Shown in pieces: positions 1 to 64,000 of a DNA stretch of 64,000 bases. The notes under the pieces are model-generated. The model worked only from the letters and a program-made list of their open reading frames with translations. It did no database searches and had not been told where the DNA came from. Made by a program: the position numbers and the translations under genes. The stretch comes from Ferruginibacter sp. (GTDB lineage: Bacteria; Bacteroidota; Bacteroidia; Chitinophagales; Chitinophagaceae), in assembly GCA_031392305.1 (NCBI GenBank), contig JANMVB010000125.1:2273-66272 (forward strand). The letters run 5' to 3'. Positions within the stretch are counted from its first letter, which is position 1, and the number at the start of each line of letters is the position of its first letter.

Positions 1-1
1 C

Positions 2-382
2 CTCGAAAATTATCTGCACCGGAAGCTAAATTTTGAGCAAAGGATCAAGGCAATGGTTGATTTTACCAAAAATACTTTTGTTTGCAGAAGCCAGGCAATT
101 GCAAAATATTTTAATGATAATGAAGTAAAAGCATGTGGTATTTGCGATAATTGCATCAATCAAAAAAGCCTGGAAATAAATACATTGGAATTTGAAAAGA
201 TAAGTGACTGGTTATTTAATTTGGTAAAAAATCAACCCATATCTGTACATAAATTATTTATCAACCTGGGCAGGATAAAAAAAGAAAAGCTATGGAAGGT
301 GCTAAATTTTTTACAGGCAGAAAGAAAATTACAGGTATCTAAGGAAGGAAATATTTCAACTGAAAAAACAATTAAGCCTTAA
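2..382 (+). CDS. recQ: C-terminal part of RecQ-family DNA helicase (5' truncated by window edge)
   Basis: Frame open from base 2; RecQ Zn-binding motif CRSQAIAKYF...CGICDNC followed by a winged-helix-like tail. Confidence 0.8.
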   Translation, partial: LENYLHRKLNFEQRIKAMVDFTKNTFVCRSQAIAKYFNDNEVKACGICDNCINQKSLEINTLEFEKISDWLFNLVKNQPISVHKLFINLGRIKKEKLWKVLNFLQAERKLQVSKEGNISTEKTIKP

Positions 383-409
383 TTGGGTTTACCTAAATGC
401 CTAAAAATA

Positions 410-481
410 AAAAAGGGACCAAGATAGAAATCTAGTCCCGCTTTAAAATCCAATATCCTATGAAAAACCGAAACGAAGATA
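410..481 (-). ncRNA. Candidate ~60-nt small RNA with own promoter and intrinsic terminator
   Basis: Minus-strand -7-like box TATCTTCG (474-481); hairpin GGGAC..GTCCC (415-439) followed by a U-tract; no ORF. Confidence 0.35.
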
Positions 482-610
482 GCGGGTTTATTATTAAAAT
501 ACAAGCTTTTGGTAAAGTATTTTATCATTTATTTCCTTCTTCTTCCTGTTTTTTATTTACTTAAATATAGTATAAATATATAATTATCAATGTTTTGTAG
601 CAATGCCCCT

Positions 611-2536
611 TTACTGAATACTTTTATATTTGCCATTTCTAAACAAGTAGCTGGCACCTTCATACCAGGCAATTGCCTCGCTAGCAATACTATCTGTAGG
701 GGGTATTTCAGTGCCTGTACCAGTTATAAAATCCGGGATATACCCGGATATTTTTTGGTGAGGTGATAATATAACGAGTTCAGCTTTTCTCAAATACCCT
801 AAGTTTTGATAAGTACTTAAGAATAACCTGTTTTGCCCCGGAGCACTTTTAAAAATATCCATCCCAAAAAAACGACTGGTGTAATTAAGGTTAAGCAGGC
901 CTAATATTGTGGGGGCAAGATCAATCTGGCTGGTAAGCCTTTCTTCAATTGCCGGGGTAATTAATTTGGGCGCATAAATAAAACAAGGTATATGATACCT
1001 GTTAACAGGCAGGTCAATTTTGCCGGCACTGCGGGAACAATGATCCGAAACAATTACAAAAATTGTTTGATCGAACCAGGGTTTTTTTGCAGCATCGGTT
1101 AAAAACTTATGTATCGCATAGTCTGTATATTTTACTCCTCCGGAAGGGGTATGGGCAGTAGAAAGAATATCAATGCGTCCATCCGGGTAAGTGTACGGCC
1201 TGTGATTACTCACAGTCATCATGTGGTTAAAAAAAAGCTTGCCATTTTTATAACTTTTGTCACATTGCTCCAGCGTATAACTAAAGGTTGCTTCATCATC
1301 CACGCCCCATGAAGTAGCATGGCTCACCAGGCTATCAGGTATATCATCTTTATCTAAAACCATGTAACCGTTATTGCTAAAAAAATAACCCATATTATCA
1401 AAAAAACTATTGCCCCCATAAATAAAGTTTACATCATAGCCTTTATTTTTCAATACACTTCCAATGGTAAATAAGCCTTCATTATTTGGCCGCCTCAATA
1501 TAGATTGGCCCGCCGTGGGTGGAATTGATAATGACAGGGCTTCCAGGCCCCTTACCGTTCTTGTACCCGACGCATAAAAGTTTTGAAAAAATAAACTTTT
1601 CCCAACCAGCGAGTCAAGAAATGGTGTAATATTCTCTTTGTTGCCAAAATAGCCGAGGTATTCAGCACTCAAGCTTTCTACACTTATCAGGATTATATTC
1701 CATTTATTTTCCGGAGTATCATTTTTTATAACCCGGTCAATACTCAAAGAGTCGCCGGTAAAAGTAGCATTGGGTGCCTGCAACATTTTTCTGAGCAGGG
1801 CAAAATTTGTTCCTTCGTCTCTTTTAGCATAAAATTTATCGTATTCAATTTCATTGATCCAAAAGGAAGCGCCAAACTCGTAGAGACCATTACCTGCCAG
1901 TTCATTCACAAAATTATTTTTACTGAAATTTTTATAGTGAATGTTTACCAGGAAGTAACTAGCTAAAGGTATCAGCATATAAAGTCCGAAAAACTTTGTG
2001 CGATCAATAAAATGCATACTTGTTTGCTGCGAAGCAACCAGGTATTTTCTGCAAAAAAATAGTATTAGAGCAACAGTAATAATGATAGCTGTATAAATCA
2101 CGTACATATTATACGATTCTAAAGCGCTGCCAATTACCTCATTGGTATAAACGAGATAATCAACTGCAATAAAATTGAAGCGTACATTAAACTCATGCCA
2201 GAACGCAATTTCGCTGCCCGCAGTTATAACCAGCATAATGGTAAGAATTGTAAATAACGTAAACAACGGAACACGTTGCCATTTCTTTTTATACCAGCTA
2301 TCCTTCATCAGCCAGCAATATACTGCCACCGGAATAGCAAAAAAACTACTACACACCAGGTCGTAAAAAAAGCCGATCAAAAAAATGCCCGCAAAATGTA
2401 AAAAGGAGAAATCCAACGAAGGCCAACTCTTGATAAATAAAACGATTCTTGTTATAAAACTCAGCGCACATAAAATAGAAAAAATAACCACCACTGGCCC
2501 AAACCGGTGATTAAAAACGGTTTTAAAATTAAACAT
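611..2536 (-). CDS. LTA synthase / MdoB-like membrane sulfatase-family phosphotransferase
   Basis: N-terminal TM helices; NIILISVESLS, GTRTVRG, HMMTVSNH, IVSDH motifs; start moved to ATG 2536 because a TAnnTTTG box lies at 2542-2549. Confidence 0.85.
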   Translation of the reverse strand: MFNFKTVFNHRFGPVVVIFSILCALSFITRIVLFIKSWPSLDFSFLHFAGIFLIGFFYDLVCSSFFAIPVAVYCWLMKDSWYKKKWQRVPLFTLFTILTIMLVITAGSEIAFWHEFNVRFNFIAVDYLVYTNEVIGSALESYNMYVIYTAIIITVALILFFCRKYLVASQQTSMHFIDRTKFFGLYMLIPLASYFLVNIHYKNFSKNNFVNELAGNGLYEFGASFWINEIEYDKFYAKRDEGTNFALLRKMLQAPNATFTGDSLSIDRVIKNDTPENKWNIILISVESLSAEYLGYFGNKENITPFLDSLVGKSLFFQNFYASGTRTVRGLEALSLSIPPTAGQSILRRPNNEGLFTIGSVLKNKGYDVNFIYGGNSFFDNMGYFFSNNGYMVLDKDDIPDSLVSHATSWGVDDEATFSYTLEQCDKSYKNGKLFFNHMMTVSNHRPYTYPDGRIDILSTAHTPSGGVKYTDYAIHKFLTDAAKKPWFDQTIFVIVSDHCSRSAGKIDLPVNRYHIPCFIYAPKLITPAIEERLTSQIDLAPTILGLLNLNYTSRFFGMDIFKSAPGQNRLFLSTYQNLGYLRKAELVILSPHQKISGYIPDFITGTGTEIPPTDSIASEAIAWYEGASYLFRNGKYKSIQ

Positions 2537-2651
2537 AGCCGCAAAAATAACCATTACAAGCAGATATGATGCTGGTATTTCAACCTTTACAGTGCAGGTT
2601 TAACTTCTGTACAACATTTTTGTAGGGACAAGCATTTGTATTTCAATTATG

Positions 2652-2690
2652 CATCGTTGTGTCACTCACTTGTACCGCATACCTGTGTGG
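2652..2690 (+). repeat. REP-like element, copy 1 of 18
   Basis: CATCGTTGTGTCACTCACTTGTACCGCATACCTGTGTGG. Confidence 0.95.
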
Positions 2691-2821
2691 AGCATTTCTC
2701 ACGTGATAATTAGAAAGATAAAAGGCTCATTTAAAGCTGGACCTGTTGCTGGTATGCAAGCATGAACTTTTCCAACGCCGGATAAACAGTTTTAACTTTC
2801 CATCACTACGTAAATTTGCAA

Positions 2822-3013
2822 ATGAGAAAAATTCAATATGGTATTGTTGGGTTTGTAACGGGTATAATGCTCGGGCTATTGATAGGGCTTGCGGTAATGA
2901 AAATTTTTAAGCAGTTACAAAATTCGGCAGCACTTCCATTTGTATTTGGCATTATTGTAATCGCCTCGGCTATTACAGGAGTTTCTATTGGTATAAATAG
3001 GGCTAAAAGATGA
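2822..3013 (+). CDS. Small two-TM hypothetical membrane protein
   Basis: 63 aa, two hydrophobic helices; TAAATTTG box at 2811-2818 just before the ATG. Confidence 0.6.
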   Translation: MRKIQYGIVGFVTGIMLGLLIGLAVMKIFKQLQNSAALPFVFGIIVIASAITGVSIGINRAKR

Positions 3014-3087
3014 TAATTATCCGGCACTTAATTTTGGCTTCTTCAAAAGGTTTAGGCTCGTGCAAATTGTGATTAGTAAGTAAACAA

Positions 3088-3384
3088 TTAAAAATTACTG
3101 ATAACATAAAATCCCCCAATAACTAATGGTAAAGTAATTATTCCTAAAAAAATTAAATAGTCGGTTCTATATGGTTCTCTTGTAGTATATGATTTGATTA
3201 AAAAACCTAGGGCATAAATTAAACCCAGAAGAAATGAAATGAAAACAATTGCTATTGACGAAAAGTCACAAACCGGCGTTATATGCTTAATTATACTAAA
3301 ACAATAAAAAATAATAAAACTCCACCACAAAAAATATATCCCAAGTAAAAATGTTGATTTAGTATGTCTTTTTAAAATGTTCAT
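3088..3384 (-). CDS. Hypothetical membrane protein (cassette-like)
   Basis: 98 aa with three hydrophobic segments; bounded by GTAAG.. and ..CTTAC inverted cores. Confidence 0.6.
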   Translation of the reverse strand: MNILKRHTKSTFLLGIYFLWWSFIIFYCFSIIKHITPVCDFSSIAIVFISFLLGLIYALGFLIKSYTTREPYRTDYLIFLGIITLPLVIGGFYVISNF

Positions 3385-3673
3385 ATTGCCCTTACTATTT
3401 AAATTGACCTGAAACTGTTGTTGGAATAACAGTTGAATTTGACTTTATCATTTTAAAAAAATATTGTGTTAACGTCAGGGCTTTACGGTCGGTGGGGAAT
3501 TTTATAAACGTCCCTCGGCGACGAAAGCCCATATGAAAAACTAAAGTATAAAATATGCACTGAAGCTAGATAGTAAAAGTCGAACTGGGCCAACTGCTGC
3601 ATAGAATTACTGAAGATGATGGACGCTTTGCGCCCAGCTCCACTGCCGCAAAACCCCCTGTAAGCGGTAGTTT

Positions 3674-4285
3674 TTATTTATTCCATATTTTGTCAAAGTA
3701 GCTTGTATCTTCTTTTTGGTTTATATAATATGTCCAATTGGTTCTGTTGCTGAGTAAATAATTGCGACATAAGAATTCACTTTTGTTTGTGTCTGCCCAA
3801 ACTGTCAACCTGTACTCAATCGTTGGGTAAAATACCGAATCAACATTGCCACTTCTATAATCACTTACTTTACTTTTATTCCAGTCTTTAATAAACGTCT
3901 CTATTTGTTTTAAAGAAAGTAGTTTGGTTTGCTTAAAAATATTTGAAAACATCTGAACAGAATCAACAGTTTTTAAATCTATTTCTTTTTTGTCAGGTTT
4001 AATTTGAGAAAGTGAATTGTCGCAAATATTAAAAATAAGATAACTGGAATTGCCAGGCTGAAAAGTAATTGTGCAACTGTCTTTTTGAAAGCCGTTTTCA
4101 CCGAGAAATGTTTTGTCTTTATAGAGTGATAATGGATAGTAATGCAGTCCAACGGGTCCAAGACATTTGGATTTAACTATTTTGTAGCCGTTAATTTTCC
4201 ATTCTTGTACATCTTCGCATTTTGTTAAACCAAGATTACATGAACTAAAAAGTGTCGCCAAAAAAAGTATGTAGTATGTTTTCAT
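3674..4285 (-). CDS. Hypothetical lipoprotein (cassette-like)
   Basis: 203 aa; signal peptide with lipobox LFSSC. Confidence 0.7.
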   Translation of the reverse strand: MKTYYILFLATLFSSCNLGLTKCEDVQEWKINGYKIVKSKCLGPVGLHYYPLSLYKDKTFLGENGFQKDSCTITFQPGNSSYLIFNICDNSLSQIKPDKKEIDLKTVDSVQMFSNIFKQTKLLSLKQIETFIKDWNKSKVSDYRSGNVDSVFYPTIEYRLTVWADTNKSEFLCRNYLLSNRTNWTYYINQKEDTSYFDKIWNK

Positions 4286-4458
4286 TTTGTGTCACAAGAA
4301 ATTACCGCTTACGTTCATATTTCGTGATGATATGTGATTAGTTTACACAGACGTAAATATGTGCCTCAACAACTAAAATAATCCATTGCTTTAATTCAGC
4401 CAAATGACCTCTAAAAATTTCTTGTGACAATACTGCCAGTCAGCCGCCGATAAAAGCT

Positions 4459-4497
4459 CCACACAGGTATGTGGTACAAGGGAGTGACACAACGATG
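4459..4497 (-). repeat. REP-like element, copy 2
   Basis: CCACACAGGTATGTGGTACAAGGGAGTGACACAACGATG on + strand. Confidence 0.95.
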
Positions 4498-4548
4498 CTG
4501 CCATGAAAACAGATGCTGGTTAACAAAAAATTTTGAGATTAAAATATG

Positions 4549-6345
4549 CTAATTGATCTCCTGCATCTCTACCAACTTTTTGTAAAATCCATTTTGTGCA
4601 ATGAGTGTATCATGTGTGCCCCTTTCTATGATGGCGCCTTTTTGCAATACAATAATTTCATCTGCATTGCGGATGGTGCTGAGGCGGTGGGCTATTACGA
4701 GAGAAGTTCTGTCTTGCATGAGGTTGATGATTGCATCCTGTACCAGCCTTTCACTTTCGGTATCGAGGGATGAGGTTGCTTCGTCTAAAATTAATATGGG
4801 AGGGTTTTGTAAAACGGCCCTGGCAATGGTTATGCGCTGGCGCTCGCCGCCACTTAGTTTCATCCCCCTGTCGCCGATATTGGTATTGTAACCTTCTTCT
4901 TTATTGATGATGAAACTATGTGCGTTGGCAATTTTTGCGGCGGCAGTTATTTCTTCGATGGTTGCATTGATATTGCCGAGGGCTATATTTGCTGCAATGG
5001 TATCGTTAAAGAGAATGGGCTCCTGTGTTACAAAGCTCATCTGCCTGCGCAGGGATTGAATGGTATAATCACGGATGTCAACCCCATCGATTAATATTTG
5101 CCCGGAAGCCACATCATGAAAGCGGGGCACCAGGTCGGCAAGGGTAGATTTACCGGCACCGGAAGAGCCAACGAGGGCAACTGTTTTTCCTTTTTCGAGC
5201 CTGAGGTTTACATCTTTAATAATCGCTTTATCATCATAATAAAAACATACATTTTTAAATTCGATGCTGTTGTTAAACGATGTTACCGTAGCGGCATTTG
5301 GTTTGTCTTCTATTACCACCGGGGCATCTAATATTTCTTCGATACGCTCAATGGCACCCATTCCTTTTTTTATATTTGAGATGGTGGAGGAAAGGTTTTT
5401 TGCGGGGTTGATCATCATCGCAAAGCTGAGGATGAAGGACATAAGATCGCCACTGTTTAAAGTTTGTGTGTTGCTGAAAACGAGCCTGCCGCCAAGGTAT
5501 AAAATGATGCAGAGTACCGTTACGCCCAATACTTCGGTGAGGGGGCTTGCAAGATCACGCCGCAATGTCATCCTGTTTAATACATCAAATAATTTATGAT
5601 CACCTTTTAAAAATTTTGTCATCATCCGTTCCTCGGAGGTAAATGCTTTGATGACTTTGATACCGCCGAGGGTTTCTTCTACATGTGATAAATTTTCACC
5701 CAGTGCCTTTGAGAATTCACCTGAATCTTTCTTTAACCGCTTGCTTACCCTGCCAATTATTAAGGCCGTGGCTGGCAGCAGTACCAATAAAAAAAGTGAC
5801 AGCGCCGGGCTGAGGTAAACCATGTAAACCAGGAAGGCGATGATGGTAAGCGGATCTTTGATGAGGCCTTCCATTGCCATAATGATGGATCCTTGTATTT
5901 CGCCTACATCACCCATCATCCGGCTCATAATATCCCCCTTGCGTTGCTCACTGTAAAAGCTAATGGGCAACTTTAAGATTTTGTCGTACAGCCGTATGCG
6001 AAAGCTGGATAAAATATTGTTACGCACCGGAGTGGAGAGATAAAAGGAGAGGTATAAAAAAATATTTTTGAGTAAAGTGGATGCAACAATTACGAGGCAT
6101 ACAATTAATAATCCATGGAGTTTATCCTTATTGATAATATCCTGGAAGTACTTTTTTAAAAAACCGGTAGAGGCGGATGGTGTTACCGCAGCAGTATTTA
6201 CATCAAAAATAATATTCATAAAAGGTGACAGCATGCCAATGGAAAGCAGGGAAAATAACGTGGCCAGCAGCGTGTAAATAAAATAGACAATCAGTTTGTT
6301 TTTAGGAATATGGATATACTTAAATATCCTAAAGAAATTTTTCAT
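4549..6345 (-). CDS. MsbA-like ABC exporter (TMD + NBD)
   Basis: Walker A GSSGAGKS, signature LSGGERQR, ILDEATSSLD, IAHRLST; N-terminal TM domain; ATG at 6345 preferred. Confidence 0.9.
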   Translation of the reverse strand: MKNFFRIFKYIHIPKNKLIVYFIYTLLATLFSLLSIGMLSPFMNIIFDVNTAAVTPSASTGFLKKYFQDIINKDKLHGLLIVCLVIVASTLLKNIFLYLSFYLSTPVRNNILSSFRIRLYDKILKLPISFYSEQRKGDIMSRMMGDVGEIQGSIIMAMEGLIKDPLTIIAFLVYMVYLSPALSLFLLVLLPATALIIGRVSKRLKKDSGEFSKALGENLSHVEETLGGIKVIKAFTSEERMMTKFLKGDHKLFDVLNRMTLRRDLASPLTEVLGVTVLCIILYLGGRLVFSNTQTLNSGDLMSFILSFAMMINPAKNLSSTISNIKKGMGAIERIEEILDAPVVIEDKPNAATVTSFNNSIEFKNVCFYYDDKAIIKDVNLRLEKGKTVALVGSSGAGKSTLADLVPRFHDVASGQILIDGVDIRDYTIQSLRRQMSFVTQEPILFNDTIAANIALGNINATIEEITAAAKIANAHSFIINKEEGYNTNIGDRGMKLSGGERQRITIARAVLQNPPILILDEATSSLDTESERLVQDAIINLMQDRTSLVIAHRLSTIRNADEIIVLQKGAIIERGTHDTLIAQNGFYKKLVEMQEIN

Positions 6346-6625
6346 TAATAACTGCAGCAACTTTTTAAAATAAGGCTGGCTGCAAATTTACACTGATTAG
6401 GGAAGAATAACGGGGGCGGAAATTAAATAAAGTATAAAAGGGACGAAGGTTAATAAAGTAGAAAAGGTAAGTGGGTTTTATAAAGTAAATAAAGTAGCCA
6501 TGTTGGAAGAAACCAACCTTAATAATTTATTTGTAGTAGCGCTATTTATTTATGGGGTTAAGGGATTGATGCAACTCGTATAATTCGTGCAATTCGTGTA
6601 ATTCGATTAATTCGTGTAATTGACG

Positions 6626-7942
6626 TTACAACTTCTTCAGCATATCCACCACACCTTCATTTTTTAAAATAAGGTACCCCAAACGGTCGTTGCTTATCCC
6701 ATCTTTTAGCTGGTAATTAAATTTCAGTTGATCGCCGGTTACTTCGGTTTCAAAATAATTGAAACTGATGTTTGGATATTTTTTGAGTGGTTCGCCAATT
6801 TCGTATAAATGGGTAGATAAAATGAAAAGCGAATTCTTAATTTTCAACAAACCTTCAATAACTGTGGAAGAGCATTTCATGGCATCCTCTACATTGGTGC
6901 CTTTAAATAATTCATCAATCAGTATCAGCCATTTTCTGCCATCTGAAATTTTATGCACCGTAGCTTTTATTCGCTGCACTTCATTATAAAAATAACTTTC
7001 GCCTTTTGACAAATTATCCATCACATTGATGTTGCTAAGCAAACCATCAAATAAGCTAAGCCTTAGTGCCTGCGCAGGAACCCCCATACCAATGTGAGCT
7101 AAAAAAACGGCTGCCCCCACAGATTTTATAAAGGTGCTTTTGCCCGCCATATTTGCCCCGGTTAAAAAAAGAAAATTGCATTGGGGGTGTAGCCCAATAT
7201 TATAATCTACAGGCTGCTGCAATAAAATATGGTACAAGCCTGTTGCCTGCAACAAAGGCTGGTTCCCCGGCACAAACTCCGGAAAATGAAGTCCAAATTC
7301 ATTTACTGCCAGTGCCATACCGTACCAGGCATCTAACTGAAAATAAATGCCTAAAAGCTCAAGCATATTATTTTTGTACTGATAGCGGAGAAACCTTGCC
7401 AGTTGTAATTGTTGCACCAGGGTAAGCTCTGCGGCCTTGGTTGTTTTTGAAACAATTTCAAATTGCTCTTTATTGATAATTTGCTTTGCTGCCAATAAAA
7501 TCTTTTTTAAAGGGGCAGGAGAATCTTCTTTTAAAAAATGGCTGATCAGCAACTGCATGCCTTTTATAAAATCAAAGCCATGGCCTGTTGAATATGTTAC
7601 CAGCGAATAATCGGGCCGGTGAAATAACTTGTAACTATAAGCACTAAATGTAGATGGGTTTGCAGGAATGTCATCAATGGTAGTAAGGTAAAATTTTTCA
7701 ATCATCATTACCGATCCGTTGCTGATCTGTGCAGGCCAATGCTGTAGGTTTTGTAATATTAATTGCAGGGTTTGTTGAATGCCGGTAATGGCTTCAATGG
7801 TATGAAGTGGTTTCATGAAGTTGTCATACAACTTTTCCCTGCCACCTACTGTACGACAAAAATTTAGTTTGTTGAATATAGAAAACTCTTCAGCCGCATC
7901 TAATATTGAAAGATCGTTTAATGTTGTTTTATCTATTTCCAT
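6626..7942 (-). CDS. Small MutS-related ATPase (MutS domain V)
   Basis: LTGANMAGKSTF, DNLSKGESYF, LIDELFKGTN, STHL motifs; lacks the mismatch-binding domain. Confidence 0.85.
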   Translation of the reverse strand: MEIDKTTLNDLSILDAAEEFSIFNKLNFCRTVGGREKLYDNFMKPLHTIEAITGIQQTLQLILQNLQHWPAQISNGSVMMIEKFYLTTIDDIPANPSTFSAYSYKLFHRPDYSLVTYSTGHGFDFIKGMQLLISHFLKEDSPAPLKKILLAAKQIINKEQFEIVSKTTKAAELTLVQQLQLARFLRYQYKNNMLELLGIYFQLDAWYGMALAVNEFGLHFPEFVPGNQPLLQATGLYHILLQQPVDYNIGLHPQCNFLFLTGANMAGKSTFIKSVGAAVFLAHIGMGVPAQALRLSLFDGLLSNINVMDNLSKGESYFYNEVQRIKATVHKISDGRKWLILIDELFKGTNVEDAMKCSSTVIEGLLKIKNSLFILSTHLYEIGEPLKKYPNISFNYFETEVTGDQLKFNYQLKDGISNDRLGYLILKNEGVVDMLKKL

Positions 7943-8060
7943 GATAACAAGCCTTCAGCTTTTTCTTTATAATTTTTGTTGGTGATATCGCTACTGTCGA
8001 ATTCTATCTAACTATCATGAAGGTAATTACTTAACATTTCTATAAACATGTTTTGTTTTA

Positions 8061-9401
8061 TCAGCGGTCAAATTTCAACCGTTGCCCTTTTATAGATTCA
8101 TCCCACACACCTTTTCCATATACGAGGTTTCCATTCACAAATGTTTTTTCAATACTTGCCGGAAAAGTAAACCCCTCCAGCGGGCTCCAGCCGCACTTGT
8201 ATAAAATATCATTGTTGGTTACCGTATAGGGTGTACTGAAGTCTGCCACTACCAGGTCTGCAAAATACCCTTCTCTTATATAGCCCCTGTCTTTAATTTG
8301 AAAACAATCCGCTACCGCATGGCTCATCTTCTCTGCTATCTTTTCTAAACTTATTTTTCCCAATTGGTGATAATGCAGCATTAATAATAATGGGTGCTGT
8401 ACCAATGGCAGGCCTGCATGTGCATGTTCGTAATCACCCTCTTTTTCAGATAATAAATGTGGCGCATGGTCTGTGGCGATAACGTCCAGCCGGTCATCTA
8501 AAAGTGCTTTCCACAATGCTTCTTTGTTATGCGGAGCTTTAATGGCCGGGTTGCATTTTATTTTATAGCCCAGTTTTTCGTAGTCGTCAGCAGTAAAATG
8601 CAGGTGGTGCACACATACTTCTGCAGTAATCCTTTTATCTTTCAATGGCAGCATATTGCTAAATAAAGCGAGTTCTTTTTCTGTACTGATATGCAATATA
8701 TGCAGGCGGGTGTTGTATTTTTTTGCAATCTGTATTGCTGCCAGCGAAGATTCAAAACAAGCAATATCATCCCTTATGAACGGATGGTCCGCTGCAGATA
8801 AATTGCCTTTCACTTTTTTTAAGTGTTCATAATTTTTGCGGATAATCGTTTCATCCTCACAGTGAGTTGCAATCAATAATTCAGTTTCCCTGAATATTTT
8901 TTCAAGTGTATTATAATTATCTACCAGCATATTTCCGGTGCTGGCACCCATAAATATTTTTACGCCACATATTGATTCTTTTAGTGCATTTACTTTCAGC
9001 ACTTCATCAGCATTGGTATTGCTAACACCCATAAAAAATGAATAATTAGCCAGCGAAGTTTTTGCAGCAATATTGTATTTATCCTCCAGCAAATCCGGCG
9101 TTAACGCATTTGGAATGGTATTGGGCATTTCCATAAAACTGGTAACACCCCCTGCCACAGCGGCTTTGCTTTCCGTGTAAATAGTTGCTTTATGGGTAAG
9201 GCCGGGCTCCCTGAAATGAACCTGGTCATCTATCACCCCTGGCAATAAATATTTTCCTTCACCATTTATTACTGTAACATTTCCTTTTGGCTCAAGCTTT
9301 GCAGCAATTTTTTCTATTCGTTCGCCATTGGTAAGCACATCGGTAGTTTCAGTTTTTCCTTCATTTACAACCTGTATGTTCTTAAAAAGGTACTTTTGCA
9401 T
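8061..9401 (-). CDS. pyrC: Dihydroorotase
   Basis: PGVIDDQVHFREPG, EMPNT, KCNP, IATDHAPH motifs. Confidence 0.9.
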   Translation of the reverse strand: MQKYLFKNIQVVNEGKTETTDVLTNGERIEKIAAKLEPKGNVTVINGEGKYLLPGVIDDQVHFREPGLTHKATIYTESKAAVAGGVTSFMEMPNTIPNALTPDLLEDKYNIAAKTSLANYSFFMGVSNTNADEVLKVNALKESICGVKIFMGASTGNMLVDNYNTLEKIFRETELLIATHCEDETIIRKNYEHLKKVKGNLSAADHPFIRDDIACFESSLAAIQIAKKYNTRLHILHISTEKELALFSNMLPLKDKRITAEVCVHHLHFTADDYEKLGYKIKCNPAIKAPHNKEALWKALLDDRLDVIATDHAPHLLSEKEGDYEHAHAGLPLVQHPLLLMLHYHQLGKISLEKIAEKMSHAVADCFQIKDRGYIREGYFADLVVADFSTPYTVTNNDILYKCGWSPLEGFTFPASIEKTFVNGNLVYGKGVWDESIKGQRLKFDR

Positions 9402-9441
9402 AAATTCAAAATATAAAGTATTCGTTAATCAAAAAAATACA

Positions 9442-11157
9442 ATGCAAATTATTAAAAGCTTCATCAAACTATTTGTTTTTGTTTGTCCGTTTATTGCCAC
9501 GGCACAATCTACATATTTATCACAGGGCGATAAAGGCTACCAGTTTGTTGACAGGCTCGAAATAAAACAACAAACAAATACCGATCTTAATTATTCTACC
9601 CTAAAGCCATTCAGCCGCAGGTTTATAGTAAAGCAGGCTGAATATATTGATAGCCTTAGAAAGGTAGGTATGCAGTCCGGTACCGACTCCAACGGCCGGG
9701 TGTACCCAAACCTCACCAAAATTGATGAATACAATCTCAATAGTTTTTTAATGAATAATACCGAATGGGTAAGCGGATCAAAGGAGAGTTTTATGAGCCG
9801 TCAGCCGATTTTAAAATCATTGTACAAAACCAAAACAAACCTCATTGAAGTAAATGCAAAAGACTTTTTCCTGGCAATAAATCCCATGCTCAATATCCAG
9901 GCAGGTAAATCAAATGGTAATGATGACCTGATGTTTGTAAACACACGGGGCATCAATGCACGGGGTATGATCGCAAAAAAAATTGGGTTCTATACCAGCA
10001 TTACCGACAACCAGGAACGTGGCCCCGCTTTCTTTCAGCAACGGGTAGCCGATTATAAAGCAGTGCCCGGAAACGGCTTTTACAAACAGTTTAAAAACAC
10101 AGGCGTAGATTATTTCGATGCAAGGGGCTACATAACTTTTAATGCCGCAAAATATATCGATATACAATTTGGCTACGATAAAAATTTTATTGGCAATGGT
10201 AACCGCAGCCTCTTCCTCAGCGATTGGGGCAATAGCTATCTCTTCTTAAAACTGAATACAAAAATCTGGAAGTTTAATTACCAGAATATTTTCATGGAGC
10301 TGATGCCGCAGTTTATAAAACGAAGTGATACCCTGCTCGACAGGAAGTATGCAGCCATGCACCACCTCAGTATCAATGTTACCAAATGGCTCAATATCGG
10401 TTTGTTCGAAGGCATTGTATTTGGCCGTAAAAATCATTTCGATTTTCAATACCTGAACCCAATAATTTTTTACCGCCATGTTGAAGGCACCATTGGCAGC
10501 CCGGATAATGCACTTGCCGGTTTAGACTTTAAAGCAAATGTGGCGCATACCCTGCAATTTTACGGGCAGTTTTTGTTAGATGAATTTAAATTGGGCGAGG
10601 TAAAAGCAAACAACGGTTGGTGGGCAAATAAATGGGGGCTGCAGTTGGGTATCAAATATATCGATGCCTTCAAAATATCCAATCTCGATTTGCAGTTTGA
10701 ATCAAACAGGGTTAGGCCCTTTACTTATTCGCACAATTCACTCACGGCAAATTATTCGCATTATAACCAGCCGCTGGCACATCCGCTCGGTGCAAATTTC
10801 CAGGAGTTTATTGGCATTTTGCGCTACCAGCCTGCCCCCCGCTGGTACATTAGTGCCAAAGCAATTTATTACAAGCAGGGCCTCGATAGCCTGAGTGGTA
10901 AAAATTTTGGAAGCAACATATTTTTAAACAACAATACCCGTATGGGTGATTACGGATATACAAATGGCGGCGGCAGAAAAACCTCGGTGTTCAACAGCCT
11001 GTTCCAGTTATCGTATGAAGTAAGAGAAAATTTATATCTCGATCTCTCCGGCCAGTTTCGCAATTTCAAAATTGAAAATGTAGCCGGGCAAAATAATACA
11101 TCACTCGTAACCGCCGGTATAAGATGGAATATGTTTAAGCGGGAGTATGATTTTTAA
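9442..11157 (+). CDS. Secreted/outer-membrane protein, possibly Wzi/RemB-like beta-barrel
   Basis: Signal peptide (ATA-Q); amphipathic strands; C-terminal YDF; family call is by recollection only. Confidence 0.55.
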   Translation: MQIIKSFIKLFVFVCPFIATAQSTYLSQGDKGYQFVDRLEIKQQTNTDLNYSTLKPFSRRFIVKQAEYIDSLRKVGMQSGTDSNGRVYPNLTKIDEYNLNSFLMNNTEWVSGSKESFMSRQPILKSLYKTKTNLIEVNAKDFFLAINPMLNIQAGKSNGNDDLMFVNTRGINARGMIAKKIGFYTSITDNQERGPAFFQQRVADYKAVPGNGFYKQFKNTGVDYFDARGYITFNAAKYIDIQFGYDKNFIGNGNRSLFLSDWGNSYLFLKLNTKIWKFNYQNIFMELMPQFIKRSDTLLDRKYAAMHHLSINVTKWLNIGLFEGIVFGRKNHFDFQYLNPIIFYRHVEGTIGSPDNALAGLDFKANVAHTLQFYGQFLLDEFKLGEVKANNGWWANKWGLQLGIKYIDAFKISNLDLQFESNRVRPFTYSHNSLTANYSHYNQPLAHPLGANFQEFIGILRYQPAPRWYISAKAIYYKQGLDSLSGKNFGSNIFLNNNTRMGDYGYTNGGGRKTSVFNSLFQLSYEVRENLYLDLSGQFRNFKIENVAGQNNTSLVTAGIRWNMFKREYDF

Positions 11158-11226
11158 GAAATCATTTTCAATGCAATAAAAAGTCTACTGAATTTTTTGT
11201 TAACGAGCTGAAGTTTTTCAATTAAA

Positions 11227-11265
11227 CATCGTTGTGTCACTCCCTTGTACCGCATACCTATGTGG
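11227..11265 (+). repeat. REP-like element, copy 3
   Basis: CATCGTTGTGTCACTCCCTTGTACCGCATACCTATGTGG. Confidence 0.95.
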
Positions 11266-11333
11266 AGCTTTACCTACAGGATACTTTGCCCATTGTAAGT
11301 TTTTAATTAAATTTGTTACATAAAAAATTGAAT

Positions 11334-11555
11334 ATGGATAATGTTGTGTTATATTCTAAGCTGGCAAATTTACCAGAACACATGAGGTTAGAAGTTTCGA
11401 ATTTTATTGACCTTTTACTAAGCCAGGCTAAAAAGAACAGAAAAAATAATTCTACATCTACACCAAAATTTGGAAGTGCAAAGGGTATGTTCATAATGAA
11501 GGAGGGTTTTAACGAACCATTAGCGGACTTTAAAGATTATATGACTAATGAATAA
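11334..11555 (+). CDS. DUF2281-like antitoxin
   Basis: LPE..R.EV.NFIDLL and PKFGSAKGMFIMKEGFNEPLADFKDY motifs; overlaps the PIN gene. Confidence 0.75.
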   Translation: MDNVVLYSKLANLPEHMRLEVSNFIDLLLSQAKKNRKNNSTSTPKFGSAKGMFIMKEGFNEPLADFKDYMTNE

Positions 11556-11931
11556 TCTCATAGATACACATGCGTTAATTTGGTTTTTAAATGGTGATAT
11601 TGATATTTCGCAAAAGGCAAGAAAAATTATCGAAGAGAGTGAAACCGTAAATTATATAAGCATTGCAAGTTTGTGGGAGATGTCAATAAAAATTAGCTTA
11701 GGCAAGCTTGAACTTAAAACTCCCTTCGCAAAAATTGCTGAAAAAATTGACAGTAATGGTTTTCAAATTTTACCAATAACATTTGAAGATACTTTAACAT
11801 TATCAGATCTACCCTTTCATCATAGAGACCCATTTGACAGGATTCTTATTTCTCAAAGCATAAATAACAAGCTATTAATTATTTCAAAAGACAAATATTT
11901 TGAAAGTTACGGTGTGCCATTAGCATGGTAG
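11548..11931 (+). CDS. vapC: PIN-domain VapC-family toxin
   Basis: LIDTHALIW, SIASLWEMSIK, HHRDPFDRILISQS motifs. Confidence 0.9.
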   Translation: MNNLIDTHALIWFLNGDIDISQKARKIIEESETVNYISIASLWEMSIKISLGKLELKTPFAKIAEKIDSNGFQILPITFEDTLTLSDLPFHHRDPFDRILISQSINNKLLIISKDKYFESYGVPLAW

Positions 11932-11991
11932 TAAACAGCATCAGGCAATATCCATTTCTATCAATCAAAATATTCCCGATCACTTCAATCA

Positions 11992-12726
11992 CTATTCCAC
12001 CGTCAAAGAAAAGGAGATCATTCTCGAACTGATCTTATCTATGTTATTTGAAAATTTAAGGGTAGGGTTGCGGCTGTGTAAATTAGAAAGGCCCCAGTTT
12101 ACTTTTAATTCAGGAGATAAAACGAAGTAGGGAAAATACAGGTGAAAGCCAATGCCACCTTCTACACTGTAATCAAATTTATTTAGTTTAATTAAATCAT
12201 CTGCATTGGTTTTGCCGGCGTTGGATGCCATATCATAATCAAACTTTACCCCGGCTATTGTATAAACTTTCAGGTTATCAATACGGTCGCTGCTAAACTT
12301 AATTTGTAATGGAAGGCTAAGGGTAATTGACTGTACTTTTTTAATTGTAAGTGGCGCCTCTCCGCCCGGTATATCAGGATAAGTTAATGCATACTCAAAT
12401 GCTTTTTCACTAAAAGTAAGATTGAGCGGGTAAGTACGAAAATCGAAATGTGGGCTCAGGTTGAGGTTTACAAGCCAGGCTAAATTGATGCCGGTACTGT
12501 TAATGCTTTCAATCACCATCACGCTATCCTGTGTAAGAAATTGCGGATGATGGGTAAAACTAAAATGGGATTTGTTCATGCCCAGGTTGATACCAAAGTG
12601 ATACCGTTTGCTGTCATGGTCGGGCAAATTGATGCCGCCAAACCGCAACTGCGAAAAGCCCATGAACGGGCAACTTAAAAAAAATACAATGGCGTAAATT
12701 ATTTTACTCCGCAATAGATGGTGCAT
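11992..12726 (-). CDS. porT: PorT/SprT-like outer-membrane beta-barrel (T9SS)
   Basis: NLPDHDSKRYHFGINLG N-terminal motif; barrel strands; located next to ubiE/menG. Confidence 0.7.
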   Translation of the reverse strand: MHHLLRSKIIYAIVFFLSCPFMGFSQLRFGGINLPDHDSKRYHFGINLGMNKSHFSFTHHPQFLTQDSVMVIESINSTGINLAWLVNLNLSPHFDFRTYPLNLTFSEKAFEYALTYPDIPGGEAPLTIKKVQSITLSLPLQIKFSSDRIDNLKVYTIAGVKFDYDMASNAGKTNADDLIKLNKFDYSVEGGIGFHLYFPYFVLSPELKVNWGLSNLHSRNPTLKFSNNIDKISSRMISFSLTVE

Positions 12727-13442
12727 ATTCCAAAGCTCAGGGGTTTACAATAAGTGTGTGTGTATCCTAAGTTGCTCAGGATAGTAGTAAAGTTTTTGCC
12801 TTCGGGAAATTTTTTAATTGATTCGTCAAGATATTTATATGCATTGCGGTTTTTTGAGAATATTTTGCCAAACCCAGGCGCCACTACTTTCATGTACACA
12901 TTGTATAACTGCTTAATGCCGGCTGTTTTGGGCTTGCTGAATTCAAGTACTACCAATTTACCACCGGGTTTTAAAACTCTCCTTATCTCACTTAAGCCTT
13001 TTTCTAAATTTTGAAAATTGCGTACACCAAAAGCCACGGTTACTGCATCAAACGAGTTGTCATTAAAGTTTATTGTTTCGCTATCTCCATTTAACAATTC
13101 AATGCGGTTATTGAGGCCGAGCTTTTCAATTTTCTTTCTGCCAAAAGCAAGCATACCATCGCTGATATCAATCCCAATAATTTTTTGAGGTTGCAAAATG
13201 CGTGCCGTCATAATGGCTACATCTGCTGTACCGGTAGCCACATCCAATATATTTTTTGGATCAAGTTCTTTCAATTGCAGGATGGCTTTCTTACGCCACC
13301 ACACATCAACACCTGCACTTAAAAACCGGTTTAAAAAATCGTAACGGTAAGCAATATCATCAAACATCCCGGCCACCTGCTCCTTTTTAGAAAGCTGAGA
13401 ATCCTTAAGTGGAACCACCTCGTCATGTGCAAATTGAGTCAT
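12699..13442 (-). CDS. menG: UbiE/MenG demethylmenaquinone methyltransferase
   Basis: MFDDIAYRYDFLN, LDVATGTAD, VAFGVRN, VLKPGG, LEFSKP motifs. Confidence 0.92.
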   Translation of the reverse strand: MTQFAHDEVVPLKDSQLSKKEQVAGMFDDIAYRYDFLNRFLSAGVDVWWRKKAILQLKELDPKNILDVATGTADVAIMTARILQPQKIIGIDISDGMLAFGRKKIEKLGLNNRIELLNGDSETINFNDNSFDAVTVAFGVRNFQNLEKGLSEIRRVLKPGGKLVVLEFSKPKTAGIKQLYNVYMKVVAPGFGKIFSKNRNAYKYLDESIKKFPEGKNFTTILSNLGYTHTYCKPLSFGICTIYCGVK

Positions 13443-13448
13443 CGGGTG

Positions 13449-13615
13449 CAAAGATAAGGAAGACGGTGAAAGAAGTTTTGGGTATAGGGCGTAAGGTGTA
13501 GTAGGGATTATGCCATCAACTTCAAACCATTCAGCAAGGAGTAAAATTATTTGGATGTTCCTGCCTTACCCTACACCTTAAATCCCCACACCTTCCACCG
13601 TCTCCCGTATCTTTG
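13449..13615. promoter_or_regulatory. Divergent Bacteroidetes sigma-70 promoters for menG and engB
   Basis: TATCTTTG on minus strand at 13449-13456 and on plus strand at 13608-13615, 6 and 4 nt from the respective ATGs. Confidence 0.7.
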
Positions 13616-13619
13616 TGCC

Positions 13620-14273
13620 ATGCTCATCAAGTCAGCGAAATATATTATCAGCAGCCCCGATTTTGAAAAATGTCCGCCACCGGATAAAAAGGAGTATGCA
13701 TTTATTGGCCGCAGCAATGTGGGCAAATCATCATTAATAAATATGCTGTGCAACAATGATAAACTGGCTAAAACATCTGGGACACCAGGTAAAACACAGT
13801 TGATCAATCATTTTGAAATTGTGAGTGTAAAGGAGCAAACTGCTGCACTAACAAAAATACAGGCACAGGGTACCAGGTGGTACCTGGTAGATTTGCCCGG
13901 TTATGGTTTTGCAAAAGTAAGCATACGCAGCCGGCGCAGGTGGGAGCAAATGATTGAAAATTACCTGCGAAAAAGAGAAAACCTGCAAATGGTTTTTGTA
14001 TTGATTGATAGCCGTCATACTCCCCAAAAACTTGACCTCGATTTTTTAAACCAACTGGATAAATGGGAAATTCCGTTTGCAATGGTGTTTACCAAAGCAG
14101 ATAAAGAAACCCAGGCAGTGGTGGCAAAAAATGTAAAATTGTTTTTAAATCAGCTAAGAAAAACATGGCAGTTTCTGCCACAGCATTTTGTAACCAGCGC
14201 CAATAAAAAAATGGGCAGGGATAAAATACTGGCGTTGATAGAAGAAAAAAATGAAGAACAACTGACCTCTTAA
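13620..14273 (+). CDS. engB: Ribosome biogenesis GTPase EngB/YihA
   Basis: GRSNVGKSS, DLPGYG, FTKADK motifs. Confidence 0.93.
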   Translation: MLIKSAKYIISSPDFEKCPPPDKKEYAFIGRSNVGKSSLINMLCNNDKLAKTSGTPGKTQLINHFEIVSVKEQTAALTKIQAQGTRWYLVDLPGYGFAKVSIRSRRRWEQMIENYLRKRENLQMVFVLIDSRHTPQKLDLDFLNQLDKWEIPFAMVFTKADKETQAVVAKNVKLFLNQLRKTWQFLPQHFVTSANKKMGRDKILALIEEKNEEQLTS

Positions 14274-14387
14274 AGCCCCTGACCGCCGAAGCCCCCCTGC
14301 CCCCCGAAGGGAGGTTCTACAGAATGTGATTGCCTACTGTTTTGTAATGAGGTTATAATGAAGTGTAAGTATATTGTGGGCAATGCT

Positions 14388-14426
14388 CCACATAGGTATG
14401 CGGTACAAGGGAGTGACACAACGATG
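14388..14426 (-). repeat. REP-like element, copy 4
   Basis: Exact reverse complement of copy 3. Confidence 0.95.
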
Positions 14427-14506
14427 CTGCTCATTGCTTCACAGCCGGTACAATAAAAATTGTTTAAAAAATACTTCAGCATTTATGCTACAACAAGTTG
14501 GTTTGT

Positions 14507-15436
14507 TTACCGGGTAAAATACTCACAGGCGAGGGCAATATTGCAGGTGGCCTTTAATAAAAAATCAAAATCAATAGTTTCATATTCATCATCTACCGAG
14601 TGGTAAAAAATATCAGTGGGGGAAGTGGCCATGATGGTAAAAGTGTTCTTTATTTTTCTTGCAAAAGGGTAGTGGTCGCTGCGATGAGCCAGGTCTTCTT
14701 CAAAGTACCGGTCATCTGTAAAATAATTTTTTGTTTCGTGTGGGTATGATTTTTTTAGATTATTATTCAGTATTTTCTTTATGCGGTTATTGCCCAAAGT
14801 GATAATAAAACAATTATTATTTGTGCCCCTGCCCAGCATTTCGAGATTGATAACTGCTTTAATTTTTGAAGCATTTATACTTTTTGAAAAGTGTGTGGAA
14901 CCAATCAGCCCCAACTCTTCCCCTGCAAATGCAATGAACAATAAATTGTAGCGGTTACTTTTTTGAGCAATGTAATATTTAGCCAGTTCAAGCACGGCGG
15001 CTACACCGGTTGCATTGTCGTTGGCGCCATTAAAAGTTGCATCATCCGGCCTGTAATCTTTGTTGTATTCAATAGCATCACCTTCACCCACATGATCGTA
15101 ATGTGCGGAGAAAATAACCATGGTATCGTTGGCAGTAATTGCAGGTAGCAACCCAATCACGTTAGTGCCGGTAATCTCTTTTCCTTTATTAATTGCGGGG
15201 AAGGAATCAAAATAACTTATGCCGGAAAACGGCACCAATCCTGCATTCGAAAATTTTTCAGCAATAAATTTTGCTGCTTCGGTTGCGCCTGTTGATCCTG
15301 TAAGCCTGCCTTTCAATGCATCGCCTGATAAAAATAAAATGCTTTGCTGCAAGGAGCTTTTTTGGATGATACTATCTACCTGCTGCGCCTTTAATGAAAA
15401 AGGAAAGCATACTATTATTAAAAGGAATATTTTCAT
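14507..15436 (-). CDS. M28-family peptidase
   Basis: SAHYDH, GANDNATG, FAGEELGLIGS, SDHYPF, YHSVDD motifs; signal peptide. Confidence 0.85.
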   Translation of the reverse strand: MKIFLLIIVCFPFSLKAQQVDSIIQKSSLQQSILFLSGDALKGRLTGSTGATEAAKFIAEKFSNAGLVPFSGISYFDSFPAINKGKEITGTNVIGLLPAITANDTMVIFSAHYDHVGEGDAIEYNKDYRPDDATFNGANDNATGVAAVLELAKYYIAQKSNRYNLLFIAFAGEELGLIGSTHFSKSINASKIKAVINLEMLGRGTNNNCFIITLGNNRIKKILNNNLKKSYPHETKNYFTDDRYFEEDLAHRSDHYPFARKIKNTFTIMATSPTDIFYHSVDDEYETIDFDFLLKATCNIALACEYFTR

Positions 15437-15541
15437 ATTTAAAACTGCAGTGGCAATTGAATTGTAACAGGTATTTAAATAAAGAAAACCATTCACCTGT
15501 TAATAAATCAACGGGTGAATGGTTAAATACTTCAGCATAAT

Positions 15542-15991
15542 TTATGGAAGCAATGTTACTTTTTCCATCACATCCCCGCCGCGGATATCATCTATAATTT
15601 CGAGGCCATCGGTTATTTTTCCAAAGCAGGTATGTACACCATCAAGGTGTTTTGTATTGGAGCGGTTGTGGCAAATAAAAAACTGCGAACCACCCGTATT
15701 TGGCCCCCGGTGTGCCATCGATAATACACCACGGTCGTGTACCTGTTTATCGCCTTTTGTTTCGCATTGAATGGTGTAGCCCGGTCCACCGGCACCGGTA
15801 CCATTGGGGCACCCGCCCTGTATCATAAAATCCGGTATCACCCGGTGAAAGGTAAGCCCGTCGTAAAACCCCTGGGATATTAATTTTTTAAAGTTGGCAA
15901 CTGCAATGGGTGCTGCATCGTCGTATAATTCAAAAGTTAATACACCTTTGGCTGTTTGTATCTGGCCTTTTGTTAGTGCTGTGTCGCTCAT
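15542..15991 (-). CDS. Cyclophilin-type peptidyl-prolyl isomerase
   Basis: [28 protein letters not shown] motifs. Confidence 0.92.
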
Positions 15992-16272
15992 TTTTTTTAT
16001 TTTAAATTGAACGCAAAGTTATTCTATACTTCTGAAATAATTGAGTTGTTTCATTGAGGGAGGAAGTAACACACAGGGAGATGAATATTGCTGCTGATGA
16101 TGATGTAGAAAATTTAGTTTATTCAGGATTGTACTTCCTTAATATGGCCAGGTTCACTATATTTTTATAAGCAGGAAAATAAGATATGCCGGAAAAAGTT
16201 TGGGGGGTTAAATGCTGCTTGCGTACTTGTTACAGTACGTAATTTATTATCCTAATCAATAAGGATGGCCAT

Positions 16273-16746
16273 TTAGTTCACCACCTTGTTGGCACAACTG
16301 CTGCTGGCAAAAGCCTCGGGCTTGGCTTTAAAAGCAAAGCCCATTCCCAGGATGTAACCCATGGCTTCCCTAAGTGCTTCGTTGCTTTTAAAATGAGGGT
16401 TGGTGTTAATGTCGGCATGTACTTCCATGTCTACATCATAGGTGGTAAAGAGGTCGCAGAGCTCATAAGCAATCTCGATGCTTTTAGCAACTTCAACCAG
16501 CATGCGTTCTTTAATACTGTACTTCAGCAATGTTTTTTCATTGTGAATAAACATAAAGCCTCCGTGACCTTCTCTTAAAAAAACAATTACTGTAGCAAAT
16601 TCAGTTTCCTTGCCTTTTACCTGGCTATCGGTACCGATGCATACTTTTAAATGATAGCCAGCTTTTGTTTCTCTTTTAATCGTTTCTTCCACCGCTTGTT
16701 TTACGGGTAGTTGAATGGGGTCGCCATTGAATTTTCTCCATATCAT
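16273..16746 (-). CDS. RNase H-like YkuK/DUF458 family protein
   Basis: IGTDSQ, EVAKSIE, EVHADIN, ASSSCANK motifs; ATG at 16746 preferred. Confidence 0.8.
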   Translation of the reverse strand: MIWRKFNGDPIQLPVKQAVEETIKRETKAGYHLKVCIGTDSQVKGKETEFATVIVFLREGHGGFMFIHNEKTLLKYSIKERMLVEVAKSIEIAYELCDLFTTYDVDMEVHADINTNPHFKSNEALREAMGYILGMGFAFKAKPEAFASSSCANKVVN

Positions 16747-17318
16747 AAAAAAGTGTTTTCTAAAGTTAATCAAATATTTAATGTAACAAACGGCAAGGTG
16801 TAGGTGTGATGATAAAATAATATTAAAGATGAAATACATCATGTTATCCTTGCAATGAAAACCGTTGGATAGCAACCTCTTCTTTATAAAATCCTATTTA
16901 CTGTTTTGAATATGTATGCTGAAAATTATTCTGTTGGCTTAGATGCCCTGTTGGGTATGCCTATATAGCAGTCGGGCATAACATTAATATAATATTTTAT
17001 TAACACCTCATAAAATTCATTCCAGTATTTTTAAAAATTAATAGGGATTTCGATTTGTTTAAATTATTTAGATGCATCGTTTTTTTCTATTCCATGAAAA
17101 GTTTTTCGCTGTTAATTCTTTGAGCTAAGTGCTGTTGGTTTTTTTATTCATTATTGTAAGAATATAATTATACAGGTTTTGGCTAACTAATTATATCAGG
17201 TGAGTTTGTGAATGAAGAATGTGTTATGGTTATCTGCTTAATGCTTAAAGTTGCCTATTTATAAATTTTTTATTCAGTCATCCTTTTGGAAGGCAAATTT
17301 TTTTATCTATTATCAATT

Positions 17319-17645
17319 ATGCACGCCATCCAACGGTATCATTACAACCGACTGCAGGGTTTTTTAATTAAGTTGCAACAAGAATCTGAAACATATCAGT
17401 TACCCGTGCATCATTTAAATACAATTGTACAACAGGAAAAGCAATTACAGCAATTGTATAGTAATTACCTGGCTGCCTTACAGCAGGTATCGGCATTAAT
17501 AAAGCAATACGAAAAAGAGCATCAGTCTGTAAGGCGTTTGATGAGTTGCCATAAACAGTACAGAAAGGGATTGCGTAAATTAGAAATTGAAAACCTTAAA
17601 GAAAACATTCCACTCATAAACCATACTGCAACTGATTTGGTATAA
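17319..17645 (+). CDS. Hypothetical Q/L-rich coiled-coil protein
   Basis: 108-aa ORF in an otherwise empty AT-rich region; no recognisable motif. Confidence 0.5.
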   Translation: MHAIQRYHYNRLQGFLIKLQQESETYQLPVHHLNTIVQQEKQLQQLYSNYLAALQQVSALIKQYEKEHQSVRRLMSCHKQYRKGLRKLEIENLKENIPLINHTATDLV

Positions 17646-17915
17646 TATAATCCATTAGTTAGTATTAACATTTTATGTTTGCCCAAACCATTCGTTTTTT
17701 GCTACCCTGATTTTCGATTCTATTTGTAAATTAAATTTCTATTTCCCCCCAATTCTTCCTACCCGGATTCGTTCAAAGAAATTTCAATTTATCAATGACC
17801 AACAGGCAAACTTCCTTTTGCAAAATATTTAATCAAATTTGCGAAAAGCCAGTGTTGTACAAGGAGCAAAATCGTGAACAAATTTTTTTTGTCCGTGCTG
17901 CCAGGCGATGTGGAT

Positions 17916-17954
17916 CATTGTTGCATCGCCCTCTTGTACATAAAACCAATGAGG
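17916..17954 (+). repeat. REP-like element, copy 5 (GCATCGC subtype)
   Basis: CATTGTTGCATCGCCCTCTTGTACATAAAACCAATGAGG. Confidence 0.9.
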
Positions 17955-18012
17955 AGCTTTAATTACATTATATGGAAAATCATGTACCCGGTTAATTTAT
18001 TCTTTGCAGAAT

Positions 18013-18046
18013 AAAAAAGGCCTGCTTTATTCAGGCAGGCCTTTTT
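18013..18046. terminator. Bidirectional intrinsic terminator
   Basis: A6-GGCCTGC...GCAGGCC-T5. Confidence 0.8.
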
Positions 18047-18066
18047 ATAGTTTTTACAGAGGCAAC

Positions 18067-19092
18067 TTAATGTTGTATAAGCACCTTTATTTTTTTATCG
18101 TACCCATTTGCGTCTTTAATAGTCAGTATATATTCACCGGGCGCAATAGTAGAAGTATTCAAATCACTTGTTCCATTACTAATCTTACTTTTTAACACTA
18201 CCTGGCCCGACATAGCAGTTAACGTTGCTTCAGCATACCCGTTTGCACCGGTGAGGCTCACATACAGTCTGCCATTTTTAACAGGGTTCGGATAAGCATA
18301 AACCTGGGTAGTTTTACAATTAATAAATACCGGAAGTATTTTAGAATATTTATAAGCCCCATCCCTGTCAATCATTTTTAGCCGGTACAACACTTTCGCT
18401 GAAGTAACAGGTAAGTTCTTATCAATAAAATTATAAATAGCCTTAGCGTTACTGTTACCCTTTGCAGTTACCGTTCCCATTAATTTCCAATTAGAATTAT
18501 CTGTGCTGCCCCTTTCAATTTCAAACCGGTCGCTATTTATTTCAGTTTCAGTTATCCAGTTTAATACAGGCTGGCAATTTACTAAAGATGCATTAAAATT
18601 GGTGAGTGTTACAGGGGTGGTGTTTGTTACGGTAAGTCCAGCGCTGGATGTATTATTGGCTGTATTATCACCGGAAGGTGCCGGTCCATTGAATGTTAGA
18701 TTACCCAGAATTGAACCACCTCCATCAGCAGTTCCTTCAACTGCGATAAATGCAGTACGCGTTGTACCTGCTGGAATTGGATCAGTTGTGTTCGTAATCC
18801 TGATTACAGAACCATTGTTGGAAGTAATCGTCCAGCCTGCAGGTAAATTATGGCCTGAAACAGGTATAAAACTAATGTTTGCAGGAACACTTATTTGTGG
18901 CCTTACCTTATTTGCTACTATTGTGCCAGATGCAGAGTTATTGGTAACGTCAATCTGAAGAAAAATTGTTCCTCCCACATTTACTACTCCACTACTCCCT
19001 AGTACGATATTTAATGACGGGTCCTGTGCGGAAACGCCAACGAAAACAAAAACACTAACAAAAAGCAGGATTAACAATTTAAAAATTTTCAT
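18067..19092 (-). CDS. T9SS type-A CTD protein with N-terminal DUF11-like domain
   Basis: Signal peptide, GDNTANNTSS motif, PVTLTNF Ig domain, YPNP-type CTD. Confidence 0.85.
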   Translation of the reverse strand: MKIFKLLILLFVSVFVFVGVSAQDPSLNIVLGSSGVVNVGGTIFLQIDVTNNSASGTIVANKVRPQISVPANISFIPVSGHNLPAGWTITSNNGSVIRITNTTDPIPAGTTRTAFIAVEGTADGGGSILGNLTFNGPAPSGDNTANNTSSAGLTVTNTTPVTLTNFNASLVNCQPVLNWITETEINSDRFEIERGSTDNSNWKLMGTVTAKGNSNAKAIYNFIDKNLPVTSAKVLYRLKMIDRDGAYKYSKILPVFINCKTTQVYAYPNPVKNGRLYVSLTGANGYAEATLTAMSGQVVLKSKISNGTSDLNTSTIAPGEYILTIKDANGYDKKIKVLIQH

Positions 19093-19146
19093 TTTTTTAT
19101 TTTTAGTGAAAACAATTATTTAAAAGTATATGTTGCTATCGGAGAG

Positions 19147-19647
19147 TTACCTTATAACCTGGCAGGAAGAGGTTGAAAAATTATCAGCAGGGTTATCACC
19201 CCGCAACGTACCTGATGCCGAACCGGGAGGAGTGCCATCCGAAAAAAACAACTGACCCGCAACTGTTGAAGGACCTCCAATTTTGTTTCCGTTAATTGCT
19301 ATTAATATAATACGGGAATCATTAGCCGCAATCATATCCTTACCATTGGAAAGACTGATCGTAGAACCATTATTGCTCAAAATCGTCCAGCCAGTAGGTA
19401 ACTCATGACCTGTTTCGGCAATACTGGCTATTGCAGACGGAACGCTGATTTGAGGCCTGATTTTATAGACATCTATATAAGCAGTGGGGTCAGTATTATT
19501 GATAGTAATTTCCAAAAAAACAGTTCCACCTTTATGTACAATCCCAGTGTTTTTCGTTAAAATATTTATTAGCGCATTCTGTGAAACAGCACTTTTAAAT
19601 GTTAAAATGCCTGAGAGAACCAAAAGAATTAATTTAAGTGGTTTCAT
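19147..19647 (-). CDS. Secreted single DUF11-like domain protein without CTD
   Basis: Signal peptide; paralogous to the N-terminus of 18067-19092 (GGTVFLEI, RPQISVP, LPTGWTI, GDNPADN). Confidence 0.8.
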   Translation of the reverse strand: MKPLKLILLVLSGILTFKSAVSQNALINILTKNTGIVHKGGTVFLEITINNTDPTAYIDVYKIRPQISVPSAIASIAETGHELPTGWTILSNNGSTISLSNGKDMIAANDSRIILIAINGNKIGGPSTVAGQLFFSDGTPPGSASGTLRGDNPADNFSTSSCQVIR

Positions 19648-20013
19648 GTTTTTTATTTAAACGGGGTGTATTTTTTTTGAATGGAATGTTACCGGGCAGG
19701 GATTGTTCAGCAGAAACTTAAGTTGGGGCCGTCCTTCATTTATTGGTTTTGATTAATGTAAAACTAAAATGTATAATCTTCATTATTGCTTAAGCTTTAT
19801 TAATTAATCATTAATTAAAATCTCAAGCCTCATTCTTTTATTCAGATTAACTGGTGCATGGAGTACCTTAATAATAATTAAGTTTATAATTAAGCCATGT
19901 TAATTGTTTCAACATTTCAACTAGTCAATAATTCAAAGAGATAATATTGGGATAACAATTTCTTGACATGAATAAAGCAATAATCTGTTTTCTTTACAAA
20001 AAACTCAGCTATT

Positions 20014-22890
20014 ATGAGAAAACTATTTTTCTTAGGTTTACTATTTATTATTTCCAATATCGCTTTGGCACAATCAGGAAAAATTTCTGGCAGGGTCATC
20101 AACGCTGGTTCGGGACAGGGTTTAGCAAATGCAACAATTGTGCTTATTGAAGAATCAAAAACTGAAACTGCTGATCCGAATGGGAGCTTTAGCTTCAATA
20201 ATTTGAAGGCAGGCACGTATTCCATAAAATGCAGTTATACTGGTCACGTTGACAAAATAATTGATGAAATAATTTTAAAAACTGACGACAATACTGTAGT
20301 CAATATTTCCTTAGAAGAAAAAAAATCAGATGAGGTAGTAGTAACAGCTACAAGGGCAAAGGCAGCAGGAGAATCAGTGGCAACACTACTAATATTCCAA
20401 AAAAATCTTGCTAATGTAAGCGACGGTATAACTGTTGAATCAATCCGGAAAACACCAGACAGGAGCACGGGTGACGTAATAAAAAGGGTAAGCGGTGCAA
20501 GTATTCAGGATGACAGGTTTGCTGTTATCCGTGGGTTAAATGACCGATACAATGCCTCCTTTATTAATGGTGCTCCGTTACCCAGCACAGAAAGCGACAG
20601 AAAGGCTTTTGCATTCGATATTTTTCCTGCTGTAATTTTGGATAACCTGGTAATTTATAAAACTGCCACTCCAGATAAAATTGGTGATTTTGCCGGCGGC
20701 ATAATAGATATCACCACAAAATCTATCCCGGCAAAAAACTTTACCTCTATTAGTTTTAGCATTGGCGTCAACAGTTTGCTAACCGGTAAAACACGTTATT
20801 TCTCAGAAAACAAGGGCGGCAAAGATTGGATCGGTATAGATGATGGCACAAGGGCAATACCTGGAGGCATACCTTCTATTAAGGAATTAAAGAATTCAAG
20901 TTTCGAAGAAAAAGGAGAGTATGCAAAGCTTTTTGGTAATTACAAATGGGGAATAAAACAGGGTAGAACATCTCCTGACTTTAATTTCCAGGTTACAAAA
21001 GGGTTTAGCATAGAACGCAAACAAAAGGAATTTTTAGGCACACTCTTTTCGCTGAATTACAAGCGGGGTTATACCTTTAATGAAGGGGACAGAAACAGTT
21101 TTGATTTCGATTTAACAGCACCCGCCGACCAGCAACTGATACAAAAAGGTAAGTACAAAGATTCAGTTTACAATGATGAAGTTGTAGTGGCTTTGTTGGG
21201 TAATGTATCGGTTAAAATAAATAACAAAAATAATATAAGCTGGAAAAATAACCTGAGCATCAATACAGATAACAAGTTTGTAAAGCGCATAGGGGCCCCC
21301 AATTTTCAGGACGAGCCAAATACCTTTATAAAAGAAGCGGTTAGATGGTTTACTTCCAATAAAATTTTTTCCAGCCAGCTTGCTGGTGAACACCTTGTTG
21401 GTAATAAAAAAACAAAAATCAACTGGTTGGGTGCGTACAGTAAAGTAAACCGTGAAATCCCTAATCTTTCACGTACATCTTACGCCGGCACTTTTCCAAA
21501 TGTAACCTCAGATTTATATGCCAGTTTTTCATTTGGGCCACCAAGTCAAACCGTTGGTATGGGTAGTATGTTTTTCACCAATTCAAATGAAAATATCAAA
21601 AGCATCAAAGCAGATATCACCCAGCCATACACTTTCATGAAGAACTCCCAGAATTTTGTAAAAATTGGTGGAGGTTATCAAGCCCGTGAAAGGTATTTCA
21701 CAAGCAGGGTGTTAGGTTTTAGCCCTTATAACGGAGGCGGGGTGTCTTACGACAATTCATTATCGCAGTTACCAGAAGGAGAGATTTTTTTGCCAGAGCA
21801 CCTCGGTAAATTGAAAACAGGTGAAGGTGGTTTTTTATTGAATGATGGCACACTTTCTTATTCTGACTATGATGCGTCTTCTGCTTTAATTCATGCATAT
21901 TTAATGAATGACCAGCGGTTCTTTAAAAAATTCAGGCTCATATATGGCGCAAGGTTAGAAAGGTTTAATCAAAAATTAAATTCAGTTAAAAACCTTAATG
22001 AATTAGTTCAAATCAATACTGTTGTTACAGACTTATTGCCGTCTGTTAATTTTGTATATGCACTTACATCCACAATGAACCTGAGAATATCTTACGCCAA
22101 AACGGTAAACCGACCTGAATTCAGGGAGTTGGCCCCATTTATATTTTATGATTTTGTATCGAATTACACTTACGAAGGACAGGAGATTTTGCAAAGGGCA
22201 AAAATTAAAAACTTTGATTTTCGTTACGAATTTTTTCCTGGTAAAGCACAATTATTTTCTATTTCAGCATTTTATAAGGAATTTAAAAACCCTATCGAAA
22301 TTGTAACCGTTCCAAATACAAGCAGCCAAACTATTTATATCAACGCCGAATCTGCCAAAGTTTATGGAATTGAAGCAGAATTCAGGACCCTACTTTCCAC
22401 CCTCGCAGGTATCAACAGGGAGGGTGCATTCCTAAGTAAATTTACCTTGTCTGCAAACATGGCTTATATAAAATCAAAAGTAAAATTAGGCCCTCTATTT
22501 AGTTTCGATCCCTCGCAGTTGGTAACCGACCGACCCTTGCAGGGACAATCGCCTTATCTCATAAACAGTAGCCTTTCTTTTAACGATGAGCGAACAGGGT
22601 TTTCCTCAACCCTATCTGTAAACAGGGTTGGTGACAGGCTGGCTATAGGTGGAACTTTTAAAGATGCAGATATATATGAAAAGGCAAGAACTGTCGTTGA
22701 TTTTCAACTGGCAAAATATTTTTTAAGTAATAAACTTGAAGTTAAGTTTACAGCAAGGGATATCCTGGCGCAAAATTTAAGTTTTTACTTTGATTATGAT
22801 AGGAGTAAATCAAACACGGACAGAGACAGGTATTTTTCAAATTATAATACACCCAAAGTATTTAATTTCAGTGCAGCATATAAATTTTGA
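20014..22890 (+). CDS. TonB-dependent receptor
   Basis: Carboxypeptidase-regulatory-like N-domain; plug motifs IKRVSGASI and VIRGLNDRYN; C-terminal YKF. Confidence 0.92.
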   Translation: MRKLFFLGLLFIISNIALAQSGKISGRVINAGSGQGLANATIVLIEESKTETADPNGSFSFNNLKAGTYSIKCSYTGHVDKIIDEIILKTDDNTVVNISLEEKKSDEVVVTATRAKAAGESVATLLIFQKNLANVSDGITVESIRKTPDRSTGDVIKRVSGASIQDDRFAVIRGLNDRYNASFINGAPLPSTESDRKAFAFDIFPAVILDNLVIYKTATPDKIGDFAGGIIDITTKSIPAKNFTSISFSIGVNSLLTGKTRYFSENKGGKDWIGIDDGTRAIPGGIPSIKELKNSSFEEKGEYAKLFGNYKWGIKQGRTSPDFNFQVTKGFSIERKQKEFLGTLFSLNYKRGYTFNEGDRNSFDFDLTAPADQQLIQKGKYKDSVYNDEVVVALLGNVSVKINNKNNISWKNNLSINTDNKFVKRIGAPNFQDEPNTFIKEAVRWFTSNKIFSSQLAGEHLVGNKKTKINWLGAYSKVNREIPNLSRTSYAGTFPNVTSDLYASFSFGPPSQTVGMGSMFFTNSNENIKSIKADITQPYTFMKNSQNFVKIGGGYQARERYFTSRVLGFSPYNGGGVSYDNSLSQLPEGEIFLPEHLGKLKTGEGGFLLNDGTLSYSDYDASSALIHAYLMNDQRFFKKFRLIYGARLERFNQKLNSVKNLNELVQINTVVTDLLPSVNFVYALTSTMNLRISYAKTVNRPEFRELAPFIFYDFVSNYTYEGQEILQRAKIKNFDFRYEFFPGKAQLFSISAFYKEFKNPIEIVTVPNTSSQTIYINAESAKVYGIEAEFRTLLSTLAGINREGAFLSKFTLSANMAYIKSKVKLGPLFSFDPSQLVTDRPLQGQSPYLINSSLSFNDERTGFSSTLSVNRVGDRLAIGGTFKDADIYEKARTVVDFQLAKYFLSNKLEVKFTARDILAQNLSFYFDYDRSKSNTDRDRYFSNYNTPKVFNFSAAYKF

Positions 22891-23070
22891 TATTGAATAA
22901 AATGTTGTACCAGGCCCTTACCAAAATCTTATTCATTGCAAGTAATATTTTATTGTTTAATGAAAATAGTAAATCAGGTTCCTCCATCAACTAAAGTGGC
23001 CAAAGCATATAATTCACGATAAATAAATTGGGTAATAATTTTTTTGTCCATGCTGTAAAGCAATGGGCAA

Positions 23071-23109
23071 CATTGTTGCATCGCCCTCTTGTACCGCATA
23101 CCAATTGGG
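23071..23109 (+). repeat. REP-like element, copy 6 (GCATCGC subtype)
   Basis: CATTGTTGCATCGCCCTCTTGTACCGCATACCAATTGGG. Confidence 0.9.
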
Positions 23110-24050
23110 ATCTTTAATTGTGTTATTAAATAATAAAAAATTATTACCACTTTTGTAACATCCCGATTTTTAAGAAAGTGAGTAGGCCCGGCTTTTTTAT
23201 TTGGGTAGTGAACAAAACAACATCTCTAATTTATCTTTGCGCATTATATTTAAAAAGCCAATGGTATTAATTACAAAAAGGCTAACCCCTATGCAGACAT
23301 AGTAAAAGTTGCAATGATGCCCCGGATTATTTCTTTGCAAAAAAACATTTTTCAATTTTTTATCCTTTGTGCAAAATTACGCAGGCATATTTTTTTGCAA
23401 TATTTAAAATGCTTTGAGAAACATGACTCAATAAGAAAAGCAATTCAATCTAATCAATTATTATATTCAAAAAACAACACATCATATAGTAAGATAGAAC
23501 TATTACCCTTCCTTACTTTAAACACTTTATGAATGTTGCAAATTTTGAGTCTACTTCTTTTATTTTTTATATAAACGCACTTCTTTTTATTAGAAAAGTT
23601 TAATAATGTTTTCACTATTTGCCTTAACAATTTGATTCCTTTTTGGTAACATATCATTTTAACTTTTTGTTTTAGGTTTGCCTTCTAATTGATAATTGCA
23701 GATGAAATAATACCATCCAATTTTTAATTTTCCAATTTCCTGCATTCGTACTTATTCCCTGGTTGAAGACAATTTTCCGTATTGATTAAATCTTAACAAA
23801 CATGTTTTAATCACTCGTAAAAGAGTGACCTGATATCATTTATAAAAAATGGTAAATAATACTGCTATGACTTGTCGGTTACAAAAAATCGTTGCTTTAT
23901 TTCTACCAGGCCGATTGCCACACCCTTTATTTTTTTACCCGCAAAATTTTTAATTATTCAATTAAAACCAAATTCTCAAAATAAAAAAATCATCACCAAA
24001 AAAATGTAAATGAAAAAAAGTAATACTAAAAACACAAAAAAAATTAAAAC

Positions 24051-25913
24051 ATGAATCTATTCAAACAAAAAAATTTAAAAATGAAAAAGACATTTCTTTC
24101 AATCTTATCCTTAATGTGTGCAGCAGTTATGGTTAATGCACAAGATGTAACCACCTACCGTGGTGCTTTTGCTCCTGCGCCAGAACGCCAGTGGACAGAG
24201 AGCTGGACAAATTTTGATCCGCAGAACACTAATTATGGAACATCCAATGTAAACGTGTCTGGTACCATTACCACAAACACAACCTGGACAAGCAATAACG
24301 TGTACCTGTTACAAGGGCTTGTTTATGTTGACACGTTGGTTACCCTTACTATTGAGCCAGGTACCAGAATTCACGGCGATTTTAATACTGCCAACTCATC
24401 GTTGATTGTAAGAAGGGGTGCCAAATTAATTGCAGAAGGCACAGTTTGTAGCCCTATCGTATTCTCTTCTAACAGAGCAATAGGAGCCCGGACAACGGCC
24501 GATTGGGGCGGTATAATTTTATTGGGAAAGGCCAGGAACAACCAAACAAATGTAGTTATTGAAGGGTTAACTCCAACTGAATTTCGTAACTACCATGGTG
24601 GCACAGACGATAATGATAATTCAGGTGTTCTGAAGTATGTACGCATAGAATATGGCGGTTATGTACTTGCTCCAAACAACGAAATCAATGGATTAACCAT
24701 GGGCTCTGTTGGCCGTAACACCACCATTGATTTTGTACAAACTTCTTTTATTAATGATGATGGTTTTGAGTGGTTTGGTGGTACAGTTAATTGTAAACAC
24801 CTGGTTTCTTACAGAAACCTTGATGACGATTTTGATACTGATTTTGGCTTTAGCGGTCTGGTACAATATGGCCTGGCCATTAAAGATCCGGCTGTTTCAG
24901 ATAATCCGGCAATTTCAACTTCCGAAGGTTTTGAATCCGATAATGATGCCGCTGGAACAAATGAAGGCCTTGCACCAAAAACAAGTGCCAGGTTTTACAA
25001 CATTACGCAAATTGGTGCATTCAGGTGTACCAGTAATGCTAATGGTACCGGTGTGCAGCCAACAGCTACCGGCTTTAGAAGAGGTGCCCGGTTAAGAAGG
25101 AATACTGACTTGAAAATCTTCAATAGCATCTTCATGAATAACTGGAGAGGGTTGTTTATTGATGGTACTTTGGCACTCAATAACACAGACCAGGATTCAT
25201 TGGTGTTTAGGAACAACATCGTTGCCGGTGATTTCACAAGTACTTGGACTGGGGTGTATGCAGGTAAATCAATAGCTGCTGAAAATGCAGCAACAGCGCT
25301 GCGTTTAGGTAACCCAAACTACGCCAATGATACTTTGTATGCTGCAACCAATACCTGCAGCCTTTTAACTAATGCTTGGAGTTTTACCAATCCGGATTTC
25401 AGGCCTAATACTGCAGGAGCTGGTGCTTTATTAACTGATCCAACCAATTTATCTACCGGTGCAGACATCGTTCCTACGGTTGATATTGATAATTCGTTAT
25501 TTACTCCCAACCCTCCTCTTGCAGTTGGTAGTTTCTACGATTTTGTGGTCAATATATTTGAGATCGGAGGCGGTACTACCAATGGTGCTATTACAATAAC
25601 AATACCTATGCCTTCAGCGTGGAGTATCAGTGTGCCTAGCACAACCAGTGGTACTTCTGACGTATTTGGAGGAACAGCCAATGAAAATAGCAATTGGACT
25701 TTCGTTGTAGTTGCCAATGTCAGCGTAACAATTACTTCAAAACCTGGTACTATTATACCGAAAAATAGCCAGGCTATAGTAGGTCTTAGGGCAACACGTA
25801 AAACAACAACAAGTACAGGTACAAGCCAGAGCTTGAGTGTAACAGTGAGTGGTGGTGGCGATAATTCACCATCTAACAACTCTGCTGTAGTTGGCTTTGG
25901 TACATCAAACTAA
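24051..25913 (+). CDS. Secreted beta-helix protein (DDGFEWFGG family) with C-terminal DUF11-like domain
   Basis: WGGIILLG, SGVLKYVRIEYGG, NEINGLT, DDGFEWFGGTVN motifs; start may be ATG 24081; no CTD. Confidence 0.8.
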   Translation: MNLFKQKNLKMKKTFLSILSLMCAAVMVNAQDVTTYRGAFAPAPERQWTESWTNFDPQNTNYGTSNVNVSGTITTNTTWTSNNVYLLQGLVYVDTLVTLTIEPGTRIHGDFNTANSSLIVRRGAKLIAEGTVCSPIVFSSNRAIGARTTADWGGIILLGKARNNQTNVVIEGLTPTEFRNYHGGTDDNDNSGVLKYVRIEYGGYVLAPNNEINGLTMGSVGRNTTIDFVQTSFINDDGFEWFGGTVNCKHLVSYRNLDDDFDTDFGFSGLVQYGLAIKDPAVSDNPAISTSEGFESDNDAAGTNEGLAPKTSARFYNITQIGAFRCTSNANGTGVQPTATGFRRGARLRRNTDLKIFNSIFMNNWRGLFIDGTLALNNTDQDSLVFRNNIVAGDFTSTWTGVYAGKSIAAENAATALRLGNPNYANDTLYAATNTCSLLTNAWSFTNPDFRPNTAGAGALLTDPTNLSTGADIVPTVDIDNSLFTPNPPLAVGSFYDFVVNIFEIGGGTTNGAITITIPMPSAWSISVPSTTSGTSDVFGGTANENSNWTFVVVANVSVTITSKPGTIIPKNSQAIVGLRATRKTTTSTGTSQSLSVTVSGGGDNSPSNNSAVVGFGTSN

Positions 25914-25939
25914 TCTTAAATACATTAAAACTAAAAAAA

Positions 25940-28843
25940 ATGAAATTTTTTAAATTATTAATCCTGTTTTTTGCAAGTGCCTTTGCATTCATGGGCGCTT
26001 CTGCACAGGATCCATCAATAAATGTCGTGCTAGGTAGTAGCGGCATCGTTAACGTGGGAGGAACAATTTTTCTCCAGGTTGACATTACCAATAACTCTGC
26101 ATCTGGTACTATCATTGCAAATAAAACAAGACCTCAAATCAGTGTTCCCGCTAGTATATCTTTTATACCTTCTGCAGGACATATCTTACCTAGTGGCTGG
26201 ACAATTTTTTCCAACACAGGTTCAGTAATCAGGTTTACCAATACCACTGATCCTATTCCGGCAGGTACAACACGTACTGCATTTATCGCAGTTGAGGGAA
26301 CTGCAGTGGGTGGTGGTTCAATTCTTGCAAATCTAACATTTAATGGCCCGGCTCCTACTGGCGATAATACTGCAAATAATACTTCCAGCGCAGGACTAAC
26401 CGTAAACCCGGCAGTAGCTTGCGCTATCGCCGTATCAGCTTCTGCAGGAACTATCGCATGTAATGGTGGTACAACCACACTTACTGCAACTGCAACCGGC
26501 ACAACAAATACTATTGAGTACAGTTTGAATGGAGGAGCCTTCCAGGCTGGAAATACTTTTACAATAAATGCAGCAGGTTCACCATATACCGTTACTGCAA
26601 GAGAAGTTGCTACTCCTTCTTGTACGGCTAACTCAAGTGCTGTGTCAGTAACACAACCAACAGCGGTTGTAGCTACTGCAGTTGTTACTACTCCTATTTC
26701 TACAGTGGGAGGTACAGGAGCAATTACTGTAAGTGCTACTGGTGGTATAGCCGGTACAACTACTTATGATATTGCCAGCGGTACTTCAATCAGCAATACA
26801 ACTGGTGATGCTACTGGTGTATATACTGGTTTACTTGCAGGCACTTACACATTTACTGTTACCAAAGCGGGTTGTGCTGCAACAAGTGCACCACTTGCAT
26901 TAAATGATCCGGCTGCTTGTATCATCACAGGAGTAACAGCTTCTGCAGGAACTATCGCATGTAATGGTGGTACAACCACATTGACTGCAACTGCTGCCCC
27001 TAATGGACCTACATATCAATACAGCCTGAATGGCGGAGCTTTCCAGGCGGGCAATACATTTACCGTATCAGGAGGAAGTTATACAGTTACTGCAAGAGAA
27101 ACGGGCAATACTTCTTGTACAGCAACATCAACTACTGTAGTAGTTGTAAATCCAGCGACTGTAGCAGCTACTGCTTCGGTAACAACTCCAATCGCTGTTC
27201 CGGGTGGTACAGGTACTATCTCTGTAAGTGCTTCAGGTGGTACTGGTGCAAAAACTTTTGTTATTACTTCAGGTACAACAACTAATACAACCGGCGCTTC
27301 TACTGGTATATTCTCTGGGTTACTTGCTGGTAGTTATACATTTACTGCTACTGACGTAAACGGATGTACAGCGGTAACTACTGCTACTAACTTAGCTAAT
27401 CCAGGTGTGGCTACTGCAGATCCTGCTGTAGGCCAGATGTTCTTTACTACAACCAGTGGTGGTGTACAAAGTGCCAACACTTTGTTGTTAGCCCCTTCAA
27501 CTGCCCTTTACGACATCAATGTTCCTTTCTACAACCTTAACCAGTTGAACCCGGTGCCAAATGGTACTATCAGCTTTAGGGTTAACCTCGGTTCTAAGTT
27601 GGTACTTGCTCCAGGATTTAACTTAGCTACTGCTCCATTAAGCGCTTATTTTTCATGGGCACTAACTAATGTAGGTGGAAATGTTATTCTTACCGGTACA
27701 CAAACAGCTACAATACCTGCAGACTTTAATTCGGCTGCTATCTTTAGAGTAAAAGGTGACTCAGCTTGTAGGTCAAATGTAATTTCAACTATTACCATCA
27801 CTAATATATTACAAACTTTAGTGGATGATGACCTGCAGAACAACTCAGCAACGTTGCAATATACTTTACCAATTACAGTTTCTAAATCTCAGGTAAACGT
27901 AACTTGTAATGGTGCAAGCAATGGTATTATTAATTTAATCGCAAGTTCAGGTACAACAGTTGCTACAACCGGACCCGGCGGATATACCAATACACAATCG
28001 TTGGCTTCTGGTCAAAATACACTACAACTTGTAGGCTTAGCCCCAGGCTTATATACTACAACCGTATCAGCAATTAGTGATGCAACGCTTGGTGCTTGCT
28101 CAGTAGTTGTAACCACAACAATCCTGCAACCAACAGTGTTAACTTTACCGGTTGCAAATATCAGCAGTACCAACAACAATTGTTTTGGTGCAAGCGATGG
28201 AACCATTACAGTAGCTGCTTCAGGTGGTACCGCTCCTTATACTTATACTATCTCAGGGCCTGCAAATACAACAGGAGCTCTTAATGGTATATTTACAGGC
28301 TTAGCTGCCGGAAGTTACACTGTAACTGTTACAGATAATAATGGCTGTACTGCTACTACCGCAGCAATTTTAATAACACAGCCTGTAGGTGGAATACCTG
28401 ATATTAGTCTTGGATCTGACTATACGGGAAGTTTGTTCACCACACCGGGAACAACTCAAACTATTGTATACAACGTTGCTGAAATTGGAGGTAACTCTGC
28501 AGTGGGAGATACAATCAGAATTACGAAAGTGGCTGGTTTCACTATCAACTTCAACCCAACTATCTTCTCTACAACAGTTGGCGGTACTACTTATTCACTT
28601 GATAACCCAAGGTGGAAGATTGATAACACCAATCCTGCATTTGTTTCTATCATTTTAACTGATCCAGCCAATGCATCAAACCCAGGTATTTTACTTTGTA
28701 ATCAATTGGTAAGAGTGGCTGTTACCCTCACAAGGAACACCTCTAACATTTCTACCTTTACATTGAGTGCAAGGCTAAGAAAAGCGAACGGGGAAGTAAA
28801 CCTTAGTAACAACCTGAATTCAATCATTTTCGCGGCTGACTAA
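25940..28843 (+). CDS. Large SprB-repeat adhesin-like protein without CTD
   Basis: Signal peptide, DUF11-like domain, SprB-like repeats (CNG..G.I, GL.AG.Y..T.TD.NGC), cohesin-like module, terminal DUF11-like domain. Confidence 0.85.
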   Translation: MKFFKLLILFFASAFAFMGASAQDPSINVVLGSSGIVNVGGTIFLQVDITNNSASGTIIANKTRPQISVPASISFIPSAGHILPSGWTIFSNTGSVIRFTNTTDPIPAGTTRTAFIAVEGTAVGGGSILANLTFNGPAPTGDNTANNTSSAGLTVNPAVACAIAVSASAGTIACNGGTTTLTATATGTTNTIEYSLNGGAFQAGNTFTINAAGSPYTVTAREVATPSCTANSSAVSVTQPTAVVATAVVTTPISTVGGTGAITVSATGGIAGTTTYDIASGTSISNTTGDATGVYTGLLAGTYTFTVTKAGCAATSAPLALNDPAACIITGVTASAGTIACNGGTTTLTATAAPNGPTYQYSLNGGAFQAGNTFTVSGGSYTVTARETGNTSCTATSTTVVVVNPATVAATASVTTPIAVPGGTGTISVSASGGTGAKTFVITSGTTTNTTGASTGIFSGLLAGSYTFTATDVNGCTAVTTATNLANPGVATADPAVGQMFFTTTSGGVQSANTLLLAPSTALYDINVPFYNLNQLNPVPNGTISFRVNLGSKLVLAPGFNLATAPLSAYFSWALTNVGGNVILTGTQTATIPADFNSAAIFRVKGDSACRSNVISTITITNILQTLVDDDLQNNSATLQYTLPITVSKSQVNVTCNGASNGIINLIASSGTTVATTGPGGYTNTQSLASGQNTLQLVGLAPGLYTTTVSAISDATLGACSVVVTTTILQPTVLTLPVANISSTNNNCFGASDGTITVAASGGTAPYTYTISGPANTTGALNGIFTGLAAGSYTVTVTDNNGCTATTAAILITQPVGGIPDISLGSDYTGSLFTTPGTTQTIVYNVAEIGGNSAVGDTIRITKVAGFTINFNPTIFSTTVGGTTYSLDNPRWKIDNTNPAFVSIILTDPANASNPGILLCNQLVRVAVTLTRNTSNISTFTLSARLRKANGEVNLSNNLNSIIFAAD

Positions 28844-28853
28844 TTATCACATC

Positions 28854-28881
28854 AACATAGGGGTTACCCAACCCCTATGTT
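28854..28881. terminator. Intercistronic 12-bp hairpin
   Basis: AACATAGGGGTT-ACCC-AACCCCTATGTT. Confidence 0.65.
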
Positions 28882-28910
28882 ATTTTAAAAAATTATTTAA
28901 AAAGATTAAT

Positions 28911-29771
28911 ATGAAATATTATTTAAAAACTAAGCGGCCCAATTTTAAAGGTCTCTTTATTGCCGGTTTACTGGTGGCTTCGTTAAGCGGTGTTGCCCAG
29001 AAAAAAGCAGTAATTGCAGATGCCCAGTTAGGCAAAATAGCAATGACTGATATTACTGGTTATGCAATGGATGCTAACAACATTCAGCAGGACCAGGTGA
29101 TTAAGTTAATGCTTCCGGTAATGAGTGTAAGCCATGGTAAATTATTACCGGCAGGTAGCTGTAAAATTAAAATCGGCCTTGGATCAAAACTTGAATTAGA
29201 TCCACAATTTGATCTTAACAGTGCAGGTTTGGGTAGCTATTTTAAATGGACTTCTGTTGTTAACAGCGGACAGTTGCAAATAACAGGCGAACTCATCAAT
29301 GATTTGCCTGCTGATTTAAAAACAGTGGAGTTGGCTTTCAGGGTAAACGGAGCAGTGGAAGGTAAATCTACCATTACTGCTAATTTCCTCATCACCAACC
29401 ATAAATCACCTGTTGTATTATCTGATGAAGATGGCTCTAACAATGTAGCTGCTTTGTCGTACAGGGTGATTAAAAAGTTCGACCTTGTTACCCCTGTACC
29501 AAACGGTAGTTTGAAGTTATCAGTTTATCCTAACCCTGCTAAAGACGTAAAGTCTGTAATGATTAAAGTGGCGCAGGGTAAGTTAAATGGTAAGTACAAA
29601 ATCAGCCTGTTTGATGTAACGGGCAAGCAACTTCGCTCAAAAGAATTGCAATTGAATTTTGCACCAAACTTTACTTATGATTTAGGTAATATATCCGCAG
29701 GCCAATACCTTATTAAGGTAATAAATGTGGATGGTAAAGAATCAAGTATAATGAAGTTTGAGAAATTCTAA
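28911..29771 (+). CDS. T9SS type-A CTD protein with cohesin-like module
   Basis: LGSKLELDPQF and NFLITNH..LSDED..NN motifs; VYPNP CTD ending FEKF. Confidence 0.85.
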   Translation: MKYYLKTKRPNFKGLFIAGLLVASLSGVAQKKAVIADAQLGKIAMTDITGYAMDANNIQQDQVIKLMLPVMSVSHGKLLPAGSCKIKIGLGSKLELDPQFDLNSAGLGSYFKWTSVVNSGQLQITGELINDLPADLKTVELAFRVNGAVEGKSTITANFLITNHKSPVVLSDEDGSNNVAALSYRVIKKFDLVTPVPNGSLKLSVYPNPAKDVKSVMIKVAQGKLNGKYKISLFDVTGKQLRSKELQLNFAPNFTYDLGNISAGQYLIKVINVDGKESSIMKFEKF

Positions 29772-29807
29772 CGAAGAGTAACCTCCGTTTTAAACCGGAG
29801 TTTATTT

Positions 29808-29845
29808 AAACTCATGCATAGGTAAAACCTGTGCATGAGTTTTTT
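29808..29845 (+). terminator. Intrinsic terminator
   Basis: AAACTCATGCATAGG-TAAAA-CCTGTGCATGAGTTT followed by a T-tract. Confidence 0.85.
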
Positions 29846-30015
29846 ATTTTTTCCTGTGATTTTTTATTTCAAATCAGTGTATCATAAATTCGTTTATGCT
29901 TCATTGATAGAAATGTGTACAAGGTTTTTTGATAGGATATTGAAGCAAATGGCATTTCCAATAAAAGTGAGATTTTGTAATTGCTTTTTTTAACCAACAT
30001 ATTATCATTGGCCGG

Positions 30016-30054
30016 CATCGTTGTGTCACTCCCTTGTACTACATACCAATGGGG
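30016..30054 (+). repeat. REP-like element, copy 7
   Basis: CATCGTTGTGTCACTCCCTTGTACTACATACCAATGGGG. Confidence 0.95.
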
Positions 30055-30194
30055 AACTTTAATTATGTTTTAAATAAAATGAAACCTGTATATTTTTTTA
30101 ATAAAATAATCTACGCTAATTTATTTCTGCAGTATAATTGCTTTATTATGTAACAGTGATCACAGCCGTTTAATTATGCTGGTGTTTTATTGTT

Positions 30195-30234
30195 CCACAT
30201 AGCTTAAAAAGTACAAGAGAGTGACACAACGATG
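30195..30234 (-). repeat. REP-like element, copy 8 (hairpin degenerate)
   Basis: GTACAAGAGAGTGACACAACGATG core. Confidence 0.9.
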
Positions 30235-30358
30235 TTTAATTGAAAAATAAATGCTTGTAAAAAAATAAATTTTATAAGGCAAACGAGATTGGATTACCAA
30301 TGCCAAAAATTAACTGGCATATTTTAAATAAACAACTCATAACTCATAACTGGTACAA

Positions 30359-32326
30359 ATGGCGGCATCAAAGTTTAGAAGTATTTTTTTATCTATGGGC
30401 GTGTGGCCGGTGGTGTTTTTCTTTATCATGGTTTTTATTATGGGGTTATTAAAAATTCACAGCCCCGATATTGGTTTTCATTTAAAGTCGGCTAAGTGGA
30501 TGCTGGATAATAAACAGTTTATTTATGCGGATGCTTTTAGTTACGGATCTGAAGGCAATAAGTATTTTGACCTTCAATGGCTTTACCAGTTGCTTATTTA
30601 CAGTTTATATAATAGTGGAGAAAAATTTTTAGTTGTTGCCAATGCGCTGTTAATTACAAGTTCGCTGGTATTGGTTTGGTTTCGTTTTTTAAGAAACGCT
30701 GAAGTTGGAGTAACAAGTATTAAAATGGGATTTTTTGCGTTTATGGCGATATTGCTTGTGCAGCCATTAACCTTCGAAATACGTCCGCATGTGTTATCCT
30801 GGATATATTTAAATCTTGTTTTATTGTTGTTGGAGTCATATAAAAAAGGGAATAAAAAACTACTTTTTATTTTGCCTTTCATAATGCTGTTTTGGGCAAA
30901 TGCACATAGCCTTGCTATTTTAGGATTGGTAACCATTGCCATTTATAATGCCGGTATTTACTTTGAAAATAAAAAAGCCGATACAAAGCTTTTATTATTT
31001 TCAGCGGTATCATTTGCCGCATTTCTTATAAACCCATATTTTTTTGAAGGGTTGCTGTATCCCTTTACGCAATTCGGAATAATATCAGGTAACAGCCTTT
31101 TAAAATCTTATATCGGAGAGTTTCAGTCTCCGTTTACGGCTAAAGAAATTACCGTGTTAGGCACTCAATATTTTACAAGCCCGCTTTTGATTATTCATCT
31201 TGCTGCGATATTTTCTATTTTTTCGATACTTCGTTCCGTAATTCAAAAACAGTTTACTGATACCTTGTTGCTGGTTGCTTTTCTGCTACTGTTGTCTTTT
31301 GCAAATAAAAATTATGGGTATTATTTAATGGTAAGCTTGCCGCTTATTGTAAAATATTCATTAAACTGGTTAGAACTAAGAAAGAAAAAAGTGCTCAAAC
31401 AAAAAGAATCAGTTGTTGATAAAAAGAAAAATAAAAGTAAAGAAACAGCGCAATTGATTGTTGCTGCCCCATCAAATAAAAAATTGTATTACCGGGTTTC
31501 TCTAGCTGCAATAACTATCGCAATTTTTATCAGTATTACAAGTATCACTGATAGTTACGCCATCTTCAGGCATTCACCATTTAGATTTGGATTTACTACA
31601 GATAAAGATCAACTGCCGGTGGAGGCAACAGCATTTTTAAACAACAAGCAGGTAAAAGGGAAACTGATGAACCATCTTGATTTTGGGGGATACCTGATGG
31701 CGCATTACAAAGAAAAAGTTTTTATTGATGGTAGGCTGGAGCTACTTGACGAAGCGTTTTTCAATAAATATTTTGAAAGCCTTACAGTAAGAAATGGCGT
31801 AAAGAATTTATTGAAAGAGTATGACCCCGACATTGTAATATTCCCTTATTTAAAAGCAACGTATTGGTGGGATTACTTTGCTTCAAAAAAAAATCAGTCA
31901 GGATACAAAGCTGTTTATTTTGACGGATTATCAGTTATATACCTCAAGTCGTCCAGCTATCCTCAATTGCCGGAAATTACTGAAAAGGACATAATGCAAA
32001 ACGTGGCACCAATGGCCGCCAACCAAATAAATGAAAGTATTGAAACTTCAAAGCCAACAGGGTTGATGGTTTTGGTGAATGGCTTATGGCAAAAGCAATC
32101 GTTTTCTATTGCAGATCAAAACAAAGCAAGCTATTGCTTTGGCAATGGTTTTAATACAGCAGCACTCAGCTATTCTGTTGCAGGTATTAACAAGTCAACG
32201 GTACATACTCCAAATATTTTCAAAAACCTTTCCATATATTTTCGGGATAATAAAATGTATAACGAAGCTCAATATGTGAGGAAAAATCGGATTGATAAAA
32301 TTTTTTTAACAACAACATTACTTTAA
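30359..32326 (+). CDS. Polytopic membrane protein, GT-C-like glycosyltransferase
   Basis: DIGFHL, IRPH, WANAH, INPY, EFQSP, DFGGYL, FIDGR motifs; many TM helices. Confidence 0.65.
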   Translation: MAASKFRSIFLSMGVWPVVFFFIMVFIMGLLKIHSPDIGFHLKSAKWMLDNKQFIYADAFSYGSEGNKYFDLQWLYQLLIYSLYNSGEKFLVVANALLITSSLVLVWFRFLRNAEVGVTSIKMGFFAFMAILLVQPLTFEIRPHVLSWIYLNLVLLLLESYKKGNKKLLFILPFIMLFWANAHSLAILGLVTIAIYNAGIYFENKKADTKLLLFSAVSFAAFLINPYFFEGLLYPFTQFGIISGNSLLKSYIGEFQSPFTAKEITVLGTQYFTSPLLIIHLAAIFSIFSILRSVIQKQFTDTLLLVAFLLLLSFANKNYGYYLMVSLPLIVKYSLNWLELRKKKVLKQKESVVDKKKNKSKETAQLIVAAPSNKKLYYRVSLAAITIAIFISITSITDSYAIFRHSPFRFGFTTDKDQLPVEATAFLNNKQVKGKLMNHLDFGGYLMAHYKEKVFIDGRLELLDEAFFNKYFESLTVRNGVKNLLKEYDPDIVIFPYLKATYWWDYFASKKNQSGYKAVYFDGLSVIYLKSSSYPQLPEITEKDIMQNVAPMAANQINESIETSKPTGLMVLVNGLWQKQSFSIADQNKASYCFGNGFNTAALSYSVAGINKSTVHTPNIFKNLSIYFRDNKMYNEAQYVRKNRIDKIFLTTTLL

Positions 32327-32386
32327 GAACAAGTAAAAAAATTGAATTGCCGATTGATAATTTAATTTTTATTGAAGCATAAACCA

Positions 32387-33148
32387 ATGATGAAATTATC
32401 AATTATAATACCTGTATTTAATGAAGCAAAAACTATACAAAGTATCTTAAGGAAAATAGATTTGGTAGCACTGCCATCACAGCTTCAAAAAGAAGTTATT
32501 GTAGTTGATGATGGATCTACAGATGGTGCAAATTTATTGATAGCGGTTTGTATGGAATCTTTTTCTACAGGTGAAATAAAATATATCAGGCATGCCACCA
32601 ACCAGGGTAAAGGGGCAGCTATAAAAACAGGCATCGGGCAGGCATCGGGTGATGTTGTAATTATACAGGATGCAGACCTGGAATATGATCCAAAGGAATA
32701 TGATACCCTGCTGCAACCTATTCTCGAAGGATATGCTGATGTAGTATATGGCAGCCGGTTCATGGGCGGAAAACCGCATCGGGTACTGTTTTTCTGGCAT
32801 ACAATAGGTAATAGGTTTTTGACATTTCTTTCCAACTTGCTTACCAACCTTAACTTAACGGATATGGAGTCAGGGTACAAAATCTTTCGTACTGAAGTTC
32901 TTCAATCCATTTCCCTTGAGGAAAAGAAGTTTGGGTTTGAGCCTGAAGTAACAGCAAAGATTTGTCGTATACCGGGTATTCGCATTTATGAAGTAGGCAT
33001 TTCTTATTACGGAAGAACGTATGAAGAAGGAAAAAAAATTAGTTGGCGGGATGGGGTGAAGGCTATTTATTGCATTTTAAAGTACAACCTTTTTAGGCAG
33101 GGTAAAGTTTACAAACTGCTGGTAGAAAGAGAAAGAGTTACTGATTAA
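32387..33148 (+). CDS. GT2 polyprenol-phosphate glycosyltransferase (GtrB/ArnC/DPM-like)
   Basis: IIIPVFNE, VVDDGSTDG, IIQDADLEYDP, DMESGYK, FGFEPE motifs. Confidence 0.9.
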   Translation: MMKLSIIIPVFNEAKTIQSILRKIDLVALPSQLQKEVIVVDDGSTDGANLLIAVCMESFSTGEIKYIRHATNQGKGAAIKTGIGQASGDVVIIQDADLEYDPKEYDTLLQPILEGYADVVYGSRFMGGKPHRVLFFWHTIGNRFLTFLSNLLTNLNLTDMESGYKIFRTEVLQSISLEEKKFGFEPEVTAKICRIPGIRIYEVGISYYGRTYEEGKKISWRDGVKAIYCILKYNLFRQGKVYKLLVERERVTD

Positions 33149-33206
33149 ATATTCTTTACACTGTTAAGGAAAGAAGTTGAAAAAATTAGCATCCAGGCGA
33201 AGATGC

Positions 33207-34301
33207 TTATAACTTATTAAATCTTAGGTTAGTCAATTGTCCGCTTACGCTGTTGCTTATACGCAATATGTATTGCCCGGTTGATAAATGTGTAATGGGG
33301 TAATTTAACCGGGTTGCATTCAATAAATCAAGTTTGGTATTTTTCAATAGTTTTCCACTGATATCCAGCAGCAACAAATCATATTGGCCGTTAAATTTTT
33401 TTCCTGTTGTGGTTATTATTACTTCCGCCCAATTACTTTGCACCGGGTTAGGATACAATTGCATACCTCCAAAATTTTCATCACAGTAGCCATTCATTTG
33501 CTTCGTAGTACTGTATCCAATTTTTCCGTCATTATCAACGGATTTAATTCTTATAAAAATACTTTTAGCAGTCAGGGAATCTACCAGGTTAAAATTAAAG
33601 CTGTACGCCGTACGGGCAGATGGCTGGCTCACCCCAATTTTAATAAATTGTACTCCATCTTTACTCAGTTCTATCTCATACCTGTTTACGTTGATGGCAT
33701 TTTCCGCATTAAAATTTACCTGCACCCGGCATTCATTTTTGGATAAGGATAAACTGTTAAAATTAACCGGCAGTGTATGTGTAGTTACCGAATAGGTAAG
33801 CGATGCAGTATTATTATTCACGTCTTCATCAGAGAGTAAAGTGGAGGCACTATGATTGGTAACTAAAAACTCCGATTCAATGAGCGACGTACCTGTAGAA
33901 GCTGCTGCTTTAATTTTAAATTCGAGTACGGCATCAAAATCTGCCGGTAATGTATTGGTTAAATTGCCGGTTAGTTGCACCTTGTCACCAACAATAGCTG
34001 TAGTCCACAAAAAATAATTGCTAAGCTGGGCAATACCAACAGTAAATGAAGTATCAAGGCTCATTTTATTGCCAAGTGTAATTACAAATTTGCACGTACC
34101 CGAAGGCAAGGCAACCAATTGGTTTAAATTATAAATGGGTACTTTAAGTAAAAATATTTCGCCTGGTAAAATTTGATTGGCATTTAAGCTTATACCAGAT
34201 TGGCTAGTAATATCCATTTGCCCGGTTGCAGGATCCGCAATCACCTGCCCTTTACCCATGAGCGATACAATCAAAAGAAAGAAACTAAATAAAATTTTCA
34301 T
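33207..34301 (-). CDS. T9SS type-A CTD protein with cohesin-like module
   Basis: ADPATGQ, IPIYNLNQ-like (VPIYNLNQ), FLVTNH..LSDED motifs; LPVNF Ig domain; LYPNP CTD. Confidence 0.85.
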   Translation of the reverse strand: MKILFSFFLLIVSLMGKGQVIADPATGQMDITSQSGISLNANQILPGEIFLLKVPIYNLNQLVALPSGTCKFVITLGNKMSLDTSFTVGIAQLSNYFLWTTAIVGDKVQLTGNLTNTLPADFDAVLEFKIKAAASTGTSLIESEFLVTNHSASTLLSDEDVNNNTASLTYSVTTHTLPVNFNSLSLSKNECRVQVNFNAENAINVNRYEIELSKDGVQFIKIGVSQPSARTAYSFNFNLVDSLTAKSIFIRIKSVDNDGKIGYSTTKQMNGYCDENFGGMQLYPNPVQSNWAEVIITTTGKKFNGQYDLLLLDISGKLLKNTKLDLLNATRLNYPITHLSTGQYILRISNSVSGQLTNLRFNKL

Positions 34302-34385
34302 TGAGCCAACATTTGGTGATACTATCAATAATGCACAAGTGAAAAAAAGAATTTTTTTTTGTCCGGGCTATGAAACAATGAGCAT

Positions 34386-34424
34386 CATCGTTGCATCGCC
34401 CTCTTGTACCAAATATCATTGGGG
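34386..34424 (+). repeat. REP-like element, copy 9 (GCATCGC subtype)
   Basis: CATCGTTGCATCGCCCTCTTGTACCAAATATCATTGGGG. Confidence 0.9.
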
Positions 34425-34615
34425 AACTTTAATTGCGTTTTAAATGATTGACTTTTCACAATACAATGTTCTGTAAATACCGCAGCCACAATTCTTTGGC
34501 CTAACCATGATAATTTAAAAAAACTCCATTGGTTTTCACCAGTAAGGAGTTTAGGTATTTTGGGAAATATAACATTGCCGGTTTAGTTTTTTGAGCCAAT
34601 CAGCAGGTAGCTATT

Positions 34616-35707
34616 TTAGTATTTTTGCCATTTAAGTATGGATGATTGCCCATCCTTTATATTGCTAATCTTTATGATATACTGGCCTGCAGAAACATTT
34701 CCTGTTTCCAAATAAAATTGGGTAGCATTAATTAAATTCATCTCTTTTACAAGCAATATTTTACCAGCCATATCAGCCAGCGTAATACCATACTTTCCAT
34801 TAAACTGGCCTTGCTTTGCAATCAGCACAATACGGGATACGGATTTTGCTGGATTGGGATATACCCCTACAGCCCAATCATTTTGGCATTCGCCCTTTAC
34901 TGATTTAGTACCACTATATTGAAACTTTCCGTCCTTATCCAACGATTTGATCCTAACAAAAACCTGGGGGGCTTTAAATGCATCCTTAATACTAAAACTA
35001 TAACTGTACTTGGATAGATTGGCTGCTGTAATTACACCAGTGTTTATAAAATTAACCCCGTCTTTGCTAACCTCAATTTCATATTTATTTACATTAATTT
35101 CTCCCTGAGTAAAAAAGTCAACATCAATAACGCAGCCCTTGTTTACAACATTTAATCCTGTAAAAGTAACTGGCAGTGGCCCGGCCGGAACAATAGTATA
35201 TGCCAAAAATGAGTTATTGTTGGTAGGGTTTAAATCAGATAAAACAATGGCAGTGTTATGATTTGTAACCAGGAAATTAGTTGTAATGGTAGAATTTCCC
35301 TGGAGATTTCCTATTAATTTAAGAATTACATTATCAGAATAATTAGGTGGCAAATCTTTTTTAAGATCACCCGTAATTTGCCCCTGCCCTGAGCCAGTAT
35401 CAAATGTCCAGTTAAAATAAGCACTTGAAGGTAAGGAGCTTAAATTGAATTGAGGATCAAGTATCATTTTAGAACCCAGTCCAATTTTTATTTTACACGA
35501 CCCCTGTGGCAAACCATTCACCAGGTCGTAGTTATAGATGGGGATTTTTAATTCCAAAGCGTTATCTAATGGTATGCTGCTTGCATTCAACACAGTGTGA
35601 TCAATATTAGCAACGTCAACCTGGTTTATAGCCGGGTCTGCTATTACACTCTGCCCGTAATTGTTTAGTGAAAACATTAAAAAGCAGGTAAAAATTAAAA
35701 ATTTCAT
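34616..35707 (-). CDS. T9SS type-A CTD protein with cohesin-like module
   Basis: ADPAINQ, LGSKMILDPQF, NFLVTNH motifs; LPVTF Ig domain; VYPNP CTD. Confidence 0.85.
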   Translation of the reverse strand: MKFLIFTCFLMFSLNNYGQSVIADPAINQVDVANIDHTVLNASSIPLDNALELKIPIYNYDLVNGLPQGSCKIKIGLGSKMILDPQFNLSSLPSSAYFNWTFDTGSGQGQITGDLKKDLPPNYSDNVILKLIGNLQGNSTITTNFLVTNHNTAIVLSDLNPTNNNSFLAYTIVPAGPLPVTFTGLNVVNKGCVIDVDFFTQGEINVNKYEIEVSKDGVNFINTGVITAANLSKYSYSFSIKDAFKAPQVFVRIKSLDKDGKFQYSGTKSVKGECQNDWAVGVYPNPAKSVSRIVLIAKQGQFNGKYGITLADMAGKILLVKEMNLINATQFYLETGNVSAGQYIIKISNIKDGQSSILKWQKY

Positions 35708-36075
35708 ACTCGTAGTTTTTATAATTAATTATTTCATTATTAAATTAAAAAAGCAATTAATAGGATAAGTAATTTGTTACTTATTTAGCTAGCCGCACCA
35801 GGTAAATTTTGTGTTTATTCCAGACGTTGACTTGCCTGTTTTCGGTAGGAGTTATCGGAGATTTCGTTGATAAAATTAGCAGTTATTTTTATCAGGCAAG
35901 ATTAAGTAATTGTTTTGTTTGTGTTACATAACAACAAATTTCAAATAAACAAACTACTTTCATTTTCCAAATTAATACTCGAATTATTTTGTTGAGTATT
36001 GCTGTTGCTGCTGATGTAAAATCAGAACTCCTTACCCTTATAAATTACAGAGTTATTCGCAAATTGAAAGCGCTG

Positions 36076-36113
36076 CCATATATTCAAAAGTACAAGAGGG
36101 CGATGCAACGATG
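36076..36113 (-). repeat. REP-like element, copy 10 (GCATCGC subtype)
   Basis: GTACAAGAGGGCGATGCAACGATG core. Confidence 0.9.
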
Positions 36114-36463
36114 CTTATTCAGTGCTCAGTTGCCTGGACAAAAAAAAGAAAAGGTATGGGTTGTAGTTTGCGGTAAATCAGGAGTCTGAAAATATTGAAA
36201 AGGCACAGGTGAACTTTTATTTACAGGTTTTCCTTACTTAACTATACTGCCAGGGAGTATGTTGGATATGCTTTAGCAGAAAGACAAATATTATTTGCCA
36301 TAAGGGTATCTATAGGCAGGTAAAATAATATCGGCATAATTAAAAACAGCACGATAAACCAGGAGGGTAATTGCTATTTAAATAGTAAACATTTGGTGTA
36401 GTAATACCTTGTATGAATTATAATTAATTAATTGCCTGAATGTATTATGCCTGGCGTATAGGC

Positions 36464-36962
36464 AATAAAAAAAGGGCCAGCCCCTTACGCTGACCCCTTA
36501 ACTTACACATGAATCTACCTTACTATCTTTGATGTTATTTATTGAAATATTCCAATTCTATCTGTCAATATTTTCTTGATTTGTAATAGTAACAGTAAAA
36601 GCAATAAAAAGGGCCAGCCCTTACACTGGCCCTTAACTTACACATGAATCTACCTTACTGTCTTTATATCTTTCTTTTATAAGGGTTATGTTATTTGTTC
36701 TGCAATAGCTCCTTCTCTTATCTGTACCACTGTAAAGGGATGAATAAAATTTTAAAAAAGGACCAGCCCCTTACGCTGGCCCTTTAACTTACACATGAAT
36801 CTACCTTACTGTCTTTTAATTCTTTTATTGATGCTTTGTTAATTTGCCGGTTAATACATTTAATGCTTTTTGTTACTTTAAATGAGTACAGGTAAAATTT
36901 TAAAAAAGGACCAGCCCTTACACTGGCCCTTTAACTTACACATGAATCTACCTTACTGTTTT
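36464..36962. repeat. Four-unit array of ~62-bp repeats with unique 72-88 bp spacers
   Basis: Invariant TTAACTTACACATGAATCTACCTTACT at 36498, 36633, 36784 and 36931, each next to a GG(G/A)CCAG..CTG(G/A)CC hairpin and A-tract. Confidence 0.95.
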
Positions 36963-38539
36963 ATAATTCTTTCTGTTTGTTTTTCGTTGTTGCTTAATAG
37001 TTGCAATACATATATCCCACCCGGATACCGGCTCATATCAACTTCATTAAAACCTGGCTGCCCGTTTCCTTTTGCAATCATATTACCACCAATATTACTA
37101 ACCAGGTATTGGTAATTTTCCGCAGCCTTAATAGTCATTTTATTATTTATAAAAGTTGACACCTTGAACATTTTAGTATTAGCTAACGCAGCTTTCAACT
37201 GGATAGTATTTGAAAATGCGCTTTGATTTAGTATAGAAGTTACCTTAATACGGTAAAATAAATCGATGGTTTTAAAAGGTGCATAAGAAAGGCTGGTAGC
37301 TGCATTATTTACCGTATTCAAACTGGTAAAATGTACCCCATCTTCTGATAACTGTACCTCAATATTTTTTACAGGTTCATCAGCCACAATGGTCCATTTA
37401 AGATGATGTTTATTTTGATCAAGCCTGCCAGTGAGTAAAATATTATGTATGGGCAAAATCACTCCTTTGTTTACAGAAATAGTATATGAACCCAGGCTGC
37501 CATAATCTCCTACATTGCTGTTGCCTGCACCATCTATCAGCATATAATAGGAGCCGGTATTAAGTACTGTGTCTATTTCCACATTCATCATGGCAGCAGG
37601 ATCATATGTGCGTATTAATACTTTTGAAGCATTGTACAACGACAATTTTACATCAAGGTTAGCACCCAGGTAATTCGTGACAGCACTAAAAGGCTTTACT
37701 TCAATATGTAGTATGGAATTGGTGGCTAAATTAAAAGTGAAAGCATCCTTATCTGTATTTGTTGTTATTATGCCGTCAACATTTGTACCTGTTAATGGTA
37801 AAGTGCCAGGGTTAATATTTATATCATTGCTAAAATCATCGGGCCTGAATGAAAAGCCATTTTGAGTGGTAATGATGGATAAATTATCCTGCATGTTGGT
37901 ACATCCATAAGGAGTAGGGCCATTGTTCCAGCCACTCATATTTCTGTAATAGCTGTTGCCCATTATAGGTGCCCATGCATTTACCCCTGTGCCGGCGCCA
38001 TCATTGTAAGTTGCAGTTAAATTACAGGTGCCATCATATTTTGATTGGTGGGATAAGCCAACCGTATGTCCACTTTCATGTGAGCAACATTCGGCCACCA
38101 TTTTTGGACTGTTAGGCCCAAGGCGATCACAAAAAACAAATGCTGGTGTATCATCACCCCATTTAAATGAGCCCGTAAATGCAACACCTCCTACACCGTT
38201 AAACCAACTGCTGGTGGGTGTAATCACAATCCTTATCCTGGTAGAAAGCGGGGCTGCTAAAAATTTAGAAAGCTCAGTAGTTATATTGATATTGAATGGC
38301 CGGTAATCTTCTGATACCCGGTTAAATATTTCGGTGATTTGTGTATCATTAAGACCGGATGTAGCACAGGTAAAAGGCACGCCCCCATTCCAGTATGCAT
38401 TGTTTACATCATGCCCGTTAAAATCGAGATAGATGGTTGCAGTGGCTGTGGGCAGGCTATTTAAAACAGGCTGGCTAATTGCATTGAAAGAAACTAACAA
38501 TGCCAGTAACAGCATTAAGGGAGCGGATGGCTTCTTCAT
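36953..38539 (-). CDS. Zinc metalloprotease (metzincin-like) with T9SS CTD
   Basis: HESGHTVGLSH zinc motif, APIMG Met-turn, PPC-like and Ig domains, CTD. Confidence 0.85.
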   Translation of the reverse strand: MKKPSAPLMLLLALLVSFNAISQPVLNSLPTATATIYLDFNGHDVNNAYWNGGVPFTCATSGLNDTQITEIFNRVSEDYRPFNINITTELSKFLAAPLSTRIRIVITPTSSWFNGVGGVAFTGSFKWGDDTPAFVFCDRLGPNSPKMVAECCSHESGHTVGLSHQSKYDGTCNLTATYNDGAGTGVNAWAPIMGNSYYRNMSGWNNGPTPYGCTNMQDNLSIITTQNGFSFRPDDFSNDININPGTLPLTGTNVDGIITTNTDKDAFTFNLATNSILHIEVKPFSAVTNYLGANLDVKLSLYNASKVLIRTYDPAAMMNVEIDTVLNTGSYYMLIDGAGNSNVGDYGSLGSYTISVNKGVILPIHNILLTGRLDQNKHHLKWTIVADEPVKNIEVQLSEDGVHFTSLNTVNNAATSLSYAPFKTIDLFYRIKVTSILNQSAFSNTIQLKAALANTKMFKVSTFINNKMTIKAAENYQYLVSNIGGNMIAKGNGQPGFNEVDMSRYPGGIYVLQLLSNNEKQTERIIKQ

Positions 38540-38619
38540 TTTAGGTGGATTTTAGAATGCCGGAGGTAAGCCGGTGTTGTTTTTAATAAGGGTTGGATTC
38601 AGTTGTTTGCAAGCCGGTG

Positions 38620-39072
38620 TTAAAGGCTGCAGTCAGTTAAAATTTTTTCAACATTAATTTTATTTAGTTGGTAATTTCCGTTAGCGAGCCTTTTCAATTC
38701 AAAGCCATCAGCATAAGCCGGGTTCAGTATGCGGCCAACATAAGTAATTGTATTATTTTCTGTTTGTTTTGAAATTGAAAAAAGGCTGTTATCAAATGCA
38801 GGTAATTTTAAAACGAGTGTTTGGAGATTAGTATACGCTGCCCTTTTGCTGGTAACAGAACCTGATAGTATGAAGTTACCGGAAAGTGGTACCGCAATGT
38901 TTTCGCCTTTCGCCGCAGTAAATAATCTACTAAGCTGGGCTTCAGTAAAATCAATAGTGGAGGGAAGATTAGTAAATAGAGAAGACCTGCCGGCCTGTTT
39001 GTTTTGTGCATTTACTGATGCTGCAAAAAGGGTAAGCAGCACAAGGCACAAGGTAGTGGTAAGGATTTTCAT
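38620..39072 (-). CDS. Secreted hypothetical protein resembling a metalloprotease pro-domain
   Basis: Signal peptide; TYVGRILNP..DGFEL segment; lies directly upstream of the protease. Confidence 0.6.
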   Translation of the reverse strand: MKILTTTLCLVLLTLFAASVNAQNKQAGRSSLFTNLPSTIDFTEAQLSRLFTAAKGENIAVPLSGNFILSGSVTSKRAAYTNLQTLVLKLPAFDNSLFSISKQTENNTITYVGRILNPAYADGFELKRLANGNYQLNKINVEKILTDCSL

Positions 39073-39219
39073 GTTGTAGAATTTGGATATTGAAATACTA
39101 AAAATAAATAATTGATAGTACTAATATTTAAAACGGCGATTGCTGTAAAATAGTATGTAGTGCAACCAAAAAATACAACTGAATAATCAACGTAGAAGAT
39201 TTTCTACCCTTACAGGTTA

Positions 39220-39585
39220 CTAATATTGCCCTGTGCTCAACAATACCAATGTGCAGGCTTCCTCTGCTTTAATATTATGTTGTACGGCCAGGGAAGCTAA
39301 CTCATCATTCTCTGTACCGGGGTTAAAAATGATGCGCTTTGGGTGAAGCGACAGTATATAATCGTAGTACTCTTTCTGGTGAAATGGGTTTATATATAAG
39401 GTAATGGTATCCACATTGTCAAAGATTTGGTGGGCTGTTTCAATAGGTATTTTTCCGATAACCCCTTTTTTTCTACCGATTGCTACTACCGGATGTTGGT
39501 GTGCAATTAATTTATGCACCGCCAGGTAACTGTATCGTGCCGGGTTTTCAGATGCTCCAATTACCAGTGTTTTTTTCTTATCCAT
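39220..39585 (-). CDS. CoA-binding domain protein (YccU-like)
   Basis: TLVIGASENPARYS, DTITLYI, IIFNPGTEN, ACTLVLL motifs. Confidence 0.88.
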   Translation of the reverse strand: MDKKKTLVIGASENPARYSYLAVHKLIAHQHPVVAIGRKKGVIGKIPIETAHQIFDNVDTITLYINPFHQKEYYDYILSLHPKRIIFNPGTENDELASLAVQHNIKAEEACTLVLLSTGQY

Positions 39586-39608
39586 TTTATTTAGCTTAAG
39601 CTAATTTT

Positions 39609-40007
39609 TTATAAAAATCTTTGTTTTAAATCTGGTGATGGTATCATACAAACGTCCTTTTTACCAAACCATTTATACCGGTTAGATGCAATCCAATCGT
39701 ACAACCCATCCCTTATAAATTTTGGTACAATAATAAAGCCATACAATAAAGGCCACAAACCGGTTAAATACTTACACACTTTTAATGCAGCAGTTGATTG
39801 GGTATATACTCTGCCGGCTTCAATAAATAAAAAGGAAGTAAAATTGGTGGTAGAAAACTGGTATTGCCTCAGCAACAGCTGGCCCTGTTCACTTTGCAGC
39901 GCACCAAACCTGATAGATTTATTTTTATCTCTTTTAATTGTAAAATTTACCGCACCATTACAAAAGTTACAAATGCCATCGAATAATATAATTGTGTGAT
40001 TGTTCAT
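39609..40007 (-). CDS. DCC-family thiol-disulfide oxidoreductase (DUF393/YuxK)
   Basis: FDGICNFCN, FGALQS, RDGLYDWIASNRYKWFG motifs. Confidence 0.9.
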   Translation of the reverse strand: MNNHTIILFDGICNFCNGAVNFTIKRDKNKSIRFGALQSEQGQLLLRQYQFSTTNFTSFLFIEAGRVYTQSTAALKVCKYLTGLWPLLYGFIIVPKFIRDGLYDWIASNRYKWFGKKDVCMIPSPDLKQRFL

Positions 40008-40048
40008 TTAATTGGGATGCTACAAGGCAAATACCAGGTGCTAATATT

Positions 40049-40252
40049 CTATAATTGTGATACTTTTTTCATCTCGAAATGTGTCCTGTCCATTTTTGGA
40101 GGATTTAAAATGTCAAAACCAAAACTTTGGGCAGTGAGATAATAGCTACGCCTCAATCGTTCTTTGACAGTAATTTCTTTTCCATTGCAAATGGATGAAT
40201 CTGCTTCTTCAAAAGTTTGTATTTTAAATGCGGTCCGATCTAATTTATACAT
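40049..40252 (-). CDS. Small hypothetical protein with duplicated DRT.F motif
   Basis: MYKLDRTAFK...PPKMDRTHF; TAACTTTG box at 40258-40265 supports the ATG at 40252. Confidence 0.65.
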   Translation of the reverse strand: MYKLDRTAFKIQTFEEADSSICNGKEITVKERLRRSYYLTAQSFGFDILNPPKMDRTHFEMKKVSQL

Positions 40253-40359
40253 GATTGCAAAGTTAGATGAAAAGATAATAACCGTTGAAGGCAACTGGCA
40301 TAGTACTCCGTTTACATATTTCTTACTTTGGTTAGCGTGAGAGCACGTTGGTAAAGATC

Positions 40360-40398
40360 CCCATAGGTATTCAGTACAAGGTGAGTGACACAACTATG
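40360..40398 (-). repeat. REP-like element, copy 11
   Basis: CCCATAGGTATTCAGTACAAGGTGAGTGACACAACTATG. Confidence 0.9.
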
Positions 40399-40432
40399 CT
40401 TAATTGAAACACAAATGCTTGTATTCAAAAAT

Positions 40433-40460
40433 AAAAAAGCACCAGTCAACACCGGTGCTT
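40433..40460 (-). terminator. Intrinsic terminator after pdhC
   Basis: A-tract-GCACC...GGTGC-TTT. Confidence 0.7.
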
Positions 40461-40483
40461 TAAATAAATATGTTTATTAAAAA

Positions 40484-42177
40484 TTATACCAGCATAGTAA
40501 CCGGGTTCTCCAAAAACTTCTTGAGTGTTTGTAAGAAAGCGGCACCCACTGCACCATCTACGCTTCTATGGTCGCAGCTTAGGGTAAGTTTCATAATGTT
40601 GATCACTCCAAATCCATCTCCCTTTTTTATAACCTTTTCTTTGATTGCACCCACCGCTAAAATGGCGCTGTCCGGCGGATTGATGATGGCGGTAAATTCT
40701 TCAATATCCATCATGCCGAGGTTAGAAACCGTGAAGGTATTGCCACTGAATTCGGCTGGTTGTAATTTTTTATCTTTTGCCTTGCCGTATAATTCTTTTG
40801 CATCGGCGGCAATTTGTGATAGCGTTTTTTGATCGGCAAAACGAATAACAGGAACAATTAATCCTTCAGGTAACGCCAACGCCGAGCCGATATGAATATG
40901 ATGATTGTGCCGGATGAAATCTCCCATCCAACTGCTGTTTACATCGGGATGCTGACGTAGGGCCATGGCACATGCTTTAATGATCATATCATTAAAAGAA
41001 ATTTTTACCGGGCTTACTTCGTTCATGGCTACACGTGAGGTCATGGCATTGCCCATGTTAATTTCCATGGTGAGGTAAAAATGCGGGGCGCTGAATTTGC
41101 TTTCGCCCAGGCGGCGGGCAATTACTTTTCGCATTTGGGTTAAGGGAGTATCGGTAAATCCTTCCTGTCCGTTTGCAACAAACGCAGTAGCTGGTTTAGC
41201 TGGTGAGGCAACAGGTGCTGCTTTTGCAGGTACCGGTGCCGGGGCTTGTGCGGCAGCCGGTACATAACTATCAATATCTTTTTTGGTGATGCGGCCATTA
41301 TCGCCGCTGCCATTTACTTTGCTAATATCAATGCCTTTATCTGCTGCTAATTTTTTGGCCAGTGGAGAGGCTTTAATCCTGCCATCAGTTGTAGCAACCG
41401 GCGCTTCGGGTGTGGATGTTGCCTGTGCTGCTTCACCGGTCGGCGCTGTTGCATCAATTGGTTTTGCTGCTTCACCTCCTGCATTTGCACCTGATTTTTC
41501 TGCTGCCACATAAGCACTTATATCTGTACCTGCTTTACCAACAATCGCAATTATTTCATTAATTTTTGCTGCACTACCGGCTTCAACACCAATATATAAA
41601 AGTGTACCTTCTTCATATCCTACTACTTCCATGGTGGCTTTATCTGTTTCCACATCCGCAAGTACATCATCGCTTTTTACAGCATCACCTACTTTTTTAT
41701 TCCATGATACAATTTTTCCTTCTGTCATGGTATCGCTCAGCAAAGGCATACGGATTTCTTTTGCTCCGGCTGGCAATGCTACTTTTGCGCCATTGGATGA
41801 TGGTGCAGGTATTGCTTCCTTTGCAGGGGCTGTTTCTTTTGCGGCAACCGGTGCTTCGGCTGGGGCTGCTGGTGTTGCTTCTACAGGTTTTGCTGCTGCT
41901 GGTCCGCCTGCTGCATCAAGGGCAGATTTATAATCTTCGCCATCCTTACCAATCACTGCTAAAATTCCTTCTACCTGCACGGATTTCCCTTTTTCCACAC
42001 CGATGTATAATAACGTACCATCGTTATAACTTTCCAACTCCATGGTGCTTTATCCGTTTCAACTTCGGCCAATAAATCACCCGATTTTACTTTGTCACCT
42101 ACTTTTTTATGCCACTCTACAATCACACCTTCTGTCATGGTATCACTCATACGGGGCATGCGAATCACTTCTGCCAT
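40484..42177 (-). CDS. pdhC: Pyruvate dehydrogenase E2 (two lipoyl domains), with a -1 frameshift near 42045
   Basis: [16 protein letters not shown] lipoyl motifs, ASPLAKKLA binding domain, DHRSVDG catalytic motif; split over ORFs 41971-42177 and 40484-42043. Confidence 0.9.
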
Positions 42178-42289
42178 AATTGATAATTTCTAATGTTTTG
42201 AAATGGAAGCCGAAATTAATGCAAAAAAGGGAATTATACACCCTATTATTAATGGGGATAGGCACCAGTGCTGACGGCATAATAAATTT

Positions 42290-44107
42290 TTAGTCAAGCT
42301 CAAGTTTCAAACGGTCCCTCAGCTCTTTTACAAGTGGATATTCCTCTATTATTTTAAGGTATTGTTGCTTCCTGTTTAATACAATTTCTGCAGGTGCCGT
42401 ATGCTCTTCCTGTTCTGTTACAATTACCTGGTACACTAATAACCGGTTGTTAAAATATTCCTGGAGGTGAGCCACCAGGTCGGCCCTTTCTACTTCAATA
42501 AAAGCTTTATGAATTTCTCCCCTGGTAATAATCTCCACGGTATTATTATCAATCACCCTTAATGCAGCCAGTTTAAAATTGGTAACTGCTGAATGGTTAT
42601 TTTTCTTTCTCAGCTTTTCGATGAACAAGCCCCAGGAAGCATGCAGGTCTTCTTCTGTAAGAATTTTCACTTCGGGCTCTCCTGCCCTGTTTTTAAGTGC
42701 AATCTGCTGGCGGATATTACTGAGCGAAGCAAGTCCTGTTCTTACATCCCCTCCAGCCTGTTGTGGTGAAGTAGTGGTAATGGGTGTTCCATTATTTTTA
42801 AAGGCTTGTTCCTTAACCGGCAGGGGTGGTTTTGCAGCCGGTTGTTGTATTATCAAGGTAGCTTCTGCGGATTTACTGTGCAGTTCCGGATTATTTGCAA
42901 TCGTAGTTCCCTCCTTTAATGCAACCGGCTGTATTGCCCTGAACGCAACTGTTTTTGCACCATCAATCAGTTTTTTTTTACTTACCACACCATCGTTGTT
43001 TACAAGTTCCAGCGCCTGCTGCAGGTAACTTAGTTTAATGATGGTGAGTTCAACATGTAACCGCTTGTTACGTGCCTGTTTATAATTTAGTTCGGCCTCG
43101 TTTAAAATATTTAAGGCACTGATAATATAGGCAGCCGAAATTTTTTGAGCAGTTTGTAAATATTTCTGTTTAAAGTCCTCGGCCACCTCAAGCAGCATCG
43201 CTACTTTAGCATCCCGGCTTACCAACAGATTGCGTAAAAATTCTGCAAAGCCATTCAGCACAAGGTCGCCTTCAAAACCTTTGCGGTTTATTTCGTCATA
43301 CATTAATAAGGCAGCCCCCAGGTCTTGTTGTTGCACATGGTCCAATAGCTTAAAATAATAATCTTCATCTAATATATTCAGGTGTTCAAGTGTATTTTTA
43401 TAAGTTACTTCACCACTGGTAAAGCTTACTATTTTATCCAAAATACTTAATGAATCCCTCATGCAGCCTTCACTTTTTTGGGCTATTACATGCAGGGCTG
43501 TTTTTTCAGCAGTGATGTTTTCTTTGCCGCAAATTTCCTGTAAATGTTCAACCGTATCATTATTGGTAATGCGTTTAAAATCGAAAATCTGACAGCGGCT
43601 GAGTATGGTAGGTAAAATTTTATGTTTCTCCGTAGTAGCTAAAATAAAAATCGCATAAGGTGGCGGTTCTTCCAGCGTTTTTAAAAATGCGTTAAAGGCA
43701 GATGCACTAAGCATATGTACCTCATCCACAATATATACTTTGTATTTACCAGCCTGTGGGGCAAAGCGCACCTGCTCTACCAGTGTGCGGATATCATCCA
43801 CAGAGTTGTTACTCGCCGCATCCAGCTCATGAATATTTAATGAAATGCCTGCATCGAAAGACACACAGCTATTACAGGTATTGCAGGCTTCTCCATCTTT
43901 GGATTGATTTTCACAATTAATGGTTTTCGCCAGTATCCTGGCGCAGGTTGTTTTGCCTACGCCCCTTGGTCCGCAAAATAAAAATGCATGTGCAAGCTGG
44001 TTATTTTTTATAGCATTTTTTAAGGTAGTGGTAATATGTGCCTGCCCCACCACAGTAGAAAAATTCTGCGGCCTGTATTTGCGTGCTGATACTATGAATT
44101 TATCCAT
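42290..44107 (-). CDS. dnaX: DNA polymerase III subunits gamma/tau
   Basis: ARKYRPQ, GPRGVGKTT, ELDAASNNSVDDIR, LKTLEEPP, SRCQ motifs. Confidence 0.95.
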   Translation of the reverse strand: MDKFIVSARKYRPQNFSTVVGQAHITTTLKNAIKNNQLAHAFLFCGPRGVGKTTCARILAKTINCENQSKDGEACNTCNSCVSFDAGISLNIHELDAASNNSVDDIRTLVEQVRFAPQAGKYKVYIVDEVHMLSASAFNAFLKTLEEPPPYAIFILATTEKHKILPTILSRCQIFDFKRITNNDTVEHLQEICGKENITAEKTALHVIAQKSEGCMRDSLSILDKIVSFTSGEVTYKNTLEHLNILDEDYYFKLLDHVQQQDLGAALLMYDEINRKGFEGDLVLNGFAEFLRNLLVSRDAKVAMLLEVAEDFKQKYLQTAQKISAAYIISALNILNEAELNYKQARNKRLHVELTIIKLSYLQQALELVNNDGVVSKKKLIDGAKTVAFRAIQPVALKEGTTIANNPELHSKSAEATLIIQQPAAKPPLPVKEQAFKNNGTPITTTSPQQAGGDVRTGLASLSNIRQQIALKNRAGEPEVKILTEEDLHASWGLFIEKLRKKNNHSAVTNFKLAALRVIDNNTVEIITRGEIHKAFIEVERADLVAHLQEYFNNRLLVYQVIVTEQEEHTAPAEIVLNRKQQYLKIIEEYPLVKELRDRLKLELD

Positions 44108-44253
44108 TTTAATCCTTTCGCCTGTTACGGAAATTTAAATAATTTTTACTGCTGCAAGTTAAGGAACACTTTACTCTTTTTAGGTTTCTACCGCCATTTG
44201 TAATTCACAATACTTTGCGTTTATTCTTGTCCAAACAAAGAAGCCTTGGTCAT

Positions 44254-44292
44254 CATCGTTGTGTCACTCACTTGTACCGCATACCTATGTGG
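44254..44292 (+). repeat. REP-like element, copy 12
   Basis: CATCGTTGTGTCACTCACTTGTACCGCATACCTATGTGG. Confidence 0.95.
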
Positions 44293-44449
44293 GTCATTTC
44301 CCACAATATACATTTGCCTACCATTAATTGCTTTTCAAAATGCTCATCAATGTAAAAATTGTAAAAAATTAGACCTCGGGTTTTTCAAATAAGGGTATTA
44401 AAAAAGGCCATCCTTCAGGACAGCCTTAAATTATTTGACAGTTTTAAAA

Positions 44450-44650
44450 TTACCAGCCTTTTTTAGCAACGCCGTCTTTAACCGCTTCCAATGCTCTTGC
44501 TTCGCCAAGCATGGTGGTCATTTTATTACCCTTGCCGTCATTGCCCTGGGCCATGTATCCGCCACGGGCTGTTTTGGTTATCACTGCATCCTGCATGGGA
44601 ACGTCTTTTTCTTTCGTTTTCATGCAATAGGCTGTTAACATTTTTGACAT
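44450..44650 (-). CDS. Small DUF5679-like protein
   Basis: AYCMKTKEK motif; followed by a hairpin at ~44401-44427. Confidence 0.65.
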   Translation of the reverse strand: MSKMLTAYCMKTKEKDVPMQDAVITKTARGGYMAQGNDGKGNKMTTMLGEARALEAVKDGVAKKGW

Positions 44651-44905
44651 TTTGTAGAATTTATGGTTAATAAATATGGGTGAAGTAGTAAACTTCAAGG
44701 TACAAGCTACTAAAATTATTGGTTTTAGCAAAAAAATGAAGCTATCACGGGGAAATTGTACAATAACCCTTCAAAGCCTTTTTTAAATGAATTAAGCGGC
44801 CAGGTAATTTTCAGTAAAATTTTTTAGCCCACAACTGCTTATCTCAAATTCTGTTACAAAGAATAAATATCCTAACCATTTGTACATTTGTAGTAAATAA
44901 AACAG

Positions 44906-45754
44906 ATGTCAAGCCTTACTATCACTACCATACAAACGAACCTTGCCTGGGAAAATAAAGCTGCTAACCTCCGCATGCTGAAAGACAAAATAAATGAAGC
45001 AGGTGCAAAAACAGAAGTGGTGGTTTTGCCGGAGATGTTTAGTACCGGTTTTAGTATGCAGGCACCTTTACTGGCCGAAACAATGGACGGAGAAACAATT
45101 GCCTGGATGAAAGAAATGGCATCAACAAATAAAATAATACTAACCGGCAGTGTAATCATTAAAGAAAATGAGCAATACTTTAACCGCCTCATCTGGATGC
45201 TGCCCAATGGTCAATATGGATATTATGACAAACGCCATTTATTTACTCTTGGGAAGGAACATGAATATTACAGCCCCGGCAACAAACGTCTTATAGCATC
45301 CGTAAAAGGTTGGAAAATAAATCTGCAGATTTGTTACGATCTCCGTTTTCCGGTATGGGCAAGAAACCGCATTATAGAAGAGGAATTACCTTATAAGGAA
45401 AGCCAATTGATTGAAGCACCTGATGGGCAACCTATTGCCACGCTTCGGCCAGAGTATGACTTGTTGATTTACGTTGCCAACTGGCCCGAAAGAAGGAGCC
45501 ATGCATGGAAAACATTGTTGTGTGCCCGGGCTATCGAAAATCAATGTTATGTGGTGGGTGTAAACAGGGTAGGCAAGGATGGGCACAATAATAATCACAG
45601 TGGCAACAGCCTGGTAATTGATCCATTTGGTGAAGTATTATACCACATGGCAGATGAAGAAGATGTCGCAACCACTACGTTATATAAAGAAAAGCTGGAA
45701 GAGGTGAGGACAAAGCTGCCTTTTTGGAAAGATGGAGATAATTTTATGATATAA
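44906..45754 (+). CDS. Carbon-nitrogen hydrolase (YafV/Nit2 omega-amidase-like)
   Basis: LPEMF, YDKRHLF, ICYDLRFP, VANWP, ARAIEN motifs. Confidence 0.9.
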   Translation: MSSLTITTIQTNLAWENKAANLRMLKDKINEAGAKTEVVVLPEMFSTGFSMQAPLLAETMDGETIAWMKEMASTNKIILTGSVIIKENEQYFNRLIWMLPNGQYGYYDKRHLFTLGKEHEYYSPGNKRLIASVKGWKINLQICYDLRFPVWARNRIIEEELPYKESQLIEAPDGQPIATLRPEYDLLIYVANWPERRSHAWKTLLCARAIENQCYVVGVNRVGKDGHNNNHSGNSLVIDPFGEVLYHMADEEDVATTTLYKEKLEEVRTKLPFWKDGDNFMI

Positions 45755-45864
45755 TAATAATTTAACGCTTTCAATACTTTGCAAGCAAGGGGTAAAATAG
45801 TGAAATTAAATTCCTGATAATTTTCAAAATCAATTGGTATTTTATTTATAACGCAATTAAAGAT

Positions 45865-45903
45865 CCCCAATGGTATGCGGTACAAGTGAGTGACACAACG
45901 ATG
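45865..45903 (-). repeat. REP-like element, copy 13
   Basis: CCCCAATGGTATGCGGTACAAGTGAGTGACACAACGATG. Confidence 0.95.
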
Positions 45904-45984
45904 ATGCCCATGGCTGCTTTTCGTTTGGACAAAAAACCATGACTTACTTTTTAAACCCTTGTGGTGTAATTGTATTTACTCCCA

Positions 45985-47475
45985 TTATTTAGGTTTTGCA
46001 TTAATCATTTCCATTACCATTTCCATTTTCCGATCAATGCCTTTTCTTACTCCTTCTACCGTGGGGAGAACATAAATATCCGGCACCACCCCCCTTCCGT
46101 TTTTAGGTACATGATTATATTGTACCAGCTTAAATAATGGCAGCCTCACTCTTAATTTAGTGATGGGCAAAGTAATATCTGGTATCAGCAGGCCACTATT
46201 GCCATGCCAGCCACCGCCGGTTTCTTCACCCACTAATGTTACATTCTCCTGCCCTTTTACCGCATTGCAAAATAAAGTTGACGCAGAAAATGTTGGCCCG
46301 TTGGTTAAAACATATACATCACCATCAAAATGGTTTCGTTCTCTTGGTTTAAAATAATGCCGCTCATAATAACCAAAATGATAAAGATTGTCTTTTTGTT
46401 TTTTGGTCATAAAAAATAAGCCGATATTATTAAATAATCCATGGTTTATATATTTTGTGTAGGGCCTTAATGATTTAGTTACGGCATAACTCGTATCAGC
46501 TACTTTAAATTTTGTTTTGCGTATAAATTTTGTAAGCAGCACATACATACCCACATCTCCGCCGCCATTACTGCGTAAATCAAGTACCAGGTTTTGTACC
46601 TGTTGCTGCCTCAATTTTCTAAAAGACTCTTTAATAAATATCCTCAACCGTATGCCATCTGCTTTACTAAAAGTATTAAGTGACATAGTTGCAGTTTTGC
46701 CCGTACTGTCAATTTCAAGTGAGCGCACAAATAACCTTCTTTGTTTGCTGGTTAGCTTTTTAGGCTTTGTGGCTTGCCGGGCAATTTGTTGTTTTCTTGC
46801 TGAATCTGTTATTGGCGTAAAGAGGGGTAACAATGCCGACTTTTCTTTTCCTGTACTATCAATATATTGTACCCGGTAATTTTTATAAATACCAAAAATA
46901 TTTCTATGATAAAAAGGAAAATTACTACTAAGGCGGGTGAAGTTTACATTATCCGCATATCCATCCAGCGGCAGGTATTCAAACATTTTTTGCACGAGTT
47001 GTTTATTGCGTATTCCGTTTATGGAGGTAATCAACATACCTCTTTTAATGAGGGAATCTTTTCTGTTAAGGTTAGCTGTTACCACCATGGTATCTCCCCA
47101 TACTCTCATCAGCAGCGGAAATGAAGGTGTTCCTTTGTTTCTTATAAACCTGCCCCACTTTTTACTCATGCCAACACTTGTATGGCCGCAGCGTACTTTT
47201 TGTGTAAGGGGTGCCAGTATTTTCCAGCCAAACTGTAGTTCCGTCATCGAATCGCCGATATGATTATACAGGCTGTCGAAGTAATAGTTCATACTATCTT
47301 TTGTTGTGTACCAGTAAAGTGCCGGATGTTTTTTTTCAAGTATATCCCGAAGCAATGAATAATCCTGCTGCAGCTCCTGCTTAGTGAATTTTTTGGAGGG
47401 ATTATAATTTGTAACAGCACACCCGGTAAACAGTACCATTGAAATGATGAGGAATAAAAAATTTGCTTTTTGCAT
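45985..47475 (-). CDS. S41-family peptidase (lipoprotein)
   Basis: LDLRSNGGG, TFSAST, VGEETGG, GVVPD motifs; lipobox FTGC. Confidence 0.85.
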   Translation of the reverse strand: MQKANFLFLIISMVLFTGCAVTNYNPSKKFTKQELQQDYSLLRDILEKKHPALYWYTTKDSMNYYFDSLYNHIGDSMTELQFGWKILAPLTQKVRCGHTSVGMSKKWGRFIRNKGTPSFPLLMRVWGDTMVVTANLNRKDSLIKRGMLITSINGIRNKQLVQKMFEYLPLDGYADNVNFTRLSSNFPFYHRNIFGIYKNYRVQYIDSTGKEKSALLPLFTPITDSARKQQIARQATKPKKLTSKQRRLFVRSLEIDSTGKTATMSLNTFSKADGIRLRIFIKESFRKLRQQQVQNLVLDLRSNGGGDVGMYVLLTKFIRKTKFKVADTSYAVTKSLRPYTKYINHGLFNNIGLFFMTKKQKDNLYHFGYYERHYFKPRERNHFDGDVYVLTNGPTFSASTLFCNAVKGQENVTLVGEETGGGWHGNSGLLIPDITLPITKLRVRLPLFKLVQYNHVPKNGRGVVPDIYVLPTVEGVRKGIDRKMEMVMEMINAKPK

Positions 47476-47566
47476 TATTTGTTTTCTGCTAAGTGGTACT
47501 GTGCCAGGTATTTGTTTTTGGTTGACGATGAAATGCGTAATTATTTATTTAATAAAATAAAGTACT

Positions 47567-48739
47567 TCATTTACTTGCTGTTTCAATTTTACTTTGTTCT
47601 TCTTCTATAATTTTTCTTAAATCTTCTTCGTTTGGCAAATTGATCATGTACTTATTTACAAATACCTTTTGTGCCAGACCTGTTGTAGCATATTTTACGA
47701 GGTTTTCGTTTTTATTTGCACAGAGAATTATCCCAACCGGTATATTATCTCCTTCGTTGGTTTCATTGTCTTTATAATAGTTGAGATACATATTCATTTG
47801 CCCTGCATCGGCATGGGTAAATTCTCCTAATTTTAAATCTACCAAAACGTTGCACCTCAATACCCGATGGTAAAATACAAGATCAATGTGATAATGGGTG
47901 TTATCGAAAGTAATTCGTTTTTGGCGAGCTTCAAAGCAGAAGCCCCTGCCCATTTCTAATAAAAATGTTTGCAGATGGTTTATGATGGCTTGCTCCAAAT
48001 CTGATTCACTATATATTTCTTCTTCTTTTAAGCCTAAAAACTCTAACATGTATGGATTACGAAAAATATCCTCTGGCAAAAGCTTTTGCTGATTATTGTT
48101 TTTTTCTAAAACAGCTTTCTTATTGGTGCTTAATCCTGTACGTTCAAACAGCATACTATTCATTGCACGTTGAAGCTCCCTGACAGACCAACTGTTTTTT
48201 ATAGCTTCCATTTCATAAAAGCTACGTTTTAGTTGTTCATCAGCTTTTAGCAATTCGATAATATGTGTAAAACTTAACTGATTAATAAGTTTGTCCATTT
48301 CCAACTCAGATTTTGCAGTCACTGACTGCAAAATCCTGGAGGGTGGTTCATTTTCATTTCCTATAGAATCATTTCTTGTCCCTATGAATTTTGCGGTCAG
48401 TGACCGCAAAATTTCAATGTTCTGAAAATCAGTGAGATACGATTTTGCGGTCACTGACCGCAAAATGTTGGGATAGGCAATGTAAAAGTCTTTGCACAAA
48501 TACAAATGCCGCTCACGAATTTGTTTGAAATCTTGTTTTTCAAGTCGTTTAGCTATTTCTTTCAATACCTTCTGCCCATACTCAGCTCTGTCTGCTCCGT
48601 TAAGTTCATATTCGGCTATATAAAAACCAAACAGCCAGTTGCGTAGGGTAAGGGCTGTATTTACCTGGCGCTGCGCCTGCTGTTTAAAATAAAGTTGGGT
48701 TTCGCCAATGAGTGAAACCAGTTCATTTATAGTTGCCAT
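47567..48739 (-). CDS. DUF1016/YhcG PD-(D/E)XK nuclease-like protein
   Basis: NWLFGFYIAEYE, LSFTHIIEL, WSVRELQR, FLLEMGRGF, IDLVFYH, VDLK, GQMNMY motifs. Confidence 0.9.
   Translation of the reverse strand: MATINELVSLIGETQLYFKQQAQRQVNTALTLRNWLFGFYIAEYELNGADRAEYGQKVLKEIAKRLEKQDFKQIRERHLYLCKDFYIAYPNILRSVTAKSYLTDFQNIEILRSLTAKFIGTRNDSIGNENEPPSRILQSVTAKSELEMDKLINQLSFTHIIELLKADEQLKRSFYEMEAIKNSWSVRELQRAMNSMLFERTGLSTNKKAVLEKNNNQQKLLPEDIFRNPYMLEFLGLKEEEIYSESDLEQAIINHLQTFLLEMGRGFCFEARQKRITFDNTHYHIDLVFYHRVLRCNVLVDLKLGEFTHADAGQMNMYLNYYKDNETNEGDNIPVGIILCANKNENLVKYATTGLAQKVFVNKYMINLPNEEDLRKIIEEEQSKIETASK
48310..48466. repeat. Three perfect palindromes inside the DUF1016 gene
   Basis: ATTTTGCRGTCA-S-TGAYYGCAAAAT at 48310-48334, 48387-48413 and 48442-48466. 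Confidence 0.9.
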
Positions 48740-48778
48740 AATAATTAATGCTACATTCCCAAAACATAATTCATACAA

Positions 48779-49810
48779 TTACTTTTCCATGTGGTTCCAA
48801 CCCTGGGCTACCAATTTATGTTTGTTGCCTCCCCTTGTTAAAATATGCGTGCCTTCTTCCACATCTGTCATGTAACCAATCACACTAATCTGTTCATTCA
48901 ATAAAATTTTATCATAATCGCTTTGGGCAAGGGTAAACAACAGTTCGTAATCTTCACCACCACTTAATGCGCAGGCGGTGGGGTCAAGCTCAAGTTTGTA
49001 GGCAAATTGCCTGGCCTCTTCATGTATTGGAATTTTATCTTCATACAGTATGCAGCCAAGATTGCTTTGTTTACAAATATGCAGTGTTTCGCTGCTGAGG
49101 CCATCACTCACATCAATCATGGAGGTTGGCGTAATTTCATTCTCTGCAAAAAATTCAATGATGTCTTTCCTGGCTTCTGGTTTTAATAACCTGCCAACAA
49201 TATATGCCTGGTCTTCAAGATCTGGTTGCGAGCCGGTTTCAGCAAAAATCCGCTTTTCCCTTTCCAATATAGTAAGCCCCAAAAAAGCACCACCCAAAAA
49301 ACCGGAAACACAAAGCAGATTGCCTTTTTGCGCTGTGCTTCTTTTTACAAATTTACCGGGTGATACTTCCCCAATGGCAGTTACACAAATAACAAATCCC
49401 TTTTGCGAAGAAGTAGTGTCGCCACCTACCAGGTCAACATGGTATTTTTCGCAGGCTGCATAAACACCTTCATAAAATTCATCCAGCGCCTCCAGGCTAA
49501 AACGGTTACTGAAAGCAATGCTCAGCGTAATTTGCGTAGGCGTTGCATTCATCGCATACACGTCGCTGATATTTACCATAATGCTTTTGTAACCCAAATG
49601 TTTCATCGGGGTGTACATCAAATCAAAATGGATGCCTTCTACCAGCATATCTGTGGTGATAACGGTTTGTTTGCCAAAATGATCTATTACAGCAGCATCA
49701 TCTCCCACACTCAGAATGGTGGAGACATTGTTGGTTTCATTGTTTTTGGTAAGGTGGTCAATTAACCCAAACTCGCCCAATGATGATATTTCTGTTCTTT
49801 CGTTGTCCAT
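48779..49810 (-). CDS. thiL: Thiamine-monophosphate kinase
   Basis: GEFGLI, GDDAAV, NISDVYAM, GGDT, DVSDGL, GGEDYELLF motifs. Confidence 0.95.
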   Translation of the reverse strand: MDNERTEISSLGEFGLIDHLTKNNETNNVSTILSVGDDAAVIDHFGKQTVITTDMLVEGIHFDLMYTPMKHLGYKSIMVNISDVYAMNATPTQITLSIAFSNRFSLEALDEFYEGVYAACEKYHVDLVGGDTTSSQKGFVICVTAIGEVSPGKFVKRSTAQKGNLLCVSGFLGGAFLGLTILEREKRIFAETGSQPDLEDQAYIVGRLLKPEARKDIIEFFAENEITPTSMIDVSDGLSSETLHICKQSNLGCILYEDKIPIHEEARQFAYKLELDPTACALSGGEDYELLFTLAQSDYDKILLNEQISVIGYMTDVEEGTHILTRGGNKHKLVAQGWNHMEK

Positions 49811-49841
49811 TATTTATTTGGTTTATATGGTGGGTAAAGAT

Positions 49842-49880
49842 CCACAATGGTATTCAGTACAAGAGTGCGACGCAACGATG
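49842..49880 (-). repeat. REP-like element, copy 14 (GCGTCGC subtype)
   Basis: CCACAATGGTATTCAGTACAAGAGTGCGACGCAACGATG. Confidence 0.9.
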
Positions 49881-49938
49881 TTGAGCCTTGCTTCATAGCC
49901 CGGACAAAAATATTATTATATTTATTGACTTGCAGCTT

Positions 49939-50712
49939 TTATACCTCACCACCGTTTAGCACCCTCAAAATATCGTCATGAACTTTGCCGTTGCTTGCCA
50001 GTATTTGCTTTTGATAAACCGAAAAAGGATTGCCGGAATAATCGGTTACTTTTCCGCCTGCCTCCTGCACAATCAGCGAACCGGCTGCACTGTCCCATGC
50101 CTCAAGCTTATGCTCAAAATAAGCATCGAACCTGCCGGATGCAACCCAGCACAAATCAATTGCTGCACTGCCCAGCCTTCTTACTGCGATGCCTTTACGG
50201 ATGAACTTTTCAAACACCTGGAGGGGCCCGTTGGCATGATCGAGATAGGTATAGGGAAAGCCGGTGGCGAGACAGGATTTACCGACATCAGCCTTATCAC
50301 TAACGGTTATTTTTTTGTCGTTCATCGTGGCGCCTTTACCCTTTTCAGCCACAAAAAATTCATTCATTAGGGGGTTTAACACAGCGCCTAAAATAATTTC
50401 AGCCTTGTGCTCAAGCCCGATACTTACGCAACAAAGCGGAATGCCATTGGCAAAATTTACCGTGCCGTCAATGGGGTCGATGATCCACTTATAGTCGCTA
50501 TCCATCACAATTTCACCTGACTCTTCACTTAAAATATAATGCCCCGGAAATTCAGCCTTAATCACATTGAAGATGGCATTTTCAGCAGCATGATCGGCTT
50601 CGGTAACCAAGTTGTTGATGCCTTCTTTATTTGAAATGATAAAGCTGCCATTAAAGTACCGGATTATCTCATCTGCGCCAGCTATGGTGGCTTTAAGCAA
50701 AGTATTTTTCAT
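49939..50712 (-). CDS. suhB: Inositol monophosphatase family protein
   Basis: ILSEE, WIIDPIDGTVNF, RRLGSAA, WDSAAG motifs. Confidence 0.9.
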   Translation of the reverse strand: MKNTLLKATIAGADEIIRYFNGSFIISNKEGINNLVTEADHAAENAIFNVIKAEFPGHYILSEESGEIVMDSDYKWIIDPIDGTVNFANGIPLCCVSIGLEHKAEIILGAVLNPLMNEFFVAEKGKGATMNDKKITVSDKADVGKSCLATGFPYTYLDHANGPLQVFEKFIRKGIAVRRLGSAAIDLCWVASGRFDAYFEHKLEAWDSAAGSLIVQEAGGKVTDYSGNPFSVYQKQILASNGKVHDDILRVLNGGEV

Positions 50713-50802
50713 AATGGCGCAAAGATAGTAAAATCAGTTTCTACCACCTGCTTACAAAACCTGCTGTTGCGTTAATTTAATATTGCTAAATGAAGATGAT
50801 AT

Positions 50803-51792
50803 TTACTTGTTGATGCTTCCCATCATGTGCTCCGGATAACGCATGCCTGCCGCAGCATCTTTTGGAAAATAGCCATCAAGCAAGGCCAGTTCATCTTGCT
50901 TAAAATGAATATTGATGGCGGCTGCATTTTCTTCCAGGTATTTTATTTTTTTTGTGCCGGGGATAGGGAAGAGGTGGTCACCCTGTGCCATTACCCATGC
51001 CAATGCAAGTTGAGAAGCGGAACATCCTTTTTGGGTTGCCAGGGCATTTATTTTTTCTACCAGTTCAAGGTTTTTATCAAAATTTTCGCCCTGGAACCTG
51101 GGGGAAAACCGGCGGTAATCATCTGCAGCTAGGTCTTCAAATTTTTTGATCTGCCCGGTTAAAAACCCACGCCCCAGGGGACTGTACGGCACAAACGCAT
51201 TACCCAGCTCTTTGCAGGTAGCAAGCATTTCTTCTTCCGGGTCACGTGTCCACAAGGAGTATTCACTTTGTACTGCTGATATTGGATGAACTGTATGTGC
51301 CCTGCGTAGTGTAGCTACCGATACTTCTGATAAACCAAGACCCTTTACCTTGCCTTGTTGCACCAACAGGCTCATGGCCCCTACGGTATCCTCAATGGGA
51401 GTGGAGAGGTCGATCCGGTGTAAATAATAGAGGTCAATAATATCTGTGTTTAGTCGTTTGAGGCTTGCTTCGCAGGCAGACTGTACATAAGCTGGCTTAC
51501 CGCTCACACTGCGAAACTGTGGATTGGCCGGGTCACGAACAATTCCAAATTTAGTAGCAAGGGTAATTTGCTTCCTTATCCCTTTCATTGCTTTACCCAC
51601 TAATACTTCATTCAGGTAAGGGCCGTAAGCATCTGCTGTATCCCAAAAGTTTATCCCCAGTTCCAGCGCCCGGTGTAGCGTTTTTATAGATTCCTCATCA
51701 TTAGTAGCGCCATAAAATTCACTCATACCCATGCATCCCAATCCCATTTGCGATGCTGTTAATCCCTGCGATCCTAATTTTTTTATCTGCAT
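50803..51792 (-). CDS. Aldo/keto reductase
   Basis: [39 protein letters not shown] motifs. Confidence 0.92.
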
Positions 51793-51890
51793 ACAATTTG
51801 TTTTTATAAAGTTACCAGCCAATATTTAACGAACCATACAATTTTGAATACTGGTATAAAAAATCGTATTTCGTACACAAATAAAATGCA

Positions 51891-53138
51891 GTGCAGCTTT
51901 CGGTCATAATAGTTAATTACAATGTGAAATATTTTTTAGAGCAATGCCTTTGTTCAGTAATAATGGCGTGCCGTAATATTGATGCCGAAATCATTGTAAT
52001 AGATAATAATTCCACCGATGGCAGCAGGGAATTTTTTAGCACAAGATTTAAAGATGTAAAATTTATATGGAGTACAATAAATGCCGGCTTTGGCAAGGCC
52101 AATAATCTTGCATTGCAGCAGGCCGGTGGCGATCATATTTTATTTTTAAATCCGGATACCATTTTACCGGAAGACTGCCTGGAAAAATGCCTGCAGTTTT
52201 TCTCAGGCCAACCTGGTATCGGTGCCCTGGGCATAAAAATGCTCGACGGTAGTGGCAACTATTTAAAGGAAAGTAAAAGAGGCTTTCCTTCGCCCCTTAC
52301 TTCGCTTTATAAAATTTGCGGCCTTACAGCGTTGTTCCCTCACTCGTCAATATTTGCCCGCTATTACCTTGGCCATCTTGATGAAAACAAAAACCATGAA
52401 GCCGATGTATTAGCTGGCGCTTTTATGATGATTGATAAAAAAGTATTGACTAAGGTCGGTGGCTTTGATGAAGACTTTTTTATGTATGGCGAAGATGTAG
52501 ATCTCAGTTATCGTATTCAGCAGGCAGGGTATAAAAATTATTATTATGCTGCCTCATCCATCATACATTTTAAAGGCGAAAGCACCCGCCGGGGCAGCCT
52601 CAATTATTTATTACATTTTTATGGGGCCATGAGCCGCTTTGTGAAGAAACATTACCGAGGTGGGACTGCAGGCATTTATTTATTCGTCATCCGCCTTGCA
52701 ATAAAAATGAAGGCAGTGCTGTCAGGGCTCACACATTTATTCGCAGGAATTTTTAGTACAAAAAATAATGTTGAAGATTACAAGCCTTGCCTGGTGGTGG
52801 CAAATGTGGAGGAATATGAAATGGTAAAGTCCATTTTATCCGGTACAGATTTATATCAAAAAATTATTGGCCGGGTAGCCACCACTGAGCAATCATACGG
52901 TGATGCCATTGGAACTTTATCTCAGTTAAGCACATTAATCGCAAGCCACAAAGCAGGTGAAATTATTTTTTGTGCCAGCGGATTTTCTGTAAAAGAAATT
53001 ATCGAAACAATGCAGCAAAAGTCACCTCAAATAAACTATTGGTTTCACTTACCCGGCACAGTAAGTATTGTAGGCAGCAGCAGCAAGAATTCATCCGGCG
53101 AATATTTTGCTAAAGAAAAATCAGTTTCATTTACATAA
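51891..53138 (+). CDS. GT2 glycosyltransferase
   Basis: SVIIVNYN, IDNNSTDGS, FLNPD, FFMYGEDVDL motifs; GTG start. Confidence 0.88.
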   Translation: MQLSVIIVNYNVKYFLEQCLCSVIMACRNIDAEIIVIDNNSTDGSREFFSTRFKDVKFIWSTINAGFGKANNLALQQAGGDHILFLNPDTILPEDCLEKCLQFFSGQPGIGALGIKMLDGSGNYLKESKRGFPSPLTSLYKICGLTALFPHSSIFARYYLGHLDENKNHEADVLAGAFMMIDKKVLTKVGGFDEDFFMYGEDVDLSYRIQQAGYKNYYYAASSIIHFKGESTRRGSLNYLLHFYGAMSRFVKKHYRGGTAGIYLFVIRLAIKMKAVLSGLTHLFAGIFSTKNNVEDYKPCLVVANVEEYEMVKSILSGTDLYQKIIGRVATTEQSYGDAIGTLSQLSTLIASHKAGEIIFCASGFSVKEIIETMQQKSPQINYWFHLPGTVSIVGSSSKNSSGEYFAKEKSVSFT

Positions 53139-53217
53139 AGTTCCAAGCAATTTATGCGTTTACTTGCAGGCATTCAACTATTAATTATTATTGTTCCAGC
53201 CAGGAAGCTTTGGTCAA

Positions 53218-53256
53218 CATCGTTGTGTCACTCACTTGTACCGTATACCTATGTGG
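53218..53256 (+). repeat. REP-like element, copy 15
   Basis: CATCGTTGTGTCACTCACTTGTACCGTATACCTATGTGG. Confidence 0.95.
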
Positions 53257-53324
53257 AACTTTAATTACGTTATATTCAGCCAACATTTAAAATACTTTAT
53301 TTTTACCGCCTTTAAAATAATTAA

Positions 53325-54773
53325 ATGCAAACAATTGCCGACGAAATAAAAAAATGCTTTTCTCAATTTTCCACAGATCCTGTTACTGCCATTGATAAAC
53401 TGCCACAAGCAGGCAGTGAGCGGTATTACTTTCGGGTTCATACTGCAGGCAAAAGCTATATAGCTACTTATGGCGACAATTTAAAAGAGAATGAAGTATT
53501 CATTTATTTCTCCGGCCATTTCAGGAAAAAGAAACTTGCCACTCCCGAAATATATTTTGTAAATGAGCAAAGAAATATTTACATACAGCAAGATTTTGGT
53601 ACAATATCCTTACTCGATAAACTGGAAGAAAAAGGTTTTGTAAATGAAGTATATGTACTCTTTAAAAAAAGTATAGAACAACTTGCCCTGCTGCAAATAA
53701 AAGGCCACGAAGGATTGGATTATAAAAGATGCCTCACCAATTCCTCATTCGGTAAGCAGGCAATTCTTGCAGACCTTTTATATTTTAAATACTATTTCCT
53801 CGATGCACTGCGGAGGCCTTATGATAAGCAAAAACTGATAGATGATTTTGAAGCACTCAGCAATTATTTGTCGCACACAGAGTATAAATATTTTATGTTC
53901 CGTGATTTTCAAAGCCGCAATATTTGCATTAAGGATAACAACACTGTACACTTCATCGACTACCAGGGTGGCATGAAAGGGGCACCGCAATATGATGTAG
54001 CTTCTTTATTATGGCAGGCCCGTGCAAACCTGCCGGATGAATGGAAAAGTAATTTGCTGGAAGACTATATGGATGCTTTCGAAAACATCATTAAAAACCC
54101 CATTGACCGGGATGTTTTTCGCAGTCAGTACAACGGTTATGTACTTATCCGCTTGTTGCAGGTGTTGGGTGCGTATGGCTTTCGTGGCTTGTTTGAAAGG
54201 AAGGCCCATTTTTTAACAAGCATTCCGCTGGCATTGCAAAATTTAAAATGGTTCGTTAGTAACCAAAGCCTTGGCATTGCCCTGCCTGAATTTAAAAAGG
54301 TATTGGAGCTTTGCATCAGCGATGAAGTGATCCATGAATTTACGCCCATACAAGCCACTGAAGAAACGCCGCTGGTGATAAAAATAAACAGCTTCTCTTT
54401 TATAAAAACAGGCTATCCCGCTGATGAAACAAAAAATGGTGGTGGGTTTGTGTTTGATATGCGGGGCATACTAAATCCGGGAAGATTTAATGAGTATAAA
54501 CATCTCTCCGGATTGGATAAATCTGTAAAAGACTTCCTGGAACAACAAACTAAAATGCCGGATTTTTTAAATGGCGTTTACAGCATCATTGATATATCTG
54601 TAGAAGATTATATCCGCCGTGGCTTTGAAAGCCTTGTAATAAATTTTGGTTGCACCGGCGGCCAGCACAGAAGTGTTTATGCAGCAGAAGCAATGGCCAG
54701 GCATTTAAGAAATAAGTTTAAAGTTCAGTTAGAATTAAATCATAATAATAAGGAAAACTGGAGAACGCAATGA
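53325..54773 (+). CDS. AmgK-like aminosugar kinase fused to a RapZ C-terminal domain
   Basis: GSERYYFR, FRDFQSRN, IDYQG, YDVASLL kinase motifs; FDMRGILNPG and FGCTGGQHRSV RapZ-CTD motifs. Confidence 0.85.
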   Translation: MQTIADEIKKCFSQFSTDPVTAIDKLPQAGSERYYFRVHTAGKSYIATYGDNLKENEVFIYFSGHFRKKKLATPEIYFVNEQRNIYIQQDFGTISLLDKLEEKGFVNEVYVLFKKSIEQLALLQIKGHEGLDYKRCLTNSSFGKQAILADLLYFKYYFLDALRRPYDKQKLIDDFEALSNYLSHTEYKYFMFRDFQSRNICIKDNNTVHFIDYQGGMKGAPQYDVASLLWQARANLPDEWKSNLLEDYMDAFENIIKNPIDRDVFRSQYNGYVLIRLLQVLGAYGFRGLFERKAHFLTSIPLALQNLKWFVSNQSLGIALPEFKKVLELCISDEVIHEFTPIQATEETPLVIKINSFSFIKTGYPADETKNGGGFVFDMRGILNPGRFNEYKHLSGLDKSVKDFLEQQTKMPDFLNGVYSIIDISVEDYIRRGFESLVINFGCTGGQHRSVYAAEAMARHLRNKFKVQLELNHNNKENWRTQ

Positions 54774-55498
54774 AAGCAATGATTTTTTCAGCCGGCTTAG
54801 GCACTAGATTTAAGCCATGGACAGATTCAAACCCTAAAGCACTGGCTTTAGTAAATGGCAAATCATTACTGCAACGTAATGTTGAATACCTGCAACAATA
54901 CGGGATTTTTGATGTGGTAGTAAATGTGCATCATTTTGCAGACCAGGTGATTGATGCCGTAAATAAAAATAAGGGTTGGGGCAGCAATGTGATGATCAGT
55001 GATGAAAGAGAAGAAGTATTGGAAACAGGCGGGGGATTATTAAAGGCAAGGCATTTACTTGAAAACGGTCAGCCATTTATTACGCTGAACGTTGATATTC
55101 TTACTGATCTCAATTTGAATAAGCTGATGGAATTTCACCAGCAGCATAAGCCATTGATATCTTTTGGTGTAACCAACAGGACCACTTCCCGCTATTTTTT
55201 ATTTGATGAGCAAAGCCAGTTATGCGGCTGGAGGAATGTAAATACAGGCGAAGAAAAAGGCCCTTTTTTACAACAGCCGCAAATGGTTAACCTGGCTCAA
55301 AAAGCTTATAGCTGCGTTGTTATTTTTCAGCCGGATTTTTTTTCGCTGGTAAGGCAACGTGGTAAATTTTCACTCACAGAACCTTACCTTAACCTTGCTG
55401 CCGAACATGTAATTTTAGGCTACGACCATACGGGTGATAAACTGGTAGATGTAGGTAAACCCGAAAGTGTAGCTGTTGCCGAAAGGTTGTTTCCATAA
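54770..55498 (+). CDS. MurU-like nucleotidyltransferase
   Basis: KAMIFSAGLGTRFKP.T...PKAL, ETGGGL, NVDI motifs; overlaps the kinase stop codon. Confidence 0.85.
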   Translation: MKAMIFSAGLGTRFKPWTDSNPKALALVNGKSLLQRNVEYLQQYGIFDVVVNVHHFADQVIDAVNKNKGWGSNVMISDEREEVLETGGGLLKARHLLENGQPFITLNVDILTDLNLNKLMEFHQQHKPLISFGVTNRTTSRYFLFDEQSQLCGWRNVNTGEEKGPFLQQPQMVNLAQKAYSCVVIFQPDFFSLVRQRGKFSLTEPYLNLAAEHVILGYDHTGDKLVDVGKPESVAVAERLFP

Positions 55499-55593
55499 TA
55501 ATTGTTGGTGGGAAAGATGGCAAAAAAAGCTTTTATAATTTAAAGTAATACCGATCTTCATTCATGCAAAAAGCCGCTGCAATTTACAGCGAA

Positions 55594-55632
55594 CCACAAT
55601 GGTATGACGTACAAGTGAGTGACACAACTATG
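55594..55632 (-). repeat. REP-like element, copy 16
   Basis: CCACAATGGTATGACGTACAAGTGAGTGACACAACTATG. Confidence 0.9.
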
Positions 55633-55758
55633 TTTAATTGAAATACAAATGTTTGTTACAAAATTTTAATTACATATAACAATCTCATTATGACAATTGA
55701 AAGATTGAATAAAAAAGCAGCTTCGTAGAAGACCTCCCCTTTAGGGGACGGGGGTTCC

Positions 55759-57672
55759 CTAATGCACAATCAACACCTTCTGCGTTTTTACCACTCCGTT
55801 ATGAGATAGTTTTAAAAAATAAGTTCCATCCTGAAGTGCCGATGTGTTGATGTCCTGGATGGGATTGAGCATTTGCCCGGAGAATAATTTTCTTCCTGTT
55901 GCGTCAAAAAGCTCAAGTATTATTTTGCCATTAGTACCTGGCGGGGCAGCAACCTGGATACTTTTGTTTGCAGGGTTGGGAAAGATGACAAAGCCTGCAT
56001 CATTCACATTATTATGCAGTAACACAATGCGGCTATACATATAACTGCCATCATTATCTGTTTCTTTAATTCTATAAAACAAGTTCCCGGAGGGTATTGA
56101 TGAATGATTAAACTGATAGTTTCCCCTGGCAGGATCTGTGATATTTATCTTTGGTAAACTAATCCAACTTATGCCATTGGTACTATATTCTACTTCAAAT
56201 TTTTCAGCATTAATGGTGGGTGTGGCCACTGTCCATTTGATAAGCGCATGGTGTTGATTTACCAGCGAAGCATTTACATTTATAAATCTTACAGGCAGGG
56301 TTCCAAAGTTAAAAGGTGTAGGTACATTTTCTCCGGGCTCGCCGGCATTGCCATTATTGTTAGGATCTACCGCCAACGCAGAGCCGTTGTTAGATGAGTC
56401 AGCAATATTTATTAAACTGGCGTTTGCATTATTACCAATAGTTCCTTTACTGATGGCAGTGTTTAAATAAATAGTTGCAGCATTAAGATTGGTGACCCTG
56501 CATTGCAACAGCACTTTAAAAAAGTAATCATTTGTAGTAGCGGTTTGGTTGGGTAAGTTTTGACCCGCATTCAATATATTTTTATCAGTAGTGCCATTAT
56601 AGGCGGTATTTAAAGTGAGCCCTGCCGCATTGGAGCCTGGTACAAAAGCAGTGCTTACAGCCGATATATTTCCATCACCAAAAGTTGCAGCTAAATCGTC
56701 TGTTACATTGATATCATTAATAATCACATTGCCCAGGTTCTTCACGTAAATTTCGTAGGTAAGGTCAGCCGTGTTGGCATTCACCTTTATGGTATTTACC
56801 AATTGTTTGGTAGTGCCTGTGGAAGGGGTAAGGCTGCTGTTATCAATAGGAGCTTCGCCTGATTGAAAAGGTTTTTGTAAACCCAGCGTATTGGTACTGA
56901 TGGTATAATCAAAATAATAACAGGTGCCGGTATTGAAATTAATTCCGGTCAGTTCAAGTTGCCCGTTGAGGTAGGCAATACCATAGCAATCGTTGGGCAA
57001 GACTTGTAAAAATGTGGCCGTTGCATTACCGCTGGTGTTGCTGTAATTGTTTATCTCGTACAGGCGGGATGGTGTACTGCCAAGCGTGGCAAACATACGG
57101 CCGTTGGGCAATATGGTAAGGTCGCCGCTTGAGATACTGGTAGGGAAATTGCCCGCCGGAAACTGCAATACCCGGGTATTAATAACTGTACCGGTATTTA
57201 CATCAAACTTATCCATATTGCATTGCCCGGTGTTGATATCATAATTAGAAAATGACCACAGGTCGCCGTTGTTATCAAACTCAAAATTATTTGATACATA
57301 ACTATAAGAGTAAGTGGGTGCCACAGGTATGGAAACAGGGCAGATTATATTTTGCGGCAGGCCCATATCCAGCACCCATATTTTTGTATCAATACCGCTT
57401 CTTACATCTGCTACATAAATTTTATTATTGCTCGGGTTATAGGCAATAAATACACTAAAAAAATCTGGTAACTGGGCAGATAAATTGCAGGAAGCCAACG
57501 CAGATGGGGAGCCGCCCAGTGGATTGCTCAGTAAAGAAAAAGCAGGTGCTGTGGCATTGTAACAACCATTGCTGCCAAAATTTATCAGTACAGAATTTTG
57601 TGCAGACACCGGTGAACTGTTTACAAAACAGGTTATAATAAAAACAGCGGCGCAATGTAGTATGTGTTTCAT
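55759..57672 (-). CDS. T9SS type-A CTD protein with DUF11-like domain
   Basis: Signal peptide, Cys-containing N-domain, LTYEIYVKNLGN, LPVRF Ig domain, IFPNP CTD. Confidence 0.85.
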   Translation of the reverse strand: MKHILHCAAVFIITCFVNSSPVSAQNSVLINFGSNGCYNATAPAFSLLSNPLGGSPSALASCNLSAQLPDFFSVFIAYNPSNNKIYVADVRSGIDTKIWVLDMGLPQNIICPVSIPVAPTYSYSYVSNNFEFDNNGDLWSFSNYDINTGQCNMDKFDVNTGTVINTRVLQFPAGNFPTSISSGDLTILPNGRMFATLGSTPSRLYEINNYSNTSGNATATFLQVLPNDCYGIAYLNGQLELTGINFNTGTCYYFDYTISTNTLGLQKPFQSGEAPIDNSSLTPSTGTTKQLVNTIKVNANTADLTYEIYVKNLGNVIINDINVTDDLAATFGDGNISAVSTAFVPGSNAAGLTLNTAYNGTTDKNILNAGQNLPNQTATTNDYFFKVLLQCRVTNLNAATIYLNTAISKGTIGNNANASLINIADSSNNGSALAVDPNNNGNAGEPGENVPTPFNFGTLPVRFINVNASLVNQHHALIKWTVATPTINAEKFEVEYSTNGISWISLPKINITDPARGNYQFNHSSIPSGNLFYRIKETDNDGSYMYSRIVLLHNNVNDAGFVIFPNPANKSIQVAAPPGTNGKIILELFDATGRKLFSGQMLNPIQDINTSALQDGTYFLKLSHNGVVKTQKVLIVH

Positions 57673-57899
57673 CCTCGCAGAAATTAAATGAACAAACCAG
57701 GTAAATTTAAAGCCGGTTTAATGCGGGAAGTTTGGATGGCGTAAAATAACTTTTAATGAACCATTCAAAAAAAGTTTCAGAAGTAATGGTACAATAAATA
57801 TAAGGGTTTTATTTGCATAATTCAATGACTGTTAAAGTGTAGGGAAGGGAAATCCGATAGAGAGTTTATCATATAATTCCCGGGCACTCTTTTAGGTTA

Positions 57900-58748
57900 C
57901 TAAAATTTCCACTTATTCTTCTTCTTGGTCAGTTCCTTTATTGTTTGTTTTATTGTTGGTTTTGGTTTATTTACTTCAGCAATAAATTGCTTGTCTGCAA
58001 ACTCAATAAACCAAATGTCAAAATCCGCTATATAGCTATTCATTGTCTTATCAATGTGATAGTTAATTTCAACATCTAATGTGTCAACCTTTTAGATTAA
58101 ATGGGCTATTTGTTTGTGCCTTAGGGGAAGATACCATTTTATGGTTGGTTCGTCAGTCCAGTTTTCAAAGTTTACGTACAATACCTCTGCATTTTCAAAA
58201 TCTTTTTTTAATGGTTTAGATGTTTGGTTAATTCTTGTCAAGGCTATGAGTGTGTGTCCAAACTCAGTATCTTTCAACACTTTCAATACAACTGCCCCGC
58301 CATATTTATTAGAAGAAAGTTTGAATGTCAAACAGTCGCCTTTTTCAAATGGCGGCTGTTTAATTATTTTTTTCCTTCTTGATTTTGCTTTAGTTCGTTC
58401 CTTTTGTAAATCTCCTAAAAACTTCTCAAGGGCTACTTTTCTTTTTTTTAAGTCTTTTTCACTTGCATCAAGTCGTTTCCAAACTTCAATGTCATAGCCA
58501 CTTTCAATAATTGTCTTTGCTTTATCTAAAACTTTATTGTCAAGTTGTTTGCATTCCCATTGTGCTTTGGCCAAGGCAAACCAAAAATTATTACTGTCGT
58601 CCGGCTCATTAATAATTTCCTGATTATTTTTAATCAGCTTCTTTGAAATTTCTAATACTTCTAAACCGTCATTGTACAGCTCGAAGAATTCGTCGTAAAT
58701 GTCTGCGAAAGTGTCGTTAGATGAAATTCCTGTACCCCAAGCTCCCAT
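57900..58748 (-). pseudogene. DUF4259-like protein with an in-frame TAA at 58092-58094
   Basis: MGAWGTG..SND..AD N-terminus; the same frame stays open 63 codons past the TAA to a TAG at 57900-57902. Confidence 0.6.
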
Positions 58749-58837
58749 AAGTTTATAGTGTCATTTTAGAGTTGCTGCCAATTAATTACACTCCAGGCTA
58801 ATTTTCACCATTGCCGATTCACCATTCACCCCTCCAC

Positions 58838-60205
58838 CTAATCATCCTTTTTTTCAAACAGGTCTTTTTTATCCACCACTTTCACCTTGTCTTTTTCTTT
58901 TAATAATTTGCTAATTACATCATAAGGCCCCGTAACAACTTCATCGCCTTCTTTAATCCCTTCAGTAATTTCTATGTAATTAATATCCTGGATGCTTGTT
59001 TTTACTTTTGCCTTTTTTACAAGCCCTTCTTTATCAACTAAAAATACCAGAACCTCCAATTCATCCGGGTCCGAAACCGCTTTATCCATTTTATCCTTTT
59101 CATCATCTGCCACCACTTTTTTTGCTGCACCGGCAGTATCACTTTTCTCCCTGGTGGTAACAGCATTAATGGGCACACTCAAGGCATTGGTATGTGTTTT
59201 AGTCTGTATATCTGCACTGGCACTCATCCCCGGCCTGAACGGAAAAAAACCTTTACCCAACAGGTCGGCATAACTTGAAGGCAACAGCCTGATATAAACT
59301 TTATAATTAGTAACATCCGTTGTAGTGTTCGACATGGCCGACTGCGATGCAGCACCATTATTACTACTCGCAATCTGTGTTACAATCCCTTTAAATTTAC
59401 GGTCGTTATACGCATCCACTGTAACAACACCGCTATCGCCGAGGTGTACTTTTGGTATATCGCTTTCACTTACATCCACCCTAATTTCAATTTTGGCCAT
59501 ATCAGCAATCCGCAGCATTTCTGTACCTGCCATCATATTGCTGCCTACTACCCGTTCTCCTTTTTTTACATTTAGCAAACTCACCACACCATTCATGGGA
59601 GCAATTACTGCAGTACGACCTAAATCTTTATTGGCTTTTGCCAGGCTTGCCTGGGCACTTTGCACTGCAGCCTGTCCGCCACGGATGCCCTGTTTGGCAG
59701 CGTTGTAATTTGCCTGCGCACTTCTGTAATTAGCTTCCGCCACATTAAATTCATTCCGGCTTATTACCTTTTCATCAAACAATTGCTTTTGCATTTCAAA
59801 AGTTTTTTGGGCCTGGTCCAGTTGTGCTTTCAGAGCGTCTAATGCAGCCTGTGAGTTTGCCACCTGTGCCTGGCTTTGGGCCACACCACTTGCTGCCTGG
59901 TTGGCCTGTATGCTGTAGATGTCTGCATAAATGCGGGCCACCACCTGGCCTTTTTTTACACTGTCGCCTTCCTGCACAGTCAGTTCAGTTATTTCGCCGC
60001 TAATATCCGGGCTCACCTTTACTTCTATTTCCGGGTAAATTTTACCACTGGCATTTACTATTTCTATGATGGTCCGTTTCAGCGCTTTTTCAGCCGTAAC
60101 TTTTGTGCCTTCTTTTTTACCAAAAACGCCGGCCGCTTTTAAAACACCCAGGGTAGCAATCAAAATTACCAGCCCGATTAAAATCCATTTTACAGTTTTG
60201 CTCAT
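58838..60205 (-). CDS. Efflux periplasmic adaptor (MacA/HlyD-like)
   Basis: ASGKIYPE, ISGEITEL, coiled coil, IAPMNGVV, FRPGMSASADI motifs. Confidence 0.88.
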   Translation of the reverse strand: MSKTVKWILIGLVILIATLGVLKAAGVFGKKEGTKVTAEKALKRTIIEIVNASGKIYPEIEVKVSPDISGEITELTVQEGDSVKKGQVVARIYADIYSIQANQAASGVAQSQAQVANSQAALDALKAQLDQAQKTFEMQKQLFDEKVISRNEFNVAEANYRSAQANYNAAKQGIRGGQAAVQSAQASLAKANKDLGRTAVIAPMNGVVSLLNVKKGERVVGSNMMAGTEMLRIADMAKIEIRVDVSESDIPKVHLGDSGVVTVDAYNDRKFKGIVTQIASSNNGAASQSAMSNTTTDVTNYKVYIRLLPSSYADLLGKGFFPFRPGMSASADIQTKTHTNALSVPINAVTTREKSDTAGAAKKVVADDEKDKMDKAVSDPDELEVLVFLVDKEGLVKKAKVKTSIQDINYIEITEGIKEGDEVVTGPYDVISKLLKEKDKVKVVDKKDLFEKKDD

Positions 60206-60273
60206 ATCTTAATCTGTTTTTTGTTTTCTGCTTGTTGTTTTCTTATTGTCCCGGCAGAAGGCGCACTATTCAA

Positions 60274-60312
60274 CATCGTTGTGTCACTCCCTTGTACCGC
60301 ATACCTATTTGG
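60274..60312 (+). repeat. REP-like element, copy 17
   Basis: CATCGTTGTGTCACTCCCTTGTACCGCATACCTATTTGG. Confidence 0.95.
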
Positions 60313-60433
60313 ATCTTTAATTGCGTGATGTGAAAAAATGAAGCATTAAAATTATTCGTTCATCATCAATTCGCCCCTGTACCCTGAAGGGGTAATAATT
60401 ATTACAGCTATCATTTAAAACACAATTAAAGAT

Positions 60434-60472
60434 ACCCATTGGTATTCAGTACAAGAGGGCGACGCAACGATG
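60434..60472 (-). repeat. REP-like element, copy 18 (GCGTCGC subtype)
   Basis: ACCCATTGGTATTCAGTACAAGAGGGCGACGCAACGATG. Confidence 0.9.
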
Positions 60473-60591
60473 TTCCTCACTGCTTCACAGCCTGGACAAA
60501 AAATGTATTCACTTTTTTATTCATTGCGAAGTGTAACACAACTCCTCCATTTGTAAAATCCCTCATGACTTATTTGGATAATTGGAGAGGC

Positions 60592-62019
60592 TTACAACTT
60601 CAACCCCTGCCCACGATAAAATTCAAGTACTTTCATTTTGAAAATATAATCGTATTGGTTTAATACATACTCCAGTTTTGCCCTAAACAAATTGTTTTGA
60701 TTGGTGATCAGTTCAAAGGTACCCAGCATACCCACGTTGTAACGTTTCTGGGCAAAGTCGAGGGTACGTTGCGAAGCCTCCACACTTTTGCTGCTTGCAT
60801 TAAATTTTTCCAGTGCTACTGTAGCTGAATTATAGGCCTGGTAAATATCCTGTTTGGTTTTCTGGTTATCGCCTTCCTGTTGCAACTCGATGTTTTTAAT
60901 ATTGAGTTTGCTACGTTCCCAATTGGTACGCAGGTTGTGTCCGTTAAAAATGGGCACACTAATGCCCAATCCTATTGACTGACGAAAGTTTTGATCAAAT
61001 TGAGTGAATAAAGGTGTTTTGCCATAATTATAATTAGTAAAAGGCTGGTTAGAAAATACAGTGTAATCCACGCTGTTTACAGATACTTTACCAATAGGTG
61101 GAGTTATCTGTTGCGAACCAATTACCTGCTGGGCCCGGCTGTTATAACCCGAGCCAAGGGTGCCAAACGCTGAGAACGTCGGGTACATGTTTCCCCTTGC
61201 CGCTTCTGCAAACTTTTGCGCCGATTTTAATCTAAAATTGTTTACCCGCTGCTGCGGAAGATTGGCAATGGCAAGCGCATAAACCGCCTCTGGTTGCAGA
61301 TCGGCTATTTTTTCAACAGGTATTAATTCTACCGGCGGTATCATTACATCAAAAGGAGCGGCTGCGTCAAAATTCATATATGATTTTAGGAGTAGTACGG
61401 CCTGCACTGCATTTCCTTTTGCACTTACATAGTTGGCGCTGTCACGGGCTTCCTGTGCTTCCAGTTCGGCAGCATTCAGTTCAGGTAAGGAGCCGGCATT
61501 TACCAGTTTTTGTGTATTGTTAAGTTGTGCCTGTGTTTGGCGCAATTGTACCAGGGCAATATTTTCCTGCTCTTTGGTAAGTAAAATTTGCAGGTAAGCA
61601 TTGGCCACCGTTAATGCGATATCATTTTTTAGTTTATCGGTATTTGCCTTCGCCGCTTCAAAATCCCATTGATTGGCAAGCACGGCATTTTTTTTGCTGT
61701 ACCAGTTAAATATATCTACACTGGTTTGCAATTGCATACCTGCGCTTAAATAACTCTGTGTAATAAGGTTAAATGAGGTGGGATCCTGGTTGCGGCCACT
61801 GTTATAACTGCTATTACCACTGAATGTTGCACTTGGGTAAAGCCCCAATTTACTTTGCTTATATACCAATTGGGAAATGCCTGCCTGCACGTCGGCCTGC
61901 TTTACAGTAATATTATTGGCCATAGCATAATCTACTATCTTTCGGAGGTCCCATTTTTCCTGGGCCAACAACCCAGCATAAAAAAATATGAAGAATAATA
62001 AAATTGATATTTTTTTCAT
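60592..62019 (-). CDS. TolC-family outer-membrane efflux protein
   Basis: AMANN..VKQ, YPSATF, VANAYLQIL, SVPIFNG-type motifs. Confidence 0.88.
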   Translation of the reverse strand: MKKISILLFFIFFYAGLLAQEKWDLRKIVDYAMANNITVKQADVQAGISQLVYKQSKLGLYPSATFSGNSSYNSGRNQDPTSFNLITQSYLSAGMQLQTSVDIFNWYSKKNAVLANQWDFEAAKANTDKLKNDIALTVANAYLQILLTKEQENIALVQLRQTQAQLNNTQKLVNAGSLPELNAAELEAQEARDSANYVSAKGNAVQAVLLLKSYMNFDAAAPFDVMIPPVELIPVEKIADLQPEAVYALAIANLPQQRVNNFRLKSAQKFAEAARGNMYPTFSAFGTLGSGYNSRAQQVIGSQQITPPIGKVSVNSVDYTVFSNQPFTNYNYGKTPLFTQFDQNFRQSIGLGISVPIFNGHNLRTNWERSKLNIKNIELQQEGDNQKTKQDIYQAYNSATVALEKFNASSKSVEASQRTLDFAQKRYNVGMLGTFELITNQNNLFRAKLEYVLNQYDYIFKMKVLEFYRGQGLKL

Positions 62020-62160
62020 CCGTCAAAAATATTATTAAACTCATGGAGTTTTAAAAAAAAATTATGAACGGGAGAATTTTAACCAACCCAGGCGTTAAGC
62101 CCACGTAAAAAAAATGAAGAAACTGAGATTGATTGGAGGTGTGAATTTTTTAAAACAAGG

Positions 62161-62580
62161 TTATTTTAAACTTAATTGTGCATAATAAGGATGGTCAGGA
62201 TTTACCATCATTTCCTGTCTTCTTGGATGAATGATTACATCCATTTCTTCCATTGGTATAGCGCCTAACAGAGGTTCATTGTCTCCTTGTAAAACCACCG
62301 CACTGCAGATAGCGGTACGGTTGGCAAATTTTACATGTATTGGGCCAACCACATCATGTTCTACAATAGAACCGTCAGCCATGATTGATTTTCTTTTTTC
62401 TATAAATGATAAATTTAACTGAGCTTGAATGGTTTCATTTATTGCCATCATATAAGCACCACTATCGACGATCATTGTGACTGTCATTTGCTTAATTTCA
62501 TCCTCACCTATTATATGACGTTTTGCCATTTCAATATCACCACCATTTATTAATTTAATTTCTGCATATACCATACCCAT
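62161..62580 (-). CDS. Clan AA (retropepsin-like) aspartic protease
   Basis: IVDSGA catalytic motif, MADG, LLGAIPMEEMD. Confidence 0.8.
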   Translation of the reverse strand: MGMVYAEIKLINGGDIEMAKRHIIGEDEIKQMTVTMIVDSGAYMMAINETIQAQLNLSFIEKRKSIMADGSIVEHDVVGPIHVKFANRTAICSAVVLQGDNEPLLGAIPMEEMDVIIHPRRQEMMVNPDHPYYAQLSLK

Positions 62581-62661
62581 AAAATTAATTTTAGTAAATA
62601 TACAAAATTGAAAATGCAAGGTGTTTTAAAAATTTGTATAATCTCCAATATGTATAGAAAA

Positions 62662-63822
62662 TTAAATCATTGCAAAACCACTCTCCAAATCTTTCACCAA
62701 ATAGTCCGCATCTTCCAATCCTACATACAGCCGTATCATCCGGTGCTCTTTAATTTGTGGATTAAAAAGAGCCGCTGCCATGCCGGCACATTTGGGTACA
62801 ATAAGGCTCTCGTGGCCACCCCAACTTACAGCCATCAGTATATGTTGCAGGCTGTTGCAAAACCTTTCAACTTGTTCTAATGTGGTTGCCTTTATTATAA
62901 AAGTAAGTAAGCCACAGGCTCCCTGCATTTGTTGTTTGGCCAACTCGTATTGCGGAAAACTTTCATCAAAAGGGAAGATGATTTCTTCTACTTTTTCATG
63001 CTGCTTTAAATAGGTTACAACTTGTTGAGTGGTTTTTGTTATCCTTTCCAACCGCATGGGTAAGGTGCGTAACCCACGGATGAGTAGCCATGCATTAAAG
63101 GGAGAAATACCACTGCCGATGTCCATGTACTCTGAGTTAAATATCCTTTCAATCATTTGTTTACTGCCGCACAGTACACCACCTACTGTATCACTGTGGC
63201 CGCCAATATATTTTGTTGCAGTTTGCATACTGAGGTCAATGCCAAAATCGAGTGGTTTTTGATATATGGGGGTGCAATAACTATTATCAATAATGGTAAT
63301 AATATTTTCTGCCTTCGCCAGTTCTGCCACCGCTTTTAAATCCTGTATGGCATAATCCCAGCTATTGGGACTTTCCAAATATATCACCGTAGTATTGGGC
63401 AAAATTGCCCTTTCAAAATTTTCTATTTCACGGCCATCTATGTAAGTAGTGGTTACTCCAAACCGTGGCAATATATCGTTGAACATTTTTTGTGTCCAGG
63501 TGTAAGGTTTATTTACAGATACAATATGATCACCGGATTTTACATTCGCCAACACTGCTGCAAATACAGCGGCTGCACCACTACCAAATACCAGACAATC
63601 TTCTGCATTATCAAGGGCGGCTAATTTTTTTCGCAGAATATCTACGGTTGGGTTTAATCCGCGGCTGTATAAATAAGTGGAATATTCATCAGCGAAAGCA
63701 TGGCGTAATTCATCTACTGTTTTAAAGGCGAAGTTGCTGGTTTGAATGATCGGAGGTGCAATGGCATTAAAATAATTTTCCCTGTCTTCTGCCAGTTCGT
63801 TGATGATGTAGGAGATGTCCAT
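62662..63822 (-). CDS. PLP-dependent trans-sulfuration enzyme (Cys/Met metabolism family)
   Basis: PPIIQTSNF, YSRGLNPT, ESPNS, IDNSY, TATKYIGGHSD, RLYVGLED motifs. Confidence 0.9.
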   Translation of the reverse strand: MDISYIINELAEDRENYFNAIAPPIIQTSNFAFKTVDELRHAFADEYSTYLYSRGLNPTVDILRKKLAALDNAEDCLVFGSGAAAVFAAVLANVKSGDHIVSVNKPYTWTQKMFNDILPRFGVTTTYIDGREIENFERAILPNTTVIYLESPNSWDYAIQDLKAVAELAKAENIITIIDNSYCTPIYQKPLDFGIDLSMQTATKYIGGHSDTVGGVLCGSKQMIERIFNSEYMDIGSGISPFNAWLLIRGLRTLPMRLERITKTTQQVVTYLKQHEKVEEIIFPFDESFPQYELAKQQMQGACGLLTFIIKATTLEQVERFCNSLQHILMAVSWGGHESLIVPKCAGMAAALFNPQIKEHRMIRLYVGLEDADYLVKDLESGFAMI

Positions 63823-64000
63823 TATTAATTACCTTTTTTCAATTGTATTTTTCTCTAATGTTTTTATAGCTGTAAAGGTCAGGCTCACTAATCAAAAAAT
63901 CAAAAGAGTCACTATCCATTTGCAACGTTATAAACTGTTCGGAGGTTAATTCTTCATGGCTTTTGTGTAGGATAAAATCTATAAATTCTCCAACAGTATT

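Follow-up and report, generated by a model that had tools for sequence, protein, structure and literature searches.

What kind of repeat lies between the genes of this Ferruginibacter contig, and what acts on it, are the questions raised by the window, by which we mean the whole 64-kb stretch analyzed here. The initial annotation counted 18 intergenic copies, and that count was confirmed. A search of the window with a 24-nt core found 17 copies at six or fewer substitutions and one more, at 40375, with a 1-nt insertion, while an nhmmer profile made from the copies returned exactly 18 matches, every one with an E value of 1.5e-12 or lower, and no weaker match in the window up to an E value of 10. 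Moreover, the 22-mer CTTGTACCGCATACCTATGTGG was found at 10 sites in the window with at most three mismatches versus none in 100 shuffles. The copies are divided equally between the strands (nine on each), and all 18 lie between the long ORFs of the window, none of which holds a copy. Only the copy at 40375 overlaps any ORF, a 114-aa TTG ORF that is probably spurious. The copies are listed below with the class of their core; in tail-to-tail pairs, the oligo-T ends point outward.

Copy 1: 2616 to 2711, + strand, core 2652 to 2675, class A (GTGTCACTCAC); pairs tail to tail with copy 2, as the left member
Copy 2: 4439 to 4534, - strand, core 4474 to 4497, class A (..CTCCC); oligo-T side 15 nt past the stop of an ABC-transporter gene
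Copy 3: 11191 to 11285, + strand, core 11227 to 11250, class A; left-hand partner of copy 4, the two bracketing vapBC-like genes, an OMP gene and an EngB-type GTPase gene
Copy 4: 14368 to 14462, - strand, core 14403 to 14426, class A
Copy 5: 17880 to 17973, + strand, core 17916 to 17939, class B (CATTGTTGCATCGCCCTC)
Copy 6: 23035 to 23128, + strand, core 23071 to 23094, class B
Copy 7: 29981 to 30075, + strand, core 30016 to 30039, class A; makes up a close doublet, tail to tail, with copy 8
Copy 8: 30177 to 30270, - strand, core 30211 to 30234, class A (..CTCTC)
Copy 9: 34350 to 34445, + strand, core 34386 to 34409, class B; pairs with copy 10 around one T9SS-tail protein gene
Copy 10: 36053 to 36148, - strand, core 36090 to 36113, class B
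Copy 11: 40342 to 40432, - strand, core about 40375 to 40399, class A (1-nt insertion); oligo-T coincides with the T-tract of an E2 acyltransferase gene's intrinsic terminator
Copy 12: 44220 to 44312, + strand, core 44254 to 44277, class A; at a synteny break relative to relatives, and with copy 13 brackets a CN-hydrolase gene
Copy 13: 45843 to 45939, - strand, core 45880 to 45903, class A; in the 231-nt gap between the S41 and CN-hydrolase genes
Copy 14: 49822 to 49916, - strand, core 49857 to 49880, class C (GCGTCGCACTC); fills the SuhB-ThiL gap
Copy 15: 53183 to 53275, + strand, core 53218 to 53241, class A; pairs with copy 16 around two genes, one for a kinase (APH and RapZ C-terminal domains) and one for a nucleotidyltransferase
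Copy 16: 55580 to 55664, - strand, core 55609 to 55632, class A (CATAG...)
Copy 17: 60238 to 60331, + strand, core 60274 to 60297, class A; makes up a close doublet, tail to tail, with copy 18 in the gap separating OEP and HlyD-type efflux genes
Copy 18: 60413 to 60507, - strand, core 60449 to 60472, class C/B hybrid (GCGTCGCCCTC)

Repeat architecture and the constrained core

The repeat is longer than the 38 to 40 bp first given for it. Similarity spans roughly 95 bp, beginning at an oligo-T some 35 nt before the core and ending about 35 nt past it. The 5' module of about 60 bp comprises, in order, an oligo-T with a final G, the CCRGC box, a semiconserved spacer of about 19 nt and the 24-bp core, which is asymmetric, reads CATCGTTG-YRTCRC-YCN-CTTGTAC in agreement with the consensus originally written, and occurs in three main variants. 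The 3' module after the core is lineage specific and in this genome reads ACC-WWTGKGG-AnCTTTAATTRYGTT; the follow-on sequence described earlier, of the GGAnCTTTAATTRYGTT type, accompanies about 10 of the 18 copies. The GTAG/CGTC tag is indeed missing, as had been noted. The arms of the core are not inverted repeats of each other, single copies have no terminal inverted repeats, and no copy showed a target duplication of at least 7 nt. Shared TTATTG variants argue that the oligo-T is part of the element. Six copies in which the T-run is a canonical terminator T-tract (copy 11 and five copies elsewhere, at L020, L028, L044, L046 and L047) argue that it is part of the target, as does copy 6, the flanks of which (GGTAATAATTTTTT and AAAAAATTATTACC) form a 14-nt inverted repeat, as if an AT hairpin had received an insertion. 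Hairpins adjoining the T-run were no commoner than in controls.

The initial annotation drew attention to a hairpin after CTTGTA and to a central heptamer with compensatory changes. Only about seven copies contain the hairpin CCRCATA-CC-TATGTGG, which needs a G-T pair and a 2- to 4-nt loop and is not a feature of the family: among 164 family members, the strongest stem in the 34 nt following the core did not surpass that of shuffled sequence, and individual copies had no folding advantage over shuffles (z between -2 and +0.2). The same genomes carry a separate, true hairpin repeat, TCCCGAT-loop-ATCGGGA. The heptamer switch is real, as the 164 members include 129 with GTG-T-CAC, 19 with GCG-T-CGC, 15 with GCA-T-CGC and one with GTA-T-CAC, and no mixed halves. 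What the switch means is ambiguous. A 3-bp stem with a 1-nt loop is impossible, and descent explains part of the switch because positions outside the dyad, and in class B also the upstream flank, change along with it. The center of the dyad is a real break point, however, and thus the spot first singled out was a meaningful one. At six loci (L008, L017, L052, L087, L097 and L101), hairpin inserts of 33 to 50 nt and at least three kinds split the core between GYR(T) and (T)CRC. At L087 and L052, 3' modules beginning at CTTGTAC are fused to an unrelated left part, and L099 has a 39-nt tandem triplication whose start lies within the core. Junctions were thus found at the core center and at the start of CTTGTAC.

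The constrained part of the repeat is the core and not any hairpin. Pairwise identity of class A copies within a genome is 0.91 to 0.99 in the core and 0.34 to 0.43 in the spacer (0.64 in a Flavihumibacter MAG), against a background of 0.25 to 0.29, and both core and spacer identities are the same between genera as within a genome. Cores in the window are changed at 5 of 432 positions, and none of the copies is degenerate. The core is near invariant, about 95% identical among copies, where the flanks have diverged to near random.

Spread, gain and loss of copies

Many genera of the Chitinophagaceae, a family of soil and freshwater bacteria, carry the 60-bp 5' module with its core unchanged, at about one copy per 3.5 to 9 kb. 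The exact core was found in MAGs labeled Ferruginibacter, Segetibacter, Flavihumibacter and Ilyomonas and in the isolate Polluticaenibacter yanchengensis. In the source metagenomes, the summed depth of core k-mers is hundreds to more than 1,000 times that of flanking single-copy DNA. The repeat had no match in Rfam, plasmids or viral contigs, and the searched literature contained no sequence string matching it, consistent with the earlier suggestion of an uncatalogued family. The initial proposal of a REP-type interspersed repeat, densely distributed between genes, is supported, and the repeat is apparently a previously undescribed, Chitinophagaceae-wide class of modular, nonautonomous interspersed repeats.

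Comparison with relatives, which the initial annotation had suggested, revealed both filled and empty sites between genomes. The SuhB-ThiL gap is 129 nt here with copy 14 and 53 to 105 nt, element-free, in six syntenic relatives; copy 14 is also present in the relative L110, the ThiL of which is 98% identical. The S41 and CN-hydrolase genes overlap tail to tail in relatives and are 231 nt apart here, with copy 13 between them. The nearest element-free relatives are only about 75 to 80% identical in DNA, which limits how precisely the insertion boundaries and the state of the target can be defined. Of seven testable orthologous gaps, one was filled and six were empty, and synteny with relatives is interrupted at copies 12 and 15. 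Compared with the 18 family-profile matches in the 64-kb window, 118 kb of the six syntenic relatives gave one weak match, and loci from other genomes gave 191 matches in 769 kb. At two orthologous sites, different core classes are present in different species. We conclude that copies are additional DNA placed between resident genes and that they have been gained and lost between species. No sampled genome contained a near-identical, full-length pair of elements such as recent copying would leave.

Pairing and gene context

Neighboring copies obey a pair grammar. Neighbors less than 3.4 kb apart were direct in 8 cases and inverted in 58, versus 14 and 13, respectively, beyond 3.4 kb (Fisher P = 1e-4), and below 1.2 kb there were 22 tail-to-tail pairs, one head-to-head pair and one direct pair. 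Within the window, copies facing tail to tail were separated by shorter intervals than copies facing head to head (P = 6e-4), and other genomes gave the same result independently (P = 5e-7). Tail-to-tail pairs bracket 0 to 3.4 kb, usually one housekeeping gene, and close doublets, always inverted, are 24-bp inverted repeats around 2 to 390 nt. The arrangement is no by-product of duplication, as pair partners belong to unrelated subfamilies. The same acetyltransferase gene is bracketed in two species (L070 and L076), and both members of the nuoH pair are missing together in L067 and L104. Copies also occur inside the nuo and atp operons, where inverted pairs flank nuoH and atpF-atpH.

Bracketed genes share no functional theme, many pairs span genes of both strands or lie between convergent genes, and single copies are common. 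In codirectional gaps, 49 copies were sense and 40 antisense, with another 24 copies in convergent and 16 in divergent gaps; of the 18 copies in the window, 13 have their oligo-T side after the end of a gene. No protein family recurred beside copies at 105 loci, and the window encodes no transposase or recombinase.

What may act on the repeat

We tentatively favor, as possible rather than probable, a REP/BIME-like modular repeat whose double-stranded core would be recognized by a dedicated trans-acting protein. The repeat resembles the REP/BIME elements and RAYT (TnpA-REP) proteins of Enterobacteria and Pseudomonas, with their REPIN doublets, in genomic lifestyle and not in structure. Common to both are hundreds to thousands of short intergenic copies, coexisting variants, inverted doublets, a mosaic of modules, long persistence within a bacterial family and a repeat that is conserved where its flanks are not. 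Unlike REP/BIME elements, however, the present core is nonpalindromic, without a stable hairpin or GTAG/CGTC tag, and no RAYT turned up. At 60 to 95 bp, its unit is also longer, with a phased oligo-T and box, and its pairs lie 0 to 3.4 kb apart around genes instead of tens of nucleotides apart. MITE-type repeats (Correia, ERIC, RUP and BOX) are likewise about 100 bp, intergenic, variably present and, in BOX, modular, but the present element lacks terminal inverted repeats, a detected target duplication of 7 nt or more and a known parent IS, and its conservation is concentrated in the internal core and not at the ends. The close doublets are reminiscent of Bacteroidetes invertons, with the core center as break point, whereas most pairs flank whole housekeeping genes that are not inverted relative to relatives. 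To our knowledge, a thousand-fold copy number is not known for invertons.

The initial annotation proposed that an HUH enzyme cleaves the repeat, and it is unlikely that an HUH (Y1) protein, be it a RAYT, an IS200/IS605 TnpA or an IS91-like enzyme, handles single-stranded DNA here by recognizing a hairpin and nicking CTTG. The numerous intergenic copies without target duplication of 7 nt or more or terminal inverted repeats, the REPIN-like, always inverted doublets, and the junctions at CTTGTAC in L087 and L052 would fit such an enzyme, as would several core variants within one genome, since Y and Z REPs coexist in E. coli. The hairpin is not conserved, however, and a GT[AG]G, CGTC or GCTRG-type tag is absent. 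Moreover, Pfam identified no HUH/Y1 signature ORF in the window, and a scan for the HUH...Y motif in about 1 Mb of Chitinophagaceae DNA, including the window, returned no ORF. Replication-linked strand bias is typical of IS200/IS605, yet the repeat uses both strands equally with alternating orientation. Bacteroidetes do carry RAYT subclasses 2.4 and 2.6, the REPs of which are described as atypical, those of TnpA-Y1 subclass 2.6 (RAYT group 5) as lacking GT[AG]G and having weaker structure (PMC6006769). The subclass 2.6 REPs actually listed are GC-rich 8- to 10-bp hairpins with a GCTRG- or CTGG-type foot, and the present element is unlike the RAYT-associated REPs of Bacteroidetes in Table S1 of that study, the supplement of which contains no Chitinophagaceae entry and no CTTGTAC string (PMC6006769). 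The TCCCGAT-loop-ATCGGGA hairpins of related loci are closer to subclass 2.6 REPs (PMC6006769) and, occurring in the same genomes, are the better candidate RAYT substrate.

Another reading, somewhat unlikely, is a site for a host architectural or polar protein, an abundant protein that would read the core, phased oligo-T and CCRGC box, such that an inward-pointing pair acts as a loop, topological barrier or roadblock around a gene and copies that spread long ago are now maintained by selection. A core kept in place while flanks decayed without a signal of recent copying, conserved blocks at fixed spacing with variable spacers as in a composite binding site, convergent pairs favored over divergent ones with partners from unrelated subfamilies, the acetyltransferase bracket kept in two species, the joint absence of the nuoH members, and tolerance within the nuo and atp operons all agree with it. 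Vertebrate CTCF loop anchors, asymmetric sites of about 20 bp paired by convergent orientation, offer an analogy only, as the present element is bacterial and its pairs are spaced on a scale of kilobases instead of 100 kb. Syntenic relatives, however, cope with almost no copies, and thus the function cannot be essential; bracketed genes have no common theme, and binding alone leaves the origin of about 1,000 60-bp insertions unexplained. Very unlikely is an RNA element in which sense and antisense cores around a gene pair over at least 24 bp and are cut by RNase III, thereby setting cistron stability. Stems flanking rRNAs are a precedent for such a duplex, long duplexes are predicted for paired cores, inverted pairs surround single cistrons, including those in operons, and contigs from a soil RNA-seq run carry the element with its flanks. 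Head-to-head pairs would form the same duplex, yet they are all but absent at short range; many pairs span both strands or convergent genes, partners of different classes pair imperfectly, single copies are common, and the RNA-seq contigs lack strand information and may include DNA. A DNA-uptake signal like the Neisseria DUS or Pasteurellaceae USS, kept by biased uptake and recombination, is highly improbable. The density, both orientations and free orientation to genes, AT tracts at a fixed distance, variants comparable to dialects and a family-wide invariant core amid drifting flanks are all shared, but the present element is far longer, consists of inserted DNA, never lies inside genes and follows a strict pair grammar not expected of uptake signals. 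Repeated point mutation could not produce an invariant 24-nt core with a patterned 60-bp flank, and about 118 kb from element-free relatives yielded no other abundant motif in its place. Finally, it is scarcely credible that the repeat serves this lineage as an ordinary promoter, 5' leader or terminator. There is about one copy per operon, often with the oligo-T side after a gene end and sometimes with the T-run as terminator T-tract, but the near-random orientation to genes already contradicts it; hairpins at control frequency beside the T-run, a sequence that on inspection gave no match to Bacteroidetes -33/-7, sigma-54 or ECF spacing, copies within operons and absence from relatives also speak against it.

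How a dedicated protein might act on the double-stranded core can be outlined. The core would be the site of a recombinase- or transposase-like protein encoded elsewhere, which would cut and rejoin DNA at the core center, GYR-T-CRC, and the three core variants would be separate specificities. If copies recombine with each other, direct neighbors would consequently be deleted and left and right modules reshuffled, and the tail-to-tail pair bracketing 0 to 3.4 kb, usually one gene, would be the stable and probably functional arrangement. Against such an enzyme, no candidate was found in the window or beside copies in 105 loci, and the core arms are not mutually inverted, unlike classical recombinase sites. 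Moreover, recombination alone does not explain the preference for tail-to-tail over head-to-head pairs, and in-place conservation of the core at about 1,000 loci fits a host-function site equally well. Ultimately, an unchanging core and inward-pointing pairs around single genes point to a protein that recognizes the repeat.

Anatomy and conservation of the repeat

The 18-copy repeat proposed by the initial annotation is real. Its 22-mer matched 10 sites with up to 3 mismatches against none in 100 shuffles, the 24-nt core CATCGTTG-YRTCRC-YCN-CTTGTAC matched 17 window sites with up to 6 substitutions and one more with a 1-nt insertion, and a profile derived from the copies gave exactly 18 window matches, all at E<=1.5e-12, with no weaker match up to E=10. 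All 18 copies lie between long ORFs of the 64 kb, as had also been claimed, and nine lie on each strand, without strand bias. The proposed unit length of 38 to 40 bp was too short, as similarity extends over about 95 bp per copy. Every copy has an oligo-T (4 to 9 T ending in G) at its 5' end, followed by a CCRGC box; a partly conserved spacer of about 19 nt leads from this box to the 24-bp core, and a 3' module follows, which in the window genome reads ACC-WWTGKGG-AnCTTTAATTRYGTT. Shared TTATTG variants suggest that the oligo-T belongs to the element, although it may instead be target sequence. In other genera, only the 5' module is common to the copies, about 60 bp from oligo-T to core; each lineage has its own 3' module, which some genomes join to a different left part.

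The core occurs in three main classes, GTGTCACTC(A/C/T)C (class A), GCATCGCCCTC (class B) and GCGTCGCACTC (class C), which account for 129, 15 and 19 of 164 instances, the one remaining instance being a GTA-T-CAC variant; more diverged core classes are also present. Class-A copies compared pairwise within one genome are 0.91 to 0.99 identical over the core, 0.45 to 0.53 over the T-run, 0.34 to 0.43 over the spacer (0.64 in a Flavihumibacter MAG) and 0.25 to 0.29 over the distant flanks. The class-A values are the same between genera, except for the 3' module, which is more alike inside two lineages. No near-identical pair of full-length copies was found in any sampled genome, and over the 432 positions of the 18 window cores there are 5 changes; thus, the copies do not resemble the product of a recent burst. 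The core is either kept up in every copy or the sole part under recognition.

Distribution, gain and loss of copies

The exact core was found in more than 105 stretches among the matches listed by a scan of one genome per species, and all but one of the listed stretches bear a Chitinophagaceae or Chitinophagales label or else only a broader one at the level of Bacteroidota. Bearers include MAGs labeled Ferruginibacter, Segetibacter, Flavihumibacter and Ilyomonas and the isolates Ferruginibacter paludis and Polluticaenibacter yanchengensis, and the one exception is L061, a contig of a MAG labeled Methylophilus rhizosphaerae. The family profile gave 191 matches in 769 kb of loci from other genomes (numbered L003, L008 and so on), a density inflated because these loci were chosen for the exact core; the orientation statistics cannot arise from that choice, and genes in these loci were called crudely, as ORFs. 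If the density in the window, one copy per 3.5 kb, is extrapolated, a genome would perhaps hold copies on the order of a thousand. In the source metagenomes, the k-mer depth summed over the core exceeds that of neighboring single-copy DNA by a factor of hundreds to more than 1000. Contigs from metagenomes and RNA runs break at the element; at three places in the window, contigs of the public metagenome runs X3, X13 and X1 end at it, and depth over it is 100 to 1000 times that of the flanks.

Places in the window where metagenome contigs end at the element
43656-44319
45648-46311
60256-60900

Thus, the element fragments metagenome assemblies of Chitinophagaceae and is a practical cause of broken MAGs. 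Searches of viral contigs and plasmids gave no match to the element, a literature search with the core sequence brought only irrelevant matches, and keyword searches gave no description of it. The dCas12f-sigmaE system of PMC13472631 concerns a few guide-matched targets per genome, in contrast to a thousand-copy repeat.

The window is ordinary Bacteroidota chromosome. It comes from a freshwater-sediment metagenome, its ThiL homologues are labeled Ferruginibacter or Chitinophagia, and among its genes are dnaX, thiL and those for T9SS sorting-tail proteins, SprB repeats, an efflux pump and the E2 of a 2-oxoacid dehydrogenase, with no transposase by Pfam. Other repeats are also present in the window.

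Other repeats in the window
18627-19098 and 25934-26405: 472-nt inverted repeat, arms 82% complementary
36468-36978: four tandem units of about 147 bp, without a convincing ORF; each carries a GC-rich hairpin and a T-run on the minus strand (AAGGGGTCAGCGTAAGGGGCTGGCCCTT plus T-run)
48310-48466: three copies of the perfect 25-nt palindrome ATTTTGCGGTCASTGACCGCAAAAT, inside a YhcG/DUF1016 nuclease-like gene (ORF 47567-48778, minus strand)

The four tandem units may be small-RNA or tiny-peptide genes. The 472-nt arms overlap two genes of opposite orientation at their 5' ends, for a T9SS sorting-tail protein and an SprB-repeat protein, and enclose 6.8 kb that includes a TonB-dependent receptor gene, and the enclosed segment is therefore a possible inversion substrate. 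The nuclease-like gene lies between thiL and the S41 peptidase gene in the window and in the relative with a 98% identical ThiL but not in six other relatives.

Those six relatives share the gene order AKR-SuhB-ThiL-S41-CN hydrolase with the window. Their ThiL proteins are about 90% identical, and their DNA, about 75 to 80% identical, is too distant for exact insertion boundaries. They hold no copy in 12 to 21 kb each, except for one weak match in the locus L106, and no alternative abundant motif was found in these element-free relatives. The SuhB-ThiL gap is 129 nt in the window, nearly all of it element, versus 53 to 105 nt in the six relatives, and the S41 and CN hydrolase genes lie 231 nt apart in the window but overlap tail to tail in the relatives. 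The contig with the 98% identical ThiL (L110) carries the same copy at the same place in the SuhB-ThiL gap; it is the sole close relative, and a CN-hydrolase search for closer relatives gave none above 76% identity. Synteny with relatives stops at copies 12 and 15. In the comparison of filled and empty sites that the initial annotation had called for, six of seven testable orthologous gaps among element-bearing genomes are empty in the partner. Orthologous sites filled in both genomes occur in the locus pairs L003/L024, L034/L073 and L070/L076, and two shared sites carry different core classes in different species. The copies are added DNA that turns over between species. Separately, the element-free relative L111 has a 48-nt tandem repeat of about 4 to 5 units between thiL and S41 (2912-3170), the unit of which (CTTCTATGTTACCTATGTACCTATGTGGTCAAAAAGCTTAACAAAAGA) has ACCTATGTGG in common with the 3' module of the window copies.

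Core centre and orientation of neighbors

The centre of the core is a place where copies come apart. In six loci (L008, L017, L052, L087, L097 and L101), a core is split between GYR(T) and (T)CRC by a 33- to 50-nt hairpin insert, of which there are at least three kinds, a TCCCGA(G/T)...TCGGGA family, an AT-rich hairpin and a TTTTCTTTTCTTCC...GGAAGGAAAGAAAAGGA hairpin. In L087 and L052, the left part joined to 3' modules that start at CTTGTAC is an unrelated one, and in L099 a 39-nt unit that begins within the core (TCACTCACTTGTAC...GAAGAA) occurs three times in tandem at 27-160. The dyad GYR-T-CRC itself is found as GTG/CAC, GCG/CGC, asymmetric GCA/CGC and one GTA-T-CAC, with no mixed halves in 164 members, and its switches are accompanied by changes at positions outside it. 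The covarying dyad noticed at the outset thus marks a meaningful spot, as the split cores and the junctions indicate, though not as a fold.

One of the insert types belongs to a second repeat family of related genomes, TCCCGA(T/G)-loop-(A/C)TCGGGA, which is truly hairpin-shaped and has a short 5' tail. Its hairpins occur on their own, resembling terminators, and also interrupt the 24-bp core exactly at its centre. This family is a better candidate for a RAYT-type substrate than the element.

Sites of TCCCGA(T/G) hairpins in loci of other genomes
L008: 2047-2090
L011: 4500
L016: 2404
L017: 549, 3898
L023: 324
L025: 1979
L052: 3753-4015
L058: 4677
L082: 489
L087: 72, 426, 7602
L101: 4816

The most unexpected result is the grammar by which copies pair. 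Neighbors were counted in the window and the other genomes together as tail-to-tail (cores pointing inward, oligo-T ends outward), head-to-head or direct.

Orientation of neighboring copies by distance
0-400 nt: tail-to-tail 14, head-to-head 1, direct 0
400-1200 nt: tail-to-tail 8, head-to-head 0, direct 1
1.2-3.4 kb: tail-to-tail 18, head-to-head 17, direct 7
>3.4 kb: tail-to-tail 1, head-to-head 12, direct 14

Every one of the seven tail-to-tail intervals in the window (112 to 3112 nt) is shorter than every one of the six head-to-head intervals (3260 to 6654 nt; p=6e-4), and the same difference holds independently in the other genomes (p=5e-7). Moreover, direct neighbors are scarce at short range, 8 versus 58 inverted below 3.4 kb as opposed to 14 versus 13 above (Fisher p=1e-4). 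By our reading of ORF translations, the interior of a pair is mostly one resident housekeeping gene; bracketed genes include purC, accD, cysK, era, holA, nuoH of the nuo operon and atpF-atpH of the atp operon, and genes inside two pairs have the same orientation as in relatives. The same acetyltransferase gene is bracketed in L070 and L076, and of the nuoH bracket both members are present in L040 and neither in its syntenic partners L067 and L104. Pair partners are no more alike than random copies and are often of different class, with A-C doublets making up 5 of 10 against about 23% expected. Close doublets have spacers of 2 to 390 nt that are not palindromic, and their partners come from different subfamilies.

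Some brackets and spacers hold further features. Between copies 3 and 4, the window carries a small ORF followed by a PIN-domain gene (11313-11931), apparently a VapBC-type toxin-antitoxin pair. In L089 (4430-4640) and L070 (6740-6830), spacers between paired elements contain more GC-rich repeat families, for example, the TTCGTCATTGCGAGGAGGAACGACGAGGCAATC and CCACGGTCTGACCTTTGGTGCCGACCG hairpins, and the intergenic regions of such genomes are mosaics of several repeat types.

Identity and meaning of the element

What kind of repeat the element is can be judged against known systems. It resembles REPs and BIMEs in being abundant, extragenic and mosaic, with several variants and, less clearly, inverted doublets, but it differs from REP/RAYT systems in having no palindrome and no tag, and no linked RAYT was found in the DNA scanned. 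The absence of the GT[AG]G/CGTC tag, already noted in the initial annotation, was confirmed in the consensus. The hairpin described there after CTTGTA is found in only about seven window copies, and the best post-core stem in 164 members equals that of shuffled controls. Single copies also fold at shuffle level (z of -2.0 to +0.2 for the 8 strands folded), and the arms of the core are not complementary. The HUH gene postulated to act on the repeat was likewise not found, with none in the window by Pfam and no HUH...Y motif in about 1,700 ORF segments from about 1 Mb of DNA of this family that includes the window, a weak test, as only one RAYT copy would be expected per genome. An HUH enzyme is possible, but the structural basis for this reading is lost. 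Rfam 15 gave no match at gathering score in the 64-kb window, with only chance-level hits around copy 15 (E>1), and the element is unlike the REPs that lie beside Bacteroidetes RAYTs, which are GC-rich hairpins with a GCTRG-type foot (PMC6006769); both results agree with the suggestion of an uncatalogued family. MITEs of DDE transposons have terminal inverted repeats, whereas the ends of a copy are unrelated to each other, and the target duplication sought was not seen, as direct matches between flanks are at the level of mismatched controls, with which duplications of 2 to 5 bp are still compatible. Flanking inverted repeats are not above mismatched controls as a general feature, copy 6 being the single striking exception. 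Miniature elements of the IS200/IS605 type have subterminal hairpins at both ends and insert 3' of a fixed tetra- or pentanucleotide without duplication. The lack of a long duplication and the oligo-T next to the 5' end of every copy would fit such an element, but there are no conserved hairpins and no strand bias, and the shared TTATTG variants suggest that the T-run is part of the element. As palindrome, tag and the hallmarks of MITEs are absent and no linked RAYT came up in the DNA scanned, we file the element as an interspersed repeat outside the REP/RAYT family.

Genic and regulatory identities fared no better. A small protein or peptide gene was rejected because in stop-codon profiles none of the six frames is open across the copies between a fixed start and a fixed stop, and a structured RNA because of the shuffle-level folding, the missing Rfam match and, by eye, no consistent pairing of the upstream box with the core across classes. 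A tRNA-related element was rejected because the window contains no tRNA gene. Promoter, leader and terminator roles are contradicted by near-random orientation to flanking genes and by copies inside the nuo and atp operons; a terminator scan of the window coincides with the T-run in copy 11 only, and hairpins beside the T-run are as frequent as in controls. A DNA uptake sequence, which would evolve in place and also inside genes, is indirectly argued against by copies that are insertions and never lie inside genes. Bacteroidetes invertons have the segment between their inverted repeats in both orientations within a population; here, assembled contigs break at the repeat, and the genes inside two pairs keep the orientation they have in relatives. 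We consider the uptake-signal, RNA-processing and promoter/terminator readings less likely. Finally, no gene linked to the element was found: when ORFs beside 181 copies were clustered, T9SS-tail proteins and syntenic orthologues were all that came up. Copies 1 and 2 enclose two ORFs, for a lipoprotein and a membrane protein.

We conclude that the element is a family-wide, abundant, inserted and modular repeat with a constrained, invariant and asymmetric core, that it has a break point at the core centre and that its copies obey a pair grammar. Such a core would be read as duplex DNA by a protein acting in trans, most probably a dedicated enzyme akin to a recombinase or transposase, which would cut and rejoin DNA at the dyad centre, and the three core classes may be separate specificities. 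An enzyme of this kind would account for the split cores, the swapping of modules, the loss of direct neighbors by deletion and the rearrangement break points, but it leaves unexplained both the preference for tail-to-tail over head-to-head neighbors and why unrelated partners surround one gene. The tail-to-tail asymmetry is the main argument for a rival, a polar binding protein for which convergent pairs are the functional units. In its boldest form, the core would be the binding site of the polar protein and convergent pairs would set off insulated or looped units the size of a gene. A mobile element would have put these units in place and selection would maintain them, which would make them the bacterial equivalent of convergent boundary elements. 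That mechanism would account for the 22:1 excess of tail-to-tail over head-to-head neighbors at distances under 1.2 kb, for partners that are unrelated and for a core conserved in place, yet we hold it to be very unlikely. An enzyme at the dyad centre and a polar binding protein would nonetheless be compatible by analogy with the REPs of Escherichia coli, in which both kinds of role are not exclusive.

To our knowledge, few features of bacterial genomes are as poorly understood as REP-like interspersed repeats, and what is known of them comes almost entirely from Proteobacteria. The element is abundant in a widespread soil and freshwater group of Bacteroidota, breaks the REP rules in having neither palindrome nor tag and marks rearrangement break points. 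Moreover, it is directly testable: the invariant asymmetric 24-bp core should allow its binding protein or enzyme to be fished out, the core centre offers a defined break point, and inward-pointing pairs stand around single genes, even within the nuo and atp operons.

Follow-up and report, generated by a model that had tools for sequence, protein, structure and literature searches.

Why does a 27-bp sequence stand four times, letter for letter the same, behind a single protease gene, when three of the four copies are attached to no gene at all? The question is raised by a 64-kb stretch of Ferruginibacter DNA (hereafter the window, meaning the whole stretch that was analysed). Our answer, to which we give a little more belief than doubt, is that the repeat represents a new family of small RNAs derived from a 3'UTR, amplified in tandem and probably exerting feedback on its own operon in the manner of OppZ and CarZ. 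That the repeated module is a selected RNA element we conclude with high confidence.

The array and its parent operon

The 27-mer TTAACTTACACATGAATCTACCTTACT had been reported to occur four times, and exact matching finds it on the plus strand at just those places (Table 1), with periods of 135, 151 and 147; zero occurrences are expected by chance. Allowing up to three mismatches adds no match in the 64-kb window, and 100 shuffles gave none either. Read on the minus strand, each unit has the shape of an intrinsic terminator, as the original prediction had it: the core is followed after 0–1 nt by an 8-bp GC-rich stem, a GUAAGG(G) loop and 5–7 U. It is also true that GTAAG occurs three times per unit, that the fourth unit lies over the stop codon of the protease (TAA at 36953-36955, within core 4), and that loop variants pair units 1 and 3 and units 2 and 4, with flank variants pairing units 1 and 2 and units 3 and 4. 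Similar GUAAG-type motifs recur every ~17 nt, with three GUWAG motifs per unit, one of them in the loop.

One claim about the array had to be given up. The spacers were described as unique and fully diverged, yet the ~20 nt in front of each core are the protease's final codons, copied and decayed; the protease reading frame ends in ...ERIIKQ*. In one case the decayed tail is aaaagaattaaaagac, to be compared with gaaagaattataaaac in the protease itself. Weak mutual similarity also remains between the spacers (z 2.5–3.1).

Unitigs assembled from DNA reads of two runs of a freshwater-sediment study (X1 and X2) contain spacers 2 and 3 completely and spacer 1 in part, which does not fix the order of the units. 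The region flanking unit 1 from below (36187-36500) also occurs in two sediment runs of a separate study (X3 and X4), as does a protease 3' end in variant form; in these runs, at a coverage of only ~3x, none of the three spacers (36525-36920) is present. The absence of the spacers from X3 and X4 means that the copy number of the array may differ between populations.

Table 1. Parent genes, repeat units and predicted pairing sites (window coordinates)
Feature	Position	Strand	Description
p150, first operon gene	38620..39072	-	150-aa signal-peptide protein without family match
Protease, parent gene	36953..38539	-	528-aa secreted zinc metalloprotease, HESGH motif, T9SS type A sorting domain
Core copy 4	36931..36957	-	AGUAAGGUAGAUUCAUGUGUAAGUUAA; gene-attached, protease stop TAA inside
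Terminator, unit 4	36902..36929	-	stem GGGCCAGU / GCUGGUCC, 36922-36929 with 36908-36915; loop GUAAGG; U6 at 36902-36907
Core copy 3	36784..36810	-	no gene; preceded by decayed protease tail aaaagaattaaaagac
Terminator, unit 3	36754..36782	-	stem 36775-36782 with 36760-36767; loop GUAAGGG; U6 at 36754-36759
Core copy 2	36633..36659	-	no gene
Terminator, unit 2	36606..36632	-	stem 36625-36632 with 36611-36618; loop GUAAGG; U5
Core copy 1	36498..36524	-	no gene; last in RNA sense
Terminator, unit 1	36467..36497	-	stem 36489-36496 with 36474-36481, one U-G wobble; loop GUAAGGG; U7
Predicted pairing site 1, p150 start	39058..39079	-	CUACAACAUGAAAAUCCUUACC; AUG at 39070-39072; -17.0 kcal/mol, in silico
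Predicted pairing site 2, just past p150 stop	38584..38616	-	..CUGAAUCCAACCCUUAUUA; -18.4 kcal/mol, in silico

The protease shares its operon with p150, and the two are always paired. Synteny is kept throughout, in the order E2 dehydrogenase, MarR, DCC1-like, CoA-binding, p150, protease, module, DUF458. In most other species the DUF458/RNaseH-like gene follows 150–350 bp behind the module; in the window it lies at 16276-16746 on the minus strand, ~20 kb from the array. The segment in between encodes several paralogous T9SS-sorting-domain proteins (363, 373, 286 and 967 aa). Since other species lack this ~20-kb segment with its T9SS paralogs, the array stands at the edge of a lineage-specific insertion. 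A role of the module as leader of DUF458 was rejected, because DUF458 has a conserved promoter-like box of its own and is 20 kb away in the window.

Three smaller observations concern the surroundings. First, ~750 bp past the array (35708-36464) hold no minus-strand ORF of at least 60 aa, and a perfect Bacteroidota -7 box, TACTTTTG, lies at ~36092 on the minus strand, ~385 nt upstream of the next gene; the stretch may be a long leader or another non-coding transcript. Second, the whole p150-protease pair is duplicated in tandem in a Chitinophagaceae MAG (L057:3505-7878; L numbers denote our loci), with one module each, and the two modules differ in the hairpin and at the 3' end of the core. 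Third, a short palindromic element, for example CCCCAACCCCCUGAAGGGGGCUUU, stands 10–40 nt after the terminator in L009, L011, L012, L033, L053 and L055. Many species have it just behind the module, L055 as an inverted pair, and it has the appearance of a dispersed repeat of the REP type.

Conservation of the core and a hairpin selected as RNA

The module is not confined to this assembly. More than 100 Ferruginibacter/Chitinophagaceae genomes and metagenome contigs have it at the stop codon of their ortholog of the 528-aa T9SS metalloprotease, and these orthologs are only 51–70% identical. An exact-match scan for the 27-mer, with one genome per species, gave 54 stretches, nearly all from Ferruginibacter, Ginsengibacter or Chitinophagaceae/Chitinophagales, and in nearly all loci the core adjoins the stop codon of the orthologous protease. 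Two chromosome-level assemblies (OZ251999.1 and OY730416.1) have one module locus each, and two MAGs gave two 27-mer stretches each, on separate contigs. No core was found in viral contigs.

This first sample required the exact core. A second one was drawn by protein alone and comprises 80 metagenomic protease orthologs with 51–67% amino acid identity; GTAAGGTAGATTCATGTGTAAGT stands at the stop codon in ~68 of these 80 loci (~85%). When 71 distinct loci are anchored at the stop, the commonest base reaches a frequency of 0.82–0.93 at the non-coding positions +3 to +21, without a 3-nt periodicity, as against 0.3–0.5 at codon third positions further upstream. Hence, the 3'UTR is far better conserved than the synonymous sites of its gene. 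With 23 invariant nucleotides next to a host protein that drops to ~50% identity, the module is among the most conserved non-coding sequences of the clade.

One could argue that the core is conserved as an extension of the protease, reached by stop-codon read-through or frameshifting. We rejected this idea because the core is kept when the stop codon moves (TAG in L055, CTG-TAA in L109 and its relatives) and is kept in copies that have no gene.

The hairpin behind the core was assessed for covariation on 73 distinct units. Almost all cells (99%) are paired and compensatory changes are seen at six of the eight pairs, a result that 500 shuffles never matched; slid registers of the alignment are all much worse. 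Two stem positions hold 22 G-U and 38 U-G pairs, which on the plus strand would be A-C mismatches. Since such wobble pairs fit the minus strand only, the hairpin is an RNA hairpin on the minus strand and is selected as such. The loop, GUWAGG, is constant while the stem changes. The core itself is predicted by folding to be unpaired and without structure.

The strand of the hairpin bears directly on whether the repeat could work as DNA, be it as an iteron, as an attachment site for a recombinase or integrase, or as the operator of a transcription factor. A single locus in the complete genomes examined is what one would see for a dif or att site, and the place of the array at the edge of ~20 kb that other species lack also speaks for a DNA site. 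However, the core has no dyad or arm symmetry, the adjacent hairpin is selected on one strand only, and there is neither a second copy at the far end of the 20-kb segment nor a rep or integrase gene nearby. The lack of matches in viral contigs and a spacing of 135–151 bp, which is not iteron-like, add to this. We regard a DNA-level site as very improbable, and we reject the iteron-like site that had been proposed, since the wobble pairs are evidence of an RNA and each genome has a single locus.

A more serious alternative is an RNA that binds a protein, as decoy, sponge of the CsrB/RsmZ type or recruitment site. GUAAGG, GUAAGU and the loop GUWAGG would amount to three sites per unit and 12 per array, amplification would raise the titration capacity, and a candidate partner could be, for example, an RRM-type protein like RbpB of Bacteroides. 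The retention of GUWAGG in a covarying stem fits such binding, as does the ~17-nt spacing of similar motifs, and full invariance over 23 nt exceeds what most base-pairing seeds need. RbpB-bound families of multicopy small RNAs do exist in the phylum (PMC11697453). Against this, only one motif of the three is placed in a loop, some clades have a changed second motif (GAAAG, GUAAC), the loop motif is missing in L057 and L084, and the stretch between the motifs is as invariant as they are. Protein binding would also leave the complementarity to the operon starts described below unexplained, though both could hold. Overall we find protein binding unlikely. Among the functional options put forward in the original prediction, a multi-copy small RNA fits best, and a protein titrator is possible.

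Copies without a gene

If the module mattered only as the end of a protease mRNA, its copies should not matter where there is no protease. Gene-less tandem copies occur in ~25 loci from at least two clades, in arrays of 2–4 units with a period of 103–151 nt; in the clade of the window, where protease identity is 66–70%, there are 2–4 copies. The copies in the first 54 loci are exact in 75 cases, have one mismatch in six and two in one, and none has three to six. A search with a covariance model added three or four clearly divergent variants and no more. Over all loci, 35 of the 39 distinct extra copies contain the exact 22-nt core and four have one mismatch, and the flanks of these copies reach a consensus of only 0.40–0.64. 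Within arrays, the hairpins of different copies are set apart by changes that compensate each other (AGU/ACU, AAC/GUU) and lie only a few bases away from a core that does not vary, which argues for selection on each copy and against homogenisation by gene conversion.

Gene loss gives a second view of the same question. In L012, L047 and L026 (one clade) and in L021 and L033, p150 and the protease have been deleted from the syntenic site, and all five loci keep a coding remnant, the core and the terminator. Between L012 and L026 the coding remnant has diverged and the core and hairpin are identical. In one MAG a second-locus copy lies behind a ~200-nt fragment of a sorting domain (L005 and L017; also L046). 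The non-coding core is under purifying selection, and this includes the gene-less copies and the loci that have lost the genes. The central claim of the original prediction, that a 3'-end RNA module was amplified and kept under selection, is borne out by the stop-codon position in ~85% of the 80 loci, by the covarying hairpin of the minus strand and by gene-less copies that keep the core as their flanks decay.

Could the module nevertheless be purely a cis element at the 3' end of the protease mRNA, serving stability, 3' processing, termination or an icaR-like pairing between 3'UTR and 5'UTR? The extra copies would then be by-products of slippage, kept alike by gene conversion. The first copy always adjoins the stop codon, the duplications include the coding tail, as unequal recombination would give, and complementarity to the operon's own 5' regions would fit pairing in cis as well. 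We think this doubtful, more so than protein binding, for the following reasons. First, the core is exact where the genes are deleted and the coding remnants diverge, as between L012 and L026. Second, the gene-less copies keep the core and a compensated hairpin and differ from their neighbours within 1–10 nt, which is hard to obtain with conversion tracts. Third, the arrays persist through speciation in two clades.

The least credible explanation is that the copies are neutral remnants of the 3' ends of deleted paralogs, or else small genes for peptides or toxins (plus-strand MNLPY..., minus-strand MCKL...). A decayed coding tail is indeed present in every extra copy, and tandem duplication of the whole gene pair is seen in L057. 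But neutral decay should not leave copies that are bimodal, either exact or a clearly different variant, nor an invariant core beside decayed flanks. As for peptides, there is no conserved ORF on either strand. An A indel between core and hairpin shifts any minus-strand frame, the plus-strand peptides run from 5 aa (MNLPY*) to ~15 aa with unrelated tails and variable ends, and in the extra copies the protease frame meets stop codons just upstream. We give next to no credence to this pair of readings and reject both neutral decay and peptides, including the type I toxin peptides that had been suggested.

Several other kinds of repeat were tried and rejected. A CRISPR array does not agree with a repeat of ~60 nt that includes a terminator, with spacers that are mutually homologous coding remnants, or with the protease and T9SS proteins as neighbours. 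The antitoxin RNA of a type III toxin-antitoxin system (ToxI-like) does not agree with a period of 135–151 nt and a terminator in every unit, and no ORF of at least 60 aa follows on the array strand for ~750 nt. A dispersed repeat of the REP or MITE kind would not be limited to one locus in each of OZ251999.1 and OY730416.1 and to this one place in the 64-kb window. Guide RNAs of a dCas12f-sigmaE system are set aside because each unit varies in its 5' part and lies beside the protease and genes for T9SS proteins.

The loci can be arranged in a series: module attached to a gene, gene-less tandem copies, sole survivor after gene loss, and copy at a second locus. This comparative series documents steps from a 3'UTR to a free-standing small-RNA gene.

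The divergent variants deserve a remark of their own. The last unit of two arrays (L007:2807-2876 and L024:2429-2498) is such a variant, CAGUUCGGUAGAUUUCUAYCRGUUAG with a different terminator. Its core can fold on itself into a small stem-loop (GGUAG-AUUU-CUAYC), in which the two species differ by a compensating change, and the variant may be a sub-functionalised sibling.

Predicted pairing and known small RNAs

What might a small RNA of this kind act on? Duplexes with the core were scanned over ~70 loci, and same-strand matches cluster at two sites of the module's own operon, the start codon of p150 and the intergenic leader between p150 and the protease. At the p150 start, CAUGAA-(3 nt)-CCUUAC of the mRNA is predicted to pair with GUAAGG-(UAGA)-UUCAUG of the core. 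The site in the intergenic leader reads UGAAUCCAACCCUUAU in the clade of the window and CUUACACA or ACCUUACU elsewhere, near the protease AUG. The predicted duplex at site 1 of Table 1 falls in the best 1.7% of scanned windows and that at site 2 in the best 0.4%; site 2 recurs in the clade of the window.

Mean duplex energy is -12.8 kcal/mol at 88 p150 starts and -12.5 kcal/mol at 100 protease starts, compared with -9.3 kcal/mol at 648 other ORF starts. Shuffled cores do as well in two of 400 cases for the p150 starts and in one of 400 for the protease starts. The residue at codon 3 of p150 varies (H, T, R, I, Y, Q, N), yet the codon ends in C in 67 of 88 loci (background 23%), and Leu4 is CTT in 32 of 46 (background 20%). 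These two biases mean that CCUUAC is conserved at the nucleotide level. CCTTAC is 7–10 times as dense in leaders as in coding sequence. Exact CCTTAC lies at most 40 nt from either start codon in 31 of 84 core-bearing loci (~37%) versus 1.9% of random windows. Four loci lack the core and have a p150 start that can be read, and none of them has CCUUAC at that start. The pairing was noticed post hoc, and these various counts are not independent since the start regions share descent.

The complementarity between the core and its operon's start regions is significant and suggests either OppZ/CarZ-like feedback, in which we have moderate confidence, or cis pairing like that of icaR. Feedback on the own operon cannot be the sole role, however, since the module is retained after loss of the operon, which implies other targets. 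The best trans match in the window (-23.6 kcal/mol, near 43999) lies inside the dnaX coding sequence and was treated as chance.

We propose the following mechanism for the small-RNA family. The unit consists of an unstructured, near-invariant stretch of 23–27 nt (AGUAAGGUAGAUUCAUGUGUAAGU) and a Rho-independent terminator with the conserved GUWAGG loop. It would have arisen as the 3'UTR of the p150-metalloprotease operon and be the working part of a small regulatory RNA of ~55–60 nt. In the clade of the window, the segment from the last codons to just past the terminator was duplicated in tandem, up to the four copies seen here. The RNA may be freed from the operon mRNA or from transcripts that read through the array, and its GUAAGG...UUCAUG would pair with CAUGAA...CCUUAC at the p150 start codon and in the p150-protease leader, with negative feedback on the producing operon as the probable result, as for OppZ and CarZ, and it probably has other targets too. 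We infer the existence of discrete small RNAs, the way in which the extra copies are transcribed and the effect of the pairing. The predicted pairing can be tested directly in cultured Ferruginibacter strains; F. paludis CECT 8366, Ferruginibacter sp. SUN106 and SUN002, and F. profundus have the module.

The module does appear in metatranscriptome contigs from ice, freshwater and sludge. These contigs are of low depth and unstranded, some extend beyond the terminator, and they give neither ends, strand nor abundance. As to promoters, no clear Bacteroidota -33/-7 promoter was found in the spacers: TTTG...TAnnTTTG is absent from spacers 3 and 2, before unit 1 there is no better than a 5-of-6 match (TAGAATTG at 36560), and sigma-70-type matches in the spacers are at chance level. 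With no promoter recognised, copies 1–3 would need either read-through of strong terminators or a promoter of an unrecognised kind.

Rfam 15 gave nothing at gathering score in the whole window. The weak matches by E-value to STnc430, GibS and MicX rest on the terminator only; for GibS/FopS (RF04182) the score is 23.1 bits against a gathering score of 115, and the alignment consists of the terminator and AT-rich sequence. We found no description of such an RNA in these bacteria in the literature, and none for Chitinophagaceae. Two marks of 3'UTR small RNAs known elsewhere are found here: the module, whose core begins at the stop codon, closes with the intrinsic terminator of the mRNA, a covarying hairpin plus U-tract, and the non-coding 3'UTR is conserved beyond the neutral rate of the adjacent gene.

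The closest parallels to the proposed mechanism are OppZ and CarZ of Vibrio cholerae, which are reportedly derived from 3'UTRs and regulate their own operons. As in these RNAs, the terminator is shared with the operon, a conserved single-stranded seed lies just upstream of the hairpin, and pairing is predicted with translation starts inside the same operon. Unlike them, the module belongs to a Bacteroidota host, has no sequence relation to either, has been amplified into gene-less tandem copies and outlives its parent genes, and its processing and feedback are predictions. To our knowledge, Bacteroidota have no Hfq. CpxQ and DapZ are single-copy 3'UTR small RNAs of enterobacteria, and DapZ was noticed because its 3'UTR is more conserved than the synonymous sites of the gene. 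The module resembles them in its predicted size of ~55–60 nt, in having seed and terminator right behind the stop codon and in a 3'UTR conserved above synonymous sites; it differs in being multi-copy, in lacking homology and in having no known chaperone. The icaR mRNA of Staphylococcus aureus, in which 3'UTR and 5'UTR pair in cis at the Shine-Dalgarno sequence, likewise has a 3'UTR stretch complementary to the translation start region of the same transcript. The icaR element acts in cis, however, and in contrast to the module is neither separate nor amplified.

For tandem arrangement the best comparison is LhrC1-4 of Listeria (review PMC4211561), which reportedly have their own promoters and pair through CU-rich motifs with Shine-Dalgarno sequences. 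Both systems have near-identical units head to tail with their own terminators (four here, 2–4 in ~25 related loci) and a short motif repeated in single-stranded stretches and in the terminator loop. The module differs from LhrC in its motif, GUAAGG, in an array that comes from the 3' end of a gene and in the lack of recognised promoters. Within the phylum, FopS/GibS of Bacteroides are dispersed in 12–14 or more copies per genome, are transcribed from sigma-ABfr promoters and target susC-like mRNAs (PMC11697453). They too are a family of paralogs, and their conserved seed is unpaired and binds close to start codons (such binding being predicted for the module); one FopS/GibS member is derived from a 3'UTR. 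They show no sequence match to the module, whose copies are in tandem whereas those of FopS are dispersed.

How far might the role of the module extend? More tentatively than for the small-RNA family as such, and at somewhat less than an even chance, we suggest an undescribed riboregulator of Chitinophagaceae: an operon 3'UTR turned into an independent gene that acts via GUAAGG on CCUUAC-bearing starts, in its own operon and probably in other mRNAs for secreted proteins. If true, one could see in it how a 3'UTR gives rise to a small-RNA gene. We know of hardly any regulatory RNAs in Bacteroidota outside gut Bacteroides, and Chitinophagaceae are abundant in soil, freshwater and activated sludge.

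A further motif was seen in the leaders. The 5-mers AATCC and ATCCA are 12–15 times enriched 5–25 nt upstream of p150 and protease starts relative to coding sequence (~90 loci; in the window at ~39075-39095 and 38545-38560, minus strand), and this leader motif is possibly general to the translation start regions of the family.
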